IMG/VR virus record: IMGVR_UViG_3300032313_001035
DNA length: 64,000 nucleotides
Reading direction: 5' to 3' (one strand)
Source: a virus
Of the stretch, positions 1 through 64,000 are shown piece after piece. The translations under genes and the position numbers were made by a program. Below the pieces are notes generated by a model. The model did no database searches and was not told the DNA's origin. It saw only the letters and a list, made by a program, of their open reading frames with translations. The stretch's first letter is position 1. Each line of letters starts with the position of its first letter.

Positions 1-1211
1 AATGGCGAACCTGATAACCAAGTGCATAGATATACTTGCTCATCATCATAACCATCATCATTATCAAAACGATAAACTTTATCAGCGTAAATTGGAGTAT
101 CGAAAGAGAAAGCACCACATTCTACGAATTTACTATCATTGATATTTAATCTGATATAAGGGTATATACTATTAGGAGCTTTTATATGATTTATACCCGA
201 TTTTATATTATATGATTTATTGTATAATACGTAATTTAATGCTAATGTTTCGTCTTTTTCTTTATCAATATCATTGAAAATTGAGGTATAATCTCTCATA
301 CCTTCCATAAAAAACAGTGACATATTACTAGAAAGCAAATTGTTGCCAGATGTGAATAAGTCATTTTGTGTCAATTGATTCTTTAACGTGATAATCTCAG
401 CATTATCATCATCAACATGTATAAGATAATTATTTTTTATATCCTTTGTTATGAGATTATTCGGTATATTATTAGTTGTGTCATAACCCACTAGACTAAA
501 ATTATCAGCATTATTAATATTTTTGTATAATGGTCGATCAATCAGTATAGCGTTATTCGTGGATAATCTCTTATTGTCTTCTTCAAATGTTTGTAGAGAC
601 AAGCTATTATCCAATTTTGTTAAAATCTTACAAACGCCATCACTATTTTCGAATAAACACAGTGAATTATTTGTTTTGGAGTATATGTAATTAAAAGTTA
701 TTGGCGTGATATTTGCTCCTTTAGCATAAAAAGATAATATGCCTATATTATCTATTCCTAAATAATATTTTTTATAATTAAGTGCAGCATATACTCTGCA
801 CCTGTTTTCGCTCAGGAATTCTATGATAAATTCTGAAGATTGGGCAACATTTGTTTCAAAAGTATAATCACCATATTCTAAATATTCGTTGAATACACCT
901 AGACTTGCTAATAATCGGCGGTCTTTTAAATTAAACTTCAAATAATTGCTTCCAAAATTTAGTTTTGTTAGCATTGATTCGGATTTGATATCGTCTTTTA
1001 TAACTTCTTTGATATCATCCAACAAAATTTCATCAGTAAGATAAAAAGTACTGTAATTTTTATGTTTAACATCTCTTATTTTAGTAAAAGCGTTGTAAAA
1101 ATTTAAAGATAATCCGCCCTCATAATACCTGTTATATTTTTTTAGGGCATTAATGTCGTTTGCAAATTCTCGGGGCTTGCACGATGATAATTTTTCTACA
1201 GTTACATCCAC
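1..1211 (-). CDS. Virion/baseplate-region protein, partial (runs off window start)
   Basis: GTG at 1211 (VDVTVEKLSSCKPREF...) with TAAATA 5 nt upstream; co-oriented with baseplate genes; absent from the ORF track, presumably because it is truncated; I read only the first ~50 codons. Confidence 0.6.
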   Translation of the reverse strand, partial: MDVTVEKLSSCKPREFANDINALKKYNRYYEGGLSLNFYNAFTKIRDVKHKNYSTFYLTDEILLDDIKEVIKDDIKSESMLTKLNFGSNYLKFNLKDRRLLASLGVFNEYLEYGDYTFETNVAQSSEFIIEFLSENRCRVYAALNYKKYYLGIDNIGILSFYAKGANITPITFNYIYSKTNNSLCLFENSDGVCKILTKLDNSLSLQTFEEDNKRLSTNNAILIDRPLYKNINNADNFSLVGYDTTNNIPNNLITKDIKNNYLIHVDDDNAEIITLKNQLTQNDLFTSGNNLLSSNMSLFFMEGMRDYTSIFNDIDKEKDETLALNYVLYNKSYNIKSGINHIKAPNSIYPYIRLNINDSKFVECGAFSFDTPIYADKVYRFDNDDGYDDEQVYLCTWLSGSP

Positions 1212-1219
1212 AATATTAT

Positions 1220-1705
1220 TTAATTGAACGGCGTTTCGACCTCTACCAGTAAACCATCTTTTTTGGTTATAAATTGATGTATTTTTTTATCAGTTTTTAG
1301 CACAGTATTCAATAAATACATATCTTCGATACTTTCGACATAATCGTAATTGGTAATTGTTATGGGAATAGTGAATATGGAGACATCATTATTACAATAT
1401 TTTAATGTGCATACCGCCGTAAGTTGTTGTGTTTTACTATTAGCGTTTGGATAATAAATTTTCTTGAAAGTTTGATAAAAAAATGAAGAAAAAGCATTAT
1501 TTATCAATAGTTTCGGGGTAAAAATATCATTTTCCATGAATAGGCTGCTACCATCGCCCCAGTCTATATGTAAATAAAGTGGTAAAAATTTTTCAGATAT
1601 ATTAAACACATCCAATTCTAATTGAGTGATGTCAACTATAGATAAGGAAGCAGTGGTACTAACATTTGTATTGTTCGAAGACAATGAAAGGGTTGCATTA
1701 TTCAT
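1220..1705 (-). CDS. Structural protein with PKD-like IDWGDG motif
   Basis: HIDWGDGS motif; baseplate operon context. Confidence 0.55.
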   Translation of the reverse strand: MNNATLSLSSNNTNVSTTASLSIVDITQLELDVFNISEKFLPLYLHIDWGDGSSLFMENDIFTPKLLINNAFSSFFYQTFKKIYYPNANSKTQQLTAVCTLKYCNNDVSIFTIPITITNYDYVESIEDMYLLNTVLKTDKKIHQFITKKDGLLVEVETPFN

Positions 1706-4251
1706 TTTTGATCATATTGGTTTAATTTTAACATTTTGAAAGGATTAACCTTGTATTCCATTTCAATTATACTGAAATAGTTATCATTATCTTTTAATAA
1801 GAATGAAAGATTGAATATATTTTTCTTGGAATTATAAGATATTTTTGGAGTATCTAAATGTGTGAAATTAATATTGTTGACCGTTATTGGTTGAATATTC
1901 GAATCTTTCAATATTTTTATTTGATGTTTCGACGTATCGAATTCATAAATCGTAGGTATAATTCTAAAATTAACACTTGATTCAATATTGATTTTGTTTA
2001 AAATGACAAAATACACAAAATCATCTTTTTTGTAAGCGTTACTTATTTTATTAAAATTATCATTGTTATGAGTGAATCGATAAGTTGTTTCCAACGGCGT
2101 TGAAAATTCTCCATTATCATAGTTTATTTTAGTTATAACATAATTATTAGTTGTTTCTATAAACAACACATCTGATGTTATGTCAAATGCTCTGACACCG
2201 CTAATGCATTCATTGTAAGTTGATAGAGGTAAAACATCTGCCAAATACGGTAATTGAGTTTCCAGTTTTGAAATTGTCATATCATAAGCATTTCTGACAT
2301 AAATACCGCCTTTTAAATTATACCTTTCGTATAATGTTTTATTTTCTCCTTCTGGTGTATCATCTACTAGTGTTGGCAAGAACACTGTATTATCGTAGAC
2401 ACTACCTACACTAAAAGGTTCAGCTTCAGGAATATTGGAAAACGACCCACCATCAATTAGATATGCTGATAGGTTGTTTGGGATTACTTCCATTGTCATG
2501 TTAGCAGTTAATGATGGATACAACGGATCTGATAGAGCTCTTTGCAAAGGATTTATAGTATGTATACCACCTTCTATTAATATCGAATAGTAATACGAGC
2601 CACTGTTTTCATAAGCACTTAAATCCGAAGATACTGTATCGATATAAGGCACATCACCATCGGCAAAGAATATACCATCGAAAGTATTTACAATTGGAAA
2701 ATATTCGGGACTGTAATAAAAATAATCATCTTTGAAAGTTCCAGCTACTATCTGTGAAAAATTACCACTAAGTATAAAACCATTTGTAAATGGAGTCAAT
2801 CCTGTTCTGATAGTATCTACGAATGTGGTATCATCAACAACTGAATAATCAAAACCAAATCCTTCACCGTAAAGGTAGTCAAAAAATGTATGTCCATTTA
2901 GTATTTGATATGCTGAAAATTGATCGTTGTCCTTAGTGATGGATTTTTTAAAACTTCCATCATTTTTCATCAAACCAAATAGATTGTTATAAATATCTTT
3001 TTTAGAATCTTGTATATATCCCTGTGCAAAAACATCATCAAGATATTTTTTAGAATTTGGTTCTATTTTCGATATGTATCCATAATATTTGGTATCATCC
3101 TTTTTACTAAATGGTTTATTTTTAGCCTTACCTGAAGTAAAATTGCGTCTGACCGAGTCGTCATTATTGATAAAGGTCAAAATATCACCATTGACTCCTC
3201 TTATATTTGGATCTGGAAAATAATAAATCGTATTGGGTTCAAATTTGTCAATATTGTATGTGTATCTTGTATTGTTACCGTCAATATTGATAATTGATGT
3301 TTTATGTGGTCTAAAAAATCCGATAACATCTGGAGTTACTAATACTTTCTTATCACTAGACGCTGTTGTTGGATTATCAATATTGAAAAAGTTTAAGGCA
3401 GGTCTATCTACTTTGAATAACAAACCAGATACGAAATCAGTTGCGGTAGAACCAGTCGATAAATAATAGAAATCATTACCAATATACTTTTGGGTCAATT
3501 TTCTTTTATTGTCCAATAAGTCATTTATTTCCTTTTGTTCTAGTTGTTTTTCACTAAAATTTGAAAATACTTCAGTGATTAATTCATTATTATCTTTTAA
3601 AAAAATATTTAAATCGTAGTCTAAATCTTTATTGTCGTATATTTTATCATTTGGTGTTTGATTGAAATATAATGGATAGATATCATATAACTCTTCAATT
3701 TCTACGTTTAATTCTTGTTTTAAATTATCAATATCGAATAAATATGCACTATCTTGTAGTCTTTCTAAATAACTAATTATGTTATTTTTTAATTCTGTCT
3801 TTAAAAGATCTGGAGTACCTGTCATTTTCTTCTTAAGAACTTGATATTTAAGTTCTTCTCTTTTCTTATTGTAAAAATTGGATATCTCTATCAATTTTTT
3901 ACTATAAAAAGGTACTGCTAATTCCAAATCTAGAGGATCATTTAAATCTATTTGTGATAAAAACTTTTTTTCATCTTCATTTGTATAATTGATTGATACA
4001 TCTCTGACAAAATCTCGATACTTTTGAACGATAACAGCATTGGCATCTTCTTCCTTTAAATTTTTTACACTGTGCCATTCTCTGATATAGCTTAGATAAA
4101 CCGACTGCATTGATTGCGGCGATATAACATTGTCTATTATTTTTATAAATTCCAAAAACGAGAACGGATTTTCCAAATCTAAAGCATTAGTATTGCTAAC
4201 GTTAGGATTCGTTATTGATTTTGGAATCGTATAATTTAATGTATCAGCCAT
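1702..4251 (-). CDS. Large virion structural protein (baseplate region)
   Basis: 849 aa; TAAATA upstream; operon with gp6/gp25. Confidence 0.55.
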   Translation of the reverse strand: MADTLNYTIPKSITNPNVSNTNALDLENPFSFLEFIKIIDNVISPQSMQSVYLSYIREWHSVKNLKEEDANAVIVQKYRDFVRDVSINYTNEDEKKFLSQIDLNDPLDLELAVPFYSKKLIEISNFYNKKREELKYQVLKKKMTGTPDLLKTELKNNIISYLERLQDSAYLFDIDNLKQELNVEIEELYDIYPLYFNQTPNDKIYDNKDLDYDLNIFLKDNNELITEVFSNFSEKQLEQKEINDLLDNKRKLTQKYIGNDFYYLSTGSTATDFVSGLLFKVDRPALNFFNIDNPTTASSDKKVLVTPDVIGFFRPHKTSIINIDGNNTRYTYNIDKFEPNTIYYFPDPNIRGVNGDILTFINNDDSVRRNFTSGKAKNKPFSKKDDTKYYGYISKIEPNSKKYLDDVFAQGYIQDSKKDIYNNLFGLMKNDGSFKKSITKDNDQFSAYQILNGHTFFDYLYGEGFGFDYSVVDDTTFVDTIRTGLTPFTNGFILSGNFSQIVAGTFKDDYFYYSPEYFPIVNTFDGIFFADGDVPYIDTVSSDLSAYENSGSYYYSILIEGGIHTINPLQRALSDPLYPSLTANMTMEVIPNNLSAYLIDGGSFSNIPEAEPFSVGSVYDNTVFLPTLVDDTPEGENKTLYERYNLKGGIYVRNAYDMTISKLETQLPYLADVLPLSTYNECISGVRAFDITSDVLFIETTNNYVITKINYDNGEFSTPLETTYRFTHNNDNFNKISNAYKKDDFVYFVILNKINIESSVNFRIIPTIYEFDTSKHQIKILKDSNIQPITVNNINFTHLDTPKISYNSKKNIFNLSFLLKDNDNYFSIIEMEYKVNPFKMLKLNQYDQK

Positions 4252-4256
4252 TTTTA

Positions 4257-6344
4257 TTATTTAACCAGTCCGAGGGATTGATAAAGGTTGTCTCTGAATA
4301 AAAAATTGATCAAGAATGATCTAAATTCAGGCAATTCATGTTCTACTAATATAAATTCGCCGTCTTGTGTTAATAACGGTTCGTTGTTTTCACCTCTGAC
4401 AACATATTCAGAAAACAACATATCGTAATATATACTACTATTGTCTAATATGGTGTTATCATATACAGTATTATCATATGTGTCAACATATTTGAAAAAT
4501 AAATAATATTTTTCCATGTCTTTATATTCGAACTGTGATGGTAATACTAATCCCCATCCCCAGTTTGAATTATACCCTGATAATTTATAAGAATCTGTTC
4601 CCGTTTCTTCGGTTGGTTGTCTGGTGTTTAGTAATGTGTATTCGTTGCTAAACTTTTCGAGCGCTACAATAGGTATACCTGCGGATATTGTGTATGTGTC
4701 GGTATTGATACGATCACCCAAATTTGTTCCGTATATTTCTTTTGATGAAAATCCTCTGATATCAAAATTTTGATTGAATTTATTTTTGATACCTAATAAT
4801 TTATTATCTGTCATCGAAGATAAATCCATTATTCTTTTAATTTTTTCAGGATATGATATTAAAAGTGAGTCATAGATATTATTGGGTGTTATGCCCATCA
4901 TTTCCATTTGAGAAATTAATGCGGTGATTTCGTTTCTATCAACATCTTGGGTATTCCCAACAAAATTTGATATTTTTTCATATATTTTTTTACCCAAGGT
5001 GTCATACGATGAGTTTATATCACCAAATACTGAACCGATAAATTCATCAAATAATACATTTTTATCCAATAAAATCTCTTGGAACCTCAATCCTTTAAAC
5101 ATTTCAGTAGCATCGAAGTCTTCATTTATCTTAGTCATCGAAATAAAATTTTGGGGATAAATATCGAATACATTCGATTCTCCATTTAATGGATAAACTG
5201 TCCCATTTACAGATGATACGCTGCCACTAACAGTGATTTTAACATTATTTAATTTTTCATCACTATTGAATATGATACTTTTCCTAAAAGAACCATCAAA
5301 ATTTTCAATATTTTTTAAGGTATAATATGTATTATTGATCAAATCTTCCCCCGATAATACTTGAAACGTGAAGGTAGATGCTGATAATGGTTTGAGACTT
5401 TTAACTGTAAAATGTTCGTTATCTTTTACTTTTACCACGAAAGACATCTCAACATTATGAAACTTATCACTATCGATATTAAACACTGTAGATGGATAAA
5501 ATTCACCATCCATACCATTGGTTGTTATACTAAATTTATTGATAGTATCATTTTCTATAATCTTTGCTGATAATGTTATTGATGAGCTATTGTTATATAT
5601 TTCATTAGTTCTTTTATCAAAGAAAAATTCAATATTAACATCGTCAATAGTATCATTTTTGAAAAATACTGTATTTTTACCAGAAAGACCCACATAAAAT
5701 GAACCAATATCGCTTTTATCAGCGAATACTAATGTGTTGTTTGCAATTTTTGCATATACCTCTGATGTAGGTATGGCTATTTTATCGACTTCGATATATT
5801 CGAAAGATTTTGTTTGATAATTGTATTTTTTTTCAAACATCGAATAATTATTTTTCAAATGTCTGAATTTATCTGCTGTATTTTGGAAGTAATAAATACT
5901 ATCAGAGTTATAAACCCTATAATAGATATCACCTTGCTCAGAATTTATTGGATAAGACGCTGTAAAGTTGATAGGTCCTCCAATTTTACCAGTTTTCCAT
6001 ATAATTTGATTATTATATGTCGGGTCATCAAATGTTATATTGAAAGTATGTGGTAAAAAATCTCTAATTACTACAGTTCTAGAATTAACGGAAATAATAG
6101 AATTGGAAAAACAATCATAAATTGTTAAATTCGTTACATATTTTCCAGGTTTATCATAATATTTTTTAGCTGTTAGTGCGGAAGAATAAGTATTGTCTCC
6201 AAAATCCCATAACAATTTTATATATGAAAAATTATTGACATTCGGTATGAACGTCAGAGGAGTCTCCTTTAATGCGTAGGAACTCAAAGAATTTTGATTT
6301 TTAAAATCAATTATAAAATAATCAATATTTTCTAAATTACTCAT
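4257..6344 (-). CDS. PKD-domain virion/baseplate protein
   Basis: LWDFGDNT...YDKPGKYVTNLTI PKD signature; follows gp6. Confidence 0.6.
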   Translation of the reverse strand: MSNLENIDYFIIDFKNQNSLSSYALKETPLTFIPNVNNFSYIKLLWDFGDNTYSSALTAKKYYDKPGKYVTNLTIYDCFSNSIISVNSRTVVIRDFLPHTFNITFDDPTYNNQIIWKTGKIGGPINFTASYPINSEQGDIYYRVYNSDSIYYFQNTADKFRHLKNNYSMFEKKYNYQTKSFEYIEVDKIAIPTSEVYAKIANNTLVFADKSDIGSFYVGLSGKNTVFFKNDTIDDVNIEFFFDKRTNEIYNNSSSITLSAKIIENDTINKFSITTNGMDGEFYPSTVFNIDSDKFHNVEMSFVVKVKDNEHFTVKSLKPLSASTFTFQVLSGEDLINNTYYTLKNIENFDGSFRKSIIFNSDEKLNNVKITVSGSVSSVNGTVYPLNGESNVFDIYPQNFISMTKINEDFDATEMFKGLRFQEILLDKNVLFDEFIGSVFGDINSSYDTLGKKIYEKISNFVGNTQDVDRNEITALISQMEMMGITPNNIYDSLLISYPEKIKRIMDLSSMTDNKLLGIKNKFNQNFDIRGFSSKEIYGTNLGDRINTDTYTISAGIPIVALEKFSNEYTLLNTRQPTEETGTDSYKLSGYNSNWGWGLVLPSQFEYKDMEKYYLFFKYVDTYDNTVYDNTILDNSSIYYDMLFSEYVVRGENNEPLLTQDGEFILVEHELPEFRSFLINFLFRDNLYQSLGLVK

Positions 6345-8145
6345 TTGTTATTACTATTTTTTTGTATATTGATTGAGGATTATAAAAGTATGGAAATTTG
6401 AAAAAATCCAAAGTTGTAGTCTGTGATACAATACTTTCATCAGAATTTTCATATATTGGATTCCAAGCGAAAAATGATATACCATTGAATATTTCATTGT
6501 TATTCACAGTTCTTAGTCCAGATACACCTTCTAACTTTAGAATGTTGGATGTTAATTGTGATAGATCCAATTTTTGCCCCAGTTTGTTATTGGAGTTTTT
6601 GAAAAAATCTAATATAATATCGCCAATTTTTCTTTTCAATGTTTCAGGATTCGTTCTGAAATTGTTTGTTCTAGATATTTCCAAATAACTAGTATTGATA
6701 ACATTCAAATCTGGTGTGGAGTTTGTATATCCAATATCAAATGCCACATAAACAGGATCTCTCGGCACAATCTCGTGACTAATTATTTTTCGAGGCGAAG
6801 CTTTATCGATGATAAGATTTTTCAAACTATTAGAAAGAAAAGGTGGATACCCACCATCGGTTGTTATCTCAAATTTGGGAACACAAAATATATTCACATT
6901 ATTAAAGTCGCAAGAATCAGCAAAATTCACTTGATTTATAATTACCCTATTTGATTTATTTGGATCTACACAAATTTTATAGAAGTAATCAATATATTCA
7001 CTTATGAAAGTTTTATTACTAACCGTTTTGACAGATGCGATGATATTTGATAATTCTTTACCCAAAAAGGCATCGTCATAATCTTGTTCTGTTGCTAATT
7101 TTAATTGTGAGTTTAGATATTTTGGAACATTTTGCTTGATCTGATCAACCGTTTCGGCATTTGAAACAGGTGTTGAATTTTCAGTATTGTTGAAAAATAA
7201 AGATCCTGCATTCGTCAAATTGATAATACTATCAGTGCTGATATTTGTAGTATCTGCATAGATTTGATTAAAACGAGAACTGTTATAATTGAACAACTTA
7301 TTACCATCTATAGCACCTTTGCTGATTATTCCTTTGGTATTGTCACTCAATAGGTAATATATTGCTACTTCGTCTTCATTTTTCAATTTTTTACCAAAAA
7401 TATCATTTCCAAATTTTACTTCATAAAATCCGTTATCATTTAGTCTGACACTGTAATATCGGTCGTTATTTCTAGCTAAGAAAATATTTTCAATTGGCTC
7501 ATAGCGATACCATTTCCCATCAGTCTTTTCTTTAACGTAAACACTTATCGTCCCATCCGCAATAAATCGTGTATCATTTTTGTTTACCCTATTTTCAACG
7601 ACAATCGGTAAAGTTTCGAAATCTACTCCAATTGCGGTATACGTGGGGTATTCACCAATAGTTCCTTGGTGTAAGATTAGATTATTTTTAATATTTTGGA
7701 TGTCTTGTTCGCCAGAAATAGTCTTTTCAAACGTAAAATCATCTAGAACAGTGTATTGTATTTTATCAATCAACACAAAACTGTATTTTCTAAGGGTATA
7801 ACTACCTTCAGGGAGAGAAGCACTCGCGGTACAAGCAACGGGAACCAATGATGTTTGTTTACCTGTTGGTTTATAACCTATTAAATTTACAATTTTATTC
7901 ACGTTTTCATACAATGTTGCTTGTGAAAACATGCTTTCAGATGCAGTCTGATTCAAATAAAATAATAAAACATGATAACTATATGCAATTATATCGATAA
8001 AAGCTGCTAAATTACTACCTTCATAATTCTGATCGGTGAAAGTAGCGTTTTCATTCAATCTTTGGATGATGAAATCTTTCAGAGAAAGAGCATCAAAATT
8101 GATGTAAGCATTTTGAGGTAAATTGTATTCCAGAGATTCTTTCAT
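6337..8145 (-). CDS. gp6: Baseplate wedge subunit (T4 gp6-like)
   Basis: FTDQNYEGSNLAAFIDIIAY..NQTASESMFSQATLYENV..IGYKP; YEVKFGNDIFGKKL; ETVDQIK. Confidence 0.9.
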   Translation of the reverse strand: MKESLEYNLPQNAYINFDALSLKDFIIQRLNENATFTDQNYEGSNLAAFIDIIAYSYHVLLFYLNQTASESMFSQATLYENVNKIVNLIGYKPTGKQTSLVPVACTASASLPEGSYTLRKYSFVLIDKIQYTVLDDFTFEKTISGEQDIQNIKNNLILHQGTIGEYPTYTAIGVDFETLPIVVENRVNKNDTRFIADGTISVYVKEKTDGKWYRYEPIENIFLARNNDRYYSVRLNDNGFYEVKFGNDIFGKKLKNEDEVAIYYLLSDNTKGIISKGAIDGNKLFNYNSSRFNQIYADTTNISTDSIINLTNAGSLFFNNTENSTPVSNAETVDQIKQNVPKYLNSQLKLATEQDYDDAFLGKELSNIIASVKTVSNKTFISEYIDYFYKICVDPNKSNRVIINQVNFADSCDFNNVNIFCVPKFEITTDGGYPPFLSNSLKNLIIDKASPRKIISHEIVPRDPVYVAFDIGYTNSTPDLNVINTSYLEISRTNNFRTNPETLKRKIGDIILDFFKNSNNKLGQKLDLSQLTSNILKLEGVSGLRTVNNNEIFNGISFFAWNPIYENSDESIVSQTTTLDFFKFPYFYNPQSIYKKIVITNE

Positions 8146-8154
8146 TATAATTAT

Positions 8155-8640
8155 TTAGAGTGTTGTATAACCTATCGTATTTAATTTTGATTTAATCGAT
8201 AATCCTTCCACGTTTAATGATGGAACATTTATCTGTAAATAAATTTCGTATTCATTATCATCTGGTTTAGGGACGACGAGAACCCCTGTTAATTCAATTC
8301 TTGGTTCATTTAGCGGTAATTTTCTAAAAATATCATCTTGTATCACATCTGCCGTGTATTTATTGACAGGCTCAAACAAAAATCTACGCAAATCCACCCC
8401 AAAAGTAGGATTTAATATTTTTTGACCAGGTGATGTTAAAAAACAATTAGCTACACTATTTTTAACTGCCTCTATATCAAAAATTGCTTGAACATCTTTC
8501 AAACTTTCTTTTTTATTAAGTTGATTATTTATGTAATATTGTGGACTCAAGTCAAAATCAATATCTTTATACAAATAACCATTATTCAATGATTTTTGCT
8601 TGTTATCGCTATTTTTAAGAGATGTTATCTTTATGCTCAT
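8155..8640 (-). CDS. gp25: Baseplate wedge subunit (T4 gp25-like)
   Basis: AVKNSVANCFLTSPGQKILNPTFGVDLRRFLFEP...EPRI. Confidence 0.9.
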   Translation of the reverse strand: MSIKITSLKNSDNKQKSLNNGYLYKDIDFDLSPQYYINNQLNKKESLKDVQAIFDIEAVKNSVANCFLTSPGQKILNPTFGVDLRRFLFEPVNKYTADVIQDDIFRKLPLNEPRIELTGVLVVPKPDDNEYEIYLQINVPSLNVEGLSIKSKLNTIGYTTL

Positions 8641-8671
8641 ACAATTATTTAGATTCTTATTAAATAATTAT

Positions 8672-11656
8672 ATGCCAAAGATTTCGCAGCTTAATCCAGC
8701 ATCGACACCATTATCAGGAAAAGAAGTAATCGTTCTTAACCAGAACGGGGTGACATATAATACTGATCTGGATACTGTCACGCAATTTATCAGCGCTTCT
8801 ACCAAAATTGGTGAGTTGTCGAGTAATCTTACTAATTTAACTACTTTGGTTAGAGTATCAAGCGGAGATTGGGAAAATACGCATACCTCAATGACCTTAT
8901 TGTCCAGTAATTGGCAAAGCACATACACTACATTTTCTAGTAATTCTGCCAATTTTGCTGTTAAAAACGCTAACAACTTTTTTTCTGCTGACCAAACTTT
9001 ACTCACAGGTCGAATTAATTTAAGTGCTGTTCCAATACGAACATTAGCAGATGGTAATATTTCTATTGGTTTGAGTGCAGGTAGTTTGGTAACAAATCCT
9101 ATTAATAATACTTTTATAGGTAGTAGTGCTGGACTTCGTGCTACAGATGTTACCAATTCTAATTTTATAGGATCGAATGCTGGTAAAAATGCTACTAATG
9201 CTAGTTATTCTAATTTCCTTGGTAATAATGCTGGACTCAGTGCTACAAACGCTAGTCATTCTAATTTCTTAGGTTATCAGGCTGGTAAAAATGCTACCTT
9301 TGCTGCTTACTCTAATTTTTTGGGTAATGATGCTGGAAACTGTGCTACAAACGCTAGTAATTCTAATTTCTTTGGTGTTCGTGCTGGATTCTGCGCTACC
9401 AACGCTAGTATATCTAATTTTTTCGGTAATGATGCTGGAAGAGAAGCTACTAATGCTAGTTATTCTAATTTCTTAGGTGCTCAGACTGGTAATACTGCTA
9501 CGAACGCTAATTATTCCAATTTTTTTGGTAGATATACAGGTACTAATGCCACTAATGCTAATAATTCTAATTTCTTAGGCAATAGCGCTGGAATGAATGC
9601 TACCAATGCTTGTCATTCTAATTTTTTGGGTAAAAATGCTGGTTATAATGCAACAAATGCCAATAATTCTAATTTCTTGGGTCAAAATGCTGGTGGCGAT
9701 GCAACAAATGCTTGTTTTTCTAATTTCTTAGGAGAAGAGGCTGGTCGTTTTGCTACCAATGCTCGTCGTTCTAATTTTATAGGTGAAAGAGCTGGATATT
9801 GCGCTACGAATTCTCGTTATTCTAATTTCTTAGGTAATGCGGCAGGATCTAATGCTCCAAATGCTGATAGATCTAATTTCATAGGATTTGGTGCTGGAAC
9901 ATGTGCTACAAATTCACGCGAATCTAATTTTATCGGTGATAATAGCGGTGTATTTGCTACCAATGCGTGTTATTCCAATTTCTTAGGTTACAATGTTGGT
10001 CTGTCTGCTTTAAGCGCCAATAATTCTAATTTCTTGGGTAAAAATGCTGGATTTGTGGCAGCGAATGCCAATAATTCTAATTTCTTAGGTAATAGTGCTG
10101 GATTCTGTGCTACCAATACTTGTAATTCTAATTTCTTAGGCAATAGTGCTGGACTTTCTGCCACCAATGCTAATAATTCTAATTTCTTGGGTCAAAATGC
10201 TGGTTGTGGTGCTATAAATGCTCGCCATTCTAATTTCTTGGGACGTAAGGCTGGACTCTTTACTATAAATGCTAGCTATTCTAATTTCTTAGGTGATGAT
10301 GCTGGATACTGTGCTACCAATGCTTGCAATTCTAATTTCTTAGGTCAAGGCGCTGGAGAAAATGCTACAAATTCTCGTTATTCCAATTTCTTGGGTCGAG
10401 ATGCTGGTCGCCTCGCTATATGTGCTGTTCATTCCAATTTCTTGGGTTATGATAGCGGTGTATTAGCCAACTTTGCGTGTCATTCTAATTTCTTGGGTAG
10501 TAGTGCTGGAAGATCCTCCACATGTGCTTTTCATTCCAATTTCTTGGGATGTAATGCTGGTCGTTCTGCTTTTGATGCTTGCCATTCCAATTTCTTGGGT
10601 CAAAATGCTGGATTTCTTGCTACAGATGCTTACCATTCCAATTTCTTGGGTCGATATGCTGGTAAAAATGCTACTAATGCCAATTATTCCAATTTCTCAG
10701 GTGCTTGCGCTGGACTTTCTGCTATAAATGCTGATAAATCCAATTTTTTTGGTAGTAGTGCTGGTAGAAATGCTACTTGTGCCTCTTATTCCAATTTCTT
10801 TGGATTTGGCGCTGGTTTTTGTGCTACAGATGCTTACCATTCCAATTTCTTTGGGAAAAATGCTGGATCAAATGCTACTTGTGCCTATTATTCCAATTTT
10901 ATCGGTAATAATAGCGGTGTATTTGCTACCAATGCTTACCATTCCAATTTCTTTGGTAATTCGTCTGGATTTACTGCAATAAGTGCCAGTCATTCCAATT
11001 TCTTTGGTAATAGTGCTGGATTATGTGCTACAGATGCCCACCATTCCAATTTCTTTGGTTCTATCGCTGGATACGGCGCTACTTTTGCTTGTCATTCCAA
11101 TTTCCTTGGTACTAAAGCTGGATGCTATGCGGTAAATGCCGACTATTCCAATTTCTTAGGTTTTTCTGCTGGATTATCCGCTGCATACGCTAGTAATTCT
11201 AATTTCTTTGGTACATATGCTGGAACATACGCATCAAACGCTAGTAATTCTAATTTCTTCGGCAATATGGCTGGTTGTGGGGCTTCATCTGCTAGTAATT
11301 CTAATTTCTTTGGTAATAAGGCTGGTTGTGGGGCTACACATTCCAGTAACGCTGTGTTTATAGGACAAAATAGTGGTAAAAATTCCACATATAGTTCCAA
11401 TTCTGTATTCATCGGTAATGAAGTTAATAATAACGTTGTAGGTTCTGATGCTGTGGCTATTGGTGCGTTTGCGCAAGCAGGTAATTGTGGTATTGCCCTT
11501 GGTTGCGGAGCTTGTAGCCCACCTAGTCATTTGTCATTAGGTAGTGCTACAGCACCCCTTACATTATTAGCAGGGGGAGCATTAAGTTATTCAGCTTGTA
11601 GCTTGGCAGTATTTGTGAATGGTGCCTGTTTCAAAATACCCTTATTATCAACTTAA
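8672..11656 (+). CDS. Tail fibre-like protein with ~55 14-aa beta-roll repeats
   Basis: Start MPKISQLNPAS after TAAATA; tandem SNFLGxxAGxxATNA units; YadA-like AVAIG near C-terminus. Confidence 0.8.
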   Translation: MPKISQLNPASTPLSGKEVIVLNQNGVTYNTDLDTVTQFISASTKIGELSSNLTNLTTLVRVSSGDWENTHTSMTLLSSNWQSTYTTFSSNSANFAVKNANNFFSADQTLLTGRINLSAVPIRTLADGNISIGLSAGSLVTNPINNTFIGSSAGLRATDVTNSNFIGSNAGKNATNASYSNFLGNNAGLSATNASHSNFLGYQAGKNATFAAYSNFLGNDAGNCATNASNSNFFGVRAGFCATNASISNFFGNDAGREATNASYSNFLGAQTGNTATNANYSNFFGRYTGTNATNANNSNFLGNSAGMNATNACHSNFLGKNAGYNATNANNSNFLGQNAGGDATNACFSNFLGEEAGRFATNARRSNFIGERAGYCATNSRYSNFLGNAAGSNAPNADRSNFIGFGAGTCATNSRESNFIGDNSGVFATNACYSNFLGYNVGLSALSANNSNFLGKNAGFVAANANNSNFLGNSAGFCATNTCNSNFLGNSAGLSATNANNSNFLGQNAGCGAINARHSNFLGRKAGLFTINASYSNFLGDDAGYCATNACNSNFLGQGAGENATNSRYSNFLGRDAGRLAICAVHSNFLGYDSGVLANFACHSNFLGSSAGRSSTCAFHSNFLGCNAGRSAFDACHSNFLGQNAGFLATDAYHSNFLGRYAGKNATNANYSNFSGACAGLSAINADKSNFFGSSAGRNATCASYSNFFGFGAGFCATDAYHSNFFGKNAGSNATCAYYSNFIGNNSGVFATNAYHSNFFGNSSGFTAISASHSNFFGNSAGLCATDAHHSNFFGSIAGYGATFACHSNFLGTKAGCYAVNADYSNFLGFSAGLSAAYASNSNFFGTYAGTYASNASNSNFFGNMAGCGASSASNSNFFGNKAGCGATHSSNAVFIGQNSGKNSTYSSNSVFIGNEVNNNVVGSDAVAIGAFAQAGNCGIALGCGACSPPSHLSLGSATAPLTLLAGGALSYSACSLAVFVNGACFKIPLLST
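9100..11420 (+). repeat. 42-nt coding tandem repeat array
   Basis: Recurrent TTCYAATTTCTTDGG ... GCTGG every 42 nt. Confidence 0.9.
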
Positions 11657-12438
11657 AATTTATAATTGATATCTGCAAATCTGGTATAAATTGGACCTAA
11701 TATTTCTCGACTGTCATCATATTGTGGACCTACTACTGGTCTAATCGTATGTAAATCGGTGAATCCGTGTTCAGCGTCATTCTCAACAGTGTATTGATTT
11801 ACTCTATCGAAATCATGATTGTAATTTGGTTTTCCCAAAAAGTCATATACCCGATTCATTACTAAATTTGGTGTTTTGGTCAATTCTGTATAATCAATAA
11901 AGTGGAATTTGTGGCGATGTCCACGGAAAAATGCATCTTGTATACTATTATAAGTGCCTCCTATAAGTCCATTAGCTGCCATCCATGTATTCACGCGATT
12001 TTCTATCGTATTCATACCGTCACCTCTCATCATTGGACTATCAATATTTTTAATTTCCTTGCGATATAGTTTTTCCATCGATGATACAATTTGACTGATT
12101 GGTCTAACTGTAGTGAGAATTTTAATTTCTTTCTCTAGCGCCAATTCTACAAGCTCGATATTAGCAGCCCAATTTCTAGATTTATTGAATACAATTGGTC
12201 TATCAGTTTCAGCATGATAAGATTGGAATAAATCGCGAATAATTTTTAATTGTTTCTTAGAAGTTTCAGATGCTTTAATAATTGGGTTAGTTTTCCAAAA
12301 TTGATGAATACCTACAATTAATTCGGATAATCCACTAGTTGGTGTTACGTGGAAATCTGGGTTTTGTGCCAAAATATTGCAAAATAAAGTTGATCCAGAG
12401 CGTGGCATACCATTAATAAAGTAGATTTCTTTTTCCAT
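11653..12438 (-). CDS. Sulfotransferase family protein
   Basis: FINGMPRSGSTL PAPS-binding loop; FNKSR; VRP...SS; FIDYTEL. Confidence 0.85.
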   Translation of the reverse strand: MEKEIYFINGMPRSGSTLFCNILAQNPDFHVTPTSGLSELIVGIHQFWKTNPIIKASETSKKQLKIIRDLFQSYHAETDRPIVFNKSRNWAANIELVELALEKEIKILTTVRPISQIVSSMEKLYRKEIKNIDSPMMRGDGMNTIENRVNTWMAANGLIGGTYNSIQDAFFRGHRHKFHFIDYTELTKTPNLVMNRVYDFLGKPNYNHDFDRVNQYTVENDAEHGFTDLHTIRPVVGPQYDDSREILGPIYTRFADINYKF

Positions 12439-12487
12439 ATTGTTATTTTAATATTGATTTTTGAAAATACAAGTATATATATGTGAT

Positions 12488-13375
12488 ATGCAAACAATAT
12501 TTCATGTGACAGGAGGCTTGGGTAAACATGTTGTTGCTTCAGGCATGATTAATTCATACAAATATGCCAACAACGAAGAAGAAATTATAGTATGTAGCGC
12601 ATACCCAGAAGTTTTCAACCATAATATTAATGTCAAAGAGTCGTTGGATATAAATAATCTCCAATATTTCTACAAACAATATATTAAAAATAAAAATGTT
12701 AAGATCTTTGCCCAAGAACCATATAAACAAACTTCCCACATTCTTAAACATAAAAGTTTAATCGAAACTTGGTGTGACATGGTTGGAGTCAAATATCATA
12801 AAAAACCAACTATTGGTATTAATTTTAGAGAAAAAGAAATAGTTTCTCGCCGAATATCATCGAATAAACCTATTCTTATTTTTCAACCTTTCGGAGGTAA
12901 TAATAGCTCATTGCCATACAATTGGGCTAGAGATATTCATCCGATGGTTGCTCAGTCGATTATTAATATGTTATCAGACAAATATGACATTATTCATATT
13001 TGCAATCCTTATCATCCTAAATTGGATAATTGTCAAAGAATCGACGAAAAACTCAGTTTAGCTTCTTTATCAGCATTAATCGAACTTTCGAATGAAAGAT
13101 TTTTGATCGATTCGTCAATTCAACATATCGCTTTCGCTTTGAATAAACCATCTACTGTTATTTGGAATGTTACATCCCCTATTCAATTTGGTTATAGCGA
13201 TTTACATAATAATATCATTAGTCCTATCGATTATAGTGATGGACATCGTAAATCATATTTGTTTGATTTCGAGATAGGTGGTATCCCATCGGAATGTCCA
13301 GTTGTTGATTATACAGAGATGTATAATATGGCAGAAATCTTTTCTGTAATAAAAACATTAATGAATGATAAATAA
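12488..13375 (+). CDS. Glycosyltransferase (GT-B, GT9/heptosyltransferase-like)
   Basis: GGLGKHV; FQPFGG; LIDSSIQHIAFALNKPSTVIW. Confidence 0.75.
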   Translation: MQTIFHVTGGLGKHVVASGMINSYKYANNEEEIIVCSAYPEVFNHNINVKESLDINNLQYFYKQYIKNKNVKIFAQEPYKQTSHILKHKSLIETWCDMVGVKYHKKPTIGINFREKEIVSRRISSNKPILIFQPFGGNNSSLPYNWARDIHPMVAQSIINMLSDKYDIIHICNPYHPKLDNCQRIDEKLSLASLSALIELSNERFLIDSSIQHIAFALNKPSTVIWNVTSPIQFGYSDLHNNIISPIDYSDGHRKSYLFDFEIGGIPSECPVVDYTEMYNMAEIFSVIKTLMNDK

Positions 13376-13379
13376 TAAC

Positions 13380-13760
13380 ATGGCTATTTTAGCAGATAAT
13401 AAACTTGAACAACCTCCAACCCCAACACCTGAGCAACTTGAGGTGATTAAAAACTTGCGGTTGAAAATGACAAAGAGCAATATCCTCGAACTTACTCGCG
13501 ATACATTCAATCGTTTAGTAAACGTTCAACGTAAAGGTATTGACATGGTTTGGAATAATCCAAATCTGACACCACAAGAAGTTGTCGATGTTCTTGGTGA
13601 AGATGCTGTCAAAGTGTTTCAATTTCACGGTATTCTTACCACATTTATTCAACAGTTGGCAACATCTGCTAACGTTACAGTCGATTTGAAGGCTCCCACT
13701 AATGCATTTAGTGTTGCGAGTGGAAGTATTGTTATTAGTAATAACCCATATCAAGCATAA
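13380..13760 (+). CDS. Hypothetical late protein (possibly fibre-associated)
   Basis: ATG 5 nt after TAAATA. Confidence 0.5.
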   Translation: MAILADNKLEQPPTPTPEQLEVIKNLRLKMTKSNILELTRDTFNRLVNVQRKGIDMVWNNPNLTPQEVVDVLGEDAVKVFQFHGILTTFIQQLATSANVTVDLKAPTNAFSVASGSIVISNNPYQA

Positions 13761-13762
13761 TT

Positions 13763-14767
13763 ATGAAAAAAAATCCAAGTTTAGGTGATATTTACGGAGA
13801 TATTCTGCGAAACGTTAAAGTTGTCAAAGAAAGTGCTCAAGAAAACATCAATAAGTCGAAAAAAATTCCCAAAATGTCTAACAATGCATTTACTAGCACT
13901 AATCCTTTAACCAAAGGTGGTCCAGAAGTTGCAGATGGCTATCATAAAGCGTTGGATGATGATTATTGCGGTTGTGATGAAGATAATGAAGAACAATATG
14001 ATACTCGCCACGAAAACAAATATAATAGAATTAGCGAATTGGAAAAACAGTTGAAAGATACTTCAATTTCTGATGAAAAAAGATCCAAAATTCTCAATAC
14101 TATTAATACTTTGAAAAAAAATCTTCAACGTGAAGAATCGGAAGAAGATTTTATTAAAGAATCCAAAAAAATTACAACAAATAGACTAAATACTTTTATG
14201 ATGAAAAAATCTACATTTGATAAATTGTTTGAATCTGTGATGGGCGGTGATTTCGGTCAAGACGAAGAATCCAAAGACATTGATGCTCTTGGTCTTGGTG
14301 ACGCACCAACTGATGATGAGTTCGGTGATGATGAAATGGGTGACGAAGGTGATGAAATCACTGTTACTATGAATCGCGATGTTGCTCGTCAACTCTGCGA
14401 CATACTCCAAGCTGCCATGGGTGATGACGAAGGCGAAGACGATGGTTTAGATTTCGGCGACATGGGTGACGATGAAATGGGCGACGATGAAATGGATGAA
14501 GAAGGTTATGATGATGAAGAAGAAGATTATCAAGAGGATAACGAAGAAACCGTTTCCAGCACCAATAAATCTTCACTTCAAAGCCACAACAATAAAGTGA
14601 ATGGTCGCCCACAACCTAAAGGTGGTAGCACCAAAGTTGTTGGAGCCACTGACAAAGTAGGTAACGATGGTGATCACGGTCATGCTATCCATAACGCTAA
14701 ACAACCGAATATGGGCAAACAAAACAAAGTATCTGATTTACGACAAGCGGAAGACTTTTTCCGCTGA
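13763..14767 (+). CDS. Acidic prohead-core/scaffold-like or internal head protein
   Basis: D/E/G-rich tract; in-frame internal start at 14198 after TAAATA. Confidence 0.5.
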   Translation: MKKNPSLGDIYGDILRNVKVVKESAQENINKSKKIPKMSNNAFTSTNPLTKGGPEVADGYHKALDDDYCGCDEDNEEQYDTRHENKYNRISELEKQLKDTSISDEKRSKILNTINTLKKNLQREESEEDFIKESKKITTNRLNTFMMKKSTFDKLFESVMGGDFGQDEESKDIDALGLGDAPTDDEFGDDEMGDEGDEITVTMNRDVARQLCDILQAAMGDDEGEDDGLDFGDMGDDEMGDDEMDEEGYDDEEEDYQEDNEETVSSTNKSSLQSHNNKVNGRPQPKGGSTKVVGATDKVGNDGDHGHAIHNAKQPNMGKQNKVSDLRQAEDFFR

Positions 14768-14790
14768 ATTAAAAAATAAAAAACACTAAG

Positions 14791-14820
14791 AAAAGGGGAT
14801 CGTTCTGATCCCCTTTTTTT
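14791..14820 (+). terminator. Rho-independent terminator
   Basis: AAAAGGGGATC-GTTCT-GATCCCCTTTTTTT. Confidence 0.85.
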
Positions 14821-14833
14821 GTTAAGTAATATC

Positions 14834-15355
14834 ATGCAATCGTTCTCGCAATTTTTCGAATCAAAATTGAAAAAATCGTCTATATCAAATGATGAACCTT
14901 ATGAAGTTTATGATAAACACACGGGTGATATTATTTGGAGAGGCACGTATGGAAAGAAACATATTGCTACAAGAATTATTGATAAAAAAAATAATGAATA
15001 TGGCGGTTATAGATATTTTGGTAGACTTGTTAAAAAACCATTATTGGAATATCGCCACAAAGATGCATTCGGTGGTATAAAGCAGAGTATTCATCCTGAT
15101 AACAAAAAAGGTTCTAACTTGACCATAGATCCATCATCGAGAAAAATACCGTGGGTTAAAGGACCATATAAAAAAGAACGAAAACATGGTGAAATACTTA
15201 TAGGTAACGAACTAAATAGAGAATTGGGTTCTTTAAACGGTGTGGAATTTGAAGAAGGTAAAGAAATAAAACGTAAAAATTCTAATCAAATTTTGAAACT
15301 GTTTACCAATTCACATGGTCAACAATGCGGCAAAATTGTTGAAATTAATAAATAA
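14834..15355 (+). CDS. Putative internal head protein
   Basis: MQSFSQFFE N-terminus; TAAGTA 5 nt upstream. Confidence 0.5.
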   Translation: MQSFSQFFESKLKKSSISNDEPYEVYDKHTGDIIWRGTYGKKHIATRIIDKKNNEYGGYRYFGRLVKKPLLEYRHKDAFGGIKQSIHPDNKKGSNLTIDPSSRKIPWVKGPYKKERKHGEILIGNELNRELGSLNGVEFEEGKEIKRKNSNQILKLFTNSHGQQCGKIVEINK

Positions 15356-15360
15356 TATTT

Positions 15361-16146
15361 ATGGGATGCCCTACGATACCTTTGTCTTGTCTTACTCCTG
15401 AAAATATTTTTGCTGGAGTTTATCGTCCTAATTGTGGTGGATTCGCCGATCCATCGAACTTTCAAGCTGAAAGAGCAGTATTTAGCAGTAGTTTCAATGA
15501 ACTTATAAACAATTATGGGGTAGAGATTGGTTATATGGTCAATACATTTGAACCAAGTCAAATGAATGCTATATACGGTGAACATAGCACTATGTATTGG
15601 TTAAGTGCTGTTGATATAAAGGCTTACCCAACAATAGAAAATGGATCTCCTATCTATGGTATAGCAGGAATGGATTCTCCTGATACAATAACATTGTATA
15701 TTTATATAAAAGATTTCATAGATAAATTTAAAAACTACCCATATTTTACAAATCATCCAGTTGAACCAAAGTCTCAAGATAAAATTATTCTTTATCCATT
15801 TGGATGTGATAGACCTAATGGTAGAAGTGCTAAAATATTTGAAGTTACTGAAGCACTGGATGAAGATGTTTCAGAATTAAACCCTGCCATGGGTCATTAT
15901 GTTTGGAGAATCAAAGGTGTTCGCAGTGAGCATAATTACACTACCAACGAACCTAGAGAAGCATTCAACCAACAAATTTCTGATAGCTCATACTTTGGTA
16001 AGCTATCATCAGTTTTATTCCCTCAACTATCATCTAATATTTCCGATAACAAAATATACACGGAAAATTCTGATGATGTGGTTCAAAGAGATATTTTCCC
16101 ACCAAATACTGCTAATAATAGTAGTGTTTATGGGAATTATTTCTAA
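15361..16146 (+). CDS. gp14: Neck protein (T4 gp14-like)
   Basis: ELINNYGVEIGY...IYGEH...EPKSQDKIILYP...IFEVT; precedes terminase. Confidence 0.7.
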   Translation: MGCPTIPLSCLTPENIFAGVYRPNCGGFADPSNFQAERAVFSSSFNELINNYGVEIGYMVNTFEPSQMNAIYGEHSTMYWLSAVDIKAYPTIENGSPIYGIAGMDSPDTITLYIYIKDFIDKFKNYPYFTNHPVEPKSQDKIILYPFGCDRPNGRSAKIFEVTEALDEDVSELNPAMGHYVWRIKGVRSEHNYTTNEPREAFNQQISDSSYFGKLSSVLFPQLSSNISDNKIYTENSDDVVQRDIFPPNTANNSSVYGNYF

Positions 16147-16155
16147 GTATTAATT

Positions 16156-17931
16156 ATGGCTGCAAAGGTTAAAAATAAATCATATATGGGTAATACCAAT
16201 TTACCCAGCGCCAATTCATCTTTCGAGTATACACCAGAAATGGTGGTTGAAATAGAAAAATGCAAAACTGACATTATTCATTTCGCATCGAATTATTTTT
16301 ATATTATTGACCCTGATAGTGATGTTGGTAAAGTTTGTATCAATTTATATGATTTCCAAAAAAGAGTATTAGCTGGCATATTCGATCATCGTTTTAATTG
16401 TCTTCTTTCACCTAGACAAGCTTCAAAAAGTACATTGATGACAATTGCAGCACTCCATGAAGCATGTTTCAAGCCATACAAAAGCATTATTATTGTTGCC
16501 AACAAAGAAGCAACAGCTATTGAGATATTCAGAAGGGTTAGATTGGCATATGAAGAGTTACCAAACTGGTTAAAACCTGGAGTTGAGGAATATGGTAAGA
16601 CTGGATGTGTATTTGACAATGGTAGTCGAATCAGTATTTCTACTACAACTGGCAGTGCTATTCGGGGAACATCGCTAAACATGTTGATCATTGACGAGTT
16701 GGCGTTCTTAGAAGAACACGTTGTTGATGAATTTTGGAAATCGGTTTATCCCACCATTTCTAGATCCAGAACATCCAAAATTATAGTAGCATCTACCCCA
16801 AATGGCACTGGTAATCTATTTCATAAGATATATACAGGAGCGGAACGTGGTGATAACGGTTTCAACCCACTACGTATTGAATGGAATGAAATTCCGGGTC
16901 GTGATGAAGCATGGAAAGCTCAACAAATCAAAGCATTGGGTTCTTATGAAGCATTTCAACAAGAATTTGGTAACATGTTCTTGGATAATAGCCAACAATC
17001 AATTGATGAGGAGTTATTTGAGCGATTAAAACAAGAATGTTGCGCACCGTTGCATATTTTTAAAGATGGTGATTATAAAGTTTGGGAGGAATACGATTCC
17101 AATAAGATATATGCTATTGGTGGGGATGTTTCTGAAGGTGTCGGATTGGATGCATCGGTTTTAGAGATATTTGATATCACAAATCCTAAAGAAATAATTC
17201 AAGTTGCAGAATATTACAACAATAAAATTGGTCCTTCTGAATTTACTAATGTGGTTGCTGAGATATGTGCTCATTGGGGTAATCCTCTTCTTTTAATTGA
17301 AAGAAATAACCAAGGAACAGGCGTTTGTGATCGATTATCCAATGAATTTATGTATCAAAATTTGGTTTCTTGGGGTGCTAAAGAAGCACACAAGAATAAA
17401 CAAAATGGTATGATATCTCATATCAATACAAAATACAAAGCGGTGTTGAACATGCGATATTTTGTTAATGAAACCAAATCTGTTTACTTTAGATCACTTG
17501 ATTGTTTGAAGGAATTTAAAAATTTCATACGTTATCCGAATGGATCATGGAAAGCAAAAAATGGCGAACATGATGATAGAGTAATGGCATCGGTATGGGC
17601 TTTGATGACATTGTATAAAGATATTACAGAAATGTATTTCGACATTAAGGAATTGGATGATTGTGACAAACCTTTGAAGATAGAACCGTTTGATATTAGT
17701 TCATATAGAACCAGAATATCTACTTCCATATACAATAATGAAGAAATTGAAAAAATAGAAAATTCCAATTTAGCACCGTTGTTATTCGGTGGCGTTGGTA
17801 GCGAAATGATGAACGATTTGGCAGAGTTGGAAGCTGCTGGATGGGTAATACCACAAGATTCTATCTATTCTAATAAAGAAAGAGACCTCTCATACGATCA
17901 ATGGCAATCCATAGACAAATATTTCAATTAA
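16156..17931 (+). CDS. gp17: Terminase large subunit
   Basis: PRQASKST Walker A; LIIDELAF Walker B; ASTPNG; DVSEG; HDDRVMA. Confidence 0.97.
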   Translation: MAAKVKNKSYMGNTNLPSANSSFEYTPEMVVEIEKCKTDIIHFASNYFYIIDPDSDVGKVCINLYDFQKRVLAGIFDHRFNCLLSPRQASKSTLMTIAALHEACFKPYKSIIIVANKEATAIEIFRRVRLAYEELPNWLKPGVEEYGKTGCVFDNGSRISISTTTGSAIRGTSLNMLIIDELAFLEEHVVDEFWKSVYPTISRSRTSKIIVASTPNGTGNLFHKIYTGAERGDNGFNPLRIEWNEIPGRDEAWKAQQIKALGSYEAFQQEFGNMFLDNSQQSIDEELFERLKQECCAPLHIFKDGDYKVWEEYDSNKIYAIGGDVSEGVGLDASVLEIFDITNPKEIIQVAEYYNNKIGPSEFTNVVAEICAHWGNPLLLIERNNQGTGVCDRLSNEFMYQNLVSWGAKEAHKNKQNGMISHINTKYKAVLNMRYFVNETKSVYFRSLDCLKEFKNFIRYPNGSWKAKNGEHDDRVMASVWALMTLYKDITEMYFDIKELDDCDKPLKIEPFDISSYRTRISTSIYNNEEIEKIENSNLAPLLFGGVGSEMMNDLAELEAAGWVIPQDSIYSNKERDLSYDQWQSIDKYFN

Positions 17932-17940
17932 ATAATTATA

Positions 17941-18549
17941 ATGCCTGAACAAATTCAACAGTCTTATTTGAATAAAGCGAGAAAAGATAAATTTCTTCTC
18001 GTGTTTGATATACCGCCAATTTTAAAACCCATACAATCGAATTATACTAGAGGAGATACTACTATTATCCCTGATAGTGTGCAATTCAGCGTGTTTGGAA
18101 CAATGGTTCCAGGTGTTACCGTTAAAGGGGTTGCCACTAGATATGTCGGCGACACGTTATATGTATCATCCCATACTAAAGAACCTTATCCTCCTGTAAA
18201 TGTTAAATTCGTGGTCGATAGTGGTTATAATAATTATTGGGTGGTTTATCAATGGTTGAATTTATTACACGATCAAAAGACTGGGCAATACAATACAAAA
18301 GGTTTACAGGGTATTAACTGTAGTCACACTGATTACCAAACTGATATATCAGTATATGGTCTTGATGAATATGATAATAAAGTCATAGAATTCAAATATA
18401 CTAAATGTTTCCCCACTAGTTTAGATGAAATAACATTTGATGCTAAAACCACTGGAGAGATGGAGTTGGAGTCGGGATTTACCTTCTTATTTTCACAAAT
18501 GCATATAAAATTATTAGGTTGTGATAGATCATATGAAACTTTGAGTTGA
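17941..18549 (+). CDS. Tail completion / tube-fold protein (gp3-like)
   Basis: NYWVVYQWL; FKYTKCFPTSLDEITFD. Confidence 0.6.
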   Translation: MPEQIQQSYLNKARKDKFLLVFDIPPILKPIQSNYTRGDTTIIPDSVQFSVFGTMVPGVTVKGVATRYVGDTLYVSSHTKEPYPPVNVKFVVDSGYNNYWVVYQWLNLLHDQKTGQYNTKGLQGINCSHTDYQTDISVYGLDEYDNKVIEFKYTKCFPTSLDEITFDAKTTGEMELESGFTFLFSQMHIKLLGCDRSYETLS

Positions 18550-18582
18550 TAAAAAAAATATCGTTTTGTATTAAATAATTGT

Positions 18583-20910
18583 ATGCAAAGAACAATCAAC
18601 AGCCCCGGTGTAGAAATTTTCGAGGATCGTAATTTCACTGTGCCAGTAAATGTCGGCACTAATGTGTTTATAACAGGTTTCACCCCACAAGGACCAACTG
18701 ATGAAGTGCTTAAAATCACTACTAGAGATGAATTGGAAACCATTTACGGAACACCTACCAACAGTGCGGAACGGTATTTCTATCATTCTGTAAGAGAACT
18801 TCTGAATTCTCCTGCCAATATCTATACTTTCCGTTTGCCCTATGGTACTGAGTTGGGTGAAGGATTTAACCATGTCCACACTGCACTGATTTACCCTGTG
18901 GTTGCCGCTGAACCACTTTCTGCTGATATTACTACAAATTTGAATTTATCAGCTGGAACTTATTTCTTAGGTAAGCCCATTCAAATTGAACTTACCCCCA
19001 CCGAATATATCCAAGCATCTGAAGGTTCACTGTTCAATTGGTCATCTACTGCATCTCTACTCAGTTCATTCACAACCACTAAAGCAGGGGTATTGTCTGC
19101 CATGGGTGGAGCGGGTCTGATCATTTTGGATAAAGCTCAAACAACTATTAATAATCAGTTTGAAGGTTACTATATTGGTATTGCTGACAACATTAATAAA
19201 AATCCAGCATCGAATTTCGATGCTATTACTCGTGCATATACTACAAGTTTGACTGCTGATGTTATTAAAGATGAGTATACCCAAATTCCTAATGGGACTT
19301 TGCAATTTAACTTGTCTGCCACAAGCAGTGGTTCTTCTAATAGTATCTCCCAAATTATGGAAAATCTTACCGATTACAACATTGATGGTCGGGAAGATGA
19401 CGATGTTCTCAACATTGGAGTGTTCAAACTTCGTAAAAGCGTATACGCCACCGAAGCATTTAAATTGGATTTTACCTTGGATACTGGTATCGTTGGCTCG
19501 ATTGACACGTTCAGAAAACAACTAAACCCATTTGGTGGTCCTGCTGTTCCTTTCTTCTTGGAAGCCCGTGATTCGATTTCTAGAAATGTTGAAGTGTTGG
19601 TCAATCCATACATTTCCAATAAATATGGTAATTCTTCGCAAGATTCTAGCGGTATGCCACTGAAAAAGATTCGTGTTGTTACTGATAGCTTGTTGTCTAC
19701 GACTTACAATACGATTTCTACCGCTTTAGGCACTACGCAAACAGTGCTTACAGCGCTTTCGACTGCGGTTGGTAAAGCAGATGCATTATTCCCTCTTGGA
19801 TCTTACAATCCTGTTGTAATCACACAAAAAATTATTGGTAATGTTCCTCGTAAACTCGACAGAGCTTTAGATTCTGTTAAAAATGATGAAGTGTATGACA
19901 TTGATGTAGTGGTCGAGGCTGGTATTGGAACTGTTTACAGTATAACAGAATCAAGTGGTTTGAGTTATTACGATGACACATTGTATAATACTACTCTTAG
20001 AAGTAAAATCGATCAATTCAGAACGTCAGGTGATCTGACTAATAACACTGATGCCACAACGATTCGTTCAAATTATAAAGCTATCTTCAGCAGATTCGAT
20101 GATTTCTGTAACGCTCCATCTAAATCGGGTGGTCGTGGTGACTGTATCTTCATTGCTGATCCGATTCGTCACTTGTTGGTAACTGGCAGAAATAATAAGA
20201 TTCTCAGTGACAAGAATAAGACTTTCCAGACTGATGTTTATTGGGCTATGCGCCACCAATTTGAATTGGAAAACACTTCTTACAGTGCAACCTATGGTAA
20301 CTGGGTGCAAGCATTTGATGAATTCACTGGCGAATTGGTTTGGATTCCGTTTTCGTCATATGAAGGTGCTATTATAGCTAGAAACGATGCTGCCGAATTC
20401 CCATGGTCGGCTCCTGCTGGGTTCAATCGTGGATTAGTAACAAACGCTCTTGATATTGCTATCAATCCTAACCAGAAACAAAGAGACGAACTTTACAAGG
20501 CAAACATCAACCCTGTTATGTTCTCTGCTTCGCAAGGTATCGTGGTGTTCGGTCAAAAAACCCTTAATCGTAAACCAAGCGCATTCGACAGAATTAACGT
20601 TCGTAGATTGTTCTTGGCTCTTGAAAGACCCACCAAGAAAGCTGCTCAATTCTTTGTGTTTGAACCTAATAATGAATTCACTCGCACTCGTTTGGTCAAT
20701 ACTCTCCAACCAATTTTCGAAAGAGCTAAACAAAATGGTGGTTGCGTTGATTACCTTATTATTTGTGATGATAGAAACAACACTCCGACTATCATTGATA
20801 ACAATGAACTGAAAGTTGATATCCTTATCAAACCAACCAGAACTGCTGAATTCGTGCTGTGTTCATTCACTGCTACTAGAACTGATGCAGTATTTTCGGA
20901 ATTAATTTAA
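18583..20910 (+). CDS. gp18: Tail sheath protein
   Basis: SPGVEIFE; PWSAPAGFNRG; FDRINVRRLFL; FEPNNEFTR. Confidence 0.97.
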   Translation: MQRTINSPGVEIFEDRNFTVPVNVGTNVFITGFTPQGPTDEVLKITTRDELETIYGTPTNSAERYFYHSVRELLNSPANIYTFRLPYGTELGEGFNHVHTALIYPVVAAEPLSADITTNLNLSAGTYFLGKPIQIELTPTEYIQASEGSLFNWSSTASLLSSFTTTKAGVLSAMGGAGLIILDKAQTTINNQFEGYYIGIADNINKNPASNFDAITRAYTTSLTADVIKDEYTQIPNGTLQFNLSATSSGSSNSISQIMENLTDYNIDGREDDDVLNIGVFKLRKSVYATEAFKLDFTLDTGIVGSIDTFRKQLNPFGGPAVPFFLEARDSISRNVEVLVNPYISNKYGNSSQDSSGMPLKKIRVVTDSLLSTTYNTISTALGTTQTVLTALSTAVGKADALFPLGSYNPVVITQKIIGNVPRKLDRALDSVKNDEVYDIDVVVEAGIGTVYSITESSGLSYYDDTLYNTTLRSKIDQFRTSGDLTNNTDATTIRSNYKAIFSRFDDFCNAPSKSGGRGDCIFIADPIRHLLVTGRNNKILSDKNKTFQTDVYWAMRHQFELENTSYSATYGNWVQAFDEFTGELVWIPFSSYEGAIIARNDAAEFPWSAPAGFNRGLVTNALDIAINPNQKQRDELYKANINPVMFSASQGIVVFGQKTLNRKPSAFDRINVRRLFLALERPTKKAAQFFVFEPNNEFTRTRLVNTLQPIFERAKQNGGCVDYLIICDDRNNTPTIIDNNELKVDILIKPTRTAEFVLCSFTATRTDAVFSELI

Positions 20911-20936
20911 TTATAGTCTAATAACTAAATAATAAT

Positions 20937-21530
20937 ATGCCTACTACAATTGAAAACTTCATGAATGTTGCGTCTCAGAAACAGTTCTCTAGGGACTTTC
21001 TGTTTCGCGTTAAACAAGTCGATATCACTGGTTTAAGACTAGACGGTGATAATGAACTGATTTATGCTAGATCTGCATCATTTCCTGGTAGAGATATTGA
21101 AAATAAACAAGTTAATTACGCTGGTCAAACTTTTAATTTACCTGGAAAATCATCTTATCCCGGTTCAGAAAGCTGGCAGATTGAATTTTATGCTGACCAA
21201 AATATGGACATTAGAAGTCAATTAGAAAGAGCATCAAGAACTCTTTTCAATAACGAAGGTCCAGCTGGTGGTAATATATGTATGCCCGGAAATGAATCAA
21301 CTATTACTTTGGAAGTATATAAAATTCCTTGTAATAGTGTCCTCGGAAATCCTATGCAATTGGGAACTATCATTCAATTAGTTGGTGCTTCACTGAGAAA
21401 TATCGGTGAGATCGGCTATGAAATTGCCGATGGCACAGGTGAGGTTAAAACATTTCCAGCGACATTTGCATTCCATTTCTATCGTTACTTCACATCTAAC
21501 GAATTTAATGGTGTATTTAATTCGCTTTAA
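20937..21530 (+). CDS. gp19: Tail tube protein
   Basis: Follows sheath; ASFPGR..VNYAGQTFNLPGK; FPATFAF. Confidence 0.85.
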   Translation: MPTTIENFMNVASQKQFSRDFLFRVKQVDITGLRLDGDNELIYARSASFPGRDIENKQVNYAGQTFNLPGKSSYPGSESWQIEFYADQNMDIRSQLERASRTLFNNEGPAGGNICMPGNESTITLEVYKIPCNSVLGNPMQLGTIIQLVGASLRNIGEIGYEIADGTGEVKTFPATFAFHFYRYFTSNEFNGVFNSL

Positions 21531-21545
21531 TAATTAACTTTTATT

Positions 21546-22160
21546 ATGTCGAGTCCTCGACCAAATGATTTCCTCGTCGCATTTTCTGGCGAGAATAAAT
21601 ATTGTTTATCTTTACCTATTCTATGGACAGTAACTATAGATGGTGTTATTGAAAACAGTATTAATGATATATTACAATCTGCGGGTGAAAAATGGCGAGC
21701 GGGTATTACTCCAAATGCCATGACTAAAAACGGTAATGTTTTACCAGCGCAATCTGTTACCACACCAGATGAATCTTCAAATTTTTCCGTTGGTAGTATA
21801 GGAGATGGTTCTTATGGTAACTTCTTACCTGGATATGCTCTGAATAGTAGAAATGACTTCTTATCAAGATCCTTTTCTATTAATTTTTTGGAAACTAAAA
21901 AAGATTTAGAGCACGAATTTTTCAGACCATGGTTAATCGCATTGAGCATCAAAGGTTTAATCGAACGTGGTCCATCATTAAAGTGTGATATAACAGTTAA
22001 ACAATATTCAAATAATGGCGAATTGCGTCGAGGTTATACTTTTAAAAAATGCTTACCCACAGGTATGGAGGGTTCTATTTTGGATTATAATAATACGGAT
22101 TTTCCCATAAAAAGTGTTACATTTAATTGCCAAAATTACGAACAAATAAAAGGTAATTGA
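21546..22160 (+). CDS. Tube-fold baseplate protein (gp54/gp19 paralog)
   Basis: SINFLET..FRPW; YTFKKCLPT; SVTF. Confidence 0.6.
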   Translation: MSSPRPNDFLVAFSGENKYCLSLPILWTVTIDGVIENSINDILQSAGEKWRAGITPNAMTKNGNVLPAQSVTTPDESSNFSVGSIGDGSYGNFLPGYALNSRNDFLSRSFSINFLETKKDLEHEFFRPWLIALSIKGLIERGPSLKCDITVKQYSNNGELRRGYTFKKCLPTGMEGSILDYNNTDFPIKSVTFNCQNYEQIKGN

Positions 22161-22163
22161 TAA

Positions 22164-22868
22164 ATGAAAATAACTTTTGAAGATTTGAAAAAATGTGTCG
22201 AAGAAGATGAACATTTTCTGATTGAATATTTTAATAGTTTTGAGGGTGATAACACCTATCAGAAATTTTCAAATATTATCAAAGCATGGGAAAAATGCGT
22301 TTCTTACACAATTAGCTTCAATGTTGATGGCAAAAATGTTAAAATTTCTCTATCATATATACTAGAACAATTGAAGAATTATTTCGATGAACAATTGAAA
22401 TTTGAATTTTCTGGTATTAAAGTTGTTTTGGATACCCCACTTTTTTTTAAAAAAGATATTAATATTTTATCTATTTCTGAATTTATACACAAATTAGAAT
22501 ACCTGAATCATAAAATACTTTTTGCTGAATTGGATGAAAATGAAAAAAATGAAATACTGCAAAATTTACCTGCCGAATTTTATAACAAACTTAGTGGTCA
22601 TATCATAGACTCAAAAATAAAAAGGGTGAGAATAAATCATCCATCGATACCTGATATGCATATAGATTTCTGGTCTTCTTACCCGTATGAAATGTTGAAG
22701 GATTTATTTCTTTCGTATAACATTGATTATTTTAGAGATATAATATATATTTTATCCAAAAAAATAGATGGTAATATATTATTGAATTCGACAATCATGG
22801 ATATCGATTATTATCTTGATAAAATTAAAAATGATAATATATCAGATTCTGATATGAATTTAGCTTGA
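22164..22868 (+). CDS. Baseplate hub assembly protein (gp26/gp51-like)
   Basis: EILQNLPAE; context; weak. Confidence 0.4.
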   Translation: MKITFEDLKKCVEEDEHFLIEYFNSFEGDNTYQKFSNIIKAWEKCVSYTISFNVDGKNVKISLSYILEQLKNYFDEQLKFEFSGIKVVLDTPLFFKKDINILSISEFIHKLEYLNHKILFAELDENEKNEILQNLPAEFYNKLSGHIIDSKIKRVRINHPSIPDMHIDFWSSYPYEMLKDLFLSYNIDYFRDIIYILSKKIDGNILLNSTIMDIDYYLDKIKNDNISDSDMNLA

Positions 22869-22896
22869 CAATTCATTTTTCATGATAAATACGTTC

Positions 22897-23628
22897 ATGG
22901 AAAATGATATTAAAAAGTTCTTAGAATCGATACAAGAATTAAAATCCCAATCTTTTAAAGTAGATAAAAAGGGTAGTAGGGAATCTTTTGAATGTAAAAA
23001 GATTTCTTTTAAACAGCAAAAGGGTCTTATTTCGACAGTAACAGAAGGAACTTCAGGTGTTTTGAGATTTCAAAAACTTCTGAATGACATTATCGTAGAA
23101 AACACTGGTATTAATGATTGGTTGACCACCGAAAAAGTTCCTTTGTTGATTCAGATGCGAATTGAAAGTCTTGGAAAAATTTTAAAATTAGATGGTAAAG
23201 AAATCGACTTAACGGCTTTAAAATTTGAAAAAAAATCAGACATCGAGACTACTAAAACTATTAAAAATGTAGTAGATGTTGAATTGAGAGTGCCTACTCT
23301 AGTAGAAGAAAATAAAATATTGAACTATGCAGTGGAAATTTTGAAAAACAACAAAGATAGTGATATTGGTAAAGATATAACTAATATTTTCACTTTTGAA
23401 ATTGTTAAGTATATCGATAGTATTACGTTTAATGAACAAACCATAAAATTTGATACTCTGCCTGTTAAAGATCGAGTAACAGTGGTTGAAAATCTTCCAA
23501 TCAGTCTCAATAAAGAAATTGTTAAGTATATCGAAACATTGAAAGATATTGAACGCGAACAATTAAAACTGAATGTTGATGATGAAACATTAAATATCGA
23601 CATCGATGTAACATTTTTTGATAATTAA
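22897..23628 (+). CDS. Baseplate hub protein (gp26-like)
   Basis: LLIQMRIESLG; LRVPTL; VENLP; C-terminal FF. Confidence 0.65.
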   Translation: MENDIKKFLESIQELKSQSFKVDKKGSRESFECKKISFKQQKGLISTVTEGTSGVLRFQKLLNDIIVENTGINDWLTTEKVPLLIQMRIESLGKILKLDGKEIDLTALKFEKKSDIETTKTIKNVVDVELRVPTLVEENKILNYAVEILKNNKDSDIGKDITNIFTFEIVKYIDSITFNEQTIKFDTLPVKDRVTVVENLPISLNKEIVKYIETLKDIEREQLKLNVDDETLNIDIDVTFFDN

Positions 23629-23629
23629 T

Positions 23630-23851
23630 ATGAAAAAAAATACAATACTTAAAAAACTGGATAATTACGAAGAGCGTATGGTCAAAATTATTGACGAAAT
23701 ACAAGACTTTTTGGATTCGATTGAGGACTCTGATGTATCTATCATGGCAGAAGATTTTTGCCAAGGTTTACTTGACTATGTGCAAGAGAATGATATATGT
23801 AATCTAAATGACATCAGAGAATTCATCGAAAACGATTATGAGACCGAGTAA
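23630..23851 (+). CDS. Small acidic hypothetical protein
   Basis: ORF. Confidence 0.5.
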   Translation: MKKNTILKKLDNYEERMVKIIDEIQDFLDSIEDSDVSIMAEDFCQGLLDYVQENDICNLNDIREFIENDYETE

Positions 23852-24719
23852 TAATATTTTAATTTTGGGTAATGGGTATGTTGGTGGGTATTTATACCAA
23901 CATCTTTTGAACAACAATTATAAAATCGATATAAAATCGAGAAAAGAATTGGATTACCATGATTCTGTAACGTTGCGCAAATACATATTGAATAATGATA
24001 TTAATTGTATTATTAATTGCTCTGGATTCACTGGTAGACCAAATGTTGATCAGGCAGAATTAGAGAAACAGGAATGTTGGAAGCTAAATGTTGAGATACC
24101 TTTGAAAACTAACCAATTGTGTGATATCTTAGATATCAATTATTTGCACATTTCGACGGGCTGTTTATATGATGGCTATGATAAAGACTGGTCTGAAGAA
24201 GACACTCCCAATTTTGGTTTATTTCAAAATTATAGCTCGTTTTATTCTAAATCCAAACATGCGTTCGAGAACTTATCGAAAAATCTCAGAGGAATGATTT
24301 TGAGAATACGAATGCCTTTCGGTTTAGATATCTCGCATCGAAACTATCTCACCAAAATTAAATCCTACCCACAACTTTTAAATTTGGTCAATTCTAAGAC
24401 ATATATACCAGATTTATGCAAATTTGTGGAGAAATTACTGGGGGATGCATATACACCATGGATTGGTAGAGAGATATACAATTTGGTTAATCCACATCCA
24501 TTAAAGACTGAATCAGTGTGCGCTATTCTGGAAGAATACGGTATGCACAATTCGAATTGGAGTTACGTCGATAGATCGGCGTTGAAAGCATACGCAAACC
24601 GTTCTAATTGCGTGTTGGATTCTACAAAGTCGAGAGATATACACGAGTTTCAACCCGAAGAACTCGCGATTAGAGAACATTGTCAATATATAATTAATTC
24701 TTCTAAAAAAAATGATTAA
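23838..24719 (+). CDS. NDP-4-keto-6-deoxyglucose 3,5-epimerase/4-reductase (NRS/ER-type, RmlD family)
   Basis: GNGYVG; GFTGRPNVD; STGCLY; EEDTPNF; SFYSKSK; LRIRMP; RSNCVLD. Confidence 0.8.
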   Translation: MRPSNNILILGNGYVGGYLYQHLLNNNYKIDIKSRKELDYHDSVTLRKYILNNDINCIINCSGFTGRPNVDQAELEKQECWKLNVEIPLKTNQLCDILDINYLHISTGCLYDGYDKDWSEEDTPNFGLFQNYSSFYSKSKHAFENLSKNLRGMILRIRMPFGLDISHRNYLTKIKSYPQLLNLVNSKTYIPDLCKFVEKLLGDAYTPWIGREIYNLVNPHPLKTESVCAILEEYGMHNSNWSYVDRSALKAYANRSNCVLDSTKSRDIHEFQPEELAIREHCQYIINSSKKND

Positions 24720-25455
24720 GAAAGCAATATGTTTAGCTGGAGGTAAGGGAACTCGCCTCCATCCGTTGACGAAAACAACTAGTAAGCAATTACTACCTTT
24801 ATATAATAAACCTGTAATTGCGTTTCCTCTACAAACTCTTAAAAGTATGGGTTACGATGATATTCTTATCATCACTGCTGACGAGGCACAAATGTTATCA
24901 TTTAAAGGACTTTTAGGTGATGGTAGTAAGTTTGGATTAAAATTATCTTATGTGATTCAAGGTGAGCCGAGAGGTTTAGCTGATGCTTTTATTGTTGGTG
25001 AAGACCACATCAAAAATGCTGATGAAATTTGTATGATTTTGGGCGATAATATTATTATCGATAGCAATCCAATAAATGCTACTCCAAATACTATCTTCAC
25101 ATACAAAGTTAAAAATCCAGAGGCATACGGCGTTGTCACAATTGACGACAATGGGGGTATAGATGAAATTATAGAGAAGCCCCAAGAATATGTGTCTGAT
25201 GACGCTGTTATCGGTTTGTATATTTTTAAAAATAATGTGGTGGATCTCGCTAAACAATTGAAACCATCCAAAAGGGGAGAAATAGAAATCGTAGATTTGA
25301 TTAAATTGATCAATCAAGAAGAACGAGTTAAAATACAGAGATTAGATGGTTTCTGGTTCGATGTTGGCGATTTCGATTCTCTTTTAGATTGTGCAAATCT
25401 CGTAAGGACTATTGACAAACGATCAAACCATGATATTGGTTTGGTAGGCATATGA
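24712..25455 (+). CDS. rmlA: Glucose-1-phosphate thymidylyltransferase
   Basis: LAGGKGTRLHPLT..SKQLLPLYNKP; PRGLADAF; EKP; KPSKRGEIEI. Confidence 0.92.
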   Translation: MIKKAICLAGGKGTRLHPLTKTTSKQLLPLYNKPVIAFPLQTLKSMGYDDILIITADEAQMLSFKGLLGDGSKFGLKLSYVIQGEPRGLADAFIVGEDHIKNADEICMILGDNIIIDSNPINATPNTIFTYKVKNPEAYGVVTIDDNGGIDEIIEKPQEYVSDDAVIGLYIFKNNVVDLAKQLKPSKRGEIEIVDLIKLINQEERVKIQRLDGFWFDVGDFDSLLDCANLVRTIDKRSNHDIGLVGI

Positions 25456-26393
25456 GTAAAGACACTGAGACTAATAATTTGTGGGTTGAGAAATATCGAC
25501 CAAAAGCATTGAAAGATTTGATGGTGGATAAATGGGTTTCCGATACCATTGAAAATTTTGGTTTGGATATGCCCAATTTATTGCTGACTGGTTCTGCTGG
25601 ATTGGGTAAGACATCCTTGGCTAAAATCATCGTAAATAATATTTTAAAGTGTGATCATTTGTATATCAACGCTTCAGATGAGAATGGTGTAGATACTATT
25701 CGTGAAAAAGTTATTGGATTCACACAAACCATGAGTTTCGACGGTAAACTCAAAGTGGTGATATTGGATGAAGCCGATTATTTGGGTAAAGCAGCACAAG
25801 CTATTTTGCGGAATGTTATGGAAACTTATTCCGCTAGCACCAGATTTATATTGACTGGTAATTACAAACATAAAATTATACCTGCTTTACAATCAAGGTG
25901 TCAAAATATCATCCTACGAACGAGTTTGAAGGATGTTGTTCGTCGTTGTGTTGAAATATTGAAAAAGGAAAATATCCTGTTGCCAAAAGAACAACAGAAA
26001 AATTTCTTAAAATTGGTGGAATCCTATTTCCCAGATATCAGAAAATGTATCAACGAATTACAGAAATATTCTTCATCTGGTTCATTTCAGATGAAATCTG
26101 ATGGTAGTAATAAAGAATTGATGGAGTTGATGCATCACAATCTCAATACAGGCAAAACATTGACTCTTCGAAAATATTTGATCGAGAATGACGAATTATT
26201 TGATTCTGATCATGAATCTTTATTACGAGACTTTTTAAACCATCTATATGATTTAGAGATAGATGACATCATAAAAAAACAAGCTATCATAATTATTGCT
26301 GATAGCTTGTTTGAGATGATATCGGTCACAGACCGTGAGATATGTTGTATAGCTTGTCTATTAAAATTAGAAGATATTTTTCAATCTAATTAA
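25452..26393 (+). CDS. gp44: Clamp loader large subunit (RFC-like)
   Basis: WVEKYRP; GSAGLGKTS; INASDENG; ILDEAD; LQSRC; FPDIR. Confidence 0.93.
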   Translation: MSKDTETNNLWVEKYRPKALKDLMVDKWVSDTIENFGLDMPNLLLTGSAGLGKTSLAKIIVNNILKCDHLYINASDENGVDTIREKVIGFTQTMSFDGKLKVVILDEADYLGKAAQAILRNVMETYSASTRFILTGNYKHKIIPALQSRCQNIILRTSLKDVVRRCVEILKKENILLPKEQQKNFLKLVESYFPDIRKCINELQKYSSSGSFQMKSDGSNKELMELMHHNLNTGKTLTLRKYLIENDELFDSDHESLLRDFLNHLYDLEIDDIIKKQAIIIIADSLFEMISVTDREICCIACLLKLEDIFQSN

Positions 26394-26404
26394 CAAAAGA
26401 CTGA

Positions 26405-27076
26405 TTATTTTCTTTTGGTGGTAGTTTTAGAAGCAGTTTTAGGAGCAGATTTTGCTACTTTTTTAGCCGCTTTTTTAGCTGGTGTTTTCGGTGTGGATCT
26501 TGCAGCAGGAGTAGAGGTAGGTGCTGGTTTTGGAGCAGGACTAGGTGCTGGAGATGGAGTTGGAGCAGGACTAGGTGCTGGAGATGGAGTTGGAGCAGGA
26601 CTAGGCGCTGGAGCAGGTGCTGGCGTAGGTGCAGGTGCGGGTGCTCCAGCTGCAACATATTTTAAATTGGTGAGTGCTCTGTTGACTTGAGTGCTCAACA
26701 TTTCAAACGCTTTATTGATAAGCAATTTTTGATTGTCTGGAATATTAATATTTAATTTGGTTAAATCCGACATAACATCACTTTTAAAATCTTCAATTTT
26801 ATTATTAACGCTGTTGAGATAAGAATCAATTTTAGCATTATCTCTTCTACCAAAGCCTGATTTGATATATTCTTTTGATTTATTATAAGATTCTCCGCTA
26901 TCATCAAAACCGCTCTTCATACCGTAACCAATTCCTTTTGCGAGTTCTTTAGTTCCTTTTATCGCGCCTATGGCTTGCGCTCCTCTTGCTTTAACTCTAT
27001 CGAACCAACTTTCGGTTAAAAGTTCATCCACCAAATTTGACAAGTTTTTTTGATCGTCGCTTGAATATTTTCTCAT
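26405..27076 (-). CDS. Late protein with Pro/Ala linker and Lys/Ala-rich tail
   Basis: PAPSPAPTPS repeats; PAKKAAKK tail; TAAATA upstream. Confidence 0.6.
   Translation of the reverse strand: MRKYSSDDQKNLSNLVDELLTESWFDRVKARGAQAIGAIKGTKELAKGIGYGMKSGFDDSGESYNKSKEYIKSGFGRRDNAKIDSYLNSVNNKIEDFKSDVMSDLTKLNINIPDNQKLLINKAFEMLSTQVNRALTNLKYVAAGAPAPAPTPAPAPAPSPAPTPSPAPSPAPTPSPAPSPAPKPAPTSTPAARSTPKTPAKKAAKKVAKSAPKTASKTTTKRK
26530..26605 (-). repeat. 30-nt tandem repeat (PAPSPAPTPS)
   Basis: tggagcaggactaggtgctggagatggagt x2.5. Confidence 0.85.
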
Positions 27077-27094
27077 GATATTATTTATTAAATT

Positions 27095-27340
27095 TTATTT
27101 ATTTTTCCAATTTACTCTCTTGGAACTTTTTTTCTTATACATTTTACCTTTTATTTTTTTACATTCTGCTTTTGTCGCACGACATGCTGGATATGAACCT
27201 TTTGAGGTATCATTTCTTCCACATGGGCCACCTGTCTTACAATTAATCCATCCTTTGAATTTTTTACCTTTTTTATCCACATGAGGGGCAAACCAATCAC
27301 GTAAATTTTCCAGTAATTGCCTTTGTGACAGTTGTTCCAT
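27095..27340 (-). CDS. Small basic Cys-containing phage protein
   Basis: LRDWF...GWIN..TGGPCGR...YPACR. Confidence 0.6.
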   Translation of the reverse strand: MEQLSQRQLLENLRDWFAPHVDKKGKKFKGWINCKTGGPCGRNDTSKGSYPACRATKAECKKIKGKMYKKKSSKRVNWKNK

Positions 27341-28128
27341 TATTTTATTTTACCTTTGCGTTTGACACACTTTTGAACATATCCAGAAGCGTAAGCACTG
27401 GGCCAGACATCATATTTACTTTTTGCTTTTGATTGGCATTTTGAACGTAATGATTGCTCATCTTCTTCACCATCGTTATCTTCCTCTTCGTCGCCAAAGA
27501 TTTTTTTGCCTATTTTTTCTTCCCAATCTTCTAATTTGCCGTTTTTATTTCTATCGGCTTTTTTAAAATCAAATTTTTCCATCAATATTTCATCGTAAAT
27601 TGTAGCCAATTCACTGGTGCAGTCCCAAGACTTGGATTCTCCTGCTAATTTAAGATTTGTTGGAGTATTCTTACCATTACCTTTGTCTGTTACATTGGTG
27701 ATGATATTGGGGTCTCTTTTCAATTGTTTGGGTTTGATAATAACTTGATCTTTTCTTTTGAATTGGGATGGAACTGGAACACCGTTTGCATAGTCTGCCG
27801 AATCGATCATATCGGGACATACAGTGACTCTACCATAAGTTCTACCACCACCATGATCCGCAGCGATTGTCAATACGACATCAGATGCTGTTTTATACAC
27901 GTTTCCAGCGGATGCACCAGATAGTTTATCACCCACATTAATGACTTTGATATTAAGACCACAAGTGGCTAAGTCATCTACTTCTTTTTTCAAAGTTGTT
28001 GGCATGTTTCTGTAAGTGTCTGTGTTTTTGTATCCTGTTCTGAATACCACATATTCACCTGGCAAGTAGCCGCCAACTTCGCCTCTACTTACAACACTTT
28101 CATAAATTGCATCAAATTTCTGTCCCAT
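27340..28128 (-). CDS. Putative internal head protein with EF-hand loop and basic C-terminal domain
   Basis: MGQKFDAIYE; DRNKNGKLEDWE; KYDVWPSAYASG..KC. Confidence 0.6.
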   Translation of the reverse strand: MGQKFDAIYESVVSRGEVGGYLPGEYVVFRTGYKNTDTYRNMPTTLKKEVDDLATCGLNIKVINVGDKLSGASAGNVYKTASDVVLTIAADHGGGRTYGRVTVCPDMIDSADYANGVPVPSQFKRKDQVIIKPKQLKRDPNIITNVTDKGNGKNTPTNLKLAGESKSWDCTSELATIYDEILMEKFDFKKADRNKNGKLEDWEEKIGKKIFGDEEEDNDGEEDEQSLRSKCQSKAKSKYDVWPSAYASGYVQKCVKRKGKIK

Positions 28129-28160
28129 GATATTATTTATCAAAATAGCTAAATAATAAT

Positions 28161-30341
28161 ATGAAATTCGATAAATTGTATGAATTAGCATTAGAAGCAG
28201 CGAAAAATTTTGGAAGTCCAAAAAATATCGGCGGCGGTAGACTACAAGGTGTTAAACAATCCACTGCACCATCGGGATTTGTATCTAGTTCCGTAGGTAA
28301 GTCTGATAATTTTCAAGAAAGAGTGCCAATTGATCAAAAAAATAAAAAAGGTTACGATCCACGTGCATCGACTAAACAGAAAAGACAAGGTATCGAAGTC
28401 ACTGATGATATTACTGGCGAAACTATTGCTCGTAAAAAAACTGATTTTGAAAAAGGAAGCGTATTTGCTTTAGAAGGTCAAAAGAGTCAAGCTCTCTTCA
28501 ATGCATTCGCATTGCTGCACAATTATTCAGGATTCCAAGCGGAAATGAATGAGATTATTAATGATCTCAGTAATGCTCAAACAATCAATCAAAAAGACGA
28601 AAAAGATTTAAAAAATCTTCGATTCAACATTACTCAGAAGCAAGGTAAAGCAGAAATGCTGAGAGATAAAATTGCAACATATCAAAAAGTTATTGATAGT
28701 TATAACGAACCAGAAGAGGTGAAAGTAAAAACTTCTGAAGATCTGGCAGATTTTGAATCGTTATATGATACCAATTTTAAAAATCTTAAAAAAATCAAGG
28801 GTGGATCAAAATTGGTAAATTTCCTCAATACGTTGGAAAATTTAAAAATGCAGAAGTTATCTATTTTGAAAAACTTCACATCGAAGACATCACAATATGA
28901 AGTAGAAAAAGTTACTGCTAATATCAATCGGTTGGAAAATGATATAAATGAATATCTAGCTTCAAATCCGCAATATAAAAATTATTATGATAAATTTATA
29001 TCATATTCTGATCAGATAGAAGAACTGTCTGTAAAACATGCACATCATAAATTAAAACCCAGTGATATATATGGCGTAGAAAATAAAAGTTATGGTATTC
29101 AAAATATTCTAGACAAGAGTATTGAAAAATTGAAACAATTGGAAGGTGATCCAGACAGCGAAGATGAAGATGAAGTCAAAGGTTCTATACAAAAAGATAA
29201 AGATGCTTTAGCTGCGCTTGAGCGATATACTTCTCGCGTCACTGCCTTCAACGAAAAATTGAATGATAAATGCGTTGAAAAATTTAAAAATTTAGTAGTT
29301 GATAGTGCTAAAAATATTTTAAAATCTAAATTTGAAAATGCAGACATTGCTATTGTAGATAACAATGAAATTGATTGGACATCTACCTTACCTACCAGAG
29401 AAGACATGTATAATATATTGGTTAAGTTGTCGATGAATGATAACAACAATCCAATTTTTAGATTTGTTGATTCTATCGATAATTGGTATTACGATCAAAG
29501 AACTGATACCGAAACCAGAGGCGCAATGCGTTATGATATCAACAGAGCTATGAGTGATAATGAAAATATCACCGTAATGAGAGATAAAGAAAGTTTACCG
29601 TTTTTTAGAATAGTTAATTATTACAAAGCAGTCAAAATCGGCACTATGCCTATTAGTGATGCTATTATGAATGATAATTTTAGAAAAGCTTATCGCCTTT
29701 TCTATACTATTTGTAATGTTGATGGTGATCAGTCGGCAAGATGGAATAATGGTGCTATTAAATTAAAACTCAAAACGTTGCTGAGTATTGATAGTGGATT
29801 AAATGTTGATACTAAATCCGCTTTGAGCATGGGAGAAGCTATCAAAGATCATCGACGTATTGCGTATGAAAAATATATCGATAGTCCATATGATAAAAGA
29901 GGTATCGGTTCGTTTAAAAAGTTGTTATCTATGGTTGATGCGGATCTAAGATCTGATTATCCAAGACAATTCCAAGCCATGCGTCCTAAAATTATTGGGA
30001 AGACTGTTACTGAATCGTTCGATCAAGCTGCGAACAAAATCGCATCATCCCTTATTGATTTTGACGTAAATGATTTTGTAATTGATTTACAAGAAGTTAA
30101 AACTCTATTGGAAAAGAAATGCACGGGACCAACCAAAAAGGCATCTAGCGACCGTAAAGGCAAAAAATGGACTAAATGTGCAAGACAACCAGACGGATCG
30201 TATAAACGCATACATTGGGGTCAAGCAGGTGTTAGAGTTGGCAAGAACAATCCTAAACGGAGAAAGAGTTTCCGCGCAAGACACAAGTGTTCAAGTGCTA
30301 AAGCAGGTACACCCAAAGCAGCCGCTTGTAATGATTGGTGA
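28161..30341 (+). CDS. Large putative internal virion protein with basic Cys-rich C-terminal domain
   Basis: MKFDKLYE; coiled coil; IHWGQAG...NPKRRKSFRARHKC...ACNDW. Confidence 0.6.
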   Translation: MKFDKLYELALEAAKNFGSPKNIGGGRLQGVKQSTAPSGFVSSSVGKSDNFQERVPIDQKNKKGYDPRASTKQKRQGIEVTDDITGETIARKKTDFEKGSVFALEGQKSQALFNAFALLHNYSGFQAEMNEIINDLSNAQTINQKDEKDLKNLRFNITQKQGKAEMLRDKIATYQKVIDSYNEPEEVKVKTSEDLADFESLYDTNFKNLKKIKGGSKLVNFLNTLENLKMQKLSILKNFTSKTSQYEVEKVTANINRLENDINEYLASNPQYKNYYDKFISYSDQIEELSVKHAHHKLKPSDIYGVENKSYGIQNILDKSIEKLKQLEGDPDSEDEDEVKGSIQKDKDALAALERYTSRVTAFNEKLNDKCVEKFKNLVVDSAKNILKSKFENADIAIVDNNEIDWTSTLPTREDMYNILVKLSMNDNNNPIFRFVDSIDNWYYDQRTDTETRGAMRYDINRAMSDNENITVMRDKESLPFFRIVNYYKAVKIGTMPISDAIMNDNFRKAYRLFYTICNVDGDQSARWNNGAIKLKLKTLLSIDSGLNVDTKSALSMGEAIKDHRRIAYEKYIDSPYDKRGIGSFKKLLSMVDADLRSDYPRQFQAMRPKIIGKTVTESFDQAANKIASSLIDFDVNDFVIDLQEVKTLLEKKCTGPTKKASSDRKGKKWTKCARQPDGSYKRIHWGQAGVRVGKNNPKRRKSFRARHKCSSAKAGTPKAAACNDW

Positions 30342-30871
30342 TATTTAAAAATATTCTCATGAATTATATATCAGAAGAAACTGCCGCGAAAGCTGTCATC
30401 AAGAAAGGTGAAGAAATAGCCAAGCAAGGCGAGTTTCTCAACTGCGAGTTTTTCTGCAACAAGATGATTGGGGGTAAAGGTTTCAAAGAAGAATTTTCAA
30501 AAATAGACTCCGATATTACGACCGTCAGTCAGGCTGCTTCCATTCTAAAGGCAGGAGACGTATTGGCTTTCGGAGGCGGTGAAGATACTCCTCCGAGACA
30601 TTATGCGGTGTATGTTGGCGGAAATTCTGTTTATGAAGTAGATCAATGGGGCTCAAGACCCCGTGAATTCTCACTTTCCGAAAACCTCAATGAGTATGGA
30701 GTCATCAGTGCAGTCTATCGGAGTCGTGGTACCCAATACCAAGTAGATACGGAGTATGCTTCAGAAGCCCCAAGAACAACAATCAAAGAAAACACCAACC
30801 GTATTCTCACAAACTTCAATCAATTGTTCGAGAGAGTGATTTGGTTGAATGATGATTTATCCATTAAATAA
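30335..30871 (+). CDS. NlpC/P60-like papain-fold hydrolase
   Basis: NCEFFC...LKAGDVLAF...HYAVYVG. Confidence 0.65.
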   Translation: MVIFKNILMNYISEETAAKAVIKKGEEIAKQGEFLNCEFFCNKMIGGKGFKEEFSKIDSDITTVSQAASILKAGDVLAFGGGEDTPPRHYAVYVGGNSVYEVDQWGSRPREFSLSENLNEYGVISAVYRSRGTQYQVDTEYASEAPRTTIKENTNRILTNFNQLFERVIWLNDDLSIK

Positions 30872-30875
30872 TTAA

Positions 30876-32774
30876 GTGGATACTAATCAAATATTAATAG
30901 AATTACTTGGACATCTTAAAAAAGCTGACGAAGCGAGAGGTGTCCAAGCCGAATCTTTATCTGATAAAAATATCACCAATAACAAACCCGATAATTCAGG
31001 AGTGGAATCATCACAGGGTAAAAGAAAATTAGGTACTATTGCTGAGATTTTCGCTGAAAAATTTTTTCAAGTTCAAAAAAAATATACAAAAGACACTGCA
31101 CTCAAAACATCAGTACAAAAAATAACACCTAAAGCAATTTCAGAGAAAAAAACACAATTTGGCGAAAATCTTGGATTAAAAAAAGATAAAAAACCAGGGT
31201 TTTTCACAAGTACAATTCCAACGTTATTCGGTAGTTTATTCAGTGGCGGTTTTTTGAAAACAAAATTGAAAATACTGATAAAAGTATTAAATAAAATACT
31301 AAACACCACAATTTCTAAATTTTTTAAAGTCATCACTGGGATTTTTGGCAAAGGTTTTACGGATAGCCTAAAAACTATGAAAAAAACAGGATTGGCTAAA
31401 ATAAGTAATATATTTAAAGGTGGTAGCCTTATGGCAAGAATGGTAAATTTTTTAAAACCTGCTGTTGGATTTTTAAAAAAATTGCCTCTAATAGGTAGTA
31501 TCATATCAATAGGATTTGCTATTTCTAGATTCATGAAAGGTGATATAGTGGGTGGTGTTATCGATACATTGAGTGCATTAAGTGCATTGTTATACCCTGT
31601 AGCTCCTCCTGTTGCTATAGGATTGTCTATTGGTTTAGATGTGCTTAATGCTGTATTAGACTCTAAACAAGCTTCTCCTGAAAATGCTGGTAAAGGAAAA
31701 GGCGCTATATTATTGGATATGACCAAATCTTTAGGCAACTGGTTATGGAAACATGCTTACCATATACCTTTTTTAGGTGGTATTAAAAGATTTATAGATG
31801 CCAAAGAATCATTTGATTCTGGAGATTACCTAAACGGTTTTTTAAAATTAGGAATGGGTCTTATAGCATTGACAGGATTCGCTCCTATTGCTACGGGAAT
31901 TGAGATGGTTATGGGACTATTTAGTGGTAAATCTGATGAAAATAAAGATTTAAAACCAAATAAGAATTGGATGTCTTCTATTAGAGAGTGGATAATTAAA
32001 CGAATGGATGATTTACCGTGGTATATGAGACAACCATTAGAATGGTTTGGTATTTTAGATAGTAAAAATGGTTCTAATATACCAAATGCACCTAAAACAG
32101 AAACCAGTGGTATGACACAAATGATTAATAATTTCCAAGACACCATGATCAATGGTGCATCTGTTTTTGCTAATGATATAAATAATATTTTCGGAAATAT
32201 TTTCAAAAAAAATGAAAGTTCATTACAGAATATTGCTAATACTGTGGATCAAGGATTTAATCCTGATAAAACAACAAATATTATTTCAGATATTAACAAA
32301 GGTATATCAAGTATATTCGATCAAATATTGAATGGTGTAAATGCAATTAATTCTTATACCGCGAAAAACGAAAATAATATTTTAAAAGAAATATCGAATA
32401 ATATTTCATCATCAGAACAAATCAAATTGAAAGCATTTGATGGTAATACAGAATTGAATGTTGGTAAAAACACACCGCGAATAGCGATGGATAATAAAAA
32501 TGTCATGGTGAATATTCGCACGAATGATGATAATAGCGGATTGGCAGAGGTCACTGATATTAACAATGATCAATTGAAAGTATTACAAGATTTGCGTAAT
32601 ATAAGTATTCAAACCTTGAAAGTATTGGCAAAAAATAACGAACAAAGCACTCCCATACCACCAATAACACCTACTGGTTATAAATCTTCTAATACTATAA
32701 GTGATGGTGGAAAACAACATAGTATGAGAGTGAATCGTGGAGATTATGGATCATCGCCATATGCATTAGCTTAA
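30876..32774 (+). CDS. Tape measure / baseplate hub (gp29-like)
   Basis: KKLPLIGSIISIGFAISRF..GD..GG hydrophobic helices; position before gp48/gp53-like genes. Confidence 0.6.
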   Translation: MDTNQILIELLGHLKKADEARGVQAESLSDKNITNNKPDNSGVESSQGKRKLGTIAEIFAEKFFQVQKKYTKDTALKTSVQKITPKAISEKKTQFGENLGLKKDKKPGFFTSTIPTLFGSLFSGGFLKTKLKILIKVLNKILNTTISKFFKVITGIFGKGFTDSLKTMKKTGLAKISNIFKGGSLMARMVNFLKPAVGFLKKLPLIGSIISIGFAISRFMKGDIVGGVIDTLSALSALLYPVAPPVAIGLSIGLDVLNAVLDSKQASPENAGKGKGAILLDMTKSLGNWLWKHAYHIPFLGGIKRFIDAKESFDSGDYLNGFLKLGMGLIALTGFAPIATGIEMVMGLFSGKSDENKDLKPNKNWMSSIREWIIKRMDDLPWYMRQPLEWFGILDSKNGSNIPNAPKTETSGMTQMINNFQDTMINGASVFANDINNIFGNIFKKNESSLQNIANTVDQGFNPDKTTNIISDINKGISSIFDQILNGVNAINSYTAKNENNILKEISNNISSSEQIKLKAFDGNTELNVGKNTPRIAMDNKNVMVNIRTNDDNSGLAEVTDINNDQLKVLQDLRNISIQTLKVLAKNNEQSTPIPPITPTGYKSSNTISDGGKQHSMRVNRGDYGSSPYALA

Positions 32775-32788
32775 GTTAAATAATTTTA

Positions 32789-33787
32789 ATGAGTAATATT
32801 GTCAATATACACACCGACTACGATTGGACTGCTATACCTAGAAACAGTCCTTATCGAGCAGACGCGCCACATATCAAAGTTATATCTTATAAAGTAACTT
32901 CTAGTGCTGCTTTGAATAGACTACGTAGTTATTTGTCATTACTCGACACCGATGTTAATGGATTTTATGAAAATTTGTATAAAAATGTAGAGCAAGCGAA
33001 AACATATTTCATACCTTATTTTGGAGATAATGTTCGTTCTTTTTCAAATGAATTCGGTGATACCTTTCAAAACTCGGTTTTGGGTAATGTTGATAGTATG
33101 ATCAATAAACTAGCAGAAGAAACTGCTATTTTTTCTGAAGCCAAGGTTGCTGAAAATGTGAAAAAACTTGGGACGAGTGCTTATAATATGGGAAAAAACG
33201 CTTTGGGCGGTAGCTTTTCAGGATCTTTTAAAGATTTAACCAAAGGTATGAGCACTGCGCCAGGATCATACATTGAAACTCCTAAAATGTATGTATATGC
33301 TCAGAACGATAGTTCTTTGGATGTTAGTTTTCCTCTTTATAATACTATAAACCCAGATGCATGGGAAAATAATTATAACTTGATAGATGAATTGGTTACT
33401 ATCAATAGACCAAAAAGAATAACCCCTATTACTATGGAACAACCTTATTTATACGAAATTGTATTACCAGGTATTAGGTATATGAGATGGGCTTTTTGTA
33501 GTTCTTTATCTGTTAGTTTACTTGGTTCTAGGAGAATCATAGACTCCAAAATAATACCAGATGGATATCAAGTAAATATGTCGTTTGTTTCACTCACAAC
33601 GGAAGTCAGCAACTTCATGGAGAAAAGCAGAGGTGCCTCGACAATATCTGGGGGGAGAGCGAATATTATCCCATCTGCGCCTTCTACCCCACCATTGCCT
33701 AATTCAACATCACCTACCCCAACATCACCTACCCCAACATCACCTACTCCTCGAACATCTCCCACGCCAATATCCCCACTAGCATAA
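32789..33787 (+). CDS. Baseplate tail-tube cap (gp48-like) with TSPTP tail
   Basis: YIETPKMY; VSFPLYNT; PYLYEIVLPG; 15-nt repeat near 33704-33750. Confidence 0.5.
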   Translation: MSNIVNIHTDYDWTAIPRNSPYRADAPHIKVISYKVTSSAALNRLRSYLSLLDTDVNGFYENLYKNVEQAKTYFIPYFGDNVRSFSNEFGDTFQNSVLGNVDSMINKLAEETAIFSEAKVAENVKKLGTSAYNMGKNALGGSFSGSFKDLTKGMSTAPGSYIETPKMYVYAQNDSSLDVSFPLYNTINPDAWENNYNLIDELVTINRPKRITPITMEQPYLYEIVLPGIRYMRWAFCSSLSVSLLGSRRIIDSKIIPDGYQVNMSFVSLTTEVSNFMEKSRGASTISGGRANIIPSAPSTPPLPNSTSPTPTSPTPTSPTPRTSPTPISPLA

Positions 33788-33788
33788 T

Positions 33789-34187
33789 ATGGAACAACAA
33801 GGATTATACAGAAATCAAATCACCACATTACCAGTTTTAAAAATTGGTGATTATGAGAGAATTTTTAAAGTTTATGGTGAAACTTTGGAAGACAAAGAGT
33901 TTTATTATTATAACATTCTTTCTAAAATTGATTTATCAGATATAGATTCTGAATTTTTGGATTATTATGGTGTTAAATCCAAATCACCAATGACTATAAT
34001 ATCATATAATATATATGGTGATATGAATTTATGGTGGTTGCTATATCTGCTTAATAAAAATTTATTTGACGGTGCGCCATTTTGGATTAATGGTGGTGTT
34101 CAACTGAAATATTTAAAACCTGAATATTTACCATCTTTATATTACGATATAACAAAAAATACTATTTTAGGAGGACGACATTTTTAA
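33789..34187 (+). CDS. gp53: Baseplate wedge protein (gp53-like)
   Basis: ISYNIYGDMNLWWLLYLLN. Confidence 0.75.
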   Translation: MEQQGLYRNQITTLPVLKIGDYERIFKVYGETLEDKEFYYYNILSKIDLSDIDSEFLDYYGVKSKSPMTIISYNIYGDMNLWWLLYLLNKNLFDGAPFWINGGVQLKYLKPEYLPSLYYDITKNTILGGRHF

Positions 34188-34190
34188 TAT

Positions 34191-35552
34191 ATGAGCAATA
34201 TTATTAAAATAAATGACGTAACATATGAATACGAATATGTGTTCGTAAATCCAGATGGCGCTGAAAAACTTTTAACATCATCTGCTGTTAAAAATATAAC
34301 AATAGTTGATAATATTTTTAATCCATTTATGCGTGGATCTGTATCTGTCGCAAATCCTTTTGAGTTATTTGAAGATGGGTTTCGATTAAGAGGAGACGGA
34401 AGAGACGAATTTCGGATGATATTACGCGCCACATCCAGTAATACTGATAACGGTTTTGCTCCTGCTGCCCTCGATACGGGTAATGACTTGATAGAGTTTT
34501 CGGAGTCTTTTATATTATTAAAAGAAGAAAACACTGGTGATTTGGATGTTAGATCAGAAAACATAAAATCTTTTAAAATTATTTTGAAAGATTATCTGCC
34601 GTTTATGGATACCATACCATATGGTAAAAAATATCAAGGTAAAATAGGTGATATAATTAGAGAAATATTTATAGAATTATTAGGTCCAAATCGAGTAGAT
34701 GCCGCAAATTGGGAAAGTGGTGATTTCGAAATAGAATATTTTCCACCTTCTTCTTTTAGATATGTGGATTTAATATATTATTTGTTGAAATTTTTCTATG
34801 GTAAAGATGATGATTTATACGTCAAGGCGATCATATTACGTGATGACAAAACTAAAAGATACAGTATGCAATTTATATCTCGACTTTTCGTAACAAATTC
34901 TCAACATGTTATGGACGTATTTACATGTGGTGATCTTTTTGATAAACGTATAACGGCTGAGAACTCGAACAATCCACCGCCTTCTAATAGCCTCATGACT
35001 TATAGTAACGGTATAAAAAACTTTGCATATGACACACCATTATATGAATGGAATAATGATTTTTTTATAAATTATATCGTGCATGGATATGATCCTAATT
35101 TAGGCGTTCATAGTATGCGTATTTTAAGATTAGAAGACGTTGAACAAAAGTGGGTTTCAAAATTTGTAAATTTTTTTCCTGCATTAGGTGGAAAACCTAA
35201 ACCATTTTTAGTAAAAAATAACAACACTGCTCGTAAGTTTAGACAATACCGCACACCTTATACGATTGATGATAACGTAAAAATGGTGGAGTCTGAAATA
35301 TATAATATTTTAACCTTTTACAATTTGAATTGTACATTCAGCAATATAGGATATTTGACGAGAAATGCTGGTAAATTCGTGGATATTGTTAAAATTAGTG
35401 ACATACAATTAGATAGTGATCAAAAAATGTTTGGTCGTTGGTTTGTCACACAGGTTAAACACGTATTCTCTAATGATAGTTACAGTAACTATTTTGAATG
35501 TTGTAAAACATATGTCGGTCCGCTTAATAATATTAACCAAAATGTGAATTAA
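34191..35552 (+). CDS. Baseplate hub protein (gp27-like)
   Basis: ITIVDNIFNPFMRGSV; GRWFVTQVKHVF. Confidence 0.6.
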   Translation: MSNIIKINDVTYEYEYVFVNPDGAEKLLTSSAVKNITIVDNIFNPFMRGSVSVANPFELFEDGFRLRGDGRDEFRMILRATSSNTDNGFAPAALDTGNDLIEFSESFILLKEENTGDLDVRSENIKSFKIILKDYLPFMDTIPYGKKYQGKIGDIIREIFIELLGPNRVDAANWESGDFEIEYFPPSSFRYVDLIYYLLKFFYGKDDDLYVKAIILRDDKTKRYSMQFISRLFVTNSQHVMDVFTCGDLFDKRITAENSNNPPPSNSLMTYSNGIKNFAYDTPLYEWNNDFFINYIVHGYDPNLGVHSMRILRLEDVEQKWVSKFVNFFPALGGKPKPFLVKNNNTARKFRQYRTPYTIDDNVKMVESEIYNILTFYNLNCTFSNIGYLTRNAGKFVDIVKISDIQLDSDQKMFGRWFVTQVKHVFSNDSYSNYFECCKTYVGPLNNINQNVN

Positions 35553-37435
35553 TGAGAAATAAAATTGAAATACTCAGAGCAGTTTGCTTCTCAAAAGATG
35601 ATATTAAAACTTATAATAATCTACCTTTCGAGTTTAAAAATATTGAGATAGAATTCATGGAGGAATTTAAAAAAATCTATGAACTGGGATTGAATCAATT
35701 GGAACGTTTTATCATAAAATTAGATAAGGATGGGAATCAATTAGAACCACAAGACATCCAGTATTACGTCAAACAATTGTTAAATGGACCTTATAGCACA
35801 TATGCTGCCGAATTGGGTAGAGGTAAAAAATATTTCATCCCTACAACCGACAATATTGGTATTCTTCGAAATAACGAAACAACTGGATCATCCACTTCTT
35901 TGTATATAGATGACAAATATCCAATTGAAATACCAACGGATATTTTGAATAAAACACCTTTGTCTATACAGAATATGATCAAAGTGTCTACTGAGACGGT
36001 TGAGGTTTTATTTCGTTCATCATTATTCACTAGTATAGCATATGATAACACGTTACCTATAGTCGATAAGAAAAACCAAACAAGATATACTCAAGAAAAA
36101 AGTGGTGCATGGTTACAACAAGCTCATGGCAACTTCAACGTTAAGGATGCTTATTACAGAACCAAAATGGAGCCAGCTAGAGCCGAAATCACTGGTATTG
36201 TTCGTAGTGACATTGGTGATGAGAGATATAGAGTTTATGAAGATAAAAAACAATTTTCGCCATTTAATCCATATTCAAATAATGGATATTCCGCTAATTT
36301 TGTTGTTGAGAAAAAAATAACCAATGGTGCAAATACTCAAGTTTTTAAACAAGATATATACGGCAATGTTATTGATGATCGAAATACCAAAATCGTGGTA
36401 AATGATAAATCATCAAATAAAGAATTTTTACCAAATACCGTAAGTGGACAATTGAGCTATTCTAATAAAGGAAAAAAACGAGAAGATTCAATTACGAACA
36501 AACTGGCAATTGTCGATCAAGCATTAAATATCGCTGAACAATCAGGATTGATCAATCTAGGACAATTTGGAGTCAATTCTAGAGGATTGTTGGTTCTGGC
36601 TTCACAAGCTGGAACTAGTAGTGGTAGAGAATTACTGGTCAACATCGGTAAAAATAAACTTATAACCGTAGGTAGACAAATTCTTGGAAACGTTGGTAAT
36701 CAATTGAGCAACGCTACAGGTGGTATTATCGGCATATCAAATGGTGGCGATTTGGGTATTACGATAGCAGGTCAAGTATTTACTAAAGTAGATGGCAAAA
36801 TTCATTCTAATGTTGGTAATCTATTGATAAATCGTCTCGGTGGACAGATACTGAATAATACCAGTGATCAACTTATAGATATTAGTGGTAGAACCATAGC
36901 AACCATTGGTAATCAATTTGGACTTAATGTGAATACTCAAATGTTTGGAAATGTCGCTGGTGATGTGCTCAGTAATATCAGCAGCCAATTATTCAATAGT
37001 AATGGTCGCATATCTTTTGACGGAATAGGTGAGCAGATATTGAATAATGTGGGTGGTCAATTGTTTGGCAATTATAATGGACAAACATTTAATAATATAG
37101 GTGGACAAATGGGCTTGAATATAGGAAATGAATTGGTCAATACTAGCGGTCAATTATTTGGAAATAATGTATCGAACATATTAGGTATAAATAATATATC
37201 TAATAATATAAGCGCACAAATTGGTAATAATATAAGTAATGTATTAGGTTTGAATACAATATCCACTAACATATCAAATAACATAGCAAATATTGGACAA
37301 TTAGCTATTAATAGACTGAGCGATATAGGTGCTAATATAGCTCGACAAGTTGGTCAAAATATTGTTAATATTAGCAAAGCCGTAACAGTGCAAATTAGAA
37401 ACTCCGTATCGTCTATAGTTAGAGGATTTTTTTAA
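35552..37435 (+). CDS. Virion protein with G/N/Q/I-rich repetitive C-terminal half
   Basis: Quasi-repeats GNQL/GGQI/NNIS. Confidence 0.5.
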   Translation: MRNKIEILRAVCFSKDDIKTYNNLPFEFKNIEIEFMEEFKKIYELGLNQLERFIIKLDKDGNQLEPQDIQYYVKQLLNGPYSTYAAELGRGKKYFIPTTDNIGILRNNETTGSSTSLYIDDKYPIEIPTDILNKTPLSIQNMIKVSTETVEVLFRSSLFTSIAYDNTLPIVDKKNQTRYTQEKSGAWLQQAHGNFNVKDAYYRTKMEPARAEITGIVRSDIGDERYRVYEDKKQFSPFNPYSNNGYSANFVVEKKITNGANTQVFKQDIYGNVIDDRNTKIVVNDKSSNKEFLPNTVSGQLSYSNKGKKREDSITNKLAIVDQALNIAEQSGLINLGQFGVNSRGLLVLASQAGTSSGRELLVNIGKNKLITVGRQILGNVGNQLSNATGGIIGISNGGDLGITIAGQVFTKVDGKIHSNVGNLLINRLGGQILNNTSDQLIDISGRTIATIGNQFGLNVNTQMFGNVAGDVLSNISSQLFNSNGRISFDGIGEQILNNVGGQLFGNYNGQTFNNIGGQMGLNIGNELVNTSGQLFGNNVSNILGINNISNNISAQIGNNISNVLGLNTISTNISNNIANIGQLAINRLSDIGANIARQVGQNIVNISKAVTVQIRNSVSSIVRGFF

Positions 37436-37905
37436 ACATCCACCACGGTTTCAGGATTGTTCTTGCTATCCAATAATTTAAGAATATCGTTTCTAGTAAA
37501 CGTTAAGCGTGGAGTATTATCATCATCTGCTTTGGTTGTTTTGGAGTCGATATTCATTTGTGCTATTTCTTTTTGTGCTTTTATTTTATCATCTGATAAT
37601 TTCAATTTTGATAAAGATTCGATTGCGGAAGTGGTCGCTTTAACCAGTTCCGATACGGATTCAATTAGTTTAGCGTCAGCACCCGCTATCACTTCTATTT
37701 TCATTTTTTCAACCATTTCTAAAGAATGGTTTACGATTTTACCAGCATTGGTAATTACAAAATTTTCCAGATCTTCTTTTGTCAAAGGGTCTGGTTCTTT
37801 GATTGGTTGGTTTAAATGTTTGGTTTGATTTTTAATTTGTGAAATGATGTTTTCCACTTCATTATCCACGTCATCATCCAAAAAATTGTCCTCATCTTCA
37901 ATCAT
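37432..37905 (-). CDS. Terminase small subunit-like (gp16-like)
   Basis: Helical core AKLIESVSELVKA; C-terminal FTRNDILKLL; TAAATA upstream. Confidence 0.5.
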   Translation of the reverse strand: MIEDEDNFLDDDVDNEVENIISQIKNQTKHLNQPIKEPDPLTKEDLENFVITNAGKIVNHSLEMVEKMKIEVIAGADAKLIESVSELVKATTSAIESLSKLKLSDDKIKAQKEIAQMNIDSKTTKADDDNTPRLTFTRNDILKLLDSKNNPETVVDV

Positions 37906-37955
37906 ACGAATATTTAAGCTTGACAAAAGAAAAAACAATAGTAAGTTAGTTGTAT

Positions 37956-38924
37956 ATGGTTGATTTGTCCAATAAAAAAGTTCTTGTTACTGGTGGTTGT
38001 GGCTTCATTGGAAGCAACTTCATTGAAATGATTTTGAATAAATATTACAATTTATCAGTGTATAACATAGATAAAATGGGTATCGGGTCGAGAAGTCTCC
38101 AAGATATTCAATATAATCATCTTAATCGTTATGTTGAATATCGAAAAGATCTCAAAGACATTAGCACTGTTTTCCATGCTGAAAATATGGTTGATTTTGA
38201 TTATATATTTCATTTTGCAGCAGAATCTCATGTTGATCGTAGCATATCAGGACCGAAGTTGTTCATTGATAACAATATCATGGGAATGGTCGAACTACTT
38301 GAATGGGCTAGACAGCATCAAAAAAATGTAAAAATTATTAATATTAGCACTGATGAAGTTTATGGACATTTGGTCAATATCGATGATCCTTCTTTTAATG
38401 AGTCAACGCCTTTTGCTCCTAGAAGTCCATATTCAGCATCCAAAGCATCTGCTGATATGATAGCGGCATCATACACCACAACATATGGTATGGATATTAT
38501 TACCACACATTGCTGTAATAATTTCGGTGCTCATCAAGCTGATGAAAAACTTATACCTACGGTTATAAAATGTTTAATACAAAATCGAGCTATACCAGTT
38601 TATGGCAATGGTCAGAATATTCGTGAATGGATTCACGTAGATGATCACAATAAATCCATTTTGGAGATTGCCGAATTGGTAACACCTCACCGAAGATTCA
38701 ATATTGGTTCAAATTTAGAAATAAATAACCTTGACATTATTGAAGTTATATCTAAGATATTGAAAGTGACACCCACTATCAATTTCGTGGAAGACCGAAA
38801 GGGTCACGATTTTCGTTATTCAATAGAATCTATCAATTATGATAGAAAATTTAAACTAATGGATTATGAAGAAGCAATAAAAAACACAGTAGAGTTCTAT
38901 AAAAATAAATACACGCTTAAATAA
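37956..38924 (+). CDS. rmlB: dTDP-glucose 4,6-dehydratase
   Basis: VTGGCGFIGSNF; HFAAESHVDRSI; STDEVYG; PRSPYSASKA; DRKGHDFRY. Confidence 0.95.
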   Translation: MVDLSNKKVLVTGGCGFIGSNFIEMILNKYYNLSVYNIDKMGIGSRSLQDIQYNHLNRYVEYRKDLKDISTVFHAENMVDFDYIFHFAAESHVDRSISGPKLFIDNNIMGMVELLEWARQHQKNVKIINISTDEVYGHLVNIDDPSFNESTPFAPRSPYSASKASADMIAASYTTTYGMDIITTHCCNNFGAHQADEKLIPTVIKCLIQNRAIPVYGNGQNIREWIHVDDHNKSILEIAELVTPHRRFNIGSNLEINNLDIIEVISKILKVTPTINFVEDRKGHDFRYSIESINYDRKFKLMDYEEAIKNTVEFYKNKYTLK

Positions 38925-38930
38925 AAATAT

Positions 38931-40052
38931 ATGTATAACAATACGAATAACAACGTCGAATCGTTCAAGTCTCAAGTTATCGAGGCTAGATTAGTAAAGG
39001 GATTATCTTATTCCACCATCAAAAAACAATTTGGCGTTCCAAAGAGCACTGCTCAAGGATGGGTCAATAAACATAATGAATTATCTGATGTAGATATTGA
39101 TATAATTCATAATCCACCATCGGCATATGTTCAGGCTTATGCAGCAGATAATCTACAGAGAAGTAAGCAACCCAAAAATAAAAAAACAGAAGAAGATATT
39201 CTCTCATTCTTGGAGCAATTAGCACCTGTTTCTATTCCGAACAATGACTCGTATGCATCAGCAAAATATACTCATAATAATTTTGCTGTTGTCGGTTCAG
39301 ATTTTCACTTTGGTTGTCACGATAGCAAAGCAATTGATATTTTCTTGACAACAATCGATACGTTGAATCCAAGAGTCATAGTATTGAACGGTGATACTAT
39401 GGATATGTTGGCAATTTCCCGATATCCAAAAGATATTAAGAAAAATTGGTCACTACTCGACGAACGAAAAGCATATCATCAATTTTTGTCTTCGTTGATT
39501 GAAGTCTCTCGTGGAGCGGAAATTTATGAAACAGTTTCTAACCACAGTGGTCAGAGCATTGATGGTAGATGGAGACGATATTTATCTGAACGATTGGGTG
39601 AATTGAGTTCGTTACCAGACATTTCGGAAAAATTGAGTTATCAAAATGTGTTTATGGGTGATTATCAAAAACATGTTGAACACGTTGATTTCGTAGATCT
39701 GAACGGTTTGATTGTTACTCATGGCACAACAGTTCGTAAAAATGGTGGTTACTCTGCTAGAGGTGAAATTGAAAAATGGGGTTCTTCCATTCTCCATGGG
39801 CATACTCATAGAATAGGTAGCACATGTCAACGGATTCCTGCTATTGGCAATCGACCAGAGAATCAAATTTACGGTTTTGAAGGTGGTTGTTTGTGTAGTT
39901 TAGATGCATCCTATGGAACAGCTTTCAACTGGCAGCAGGGATTCAGCATCGTATCATTAGGAGAAGACGAATTTTCTTTTGGTGTGGAACAAGTTATGAT
40001 AAATAATGGTATAGCCAATGTTTCAACTCTTGGTTATACTATAAAGGCATGA
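38931..40052 (+). CDS. HTH plus calcineurin-like metallophosphoesterase
   Basis: FGVPKSTAQGW; SDFH; NGD..D; SNH; THG; HGHTHR. Confidence 0.8.
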   Translation: MYNNTNNNVESFKSQVIEARLVKGLSYSTIKKQFGVPKSTAQGWVNKHNELSDVDIDIIHNPPSAYVQAYAADNLQRSKQPKNKKTEEDILSFLEQLAPVSIPNNDSYASAKYTHNNFAVVGSDFHFGCHDSKAIDIFLTTIDTLNPRVIVLNGDTMDMLAISRYPKDIKKNWSLLDERKAYHQFLSSLIEVSRGAEIYETVSNHSGQSIDGRWRRYLSERLGELSSLPDISEKLSYQNVFMGDYQKHVEHVDFVDLNGLIVTHGTTVRKNGGYSARGEIEKWGSSILHGHTHRIGSTCQRIPAIGNRPENQIYGFEGGCLCSLDASYGTAFNWQQGFSIVSLGEDEFSFGVEQVMINNGIANVSTLGYTIKA

Positions 40053-40921
40053 CAGAAACATTTAAAATTTTTTTTGAAAGACGTGAGCGCAATCCTTTGA
40101 GAAAAGAGGAACTTCGTGATGTTGGACGTATCTCTAATATAGAATATATCGAACAGGAGAAGTCCAATCTAGACCCAGAGGATCAAGCTAAAATCGATAG
40201 AATGGTTGAATTGAAAGTTCCTGAAGAACTGATAACCAAATTTCGAAACGCCAAAATAACTGAAAAAGAAAAAAGTTTAAAACGTGATTTTCTTCGAACT
40301 AAATTAAACGAACGACAGTTGTGGTTTAAATTATTTGGTATCAAAGTGTATGTCGATGAATATGTTGAAAACCCATCAGAATTCGAGAAAAGCAGACTCA
40401 ATAATTTGACTATGAGAAGAATTATAGGAGTATTGGTTAATGAGTTTAGAGATGTGTTGCCTGTTCGAAAATTTAATATTGTTGTAACAGACAATACTAA
40501 AAATCCTATATTTCAAGAACTCAGTAAAAAAATGGATGCTACAATTCCAGGTGTTTATCGAGATCGCATAATTTATTTGAATAAATATAATATAGACGAT
40601 CCAGAGTTATTGATACACGAATACTCACACTTTATTGCTGATCGAATTCCTAATGAAATTTATCCAATGTTGAAAAGGGAATATGATAAAATGTTGGAAG
40701 AATTTTTCGGCAAAAAAACAAAAAGACAAAACTTGGCAGGTAAACGTAATAAATCTTTGAGAGCAGAAGTTGCCAAAAAAATGAATCTTCCATCTGAATA
40801 CTCTGCGACTAATCCAGATGAATGGTTTGCCGAATTGATGCAAAATTGGAAAAATTTTCCAAATAATAAAAAAACATATAGATTTAAAAGTATTTTGAAA
40901 AAAATAATTGGTAGATTATGA
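40049..40921 (+). CDS. Zincin metallopeptidase
   Basis: LIHEYSHF...SEYSATNPDEWFAE. Confidence 0.7.
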   Translation: MTETFKIFFERRERNPLRKEELRDVGRISNIEYIEQEKSNLDPEDQAKIDRMVELKVPEELITKFRNAKITEKEKSLKRDFLRTKLNERQLWFKLFGIKVYVDEYVENPSEFEKSRLNNLTMRRIIGVLVNEFRDVLPVRKFNIVVTDNTKNPIFQELSKKMDATIPGVYRDRIIYLNKYNIDDPELLIHEYSHFIADRIPNEIYPMLKREYDKMLEEFFGKKTKRQNLAGKRNKSLRAEVAKKMNLPSEYSATNPDEWFAELMQNWKNFPNNKKTYRFKSILKKIIGRL

Positions 40922-41091
40922 AAGATAAATTTAATTATGGAAATTATATGATTTCCTATAGAAAAGAAAAAGATGGTCTTTTGCATTTCTTAAAAAAGAA
41001 AATTGATAAATTAGAAGACGCACTTAAAGAACACCACAAACTACAGGATTTGGGGTATCATGATGTTTTAATTAAAAAATTTAATCCATGA
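40918..41091 (+). CDS. Small hypothetical protein (57 aa)
   Basis: ATGA overlaps at both ends; below ORF-track cutoff. Confidence 0.5.
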   Translation: MKDKFNYGNYMISYRKEKDGLLHFLKKKIDKLEDALKEHHKLQDLGYHDVLIKKFNP

Positions 41092-41276
41092 AATATACTG
41101 GGAGTATTAATAATTATTCCTTCATTATGAAGGAAGGTGATGACGTAATTGAAGTGTGGGCAGATTTGGAGGCAACATACCCCGAATCCTACATTTACTT
41201 AAAAGAAGGAGAAATCAAAAATGAGCGACAATTTCATATGGAAATAATGGCATGGTGGTCTAGGCATAAAAACTAG
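41088..41276 (+). CDS. Hypothetical protein
   Basis: ORF with ATGA coupling. Confidence 0.5.
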   Translation: MKYTGSINNYSFIMKEGDDVIEVWADLEATYPESYIYLKEGEIKNERQFHMEIMAWWSRHKN

Positions 41277-41284
41277 ATTATCAT
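41267..41284 (+). promoter_or_regulatory. TAAAAAC-box promoter
   Basis: TAAAAACTAG-AT-TATCAT; ATG 6 nt downstream. Confidence 0.6.
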
Positions 41285-41290
41285 GTCGCC

Positions 41291-41698
41291 ATGAGTAAAA
41301 AAGTTATTATTCTCAGAGGTTGCAGTGGTGCTGGTAAATCTACCGTAGCTCACCTGTTTAGTGGAAAATCGGTCATTTGCACTGCTGATGATTTTTTCTA
41401 TGATGAAAAAGGTGTATACAATTTCGATGCATCCAAATTGTCAGACGCTCACACTGATTGCCGTTTGAAATTTGTTACTGCTATCCATGATGATAGCATA
41501 GATACTATTATCGTGGCTAATACCAACACCCAAGAAAAAGAATTTGATTTTTATCTTGATTATGCTAAACAACTTGATATTATGTATTTCTCTTTGGTAA
41601 TCGAGAATCGCCATGGTAATGAAAATGTTCATGGTGTTCCAAATTATGTATTGGAACGGCAAAGAGACAACATTATACAAAACTTAAGATTGATTTAA
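41291..41698 (+). CDS. P-loop polynucleotide kinase-like protein
   Basis: ILRGCSGAGKST; TADDFF; AH..C; VANTN; NVHGVP. Confidence 0.8.
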   Translation: MSKKVIILRGCSGAGKSTVAHLFSGKSVICTADDFFYDEKGVYNFDASKLSDAHTDCRLKFVTAIHDDSIDTIIVANTNTQEKEFDFYLDYAKQLDIMYFSLVIENRHGNENVHGVPNYVLERQRDNIIQNLRLI

Positions 41699-41699
41699 T

Positions 41700-42380
41700 A
41701 TGATTATAATACTGGGAGATACCCATGGTGAATGGGGGAAATTATTTGATAAACTCAAAAGAACGAATATTACCAATTCTACTATTATTCACGTTGGGGA
41801 TATGGGAATTGGTTATAGACACGATCTTGATGAAAATATCGAATTGTTGGAGCGTATCAATGACATCTTAGCTCAAGATAATAATACAATTTTGGGTATT
41901 CGTGGTAATCACGACAATCCAAATTTTTTCAATGGTGATTATGTTTATTCTAATCTTAAATTGTTGCCTGATTACACGACAATAGATTTAGATGGTGAAA
42001 AATTTATGTTTATCGGTGGGGCTACCAGTATCGATAGAACATTGAATATTGAAAATAAGACTTGGTGGAAAGATGAAGTGTTAGTTTTGGATGAAGCAAA
42101 ACTCGAAGGACAATTCTGTGATGTTCTAATAACTCATACTGCTCCAAGTTGGATTGGTCCTACAGGTCAAGGTTCGATCAAATGGTTTCTTGACAAAGAC
42201 CCAACTCTGTGGGATGAATTGGTGGCAGAACGACAAAAAATGAATCGTATAATCGAGATACTCAAACCAAAAACACATTATTGTGGTCATTTCCACATGA
42301 ATTGCACAGTTAAGAATGATACTATCCACTCACGGATTTTGAGTATACACGAAATGTTGGAACATAATAAAAACTCTTAA
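41700..42380 (+). CDS. Calcineurin-like metallophosphoesterase
   Basis: GDTHG; GDMG; RGNHD; THTAP; GHFH. Confidence 0.88.
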   Translation: MIIILGDTHGEWGKLFDKLKRTNITNSTIIHVGDMGIGYRHDLDENIELLERINDILAQDNNTILGIRGNHDNPNFFNGDYVYSNLKLLPDYTTIDLDGEKFMFIGGATSIDRTLNIENKTWWKDEVLVLDEAKLEGQFCDVLITHTAPSWIGPTGQGSIKWFLDKDPTLWDELVAERQKMNRIIEILKPKTHYCGHFHMNCTVKNDTIHSRILSIHEMLEHNKNS

Positions 42381-42386
42381 AAATAA

Positions 42387-43361
42387 ATGATAAAAATATT
42401 AGTCGGTAATTGTTTAGATACATTGAAAAATGTAAAAGATGGAAGCGTTAATTGCTGTGTTACCTCGCCCCCTTACTATGGGCTACGAGATTATCAAGTC
42501 GATGGGCAACTGGGTTTGGAAGAAACACCAGAGCAATATGTCCAAAACATGGTAGAAGTGTTTAGAGAGATTAAACGAATTCTTAAAGACGATGGCACTC
42601 TTTGGTTGAATTTGGGTGATAGTTATGCTGGTAGTGGAAAGGGGAGATGGGGTGATGGTAAAAGTTATGCCACTGGCAAACAAGCTACCTCAAAAGGAAC
42701 TACCAATGGTGTTTTGATTAAATCTCATACTCCTAATCTAAAACCAAAAGATTTGATCGGTATTCCTTGGAAGGTTGCATTTGCTCTACAAGCTGATGGT
42801 TGGTATCTTCGTCAAGACATCATTTGGCACAAACCAAATCCTATGCCAGAAAGTGTGCGTGATAGATGCACTAAAGCACATGAATATATTTTTCTTCTCA
42901 GTAAGTCTTCGAAATATTATTATGATTGCGATGCAATTAAAGAACCTTGCAAACAGGATTGGGGAACACGTAATCGAGCAAACGGCAAATATCATAACGA
43001 AGGTACAGGATTACAACCTCACACTGGATTGGAAAAATCATATACTATGGCTAATAAAAGGTCTGTGTGGTCAGTCACAAGCAAACCATTCAAAGGTGCT
43101 CATTTCGCGACATTTCCTCAAGATTTGATCAAACCATGTGTTATTGCTGGTTGTCCAGAGAATGGCGTGGTGTTAGATCCATTCGGTGGTAGCGGCACTA
43201 CATCTATTGTTGCTGAAAAAAATAATAGAAATAGTATCATATGTGAAATGAATCCTGAATATGTAGAGTTAGCTAATAATCGTATCATCGGCGAATGTTC
43301 TGATGTGGACGTAGAAATTGTAAAAACCACTCTACAATCGGAACATGATTCATCTACCTAA
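42387..43361 (+). CDS. DNA methyltransferase (beta class, N4-C/N6-A)
   Basis: TSPPYY; HFATFP; LDPFGGSGTT. Confidence 0.92.
   Translation: MIKILVGNCLDTLKNVKDGSVNCCVTSPPYYGLRDYQVDGQLGLEETPEQYVQNMVEVFREIKRILKDDGTLWLNLGDSYAGSGKGRWGDGKSYATGKQATSKGTTNGVLIKSHTPNLKPKDLIGIPWKVAFALQADGWYLRQDIIWHKPNPMPESVRDRCTKAHEYIFLLSKSSKYYYDCDAIKEPCKQDWGTRNRANGKYHNEGTGLQPHTGLEKSYTMANKRSVWSVTSKPFKGAHFATFPQDLIKPCVIAGCPENGVVLDPFGGSGTTSIVAEKNNRNSIICEMNPEYVELANNRIIGECSDVDVEIVKTTLQSEHDSST
43321..43338 (+). promoter_or_regulatory. TAAAAAC-box promoter
   Basis: TAAAAACCAC-TC-TACAAT; ATG 6 nt downstream. Confidence 0.7.
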
Positions 43362-44433
43362 TCCAGAACAATTTATTTATCGCGATTGCGTTATCGGCGG
43401 TGATGAATGTGTCCACATCAGTCCCAATAAGATTGATGTAGATTGGAATGATGAAAATTTGATGTTCCGTTCCATAATTCTTCGTAAATCTGATCATCAT
43501 GTTGTGAGCAGAGGATTCGATAAATTTTTTAATTTGGGAGAAAATGTCAAATCTGATAAAATGTTGGAGACTGCCAAGTCTATTGATTATTTGAATAAAG
43601 AAGACGGTTCTCTTCTCATATGGGGTTATCACAACGGTCAATTGATTCATAGAACTAGAGGCACGGTAACTGCTGAAATCATGCCGAATGGTAACGAAAT
43701 TGAATTTCTTATCAATAAATATAAAAATCTTGTGGAATGGGTTAAAACTCATTCAAATTTCAGTGTTCTGACTGAATGGTTGACACCCACCAATATTATT
43801 GTTATTTCTGGTTATGATGAACCTCAATTAAAATTTTTGGGTGTAATAGATAACCAGACAGGTGAATTGATAAAATATGAAAATCTAATCGAAATAGCAT
43901 TAGAAATTGATGTTCCTTTGGTCGAGCGATTTCAATACACTTCAATTAAAGAGTGTGTCCAAGATGTTAATGCTTGGAAAGGTAAAGAAGGTGTAGTTGT
44001 TTATCTTAGAAATGATAGTGATACCACTTTATTAAAAATTAAAAGCGAATGGTATTTGAAATTGCATCGAATCGCCACTGGCATGAGCAGCATCAAAAAC
44101 GTTTTGGACGTATTTATGGATTCTCCTAGATATACCACGTTTCAAGAATTTTATGATTATATTGTAAGAACTATGGATTTCGAGGTGGCTGAAAAAATTA
44201 AGATTGAAATACAAAAAATCGTTGATGAGTATGCCGCATATTTAAAAATTCTCGAAAAAATTAAATTTGATGTAGACAATATTAAAAAAATAAATGATCG
44301 GAAGTCGCAAGCAAAAATAATTTTGGAAAATTATAAGGGTAGTTTATCAGCAATCGCTTTTTCGACTCTTGACAATAAGCCAATACCTGATAAAGTATTA
44401 TTCAACATATTATTAGAAAATTTAAAAAAATGA
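43345..44433 (+). CDS. rnl1: RNA ligase 1 (T4 Rnl1-like)
   Basis: FDKFFNLGE; KEDGSL; TRG; EGVVV; KIKSEWY..LHR. Confidence 0.88.
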   Translation: MIHLPNPEQFIYRDCVIGGDECVHISPNKIDVDWNDENLMFRSIILRKSDHHVVSRGFDKFFNLGENVKSDKMLETAKSIDYLNKEDGSLLIWGYHNGQLIHRTRGTVTAEIMPNGNEIEFLINKYKNLVEWVKTHSNFSVLTEWLTPTNIIVISGYDEPQLKFLGVIDNQTGELIKYENLIEIALEIDVPLVERFQYTSIKECVQDVNAWKGKEGVVVYLRNDSDTTLLKIKSEWYLKLHRIATGMSSIKNVLDVFMDSPRYTTFQEFYDYIVRTMDFEVAEKIKIEIQKIVDEYAAYLKILEKIKFDVDNIKKINDRKSQAKIILENYKGSLSAIAFSTLDNKPIPDKVLFNILLENLKK

Positions 44434-44693
44434 AATATATATTAGCGACATCAAAAACCTGTGGTCCTTGCAAAGTTCTTAAAAATCAACTTGAAACCCT
44501 TGATATACAAATTGATATTAAAGATTATTCTATGCCTGAAAACATCAAATGGTTCAAGGACAAGTCTATTAGATCAGTTCCAGTATTACTCATCGAAGAT
44601 GATAATGGTCAAGAAATTGAAATTGTTCACAGCGTCGAATCAATTTTGCAAAAATTGACAGATGTTAAAAACAACTCTACAATAGACTCATGA
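44430..44693 (+). CDS. Glutaredoxin/thioredoxin-like protein
   Basis: CGPC; IRSVP. Confidence 0.8.
   Translation: MKYILATSKTCGPCKVLKNQLETLDIQIDIKDYSMPENIKWFKDKSIRSVPVLLIEDDNGQEIEIVHSVESILQKLTDVKNNSTIDS
44655..44683 (+). promoter_or_regulatory. Sigma70-type promoter containing TAAAAAC box
   Basis: TTGACA-17nt-TACAAT with TAAAAACAAC in the spacer; ATG 6 nt downstream. Confidence 0.75.
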
Positions 44694-44872
44694 AAAAGAA
44701 CAGAACCCGTAAGCAAATTGAAAAATGGGTGAAGACTCTGATTGATGAAAATGGGCTTACTTTAGAAACCATGATTGAAGCATACATGAGTGGGGTGCTT
44801 GATGGAGCAGTTGATCACAAACTCGTTGATCGTGTATTGAAGATCATTGGTGAAAAAAATAATATATTATGA
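44690..44872 (+). CDS. Hypothetical protein
   Basis: ORF after promoter. Confidence 0.5.
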   Translation: MKKNRTRKQIEKWVKTLIDENGLTLETMIEAYMSGVLDGAVDHKLVDRVLKIIGEKNNIL

Positions 44873-45063
44873 ATATTGAAAGAAAAGTTACTTGTGATAT
44901 AAGTTCTATCTCTGGTGATGATGGTGAAGATAGCTTTCATCAGCGTTGGGATGAAGAATTGGAAAAACTATAAACTAAATAATAAAATGAAACTAATGAA
45001 AATATATACAGGTTCGACCTGTAACAAATAACGAGCGTTAAGCTTAATAACTATAATTAAATT

Positions 45064-45570
45064 ATGAGTGTATATTTTCTGGGTGATCCGCATCTGGGTC
45101 ACAAAGCAATCGGACGTTATCGTCCATGGGTTAAAGATAGTGCGGCGAACACTGCGCTTATTCATAAACTATGGCGTGACACGATTAAAAAGAGTGACAT
45201 CGTATATGTCATGGGCGATGCAGCATTCTCTGATGATGAACTCATCGCAATGGGCAATCTGCGGGGTCGTAAGATTCTCATCAAAGGCAATCACGATGAC
45301 TTTGTAAGCACTTCGCTACAGACTCAGGTGTTCGAAGAAATTCACGGCATCATCAAGTATAAAGCTATGTGGCTAAGTCATGCACCGATCCACCCTGCGG
45401 AGCTCCGTGGCAAAAAGAATGTGCATGGACACACGCATATGAAAAGCGTTCGTACTTGGTATGGAACTCTTGACAAGCGTTACTATAATACTTGTGTCGA
45501 TGTGGTTTACCCGAAGACTGGCAATATATTTGTGAATCTTGAAACGGTTAAAAGTTATTTTGGATTATGA
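45064..45570 (+). CDS. Calcineurin-like phosphoesterase
   Basis: GDPHLGH; MGD; KGNHD; SHAP; HGHTH. Confidence 0.88.
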   Translation: MSVYFLGDPHLGHKAIGRYRPWVKDSAANTALIHKLWRDTIKKSDIVYVMGDAAFSDDELIAMGNLRGRKILIKGNHDDFVSTSLQTQVFEEIHGIIKYKAMWLSHAPIHPAELRGKKNVHGHTHMKSVRTWYGTLDKRYYNTCVDVVYPKTGNIFVNLETVKSYFGL

Positions 45571-45779
45571 ATATTGGAGAGGAAATGAAAGATACAGTCT
45601 ATCAATCACTTTGGTATTCAGTTCATAAATTAGTTCGTGATGCAGTTTGGAGCTCGGTTCATAATAGAATTAGCGGTTCATTTTTACAATGCGGTCGGTT
45701 GACATTTAACGACTCTGAATTTAGTTCAGTCCGAGATACAATAAAAGAATACAAATACCAATCGTATGATTTTAAATGA
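45567..45779 (+). CDS. MNI/SV-repeat micro-protein family member
   Basis: MNIGEE..SLWYSVHKLVRDAVWSSVH..EYKY. Confidence 0.6.
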   Translation: MNIGEEMKDTVYQSLWYSVHKLVRDAVWSSVHNRISGSFLQCGRLTFNDSEFSSVRDTIKEYKYQSYDFK

Positions 45780-45981
45780 TGGTGTTGAAGATACCGTATG
45801 CTTTCATACAGGCTATCGTACAAGAACTGCGCTCATCAATGAACTTGGCTATGCCGTATGGAAAACTGGATTGACTGTTGTTAATCAGGCAAGTGAAGGT
45901 GTCATAACAAACGGTCTAGAGGTTCGTGGTGTATTAAATGATTGCTTCTCAGAACATGAAAATATATATTATAAATTTTAA
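45766..45981 (+). CDS. Diverged micro-protein family member
   Basis: Similar size, overlap and EHE end. Confidence 0.4.
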   Translation: MILNDGVEDTVCFHTGYRTRTALINELGYAVWKTGLTVVNQASEGVITNGLEVRGVLNDCFSEHENIYYKF

Positions 45982-45990
45982 AATTGACAT

Positions 45991-46233
45991 ATGAAATTAA
46001 CTCTTTTGACTTACAGTGCGTGTGGTCTCTGTTTTTCTCTCAAAAAAAGATTAGAAAAACATGAACTTGTCGTAAACACCTTACAATATACTGATCCTGA
46101 ATACTTGTCATTTTACAAAAAACATGGGGTGGAATCGCTTCCTACGTTAATTGTGGAAGATGGGGAGCATGTGGAAAAAATCACCAGTAACGATGACATT
46201 TTTAATTTTGTGGAAAACCATTTCAAATCTTGA
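45991..46233 (+). CDS. Thioredoxin/glutaredoxin-like protein
   Basis: CGLC; GVESLPTL. Confidence 0.75.
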   Translation: MKLTLLTYSACGLCFSLKKRLEKHELVVNTLQYTDPEYLSFYKKHGVESLPTLIVEDGEHVEKITSNDDIFNFVENHFKS

Positions 46234-46235
46234 GA

Positions 46236-46253
46236 TAAAAACCACATTACCAT
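46236..46253 (+). promoter_or_regulatory. TAAAAAC-box promoter
   Basis: TAAAAACCAC-AT-TACCAT; ATG 6 nt downstream. Confidence 0.7.
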
Positions 46254-46259
46254 ATCGCC

Positions 46260-46298
46260 ATGAATATTTTCTTCACCTCGCCCGAACCATTTCAATAA
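46260..46298 (+). pseudogene. Orphaned 5' remnant of the glycosylase-like gene (MNIFFTSPEPFQ*)
   Basis: Matches N-terminus MNIFATSNDPFQ of 47244. Confidence 0.7.
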
Positions 46299-46301
46299 TA
46301 A

Positions 46302-47165
46302 TTATTCCAGATATTTGAATGTGTAACCTTTGCAAGTTTTTGTCCTACCTGATAATTGATGTGAAATTTGTGCGGGATCACAATCAGTTTGATATCCCGC
46401 TTCTTTTATAGAATTGAATATTTTCCCATCGGATCTTATGATTTTTTTTCCATTTTTTCCAATTCTTGACAATGACATATTTTTGACATGAGACTCTGAA
46501 AATTTCATTCCAATTCTCCCCTTTGATATATTTTCTCGAATTTGATTTGATCTTTTTTGTCCCAGTAATGGATTTGGTTTGTTTTTTGTAATAAATCTCA
46601 ATTTCAATTCATTTAAATCAAAATCTTTTAAATAAAACCAAAATTTGTTATGTAAATTACTATAATTATGTTTAACTATTTTTTTCATTGTTACACACCC
46701 AAGAAATTGTGGTCCTATATGTGGATATTTTTTAGAAACCTCTGCAACATAATCAAAGTATTCAACCTCTCCCGTGATTATATCATAAGATACAATAGGT
46801 TTTCTATTTGGACATTGTTTTCCTTTATTATGCGGCACGATACCATACATTCCATTCATTTCTCCTACAGGACATGGCGTAGCGTGTTCTCTGCCATTGT
46901 AGCCTTTGTTGTACGAGTTGTGATAGTTTATCCAATATTGTTCTCGTTCTGCAAGCATTTCTTGATTGATATTTTGTTCAAGTATGATAAATTCAAAAGA
47001 TTCTTCTCCGTATTTGTCCCACGCTCTTTGGAGTTTCCTAGAGTGGTGTTCTTTTTTATTTAAACGTCTGATGTGCTCTGATTTTCTTTTGTGGAAAGTT
47101 CTGCCAGTAGCTCCAATGTAAAATTTTTTGTTGACATTACACTTCATCCCATATACTATGTTCAT
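46302..47165 (-). mobile_element. Free-standing GIY-YIG homing endonuclease with NUMOD3/NUMOD1-like domains
   Basis: IVYG...FYIG; REQYWI; KGYN; KFSESH; FNSIKEA; own TAAATA promoter. Confidence 0.88.
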
Positions 47166-47243
47166 ACACTTATATTTAACTTTGAATTCAAAAAATATTT
47201 TAATTACCTGCTTTTTATAAAAACTAAACACAATTATTGAACA

Positions 47244-47726
47244 ATGAACATTTTTGCAACTTCCAATGACCCTTTTCAAGCCGCAATGTGGCTGTGTGAC
47301 AAACACATGAAGCAATTATTAGAAAGCTGTCAAATGCTTTGCACAGCATTTCATGAGCAAGGCATTACCGCCCCTTATAAACCATCGCATCGTAATCACC
47401 CCAGTTCTATTTGGACACGTGCAAGCTATGACAATTTTCAATGGCTTATTGCACACGCTCACGGTATCTCAGAAGAATACACTGCTCGTTATGGTAAAAC
47501 ACATAAATCTAAAGCAGTTTTAGACTGGTGTGAGGACAACGCTCATAAACTTGGATTCGACACTATCGATCTTACTAAGTTTGCTATTGCAATCGCAGAA
47601 AACATGTTGTGTCGCAAGCATCCAGACTTCACCGAGAGTGACCCTGTTAACGCATACAGACTTTACTACAAATTAGACAAACAACATCTCCATGCTTGGA
47701 AACGAAACAGACCAGACTGGTTATGA
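47244..47726 (+). CDS. Pyrimidine-dimer DNA glycosylase/DenV-related protein
   Basis: MNIF..DP..CDKH..ESCQML; YKPSHRNHPSSIW; EYTARYGKTH; AYRLYY. Confidence 0.8.
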   Translation: MNIFATSNDPFQAAMWLCDKHMKQLLESCQMLCTAFHEQGITAPYKPSHRNHPSSIWTRASYDNFQWLIAHAHGISEEYTARYGKTHKSKAVLDWCEDNAHKLGFDTIDLTKFAIAIAENMLCRKHPDFTESDPVNAYRLYYKLDKQHLHAWKRNRPDWL

Positions 47727-47738
47727 AAAAATATAAAA

Positions 47739-48014
47739 ATGAAATCACAGATTACTAATATGACATTGCAACAAAAAATAGATGACTACCTTGAAGATGA
47801 ATCTATCTTACTCGCAGATGGATTTGATGAAGCGTTCATCGGGATTGCACGACAATTCACAAACCTATTTGCTGTGTATGATCGAGAGAAGTGTATCGAG
47901 ATTCTTACTGCTAATGGTATTACCGAAGACGAAGCTGAGGAGTATTTCCAGTTCAATGTCGAAGGAGCATACGTAGGAGAAAGCACACCTGCATTTTTGA
48001 CGAGATTGTCTTAG
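47739..48014 (+). CDS. Conserved phage hypothetical protein
   Basis: ADGFDEAFIG..AVYD..EEYFQFNVEGAYVGESTP. Confidence 0.7.
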   Translation: MKSQITNMTLQQKIDDYLEDESILLADGFDEAFIGIARQFTNLFAVYDREKCIEILTANGITEDEAEEYFQFNVEGAYVGESTPAFLTRLS

Positions 48015-48114
48015 TTCTACGCAAGGAATTTAAACTGACATTATACAAATGAATTTTAAGAAAAGGCAAACGAATGCATCTTACATTCAGTCGCAAAATT
48101 TTATCATTTGATAA

Positions 48115-48132
48115 TAAAAACCACACTACAAT
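48115..48132 (+). promoter_or_regulatory. TAAAAAC-box promoter
   Basis: TAAAAACCAC-AC-TACAAT. Confidence 0.7.
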
Positions 48133-48160
48133 AACGACATCGATTTGAACACAAAAGAAT

Positions 48161-48454
48161 ATGTTTAATTTATTCACAATTTTGATTGGTTTATTATTAT
48201 TCAATGCTGGTTATTATTATATGCCAATGATTGGAATTATTTTAATGTTATTGGGTGGATATATCTTATCTCGTCTGATGGCTGGTGAATCGAATACACC
48301 CATTTACTTTTTCATTGGGTTGAGCATGTTAGTTCCATCGTGTTTTATGTTGGTCTCATTCTTTGAAAAAAATCAATTCGAATATTCTCAAACATTCAAA
48401 TATCTACTGTGCCTTTGCGGTGCAGTCACTACATGGTTATCAGTAAAAAAATAA
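48161..48454 (+). CDS. Small multi-pass membrane protein
   Basis: Several hydrophobic segments. Confidence 0.6.
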   Translation: MFNLFTILIGLLLFNAGYYYMPMIGIILMLLGGYILSRLMAGESNTPIYFFIGLSMLVPSCFMLVSFFEKNQFEYSQTFKYLLCLCGAVTTWLSVKK

Positions 48455-48458
48455 AAAT

Positions 48459-48968
48459 ATGCACGAAATATACAATCCATTAAACTTACTAGGCAAAACT
48501 ATTGAAGTATCTTATCATCAAGACGATCTTGGAGAATACGCTAGAGTAATTGAAATCGAAGCAATTGACGGCGAAAGAGCTTTCGAAATAGTATTCGACA
48601 AATATCCAGAAATTGAAGATGATGAAAGATTCATTTGGACAACTCAAGAACCTTTTGAATTTGTTAATGGTAAAGCATGCTTCGATAATATTGGACACAT
48701 GCGTAGAATTTTCTTGACATTGAAAGAACCACATGATAATGTCGAAACAGAACAAATCACAACAGCAAACACAATGAAAACAACAATTAAAGAATTGAGT
48801 GAAAAATTAGGAGTGGATTCAGTTTACGTAAATGGTTTTATTCAAACCCTTTTGAAAATTAAAAAGGCTAGAATCGTAGGTAAGGTGGAGAAACCAAGTG
48901 GTGGTAAAGGAAAACCATCAAATATTTATGAGATCGATGATATTGATAACCTTCTAAAGGATCGATAA
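48459..48968 (+). CDS. Hypothetical protein with C-terminal winged-HTH (internal start 48774)
   Basis: MKTTIKELSEKLGV...GKGKPSNIYE; internal promoter 48714-48742. Confidence 0.55.
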   Translation: MHEIYNPLNLLGKTIEVSYHQDDLGEYARVIEIEAIDGERAFEIVFDKYPEIEDDERFIWTTQEPFEFVNGKACFDNIGHMRRIFLTLKEPHDNVETEQITTANTMKTTIKELSEKLGVDSVYVNGFIQTLLKIKKARIVGKVEKPSGGKGKPSNIYEIDDIDNLLKDR

Positions 48969-49002
48969 AACAACTCATAATTGAAAGTAAGATATTGCCC
49001 TT

Positions 49003-49317
49003 ATGGTTGAAAAAAAATTAGCACTACACGAAATAAAATATTATCACGATAATGATTTAGGATTTGTCTTTTTGGGTAATACTCCATCATCGGATAGCAG
49101 CATTCAAAAATTAGCAGATTTTTTGGTATCCATGGGTGTTTCTCAAAAATTACCAGAATGCTATATTAGGGTATCACCCACTGTTACTGCTTTCATATAC
49201 GCTAAAGATTCTGGATACAAGTCTGGAGCGTTTTATCAAGCTTGTCAACGAGTCGAATTGCGTGGTGTTTATCGCGTAGAATCGTTGGGATATTTTTTGG
49301 ATAATCTTGCAAAGTGA
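49003..49317 (+). CDS. Hypothetical protein
   Basis: ORF. Confidence 0.5.
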   Translation: MVEKKLALHEIKYYHDNDLGFVFLGNTPSSDSSIQKLADFLVSMGVSQKLPECYIRVSPTVTAFIYAKDSGYKSGAFYQACQRVELRGVYRVESLGYFLDNLAK

Positions 49318-49335
49318 TAAAAACCACATTAAAAT
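49318..49335 (+). promoter_or_regulatory. TAAAAAC-box promoter
   Basis: TAAAAACCAC-AT-TAAAAT; ATG 6 nt downstream. Confidence 0.7.
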
Positions 49336-49341
49336 TGCACC

Positions 49342-51282
49342 ATGATAACGAACTTAGCAGCATCACCTATTTATACACAAGGTATTGACCATGACCAAAT
49401 ATCTTCCATGGATATGGATTTGGAAGGTATGAAACAAGCATGTCAAATTTTCCGCGATAATATCTATACCGATAAAATCTTGGCAGTTGTCCGTGAATGG
49501 ACGTGCAATGCGGTGGATGAGCATGTGAAACATAATATCAATAAACCTGTCAGAATAGGTATCGTCGATAGTAAATTCTTCGTCAGAGACTTTGCAATGG
49601 GTCTTGATGACAATGGCATTCGAAATATTTTCGGTAAGTATTTCCGTTCTACCAAATCTAATTCTGATCAACCGATTGGTGGATTTGGTGTTGGTGCAAA
49701 GGCTGGTCATTGCTATAATGACGTATTTTACGTCACATCATTTCACAATGGTCTCAAAACCCAATACTCTTGCATTTTGGGTGGCGATGAATCGGGAGCA
49801 TCGATTGGTCAAGTTATCGAATTGTCTCAAGAACCCACAACTGAAAGTGGTTTGTTGGTAGAGATTGATTTGAATAATCACTACGATACAAGAATTTTCT
49901 ATGATAAGATGAAGAAAATGCAGAAGTTTATGAACTCCTGCCCAGTAGAAATTTTTTGGCAAGGTAAAATCGACGATGCGTTTGAAAAGACATTCATCTT
50001 TGAAAAAGATGGTATCAAAGTCTACAACATCAAAGATACTGAAAATGAAAAGTATTTTATTACTATGGGTGGTGTTTATTACAAAACCCCTGATAGCTTC
50101 AAGAATTTTTCTTTTAGAAATAGTATAACCCCACATACGCATAATTATATTCAGATCGATGTTCCTATTGGATTTTTCGATGTTCCGATTTCCAGAGAAT
50201 CATTTAGAGATGGGCAAAAATTTAAAAGTAACATTGAGAAATGTGAGAAAATAATGTTGGAATACTTTGAAAGTGAAAAGTCTTCTTTGAAGAAACTAGA
50301 CATTTTCGATATTATTAATGATGTTCCAACCAATACTCAATTTTTTAACTATACAAAATCCAACTTCATGGCAGCTGATTTGGTCATGGCGTTGTTTAAA
50401 ATCGGTAGTGTTGGTGATAACACATCACCTTTTATCATGGATAAAAAATCTGTGGTGGTTGCTACAGTATCCAATCACTATGCCCACAAGCATAATCAAA
50501 TCGATAATCTTACTAAGTTTGCAAAAGAAAATAATTTTCGGATTTTAACTATTTCTGAAAATGATGCCTACACCACAGCTGGCACTTTGAGCAAACATGG
50601 ATTGGATGGAGTGTTGAAATTCAAAAAATGCCGATCAGTATTACCTAAAAATAAAACATCCAAGTTGGATGATGGCACATACAGTATCTATCGTCGTGGT
50701 TATGGTAATCATATTCGTCTTACACCTTTGGAATTACATAACGCTTATCAAGGCACTAACCACATGACAATAGAGGAAGTGCAGGGATATATCGAAGATA
50801 TATTTGATAACGGTGATATGTATAGCATTAAAAAAATTGTCATGACTGATAACGGATTTATCGACAAATATTCTTTTAGAAGTAATAAACTCATACAATC
50901 TTTGAAATCCATGGGGTATTACGAATTTACCGATGCTGAATATTCATCTCGTAGATCAGAACTCGAAAGAGAACACGCTAAAATCTATAGTGAATTTGAA
51001 ACATTATATAATAATTATACTAAAGTTAGAAAGTTTTTGTCACCAACGACTAGATCTTTATTGGATAAAAAATCCAGTGATAGTAAAAGTTCTTTTATTA
51101 AAAAATATTCTTGCCGCATAAAAGATTTCAATAATATCATCAGTAATTATATTAATACTGAAGATGTCTCAGCTAAAATCTTGTTGCAATTATTGACACA
51201 ATCTCGATATGTTGATATTCCTTATACGGACATCAAAAAAGTTCTCAAAGTTGCTAAAAAAAATATTGACATCGTCAAATAA
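49342..51282 (+). CDS. rIIA: RIIA-like protein (GHKL ATPase N-terminus)
   Basis: IYTDKILAVVREWTCNAVD; VRDFAMGL; STK..IGGFGVGAK; ISRE. Confidence 0.88.
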   Translation: MITNLAASPIYTQGIDHDQISSMDMDLEGMKQACQIFRDNIYTDKILAVVREWTCNAVDEHVKHNINKPVRIGIVDSKFFVRDFAMGLDDNGIRNIFGKYFRSTKSNSDQPIGGFGVGAKAGHCYNDVFYVTSFHNGLKTQYSCILGGDESGASIGQVIELSQEPTTESGLLVEIDLNNHYDTRIFYDKMKKMQKFMNSCPVEIFWQGKIDDAFEKTFIFEKDGIKVYNIKDTENEKYFITMGGVYYKTPDSFKNFSFRNSITPHTHNYIQIDVPIGFFDVPISRESFRDGQKFKSNIEKCEKIMLEYFESEKSSLKKLDIFDIINDVPTNTQFFNYTKSNFMAADLVMALFKIGSVGDNTSPFIMDKKSVVVATVSNHYAHKHNQIDNLTKFAKENNFRILTISENDAYTTAGTLSKHGLDGVLKFKKCRSVLPKNKTSKLDDGTYSIYRRGYGNHIRLTPLELHNAYQGTNHMTIEEVQGYIEDIFDNGDMYSIKKIVMTDNGFIDKYSFRSNKLIQSLKSMGYYEFTDAEYSSRRSELEREHAKIYSEFETLYNNYTKVRKFLSPTTRSLLDKKSSDSKSSFIKKYSCRIKDFNNIISNYINTEDVSAKILLQLLTQSRYVDIPYTDIKKVLKVAKKNIDIVK

Positions 51283-51304
51283 TCTGGTAATATATAAACA
51301 CAAT

Positions 51305-52315
51305 ATGAAATACATCATCAACGAAGTTGGAGTGGTTCTCTTCAAAGACGGTAAACCCACTAAAATCGAAAACACAGACAAGCGATATGCGCGAGTCATT
51401 GCCGCTCTTAAATTACCTCTCGGTGAACAAGATGCTGCTATTGATGAAGCATTGGTGAATATCAACTTTAATAAAGATATTGAATCGAAAGGATTTTGTG
51501 TGAATTATTCGACTGGTGAAGTCACCTACAAAGGTGAACATCTACCTACTCCTCTCGCACAAAAAGTTATGTCACTGATTGAAGAAAACCTTCCTGTCAC
51601 TTTGTTGGAGCGTTTTTGGGAAAATCTTAAACTCAATCCATCTTACAATTCAATTCGAGAATTATATGATTTCCTTGCTTATAAGGAATTGCCTATCACA
51701 GAGGATGGTTGCTTCTTGGCATATCGTGGACTGCGAGAAGATTATTATTCCGTCAATGGCAATACTTCAACTAAAGTGTTGCAAGGAATGGTGGATTCAC
51801 AAGGTCATATTTATAATGGTGTGGGAGAACATATCGAAGTATTTCGTGGAGATGTTGATGATGATCGAAATCATCATTGCTCACAAGGTATCCATGCTGG
51901 TTCGTATGACTATGCTAAAAACTGGTCTCGTGGCAAATTGGTTGTCGTTAAAATCAATCCTAAAGATGTCGTAAGTGTTCCATCCGATTGCAATTGTCAG
52001 AAACTTCGTTGCTGTGCTTACACGGTTATTAGCGAAATTGAGCACGAAATCAAAGATATTGCCACCGACGAAAACGGTGAAGGTATTACTGATGAAGATT
52101 ATTCGGAAGAAGCAGCACAACGTTATATCGTAATCGATAGAGTTGATAAATATATTTCACGTAAACGTGATCAAGGTGTTAAGACATTGACACTTAAATC
52201 GATACAGAGTTGTTTCTCTCCTGATTGTCCTAGCACAATTGAAATCATTGATGCTTTAAATTATCTCGGTCTTGTATGGAGATTTGAGGGTAACTCTAAA
52301 GTTGTTGATATTTAA
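51305..52315 (+). CDS. rIIB: RIIB-like protein
   Basis: NPS..ELYDFL..LPITEDGCFLAYR; CSQGIHAG; NPKDVVSVPSD..KLRCC. Confidence 0.92.
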   Translation: MKYIINEVGVVLFKDGKPTKIENTDKRYARVIAALKLPLGEQDAAIDEALVNINFNKDIESKGFCVNYSTGEVTYKGEHLPTPLAQKVMSLIEENLPVTLLERFWENLKLNPSYNSIRELYDFLAYKELPITEDGCFLAYRGLREDYYSVNGNTSTKVLQGMVDSQGHIYNGVGEHIEVFRGDVDDDRNHHCSQGIHAGSYDYAKNWSRGKLVVVKINPKDVVSVPSDCNCQKLRCCAYTVISEIEHEIKDIATDENGEGITDEDYSEEAAQRYIVIDRVDKYISRKRDQGVKTLTLKSIQSCFSPDCPSTIEIIDALNYLGLVWRFEGNSKVVDI

Positions 52316-52317
52316 TC

Positions 52318-52878
52318 GTGAAATTTTGTCGGTATTGTATCATGAATGTAATACTTTGCTTGCCTGTAGTTGGGCAAGCAAAGTATCTCGAATCTGGTAT
52401 AGCTTCTATTTATTCAGTGAATACTAATGGTGGAACTATCACAGCATCTGGTATACCACTCAAAGATAATGATTTAACCGCTGCACATAAAACATTACCA
52501 TTCGGTTCTTACGTTAAGGTAGTGTGTGCAAAAACTAAAAAATCAGTAGTAGTTAAAATAATTGATAGAGGACCATATATGAAAGGTCGTGTTATCGATT
52601 TAACACCCGCAGCAGCACAGGCTATAGGACTAGATCGAAAACGTGGTATTACCAAGGTGACTTTATACAAAGATGTTCCTTCTTTATCCAATTCCAAAAC
52701 TAAAGCTTTGAAAGTAACCCCTGCGAATGGAGCACCTTTTGTTGATACAAAACCTCAAAATGAAACAGAAACCGTGAAAAATAATAATTATAAATGGGTA
52801 GTAGTGCCATTAGTTGTGGTATATGTGATATATCAAATTAAAAAATGGTGGACAAATAAAAATAACGTGGTAAAATAA
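52318..52878 (+). CDS. RlpA-like DPBB lytic transglycosylase with C-terminal TM helix
   Basis: GIASIY..TASG..LTAAHKTLPFG..IIDRGPY..GRVIDLT. Confidence 0.88.
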   Translation: MKFCRYCIMNVILCLPVVGQAKYLESGIASIYSVNTNGGTITASGIPLKDNDLTAAHKTLPFGSYVKVVCAKTKKSVVVKIIDRGPYMKGRVIDLTPAAAQAIGLDRKRGITKVTLYKDVPSLSNSKTKALKVTPANGAPFVDTKPQNETETVKNNNYKWVVVPLVVVYVIYQIKKWWTNKNNVVK

Positions 52879-52884
52879 AATTTT

Positions 52885-53127
52885 ATGAAAACAGTAAACG
52901 AAAAAACAAATAGAAAAAATAAGCAGTGGCTCAGGAATCCAGATCAACGGAAGAACAAAAAATTGTTTAACGTTCAGATGGTGCAAATGAAAGATGGTTC
53001 TTTCCATATTCTTGGTGGTGGAGCTAGAGTGGAAATTGGTGTGAATCAACATCGTTCTGAATGGGTAAATGTTGATGTTCGCGACCTAGCGACTGAAATG
53101 CGATTGAATGGTGTTCGTTCTTTTTAA
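52885..53127 (+). CDS. Hypothetical protein
   Basis: ORF. Confidence 0.55.
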   Translation: MKTVNEKTNRKNKQWLRNPDQRKNKKLFNVQMVQMKDGSFHILGGGARVEIGVNQHRSEWVNVDVRDLATEMRLNGVRSF

Positions 53128-53141
53128 GAAAAACATTTGAA

Positions 53142-53159
53142 TAAAAACTACTGTATAAT
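53142..53159 (+). promoter_or_regulatory. TAAAAAC-box promoter for tRNA cluster
   Basis: TAAAAACTAC-TG-TATAAT. Confidence 0.75.
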
Positions 53160-53171
53160 AAATACAGTAAA

Positions 53172-53246
53172 TCCCATGTAGCTCAATGGTAGAGCGGTGC
53201 GCTGTTAACGCATAGGTTGTAGGTTCGAGTCCTACCGTGGGAGCCA
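53172..53246 (+). tRNA. tRNA-Asn(GTT)
   Basis: TCCCATG/CGTGGGA acceptor; loop CTGTTAA; GGTTCGAGTCC; CCA. Confidence 0.95.
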
Positions 53247-53255
53247 AAAATTTAT

Positions 53256-53331
53256 TGCGGGATGGAGCAGTTGGTAGCTCGTTTGGCTCATAACCAAAAG
53301 GTCGTCGGTTCAAGTCCGACTCCCGCGACCA
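53256..53331 (+). tRNA. tRNA-Met(CAT), initiator-like
   Basis: TGCGGGA/TCCCGCG with non-Watson-Crick 1:72; loop CTCATAA; GGTTCAAGTCC; ACCA. Confidence 0.92.
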
Positions 53332-53341
53332 ATTAAATAAT

Positions 53342-53417
53342 ACTAGTCATCGTCTAAATGTTAAGACCTCACGACAGTACGTGGGAAATGTAGGCTACAA
53401 TCTACTGGCTAGTACCA
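53342..53417 (+). ncRNA. Non-canonical tRNA-like RNA
   Basis: ACTAGTCA/TGGCTAGT+ACCA; D stem GTCT/AGAC; CTCACG/CGTGGG with 6-nt loop; T arm lacks TTC. Confidence 0.65.
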
Positions 53418-53437
53418 ATTTACCTAAGCGGGCTCAC

Positions 53438-53525
53438 GAAACGTAGGGACGGGCTCTTCCAACAGCGTAATGGCTGTAGCTTTCGAGCGAAGAGTATGTA
53501 TATCTTGCAGAAGCGTTTCAAACCA
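53438..53525 (+). ncRNA. Putative structured small RNA
   Basis: GAAACGT/GCGTTTC, GCTCTTC/GAAGAGT, ACAGC/GCTGT, GCT-TTCG-AGC; ends ACCA. Confidence 0.5.
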
Positions 53526-53539
53526 ATTAAATAATAAAT

Positions 53540-53806
53540 ATGAAAGTAATATATTTATCAATTGCATTACTATCTTCTTGCGCTCACACGAAAATTTATT
53601 CTCGTGATGGTAAGAAAATTTTTAAAACGCAAGCTGATATTGAAAACATGAGCTATGTTCAAAATTCTGATGGTAGTATTGAATGGAAAGTTGAGAAACT
53701 GAACCATTCAATTCCTACAGAGTCACAGGGCAAAGCAGCATCAGGTAAAATCAATGCTGTATCCGCAGGATTGATAGGAATAGGTGTCGGCTCACTAATT
53801 AAATAA
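53540..53806 (+). CDS. Lipoprotein
   Basis: MKVIYLSIALLSS-C lipobox; TAAATA upstream. Confidence 0.7.
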   Translation: MKVIYLSIALLSSCAHTKIYSRDGKKIFKTQADIENMSYVQNSDGSIEWKVEKLNHSIPTESQGKAASGKINAVSAGLIGIGVGSLIK

Positions 53807-53901
53807 TTTTTGCGAGAGGGTGTCTAAACTGCTTGGTCCGTCAGTTGAACTTGCAAAGGGTAAGAATCCAAATCGAACCTTGTCAACGGACCTTCACTTT
53901 A

Positions 53902-53919
53902 TAAAAACAACATTAAAAT
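53902..53919 (+). promoter_or_regulatory. TAAAAAC-box promoter
   Basis: TAAAAACAAC-AT-TAAAAT. Confidence 0.65.
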
Positions 53920-53932
53920 AACTGCGTAACAT

Positions 53933-54097
53933 ATGAATAAAAATACACGACAAGCACGTAATGCTGGTTTCGCCAGTAAAAAAGACCAGAACAACAATGG
54001 CACTAGAATCTTTGCAGGTTCGAACTGTGATACTAGCTGGGATAATCCCAACAGTAAACACCGCAAGCGCAAGCAATACGGTCGTCAACCAGCATAA
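53933..54097 (+). CDS. Small basic protein (54 aa)
   Basis: MNKNTRQARNAGFASKK...KHRKRKQYGRQPA; between promoter and tRNA. Confidence 0.5.
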   Translation: MNKNTRQARNAGFASKKDQNNNGTRIFAGSNCDTSWDNPNSKHRKRKQYGRQPA

Positions 54098-54105
54098 TCA
54101 CTATA

Positions 54106-54179
54106 ACTTCGGTAGCTCAGATGGACAGAGCACAGCATTGATAAAGCTGATGTCGTTGGTTCGAATCCAACCCGAAGTT
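54106..54179 (+). tRNA. tRNA-Ile(GAT), imperfect
   Basis: ACTTCGG/CCGAAGT; loop TTGATAA; A:A at the loop-proximal anticodon-stem pair; no encoded CCA. Confidence 0.75.
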
Positions 54180-54189
54180 TCATATTTTT

Positions 54190-54669
54190 ATGAGTAATTA
54201 TTCTATAGAACGTGGTGATGCTTTAGACTATGACCCAAGCAAACAAACTTTGATTGCTCATGTGGTCAATGATAAAGGTTTGTGGGGTGCTGGATTTGTT
54301 GTCGCTATTTCTAATAAATGGACACAACCTGAAACTTACTATCATCGTTACATAAAAAATGCAATTGATAGTAATCGATCTGTTTTAGGTGAAGTTCAAT
54401 TTATTGATGTTGAGTCGTGTGTTACTATAGGTAACATGTGTGCGATGTCGGGAGTCTACAATCACAATAACAAAACACCGTTGTGTTACGATTCTTTGAG
54501 AAAATGTCTTATTACTCTAAGAAAAAAAGCCGAAAGAGATTCTTTCGATATTGTTCAGATGCCTCAGATTGGTGCGGGATTAGCTCGTGGTGATTGGAAT
54601 ATTATTGAAAAAGATATTAAAGATATTTTTTTCGGTTCTTCTGTAAATGTCATAATTAAAATTTTATAA
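54190..54669 (+). CDS. Macrodomain protein
   Basis: GDA; IAHVVN..GLWGAGF; MPQIGAGLARGDW. Confidence 0.88.
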   Translation: MSNYSIERGDALDYDPSKQTLIAHVVNDKGLWGAGFVVAISNKWTQPETYYHRYIKNAIDSNRSVLGEVQFIDVESCVTIGNMCAMSGVYNHNNKTPLCYDSLRKCLITLRKKAERDSFDIVQMPQIGAGLARGDWNIIEKDIKDIFFGSSVNVIIKIL

Positions 54670-54670
54670 T

Positions 54671-54913
54671 ATGGATATTGAAGAAATATTCTACCCCAAA
54701 GAAGTCGAATCTCTCCTGAGCGATCTTTGGGGTACTATGAGAAATGCGCCAACAGAACGTTGGCAAATGCCTCGGACAACTGGTTTCCAACGTCTTGTTG
54801 ACTTTCGATTATGGCGTGGTATAATTCAAGAACAAATCAACAGCAATGCTTCAAACAGAACTAAATCGCCTGACATCAGGACTATATTGCCTACCCATAC
54901 GGAAGCTTCGTGA
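54671..54913 (+). CDS. Small hypothetical protein (possible diverged micro-gene)
   Basis: MDIEE start. Confidence 0.4.
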   Translation: MDIEEIFYPKEVESLLSDLWGTMRNAPTERWQMPRTTGFQRLVDFRLWRGIIQEQINSNASNRTKSPDIRTILPTHTEAS

Positions 54914-55061
54914 TGAGTTGTGGGAGGATGTAATACAGCTACAATTAAATGATGATATAGACGATATTGTACATGATAATGTTAGAAGACGGTCATTATT
55001 AAGCCACATTGCTGGGAACATAGGTTGGGAATTATTTGAAAGAGGACAAAATGAAAGATAA
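54846..55061 (+). CDS. Small hypothetical protein (possible diverged micro-gene)
   Basis: [17 protein letters not shown] periodicity. Confidence 0.4.
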
Positions 55062-56157
55062 TAAAAATAATATGAAAAAAGCTATTATAACAGGCATCAC
55101 AGGTCAAGATGGATCTTATCTCGCTGAACTATTACTTGAGAAAGGTTATATTGTTCATGGAATTAAAAGACGTTCATCTTCCTTTAACACACAACGACTC
55201 GATAAATTCTTCGAACATCCTAACCTCCACCTGCACTATGGCGATCTAACTGATTCGAGTAATCTAATAAAGTTGATTGCTGAAATTGAACCAGATGAAG
55301 TATACAACTTAGGAGCACAATCTCATGTAGCTGTATCATTTGATTTACCAGAATATACTGCTGATGTTAATGCATTAGGTACACTGAGATTGCTCGAAGC
55401 GATTCGTTTTCTCAAACTTGAGAATAAAACTCGCTTCTATCAGGCATCGACATCTGAACTATTCGGCTCATCTGAACCACCCCAATCAGAACTAACACCA
55501 TTCCATCCTCGATCTCCGTATGCAGTATCTAAGCTCTATGCGTACTGGATTGTTAAGAACTATAGAGAAGCATATGGAATGTTTGCGTGTAATGGTATAT
55601 TGTTCAATCACGAATCACCTCGTAGAGGAGAGACATTTGTAACACGAAAGATTACTCGTGGTATTGCAGAGATCTCTCTTGGTGTTAAGAGCGAGCTACG
55701 ACTCGGTAATCTTGATGCTAAACGCGATTGGGGTCACGCAAAGGATTATGTATATATGCAATGGTTGATGCTTCAGCAAGATCATGCTGAAGACTTTGTC
55801 ATTGCGACGAACAAACAAATCTCTGTTCGTGAATTTGTTCGCATGTCTGCACGTGAGGCAGGTATGGAACTGGAATTTCATGGCGATGGGATTGAGGAGA
55901 CTGGGATTGTCAAATCCATACTTGATGATCAGAAAGCCCCAGCAGTTAATGTAGGGGACGTTGTTATAAGAGTCGATGCTCGTTATTTCCGACCAGCAGA
56001 AGTGGAAACACTCTTAGGCGATCCTTCTAAGGCAAAAGAAAAACTTGGGTGGTCTCCTGAAATTACTGTGGAGCAAATGTGTGCGGAAATGGTTGCTTCC
56101 GATCTTGCAGAATTACGCCGACATACCCTCCTTCAAAATTATGAGCATCGAAAATGA
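55051..56157 (+). CDS. gmd: GDP-mannose 4,6-dehydratase
   Basis: [17 protein letters not shown]; LGAQSHV; [10 protein letters not shown]; [16 protein letters not shown]; RDWGHA; RPAEV. Confidence 0.97.
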
Positions 56158-56338
56158 AATCACTGGATCATTCATCTTAAATGATTTGTTATATGCAATG
56201 AGTGGAGCTTGTCTTGACCGTTTGTCTGCTAAGAGTTACCCTGATAATCTTCACACTGATGTATGGTATGCAGTCGACTGGCAAGTGAGAAGTGCAATCC
56301 AAAATGAGATGAGAGAATATGAGCACAGCATCAAATAA
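56141..56338 (+). CDS. Micro-protein family member
   Basis: [26 protein letters not shown]. Confidence 0.6.
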
Positions 56339-56519
56339 TATATTTATTCCAAGTTCTTTGCCAGATGAGGCATGGACAATTAAAGATATTATAAGTGAGC
56401 AGTTCGAATTTGATCTTATATTTGATATCTGCGATGCTCTTAAACTTGATGACAATGGGGATATTTTCTGGATTCTGAGGGGAGAGGTCTTTTATAACAA
56501 ATCGATTATAACAAAATAA
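56319..56519 (+). CDS. Small hypothetical protein in micro-gene array
   Basis: Overlapping ORF of the same size. Confidence 0.45.
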   Translation: MSTASNNIFIPSSLPDEAWTIKDIISEQFEFDLIFDICDALKLDDNGDIFWILRGEVFYNKSIITK

Positions 56520-56521
56520 AT

Positions 56522-56743
56522 ATGAAAGAAATTCCCAAACATATACCAATCTATAGCACCGTTTGCGATCTTGAATTTAACGCAATTCATGGTAGTATTC
56601 GTAAACATGTTAGAGATAGCATTCATCACGAAACACGCTATGATATAGATGATAAGTTGGATTGGATTGTCTCTGATGCCATATTCGTCTCTGTGAGTAA
56701 TAATGTAAATGGGACACTACAAGATTATGAATTTAAGAAATGA
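56522..56743 (+). CDS. Micro-protein family member
   Basis: SIRKHVRDSIH..SVSNNV..QDYEF. Confidence 0.55.
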   Translation: MKEIPKHIPIYSTVCDLEFNAIHGSIRKHVRDSIHHETRYDIDDKLDWIVSDAIFVSVSNNVNGTLQDYEFKK

Positions 56744-56942
56744 ATTGGTTATAAACCAGATAATAAGGAACAATATGGCGAGTATGAAGGAATCTATTGC
56801 CGCATCCCTCCGCGAAATCACTATGAATAACATCTGTGTAGCAGTGGGATATGGATCAGTCAATGGCGATGTTGTCAATGCGTGTGTTACGATCAACACC
56901 AATATACGCGAGGAAGTAAAAGAGTATGGGTATAGTAAATGA
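56727..56942 (+). CDS. Micro-protein family member
   Basis: MNLRNEL..AVGYGSVNGDV..KEYGY. Confidence 0.55.
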   Translation: MNLRNELVINQIIRNNMASMKESIAASLREITMNNICVAVGYGSVNGDVVNACVTINTNIREEVKEYGYSK

Positions 56943-57132
56943 AATAGATGACTCAGTTAATGGCTCAGTTAGTGACTCAGTTTATGACTCAGTTCATGAC
57001 TCAGTTCGTAACTCTGTTCGTTACTCAGTTATTGACTTAGCTTATGGTACAGTTTGTGGCTCAGTTCATAGCTCAGTTCGCAACTCAGTTCATAACAATG
57101 TAGAGAGTGAAATAGAAGGGTATGAATATTAA
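56926..57132 (+). CDS. SV-repeat micro-protein
   Basis: xSVx tetrapeptide repeats. Confidence 0.7.
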   Translation: MGIVNEIDDSVNGSVSDSVYDSVHDSVRNSVRYSVIDLAYGTVCGSVHSSVRNSVHNNVESEIEGYEY

Positions 57133-57450
57133 AAAGAAAATAGTTGACTCAGTTAATGACTCAGTTGGTTTCTCAGTCTGTATCTCAGTTAATAGATCAG
57201 TTTATAAGTCAGTTTGGGTCTCAGTTTGGAGCTCAGTTAGAGACTCAGCTTGGGACTCAGTTAATAACTCAGTTCATAGCTCAGTTCGTATTAGTGTATC
57301 GAGAGAGATAAAAGAGCATGGATATAGTAAATGAAATAGATGACTCAGTTAGTGACTCAGTTTGTGACACAGTTATTGACTTAGTTTATGGTACAGTTAG
57401 TGGCTCAGTTTGGGGCTCAGTTCGGGACTCAGTTTGGGGCTCAGTTCGTA
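56950..57450 (+). repeat. 12-nt NNCTCAGTTNNN tandem arrays (cluster 1)
   Basis: About 23 exact CTCAGTT heptamers at 12-nt period in three ORFs (manual count). Confidence 0.92.
57122..57334 (+). CDS. SV-repeat micro-protein
   Basis: xSVx repeats. Confidence 0.7.
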   Translation: MNIKKKIVDSVNDSVGFSVCISVNRSVYKSVWVSVWSSVRDSAWDSVNNSVHSSVRISVSREIKEHGYSK

Positions 57451-57494
57451 TTAGTGTATCGAGAGGGATAAAAGAGCATGAATATCGGAAGTGA
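57318..57494 (+). CDS. SV-repeat micro-protein (58 aa, chimeric; not in ORF track)
   Basis: MDIVNEIDDSVSDSVCDTVIDLVYGTV...SVRISVSRGIKEHEYRK. Confidence 0.7.
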   Translation: MDIVNEIDDSVSDSVCDTVIDLVYGTVSGSVWGSVRDSVWGSVRISVSRGIKEHEYRK

Positions 57495-57681
57495 AATAAA
57501 TGAAGATGTGTATAATCTTGTGTGGGAGAATATATGGCGAGAATGCAGAAAACCAATCATAGATCAAATGTCATCACTCGCACAGGTCAACACATATGAT
57601 TCATTGGGATCGGTAATCGATGATACACTAAGAGGCAATATCAGTATAGAAGTTGTTATTAAAATGAGGGATAAAATATGA
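57478..57681 (+). CDS. Micro-protein family member
   Basis: MNIGSEINEDVYNLVWENIW. Confidence 0.6.
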   Translation: MNIGSEINEDVYNLVWENIWRECRKPIIDQMSSLAQVNTYDSLGSVIDDTLRGNISIEVVIKMRDKI

Positions 57682-57697
57682 ATATTAATATAACTGT

Positions 57698-57715
57698 TAA
57701 AAACCACTTTATGAT
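57698..57715 (+). promoter_or_regulatory. TAAAAAC-box promoter
   Basis: TAAAAACCAC-TT-TATGAT; ATG 6 nt downstream. Confidence 0.7.
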
Positions 57716-57721
57716 TAAGCC

Positions 57722-58273
57722 ATGAAACTTTTTTGGGACATAGACGAAACACTCATCCACACAAAGATGAATCCATTCAAGCCAGAATGGAATTGCGAAC
57801 TCCTTGTATTGGATGATTTTGTTCACTATACCCGCATCAGACCATGCGCTCGCGAATTAATCGAATACAGTAGAACTCTTTTCGGTGGCGAAAATGTCTA
57901 TATCTTGACGGCAGCAACTCATCAGTATGCTAGAGAAATCAGTCGTGTGGCTAATTGGGGATTTACTTCGGAGCAAATCTTTGCGCGGGAAAATGTGGAG
58001 CAATACACGCACCGATCATCAGGTGGTTGGGGCGCAGAACGTGTGCAAGTTACTGCACATCCTCTTGCTCATCCCGACAATATCTTGATTGACAATCTGC
58101 CCCCAGAGTGGAATGAAGAAAAAACGTCTTTTATGTTGATTAATCCCAAGACCAACTACTTGAAAGTTAAGGATTACTTGGGCGACAATACCGATGAAGA
58201 TATTTTTCGCGATAAGGTAAAACACTTTTTGAAAGAAAAAGCGAAAAATAATTTGACAAACTGTGAGAAATAG
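57722..58273 (+). CDS. HAD-superfamily phosphatase (FCP1/NIF-like)
   Basis: WDIDETLIH; IRP; LTAA..YA; ILIDN. Confidence 0.8.
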   Translation: MKLFWDIDETLIHTKMNPFKPEWNCELLVLDDFVHYTRIRPCARELIEYSRTLFGGENVYILTAATHQYAREISRVANWGFTSEQIFARENVEQYTHRSSGGWGAERVQVTAHPLAHPDNILIDNLPPEWNEEKTSFMLINPKTNYLKVKDYLGDNTDEDIFRDKVKHFLKEKAKNNLTNCEK

Positions 58274-58327
58274 TTTACTAAACTGTTTGGAAGATGGGGT
58301 GGAAATGCATATCCTTTCAATAGAAAT

Positions 58328-58852
58328 ATGGCAAAACGAAAAGGTATAAAATCAAAATTCCCAGAAATAATTTCATATTGGGAAACCAAAATATACGAAG
58401 GTGATATCGGGGTCGATTGGTGTGATGCTGATGAAAGATGTTGGAGATGTGGTTATAAAGCCAGATTAGAAAAATGCCACATCATACCACACTCTTTAGG
58501 TGGTGTGGATGAGGTTTCAAACTTAGTATTATTGTGTAATAGATGCCATAAAGAAGCACCGAATTCAACCGACAAAGAATGCATGTGGGAATGGATTAAA
58601 GCTACCAAGGTAGCATTCTATGATATATTTTGGGCTCAACATGGACTGGAAGAATATGAAAAAATTTACAACACAAAAATCATCAATGATTTGAAAAATG
58701 TTGATTTGACAGATTCTAAAAAAATTAGAATGGTAGTTAGACGATCTTTTGAAAATGTGTCTGTTCATTATGGGACAGGGAATTATAACACATCAACAGT
58801 TGCCTCAATAATAAAAAATATCACAAAAAACTTGACAAACTGTGAGAGATAG
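58328..58852 (+). mobile_element. HNH endonuclease
   Basis: CWRCG..EKCHIIPHSLGG..SNLVLLCNRCH; flanked by a direct repeat. Confidence 0.85.
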
Positions 58853-58860
58853 TTTATATT
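58832..58860 (+). promoter_or_regulatory. Sigma70-type promoter (duplicated at 58254)
   Basis: TTGACA-17nt-TATATT. Confidence 0.7.
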
Positions 58861-58867
58861 TCTCGTG

Positions 58868-58973
58868 TTGCCACATTCCAGCCTCCGCAATGAGGGCATT
58901 CAAAACGTAACGTGCATTAAGTCTACCTCTCCGTAATGAATGAGCGACCTGATCGGGGGTTGGAATGTGGTAA
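58868..58973 (+). ncRNA. Putative 106-nt small RNA closed by a 20-bp stem
   Basis: TTGCCACATTCCAGCCTCCG / CGGGGGTTGGAATGTGGTAA with 3 G:U pairs; inner CATTCA/TGAATG; starts 7 nt after the -10. Confidence 0.7.
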
Positions 58974-58988
58974 AAACTACATTATAAT
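58971..58988 (+). promoter_or_regulatory. TAAAAAC-box promoter
   Basis: TAAAAACTAC-AT-TATAAT. Confidence 0.75.
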
Positions 58989-59020
58989 ACAAGTATGCCA
59001 GAAAAAAAAATCACAAAACA

Positions 59021-59587
59021 ATGAAAACATATACAATAAAACTACACGGTTACTGCACTGAAGCAAGAATCTATGAACTTGATCAAGATGCCGCTGAATA
59101 TTGGAATAATCTTCTAATAGTTGGCGAAGACGAAAGTCTTTATGAATATCTTGAGGGAGAAGCGACTGATCATTCACCAGAAGCTGACTTTTTGAATGGC
59201 GAGGATCAATTCGATGCATCGAGTCTATATGCCACAACTACATACATCGATACCGCCCAAGCTAGAATCAATGTTCAACATGGCGACGAAGAAGTTCTTA
59301 ACATGGTATTGAATGAGGATGATGTTAATATCGAATGGGTCGATGGTGATGAAATGCCAAGTCCAGCACTGCTGGTATCTGATTATTCAAAAGGGGTATT
59401 TTTCCAAACAGATTTGGAGCTTGATGATGAAAAAACATTTGACAAATCCAAACTTAAAGTTATTCTAAGCGAGGAAGATGAAGGTGAGGCATTCATAGGA
59501 GTTTCTTATGATGGTGTTGAACTGGAATTAGACGATTTCTTCTTGACAGGAAAAGGAAGAACATACACAATTACGAATCTTGACTAA
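59021..59587 (+). CDS. Acidic hypothetical protein
   Basis: SKGVFF..FDKSKL..VSYDG..TGKG. Confidence 0.55.
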   Translation: MKTYTIKLHGYCTEARIYELDQDAAEYWNNLLIVGEDESLYEYLEGEATDHSPEADFLNGEDQFDASSLYATTTYIDTAQARINVQHGDEEVLNMVLNEDDVNIEWVDGDEMPSPALLVSDYSKGVFFQTDLELDDEKTFDKSKLKVILSEEDEGEAFIGVSYDGVELELDDFFLTGKGRTYTITNLD

Positions 59588-59593
59588 CCAAAT

Positions 59594-60616
59594 ATGGAAA
59601 ACAAAGAAACAAAAGATATGACAGAAAAAGTGGAAACTGCTATGAAACAAAAAATCGACAAGCTCACACCTGAGCAGGAAGCGAAGATGCCTGAGTATGT
59701 CCAGAAATGGATTAACATTGGTATTAACACTGATCGTCTTGATCCAGTTCGCACACGAAAAACGATTGATCAGTATCGTGCGTTGATCAATAGACCAGTA
59801 GATGTGCCATTGATTATCCTTAATAACCCTCTTGAAGCATGGGCTGCATGTCATCTCATTACCAACTTTGGTGTTAAGATCGAAGATCTCGATGCAGAGC
59901 TTGATGATGTATTCAATGGTAATCCTAAGAAGTATGATATTCCCCCTGCACAACTTCCATGGCAGTCTGGCTCATTCTTCGCTGCGACCTTTAGCTTCTA
60001 TGACTTTATGTTTGAAGAAGTAGGTGTGGAGATTGATGCCGAACTCTATGCTAAGTATAAGACATGGGAAGCAACTTCACAAATCGGTTGCATCTACCCT
60101 ATGGAAGAGTATACCATTGTAAGTGAAAAGCCTACAGAGATTCATCTCAATGCGGAGAATCGTCTGCATCGTAATGGTGGTGCTGCTCTAACTTATGCTG
60201 GTCGTGGTAATCTTAAAGTGTATTCTCTCAATGGTGTTCGTGTGCCAGAATATATTGCTGTTACGGATGAAGAGAAGCTCGATCTTGATTATTACAAGAC
60301 TATTGCAAACGCTGACGTTAAAGCAGAATTTGTGAGGAAGGCGGGGATTGAACGCTTTAAGTCTCTTGGCAAACTTCTCGACACATATGAAAACTATATT
60401 GGTGCTGAGTATGAATGGTGGCATAAGAGTCAGTATGAACTCTGGGATATGGAAGCTATCTTTGATGGCTTGAGCAGTGCGCCATATCTCTCTATGGTCA
60501 ATCAAACTACAGGTATCTTCCACTTCGAAGGTGTATCACCTGATTGCCAAGACCTCAAGAGTGCAATCAAACAGCGTCTCGGTGGACGCGATATGGTTAT
60601 CAAAGAAATTAAATAA
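59594..60616 (+). CDS. DUF6745-like protein
   Basis: IDKLTPEQEA..KW..IG; SEKP..RLHRNGGAAL..YSLNGVRVP; FEGVSP. Confidence 0.7.
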   Translation: MENKETKDMTEKVETAMKQKIDKLTPEQEAKMPEYVQKWINIGINTDRLDPVRTRKTIDQYRALINRPVDVPLIILNNPLEAWAACHLITNFGVKIEDLDAELDDVFNGNPKKYDIPPAQLPWQSGSFFAATFSFYDFMFEEVGVEIDAELYAKYKTWEATSQIGCIYPMEEYTIVSEKPTEIHLNAENRLHRNGGAALTYAGRGNLKVYSLNGVRVPEYIAVTDEEKLDLDYYKTIANADVKAEFVRKAGIERFKSLGKLLDTYENYIGAEYEWWHKSQYELWDMEAIFDGLSSAPYLSMVNQTTGIFHFEGVSPDCQDLKSAIKQRLGGRDMVIKEIK

Positions 60617-60648
60617 ATAAAACAATCAACAACGAAAGAAACAACAAT

Positions 60649-60984
60649 ATGAACAAAACAACAGTAATCCTACATGGCGAAGCTATGCTATTCCCAGCCG
60701 AACTGCCAGCAGACGCAGTTGAAATTAAGCCTACTAACAACGATCTGCATATTATTGCAGATAGTGAAACAACTGGCAATCACCATGTCGTTGATATGGT
60801 TGAAGGCACTAAAGTGTTTCGCTCTGGTGATCGCACATTCATTCGCAACTCTAAACCTACTCAGGTGCGTTGTGTGCATGCCAATCGTCACGATGCTATC
60901 GCTATGCCTCCTGGTGTGTGGCAAGTAGATGTACAGCAGGAATTTGATCATTTTGCACAAAACATGCGAGCAGTTCGTGATTGA
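60649..60984 (+). CDS. His-rich beta-strand partner protein of DUF6745-like gene
   Basis: HGE; ADSETTGNHH; HANRHDAI; QQEFD. Confidence 0.65.
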   Translation: MNKTTVILHGEAMLFPAELPADAVEIKPTNNDLHIIADSETTGNHHVVDMVEGTKVFRSGDRTFIRNSKPTQVRCVHANRHDAIAMPPGVWQVDVQQEFDHFAQNMRAVRD

Positions 60985-60999
60985 TAAACCTATAGAATC

Positions 61000-61039
61000 A
61001 AAGCGAGGAGTTTGTATTCTTATAAGCTCCTCGCTTTTT
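61000..61039 (+). terminator. Rho-independent terminator
   Basis: AAAGCGAGGAG...CTCCTCGCTTTTT. Confidence 0.85.
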
Positions 61040-61044
61040 GTTGT

Positions 61045-61275
61045 ATGAATATTAAAGAGGAAATAGATGTCTCAGTTAGAGACTCAGTTGATAACTCAGT
61101 TAGGATCTCAGTTATTGACTCAGTTTATGGCTCAGTTGATAACTTGGTTAATGGCTCGGTTAATGTCTTAGTTAGGAGCTCAGTTAATAACTCGGTTTAT
61201 CAATCAGTTTGGAGCTCAATTAGAGACTCAGTTAGTAACACTGTTAGTATTGCGATAAACGATTATGAATATTGA
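61045..61275 (+). CDS. SV-repeat micro-protein
   Basis: MNIKEEIDVSVRDSV..NDYEY. Confidence 0.7.
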   Translation: MNIKEEIDVSVRDSVDNSVRISVIDSVYGSVDNLVNGSVNVLVRSSVNNSVYQSVWSSIRDSVSNTVSIAINDYEY

Positions 61276-61612
61276 ACAGCATATTTATGATACAGTTTGG
61301 TTATCTAATCAATCCATACATCTCAGTCTTGAGATGCATACTCGTGTTGTAACTTCTCCTCTCTTATTTGACGCTGTACACAAAAAAATTAATGTGTTAG
61401 TATGGAGCGCTGTATCATCAGAAGTATATAGGAACGTTCGGGAGTGCATAGAAGAATATGAATATTGATAAGGAAATAGATCGCTCAGTTTGTGACTCAG
61501 TTAATGACTCAGTTATGAACTCAACTAGGAAATCGGTTCGGTTCTCAGTTAAGGACTCAGTTTGGAGCTCAGTTTTTGGTTCAGTTCGCCGCTCAGTTTG
61601 TGACTCAGTTAG
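61069..61612 (+). repeat. 12-nt NNCTCAGTTNNN tandem arrays (cluster 2)
   Basis: About 16 exact CTCAGTT heptamers in two ORFs (manual count). Confidence 0.9.
61265..61468 (+). CDS. Micro-protein family member (diverged)
   Basis: MNIEQHIYDTVW..LVWSAVSSEVYRNV..EEYEY. Confidence 0.65.
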   Translation: MNIEQHIYDTVWLSNQSIHLSLEMHTRVVTSPLLFDAVHKKINVLVWSAVSSEVYRNVRECIEEYEY

Positions 61613-61655
61613 CATTGCGATAAACGATTATGAATATGACAAAGCAATCAGTTGA
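61458..61655 (+). CDS. SV-repeat micro-protein
   Basis: MNIDKEIDRSVCDSV..NDYEY. Confidence 0.7.
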   Translation: MNIDKEIDRSVCDSVNDSVMNSTRKSVRFSVKDSVWSSVFGSVRRSVCDSVSIAINDYEYDKAIS

Positions 61656-61875
61656 ATATTGTGTTTGGAATAATGGTTGGCGTGACATTGATTTTTTGCG
61701 CATTGCATTAAGGGCAAATGCTGAAAATCATGTTGATGAAGAACCTTTGTATAAAATACAGATTAGTGTGCCACGAAATATTATTAATACAATTGGTGGT
61801 AATGTTCCATTTGCTGGCGGTTTTGAATTAAAGTCAACTCTTAACACAGAGCTAAGAGAGCGTAAATATAAATAA
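61630..61875 (+). CDS. Small protein ending the micro-gene array
   Basis: MNM start with the same overlap. Confidence 0.5.
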   Translation: MNMTKQSVEYCVWNNGWRDIDFLRIALRANAENHVDEEPLYKIQISVPRNIINTIGGNVPFAGGFELKSTLNTELRERKYK

Positions 61876-61910
61876 ATTATAATGTATACTTGTTGTAATC
61901 AGAATGATCA

Positions 61911-61928
61911 TAAAAACCACATTATGAT
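61911..61928 (+). promoter_or_regulatory. TAAAAAC-box promoter
   Basis: TAAAAACCAC-AT-TATGAT; in-frame GTG 6 nt downstream. Confidence 0.7.
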
Positions 61929-61934
61929 GTGGGT

Positions 61935-62126
61935 GTGCAAAGCGACAAAATAATGAAAAAAAATACGCCAAAACTTAAAGCAATGAAACAAATTGCGCGT
62001 ATCATGTTTAGGCTTAATCATTTTCTTGAACCTTATGGCTTGACAAATGATTTTAAACGGCTACGCTTTATGAATCGCTCATTGTTTCGATGGCATACTG
62101 GACTAGAAACACCTACAGAAAAATGA
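61935..62126 (+). CDS. Small basic hypothetical protein
   Basis: ORF after promoter. Confidence 0.45.
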   Translation: MQSDKIMKKNTPKLKAMKQIARIMFRLNHFLEPYGLTNDFKRLRFMNRSLFRWHTGLETPTEK

Positions 62127-62141
62127 AATCACCATATTGAT

Positions 62142-62372
62142 ATGAAACATAAATTTTATTATTACGAATATACTGACGATGGTGGAGTGACATGGACGAT
62201 GGGAGATTATCGCCGCTATCTCATGCCTATTGTAGAATTGGCAAATGCGCAGCCTTATCGTTTTCGTGTTTGCGATCAAGATGATGACGTGATAGATCCT
62301 GTAGAAATACAAGAAGCAACCGATCAAATCCGTTTAATGAATTTAATCTTTAATAAAGAAGGTCAACTATGA
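62142..62372 (+). CDS. Hypothetical protein
   Basis: ORF. Confidence 0.5.
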   Translation: MKHKFYYYEYTDDGGVTWTMGDYRRYLMPIVELANAQPYRFRVCDQDDDVIDPVEIQEATDQIRLMNLIFNKEGQL

Positions 62373-62581
62373 AACTAATCAAAGCAGGAAATAAACTCAA
62401 AAGAATCTGGCGCGGAACTTGTCGAAACTGCGAATCAGAGTTTGAAGATACCGAAGAAAATGTGAGACTTGGAAAGGTCGAAAGTTGCATTCGCGAAAGA
62501 GAAGAATTTGCGCATCGCGATTGCCCAGAATGTGGGCGTAAAGCGGGAAGGGCAGTTATTCTTTATCCTATTGAATTTTGA
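62369..62581 (+). CDS. Zinc-ribbon protein
   Basis: CRNC...CPEC. Confidence 0.65.
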   Translation: MKLIKAGNKLKRIWRGTCRNCESEFEDTEENVRLGKVESCIREREEFAHRDCPECGRKAGRAVILYPIEF

Positions 62582-62593
62582 TAAAATAAATAT

Positions 62594-62917
62594 ATGAAAC
62601 CAGAACAGCAAAGGCTAAAAATAGCCGAGGTTTGTGGATGGGAAATCAACAAAAGAAAATGGCTAGCAAAACCACCAAACGATAGTTGGCAATATTTAGA
62701 TACAATGCCAGACTACCTCAACGACCTCAACGCGATGCATGAGGCTGAGAAAAACCTTAAACCTAAACAACAAGTAGATTACTGGCTTTGGGTAAATAAA
62801 TTGGCAGGAAATGACCCGACCAATAGCATTTACTTAGTATGGGGAGATGCTATTTTTGCTACCGCAGCCCAACGCGCCGAAGCTTTCTTGCGAACCCTCA
62901 AACTCTGGGAAGAATAA
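62594..62917 (+). CDS. Conserved phage protein (ABA-sandwich-like)
   Basis: IAEVCGW; PDYLNDLNAMHEAE; ATAAQRAEAFL. Confidence 0.6.
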   Translation: MKPEQQRLKIAEVCGWEINKRKWLAKPPNDSWQYLDTMPDYLNDLNAMHEAEKNLKPKQQVDYWLWVNKLAGNDPTNSIYLVWGDAIFATAAQRAEAFLRTLKLWEE

Positions 62918-62922
62918 CAAAC

Positions 62923-63024
62923 AAGTGTGTGGTGTAGTGGTAGCACAACCCAAGCAAAGGGCTTCTTGTCCGATAGGATAGGTGGTATTTCATCGAGGTG
63001 CAGGTTCGATTCCTGCCACACTTA
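62923..63024 (+). ncRNA. tRNA-like RNA with expanded central domain
   Basis: AAGTGTG/CACACTT acceptor; D arm GTGT-AGTGGTA-GCAC; T arm GCAGG-TTCGATT-CCTGC; ~52-nt centre. Confidence 0.75.
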
Positions 63025-63035
63025 CAATTTTCTTC

Positions 63036-63070
63036 TTGACAAGACCCCAACAATGTGGTTTAATTCTCCC
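63036..63070 (+). promoter_or_regulatory. Sigma70-type promoter, near-duplicated at 63420-63454
   Basis: TTGACA-17nt-TTTAAT; caagacYccaaYaatgtggtttaattctccc x2. Confidence 0.7.
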
Positions 63071-63095
63071 TAAAATCAAGCACATCGAATTCTAA

Positions 63096-63407
63096 ATGAA
63101 CATTATTATGATTGACATTAAACAACTCAAATCTGAACTAGCACAAACTAAGAAAGACCTTAAAGCTGAGGAAAAACGAACACGAAAGCTTGAAGTGCTT
63201 ATCAAAGAATTTGCGGAACGTCTCAATGATTGCGAAGAAATCTTTAGTATTGTTCTTGCGCTTGATGAGGATCTTAGAGGCGAAAAAACTGTCGATATTT
63301 CTACAAAGAGAATGAAACAACTTGTCCGAGAGATCAACACCGCTTATAATCGCAATACAAAGACATTAAGCAAGAGAGCCTCGTTCATCTATGCTAACGA
63401 AATCTAA
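63096..63407 (+). CDS. Coiled-coil hypothetical protein
   Basis: ORF after promoter. Confidence 0.55.
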   Translation: MNIIMIDIKQLKSELAQTKKDLKAEEKRTRKLEVLIKEFAERLNDCEEIFSIVLALDEDLRGEKTVDISTKRMKQLVREINTAYNRNTKTLSKRASFIYANEI

Positions 63408-63473
63408 ACAAACATCAGCATGCCAAGACTCCAATAATGTGGTTTAATTCTCCCGCACCCAATAATAAACAAT

Positions 63474-63863
63474 ATGAAAAAAAATCAACTAATCGAACAA
63501 CTCCAAAAAATCAAAGGCAATCCCGAAATCAAAATGTGGAATGGTCTTGTTGAAGATTGGATGAACATTGGAATTGTGGAATGTGAATTGGTAAAACGAT
63601 GCGCCGAACATATTCGTTGGAGCATCGAAATGGACTGGAAGCAAAGAAACAAATCATGGGAAATCCCCGCTGATGTTCAACAATATCTTGACCAGTGTAT
63701 CAAAGATCAAATCAGAGAAGAAGAATGGGACTTCCCGAATCAATACCTAGATAAAGAAGGGGAAAAAAGATGGTATGGTAAAAACAGAAAAAAAGTCGTA
63801 ATGATTGATGCAAAACAAAGAAACAAAACGTATGCTGATCGACTTGGAAAAATTAGCTACTAA
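63474..63863 (+). CDS. Hypothetical phage protein
   Basis: ORF after promoter. Confidence 0.6.
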   Translation: MKKNQLIEQLQKIKGNPEIKMWNGLVEDWMNIGIVECELVKRCAEHIRWSIEMDWKQRNKSWEIPADVQQYLDQCIKDQIREEEWDFPNQYLDKEGEKRWYGKNRKKVVMIDAKQRNKTYADRLGKISY

Positions 63864-63873
63864 AACTGCCGAT

Positions 63874-64000
63874 ATGGAACAAGAACTGCAAAATTCATTG
63901 GAGAAATTGCTCGAAACATATGAAGAGCGTCTTCCTCAGATTACAAACGACCGATTCTGGACTGATCGAGAAGAAGCTTATGCTAATGGCAGGGAAAGCG
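63874..64000 (+). CDS. Hypothetical protein, partial
   Basis: ATG open to window end. Confidence 0.4.
   Translation, partial: MEQELQNSLEKLLETYEERLPQITNDRFWTDREEAYANGRES

Follow-up and report, generated by a model that had tools for sequence, protein, structure and literature searches.

A family of small overlapping genes in an uncultured T4-like phage (IMGVR_UViG_3300032313_001035) is homologous to the tetrapeptide-repeat tract of DUF6745 proteins found elsewhere, and a DUF6745 gene without that repeat lies between the arrays of these genes. Our preferred reading, to which we give a probability of about 0.6, is that the mini-genes are free-standing DUF6745 repeat tracts, split off and multiplied, whose products supply helices in trans to the repeat-less scaffold. 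Phages and mobile elements commonly encode hypervariable tetrapeptide-repeat proteins; to our knowledge the only one with a known role is mycobacteriophage Tweety gp54, which is unrelated. Throughout, "the window" is the whole 64,000-nt stretch of DNA that was analyzed, and ORFs are named by their first nucleotide (Table 1).

A Family of Overlapping Mini-Genes

The first-pass annotation of the window had listed about 16 paralogous small ORFs, and all 16 are present where it placed them. An HMM built from the five that it had called near-pure xSVx repeats, a description that holds (56926, 57122, 57318, 61045, and 61458), was run over the window's 716 six-frame ORFs and matched 45567, 56522, 61265, and 56709, with no further match below E = 0.05. 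An iterated HMM, run over the window and its relatives with reversed-sequence decoys as control, added 57478, 56141, and 61630; with 12 of the 16 ORFs joined at E ≤ 4e-9 (best reversed decoy, 1.7e-7), the homology claimed between diverged and pure members is borne out. For 45766, 56319, 54671, and 54846, homology to the family was not demonstrable in either HMM search, and the true family size is probably about 12, perhaps 13 to 14, rather than 16. The pair at 54671-55061, which had been listed as weaker, is unsupported, having no HMM match, no period-4 signal, and no counterpart in the relatives compared. By eye, a look-alike of 45766 is seen in the relative L059 (4673-4873). Searches of the mini-proteins against Pfam, PHROGs, NCBIfam, and PADLOC returned no meaningful family, the weak matches being compositional. 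A cultured-phage collection contained no near-DNA match and yielded no tblastn match to a mini-protein, a search in which the low-complexity filter may hide matches.

Table 1. Features of the window that bear on the mini-gene arrays; orthologs are those in the relative L001
Feature	Coordinates	Strand	Pure-member HMM (E)	Iterated HMM (E)	Remarks
Partly eroded xSVx mini-gene, 70 aa	45567..45779	+	1e-8	4.7e-20	~10 kb ahead of the main arrays; period-4 z = 8.5
Overlapping small ORF, 71 aa	45766..45981	+	no match	no match	Period-4 p = 0.034
Two ORFs, 80 and 71 aa	54671..55061	+			Unsupported
Diverged member, 65 aa	56141..56338	+		3.5e-13	Start overlaps the end of a GDP-mannose-dehydratase-like gene; ortholog 8346-8546 (66% identity, dN/dS 0.18)
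Conserved small gene within array 1, 66 aa	56319..56519	+	no match	no match	No period-4 signal; ortholog 8527-8742 (34% identity, dN/dS 0.47)
Diverged member, 73 aa	56522..56743	+	7e-7	7e-13	Close database relative P0039
Diverged member, 77 aa	56709..56942	+	8e-4	4e-9	Database relative P0104
Three near-pure xSVx mini-genes	56926-57132, 57122-57334, 57318-57494	+			Overlaps of 11 and 17 nt
Array 1 terminal member, diverged, 67 aa	57478..57681	+		1e-13	Period-4 z = 7.6; no EYEY tail; ortholog 6185-6409 (44% identity)
Acidic protein, 188 aa	59021..59587	+			Immediately precedes the DUF6745 gene
Repeat-less DUF6745 protein, 340 aa	59594..60616	+			PF20530, phrog_31813
Conserved DUF6745 partner, 111 aa	60649..60984	+			phrog_27831 (function unknown)
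Hairpin, 17-bp stem, then T run	61000..61037	+			Terminator-like scan; ends 7 nt ahead of the first ATG of array 2; stem kept in L001 and L057
Array 2, pure	61045-61275	+
Array 2, eroded	61265-61468	+	3e-4
Array 2, pure	61458-61655	+
Array 2, terminal, diverged	61630-61875	+			Ortholog 13109-13366 (69% identity, dN/dS 0.34)

The mini-proteins follow a common plan of a conserved head (MNIxxEI), an x-S-V-x tract of 4-residue period, and a conserved tail (IxEYEY). As the annotation had noted, the YEY-stop tail of one gene and the M-N-I head of the next use the same bases (TATGAATATTGA). All overlaps in the window are 2 mod 3 in length, as are 37 of the 39 overlapping junctions in the window and seven relatives, and 11 nt is the most frequent overlap. 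Terminal members, which have no downstream overlapping gene, also lack the EYEY tail, so the tail may be conserved in part just because the next gene's start codon is embedded in it. With the following gene read in the +1 frame at these 37 junctions, and the junction sequence very similar, programmed +1 frameshifting might be thought to fuse the units into long repeat polyproteins; however, the dual coding of YEY-stop and MNI accounts for the frame rule without a frameshift, and unequal crossing-over copies the junction, which leaves such polyproteins highly improbable.

We give as little credence to the idea that the arrays are debris, that is, frameshifted and no longer translated fragments of a once-long repeat gene. 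Successive ORFs are always one frame apart, and repeat DNA by itself keeps several frames open, as debris would allow, but an ATG of its own and a conserved head and tail are present in every unit; the iterated HMM finds 60 intact units across 8 loci and no minus-strand match; the orthologs of the diverged members show dN/dS values of 0.18-0.47; and independent gene callers call the mini-genes in public assemblies. Judged from their sequences, the mini-ORFs are probably real genes for predicted single-helix proteins of about 60-80 aa.

The 4-residue hydrophobic periodicity described in the first-pass annotation is significant in 13 of the 16 ORFs (the 12 members and 45766) but not in 54671, 54846, or 56319. 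The period is exactly 4.0 residues in 12/12 family members, while a 3.6-residue period is found in 0/12 and, among all 16 ORFs, in 45766 alone; a canonical coiled coil with the amphipathic-helix period was rejected on these grounds. The small helical fold that had been proposed is reproduced by AlphaFold2, whose model of 57122 is one helix spanning residues 3-65 (pLDDT 92).

Frozen and Variable Bases of the 12-nt Unit

An origin from a 12-nt repeat had also been claimed, and repeat-unit analysis of the mini-genes agrees with it. The repeat serine is encoded by TCA in 87% of units (20% in the genome) and the repeat valine by GTT in 92% (43% in the genome); x1 ends in C in 83% of units, where GAC, AAC, and GGC account for 12-20% in the genome. 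Silent sites are thus nearly frozen and variation is confined to the two x codons: in the window an off-majority base is found at 20/159 silent sites vs. 113/212 x sites (Fisher p = 6e-17). The pure repeats have dN/dS values of 0.8-1.7, above the range already given for the diverged members, and the DUF6745 protein has 0.11 (vs. L001) and its partner 0.065. The frozen codons are lineage-specific (TCT in L003 and L005; TCA with GTA in L007; AGC, TCC, or TCG in bacteria), and a universal DNA motif, CTCAGTT, was therefore discarded as the selected feature. Dual coding by the +1-frame xTQL ORFs was likewise set aside; these are an automatic by-product of the repeat, and heads, tails, and homologs occur in the xSVx frame only.

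Variation limited to a few bases per 12-nt unit, with silent sites frozen, is what a targeted mutator, DGR-like or other, might write in place of ordinary mutation and selection. The bacterial genes, in which only bases 2 and 10 of the unit vary, would also suit a mutator, as would the near-random unit order in 9 of the 15 genes tested, an order for which block duplication was rejected as the sole source of unit diversity. Two adenines, however, are frozen, that of TCA in the window and that of AGC in the bacterial genes, unlike in adenine-directed mutagenesis; no reverse transcriptase (PF00078) was found in the contigs of five relatives, which are fragments 9-51% complete; and L001 and L002, which come from two samples, match exactly across 21 kb in which 14 mini-genes lie. 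A mutator is very unlikely on this evidence, and a DGR target with variation at template adenines was rejected because of the frozen adenines.

Linkage to the DUF6745 Module

The first-pass annotation missed the link to the DUF6745 gene, which lies with its partner between the arrays. The protein encoded at 59594-60616 matches PF20530 with E = 1e-8 and 35.1 bits vs. a curated cut-off of 27, and the gene for the 111-aa partner adjoins it; both parts of a two-gene module are thus present. Among 59 loci from phages and many bacterial phyla, 43 have a homolog of this partner, ~110 aa long, adjoining the DUF6745 gene. Searched against 1.84 billion proteins, the mini-gene family profile gave 801 matches with E ≤ 1e-3, the majority 250-600 aa in length, and 7 of the 10 top matches scanned carry a C-terminal DUF6745 domain. 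The mini-genes are homologous to the tracts of these fused proteins; in seven of the latter the tract is placed after the position matching residue 82 of the DUF6745 protein of the window. Many bacterial phyla have the DUF6745 repeat type; the highest number of matches in one genome is 8, of which 7 are copies of a repeated element. With this link the mini-genes no longer read as effectors that arose from nothing; they read as copies of a variable tract, detached from a two-gene module that is widespread.

The cultured-phage collection contained no match to the DUF6745 protein of the window or to a 627-aa ORF at 35552-37435, and literature searches on DUF6745 and the repeat motifs returned nothing relevant and no publication naming DUF6745. 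The terminator-like hairpin between the partner gene and array 2 makes their co-transcription doubtful. Upstream, the acidic protein has no Pfam or PHROG family and no match among the loci compared (L057-L059 left out); L057 and L058 have a 188-aa gene at the matching position, a likeness of position and length.

Modeled Complex with the Repeat-Less DUF6745 Protein

The AlphaFold2 model of the DUF6745 protein (pLDDT 90) matches no solved structure by Foldseek (best E, 0.2), which does not amount to a new fold, and VIA-align also gives no solved fold match (best Z, 4.3 on 61 residues). When mini-protein 57122 is docked on this protein, the model scores an ipSAE of 0.86 vs. 0.00 for the best of three controls; the ipSAE mark was reached by 58/80 solved complexes and 2/110 mismatched pairs, a rough calibration since own alignments were used. 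Complex-model runs share at least 96% of contacts, with the partner at pLDDT 90. The modeled interface includes DUF6745 residues 79-91 and touches the site that holds the repeat in the fused homologs. The docking model may merely replay the intramolecular packing known from those homologs; it supports likeness rather than binding in a cell.

The mini-proteins might instead act alone, for example by assembling with one another, serving as decoys, or inhibiting host proteins, and have only their ancestry in common with the DUF6745 tract. Array 1 and the 45567 pair do not adjoin the DUF6745 gene but lie 2-14 kb from it with unrelated genes between; the same repeat is joined, in a second architecture without DUF6745, to another C-terminal domain (P0028, P0073, P0083, and P0111); and the period-4.0 stripe could drive self-association. 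Nevertheless, mini-gene arrays stand beside the DUF6745 gene in all relatives with a DUF6745 protein 94% down to 27% identical, L007, a phage with the fused form, has no free mini-genes, and the docking score separates from its controls. We consider independent action unlikely, and the supply of helices in trans to the DUF6745 scaffold remains the reading we favor.

Turnover of the Arrays

Recombination had been claimed for the arrays, together with a suggestion to compare their content among close relatives, and repeat-gene numbers and content do vary there: in the array that follows the partner, repeat genes number 3 in the window, about 9 in L001, and 6-7, of other content, in L057-L059. 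Array 1 contains chimeric junctions, the head of 57318 equaling that of 56926 at 29/30 nt and its tail matching that of 57122, which points to unequal crossing-over inside the repeat tracts. Crossing-over between the tracts of neighboring genes is a simple route to new small genes.

Under the favored reading, the tetrapeptide tract, which other phages, prophages, and bacterial mobile elements keep inside their DUF6745 proteins, would have been split off and multiplied here. Together with the 111-aa partner, the repeat-less DUF6745 protein would accept in trans one or another of a dozen alternative helices, and a single virus would form several variants of the complex. Tract length would change through slippage of the 12-nt unit, and unequal crossing-over between neighboring tracts would duplicate the tail + head junction, by which a whole gene would be gained or lost. 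By analogy with Tweety gp54, the complexes may serve host takeover or counter-defense in an accessory role that tunes specificity. More tentatively, the arrays might form a split multi-allelic specificity system in which a constant scaffold bears interchangeable helical arms, many variants at once, with new arms arising by unequal crossing-over: a trans, library-type version of Tweety gp54 counter-defense. With the tract separated from its scaffold, each arm could be expressed, swapped, or deleted singly; in the split layout, scaffold binding would be directly measurable and the targets of single arms could be sought.

Comparison with Known Systems

Mycobacteriophage Tweety gp54, with Che8 gp57 and PMC gp51, is the product of a non-essential gene with 15-48 tetrapeptide repeats built from a 12-nt unit, in which third codon positions are invariant and variation falls on the first two positions of two codons (PMC2884959). 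Its counter-defense against the Phrann gp29/gp30 prophage system is tuned by repeat number (PMC9262239). It differs from the mini-genes in its repeat (A-A-x-x vs. x-S-V-x) and in being one fused protein with no mini-gene array; gp54 has no Pfam family and no DUF6745, with an hhalign probability of 0.15% against the DUF6745 alignment. On sequence comparison, gp54 is an analog rather than a relative, and it is the only experimentally studied one. In Bordetella phage BMP-1, VR2 of bbp36 is described as part of a non-essential gene with a fixed core and a short variable spacer, in 9-20 copies that vary between isolates; compared by that description, it differs in its 24-bp unit, a 19-bp core with one of three 5-bp spacers (PMC2884959).

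Microcystis phage Ma-LMM01 gp174 is a repeat-less DUF6745-like protein of a cultured large phage (24% identity to the query P0004, a bacterial-type DUF6745 domain), although no mini-gene array is annotated beside its gene within the stretch viewed. The fused DUF6745 proteins (PF20530; phrog_31813), exemplified by P0001 (500 aa, from L007), gp38 of the M. abscessus prophage prophiGD102-1, and many bacterial copies, are alike in their period-4 repeat (x-S/Q/E-V/L-x by profile), their 12-nt unit with frozen silent sites, the adjoining ~110-aa partner, and an EY-type motif after the tract. Here, in contrast, the tract is encoded outside the DUF6745 protein by a dozen overlapping genes, and each of these has a start, a head, and a tail of its own. 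A covalent tract after residue 82 is a feature of the fused proteins that is absent from the window, which makes the system a split variant of the DUF6745 type rather than a strict member.

Overlapping Mini-Genes and Their Genomic Setting

All 16 mini-ORFs listed in the first-pass annotation are present (named here by start coordinate), five of them (56926, 57122, 57318, 61045, and 61458) being, as described there, near-pure x-S-V-x repeats. Successive ORFs in each array overlap by 11 to 35 nt, 2 mod 3 without exception; therefore, each next gene lies one frame further on. The dual reading proposed for these junctions is borne out, the same bases encoding the tail Y-E-Y-stop of one gene and the head M-N-I of the next. 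Across the window and seven relatives, the frame rule is kept at 37 of 39 overlapping junctions.

Membership of all 16 in a common family, as first claimed, was upheld only in part. A hidden Markov model (HMM) built from the five pure members and run against 716 six-frame ORFs matched 45567, 56522, 56709, and 61265; an iterated HMM with reversed decoys recovered 12 ORFs from the set of 16, each with E ≤ 4e-9 (best decoy 1.7e-7), and matched nothing on the minus strand. Among the other four, 45766 and 56319 are conserved array neighbors whose homology to the family is not detectable with either HMM, and 54671 and 54846 found support of no kind from HMMs, counterparts in relatives, or periodicity. 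The four-residue hydrophobic periodicity was confirmed, with a period of exactly 4.0 rather than 3.6 residues, diverged members included. Long alternative-frame and antisense ORFs with xTQL and xTEx periods also run over the repeats; they are without heads, tails, or homologs and are an automatic by-product of the 12-nt repeat.

The window derives from an uncultured T4-like phage, with a G+C content of ∼35%, three tRNAs, and an rIIA homolog. No near relative was found in a cultured-phage collection by DNA match or by tblastn with the DUF6745 protein or a 627-aa ORF. The mini-genes are surrounded by early-type accessory genes (macro domain, NIF-type phosphatase, HNH endonuclease, and tRNAs). 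The HNH gene, for which no counterpart was found among the fetched relatives, is probably a mobile insertion, and the ORF with a GIY-YIG-like motif is probably a homing endonuclease. In the relative L058, an epimerase/dehydratase directly follows the array. The hairpin preceding array 2, its stem kept in the relatives L001 and L057, may be a terminator or attenuator setting the array:scaffold transcript ratio.

Features of the mini-gene region and its surroundings
Feature	Coordinates	Strand	Remarks
627-aa ORF	35552-37435
ORF with GIY-YIG-like N-terminal motif	46302-47315	-	motif by eye; inside plus-strand gene run
rIIA homolog	49342-51282
GDP-mannose-4,6-dehydratase-like gene	55036-56157		3' end within start of mini-gene 56141
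Array 1	56141-57681
Alternative-frame/antisense ORFs	57144-57311; 61418-61615	-(61418-61615)	over repeats
HNH endonuclease gene	58328-58852		between array 1 and DUF6745 module
DUF6745 gene	59594-60616		340 aa; between arrays
Partner gene	60649-60984		111 aa
Hairpin	61000-61037		17-bp stem + T run; between partner gene and array 2; ends 7 nt before first ATG
Array 2	61045-61875

The Repeat Recurs within DUF6745 Proteins

The gene between the arrays encodes a DUF6745 protein, scoring 35 bits with PF20530, whose cut-off is 27. The mini-gene family profile matched 801 proteins, mostly of 250 to 600 aa, and a C-terminal DUF6745 domain is present in 7 of the 10 top matches scanned. In an alignment of the fused proteins, 120 to 260 repeat residues follow the position matching residue 82 of the window's DUF6745 protein, which is itself repeat-less. 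The repeat comes in several flavors: xSVx, xQVx (L006, a relative), xEVx (the database protein P0016), and xQLx (prophiGD102-1 gp38). A second architecture was seen in P0028, P0073, P0083, and P0111, in which the same xSVx tract precedes a ∼70-aa C-terminal domain (motif FDGKxWRLH) matching neither DUF6745 nor any Pfam family; one copy comes from a Nitrososphaerales MAG.

Mini-gene arrays adjoin the DUF6745 gene in all relatives with DUF6745 identities of 94, 92, 90, 86, 82, 72, and 27% and are absent from L007, a phage with the fused form. A homolog of the partner directly adjoins DUF6745 in 43 of 59 loci, including bacterial loci of many phyla. Among L021-L029 and L033, one Marinacidobacterales MAG accounts for eight loci; in seven, DUF6745 and partner lie in copies of a ∼7-kb element, 96 to 99% identical to one another, which suggests a mobile element, and the eighth (L033) shows ∼88 to 90% identity across shorter segments. 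Three copies occur in a Dehalococcoidia MAG. Cultured carriers are the M. abscessus prophage prophiGD102-1, whose gp38 combines ∼55 xQLx units with DUF6745 (partner gp37 upstream), and the Microcystis phage Ma-LMM01, whose gp174 is a repeat-less DUF6745 protein.

Silent Sites and Turnover of the 12-nt Unit

The unit of the window is NNC TCA GTT NNN. Its codons differ from those of the window's other genes: TCA makes up 87% of Ser codons in the repeat (20% elsewhere), GTT 92% of Val codons (43%), and C stands at the third base of x1 in 83% (12 to 20% for GAC, AAC, and GGC). Non-majority bases occur at 20 of 159 silent sites versus 113 of 212 x sites (Fisher p = 6e-17). The frozen codons differ by lineage, with TCT in L003 and L005, TCA and GTA in L007, and AGC, TCC, TCG, TCT, or AGT in bacteria; this rules out a fixed DNA motif. 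In most bacterial DUF6745 repeat genes (L009-L048, many phyla), variation is nearly confined to base 2 (G-N-C; D/A/G/V) and base 10 (N-GG; W/R/G), the remaining 10 bases, silent ones among them, being largely or wholly invariant. Of 15 genes tested, 9 have their unit types in nearly random sequence. The repeat is therefore homogenized within single genes, with selection acting on the protein across lineages.

Relative to L001, dN/dS is 0.11 for DUF6745, 0.065 for the partner, and 0.18 to 0.47 for diverged mini-genes; for pure mini-genes the range of 0.8 to 1.7 is only rough, since repeat alignments are ambiguous. The predicted variation among close relatives is evident after the partner gene, with three repeat genes in the window, ∼9 in L001, and six to seven, differing in content, in L057-L059. 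Recombination, also anticipated, is indicated by 57318, which joins the head of 56926 (29 of 30 nt) to the tail of 57122; what has been duplicated is therefore a "tail + head" junction with repeat on both sides, such as unequal crossing-over between the tracts of neighboring genes would duplicate. L001 and L002 come from two samples and show no difference across 21 kb; the arrays are therefore not rewritten each generation.

Structure Prediction

In agreement with the small helical proteins first proposed, the AlphaFold2 model of the 57122 protein is a single helix (residues 3 through 65; pLDDT 92, pTM 0.44). The DUF6745 protein was modeled with a pLDDT of 90; Foldseek and VIA-align found no match among solved structures, and its ESM Atlas matches are other DUF6745 clusters only, one being fused to LRR repeats in cyanobacteria. 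A model of the mini-protein with DUF6745 reaches an ipSAE of 0.86, whereas the three controls score 0.00 at best. Solved complexes attained that mark in 58 of 80 cases and mismatched pairs in 2 of 110 (counts only roughly valid because we used our own alignments). At least 96% of contacts are common to the runs, the mini-protein chain has a pLDDT of 90, and the interface takes in DUF6745 residues 79 through 91, beside the position at which the tract is inserted in fused proteins. The model thus favors, but does not prove, binding of the mini-protein to DUF6745; as fused homologs exist, it may partly replay their intramolecular packing.

Comparison with Known Systems

No publication on DUF6745 was found in a literature search. 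That the mini-genes and DUF6745 act as accessory factors in host takeover or counter-defense is a reasonable but tentative guess by analogy. The one studied analog is Tweety gp54, for which a Pfam scan and hhalign against the DUF6745 alignment detected no homology to DUF6745; the likeness accordingly does not go beyond the working principle. Third codon positions are frozen within the repeat in both, whereas the gp54 repeat is A-A-x-x (PMC2884959) and that of the window x-S-V-x. Tweety, prophiGD102-1, and Ma-LMM01, as cultured phages or prophage, could be used as models.
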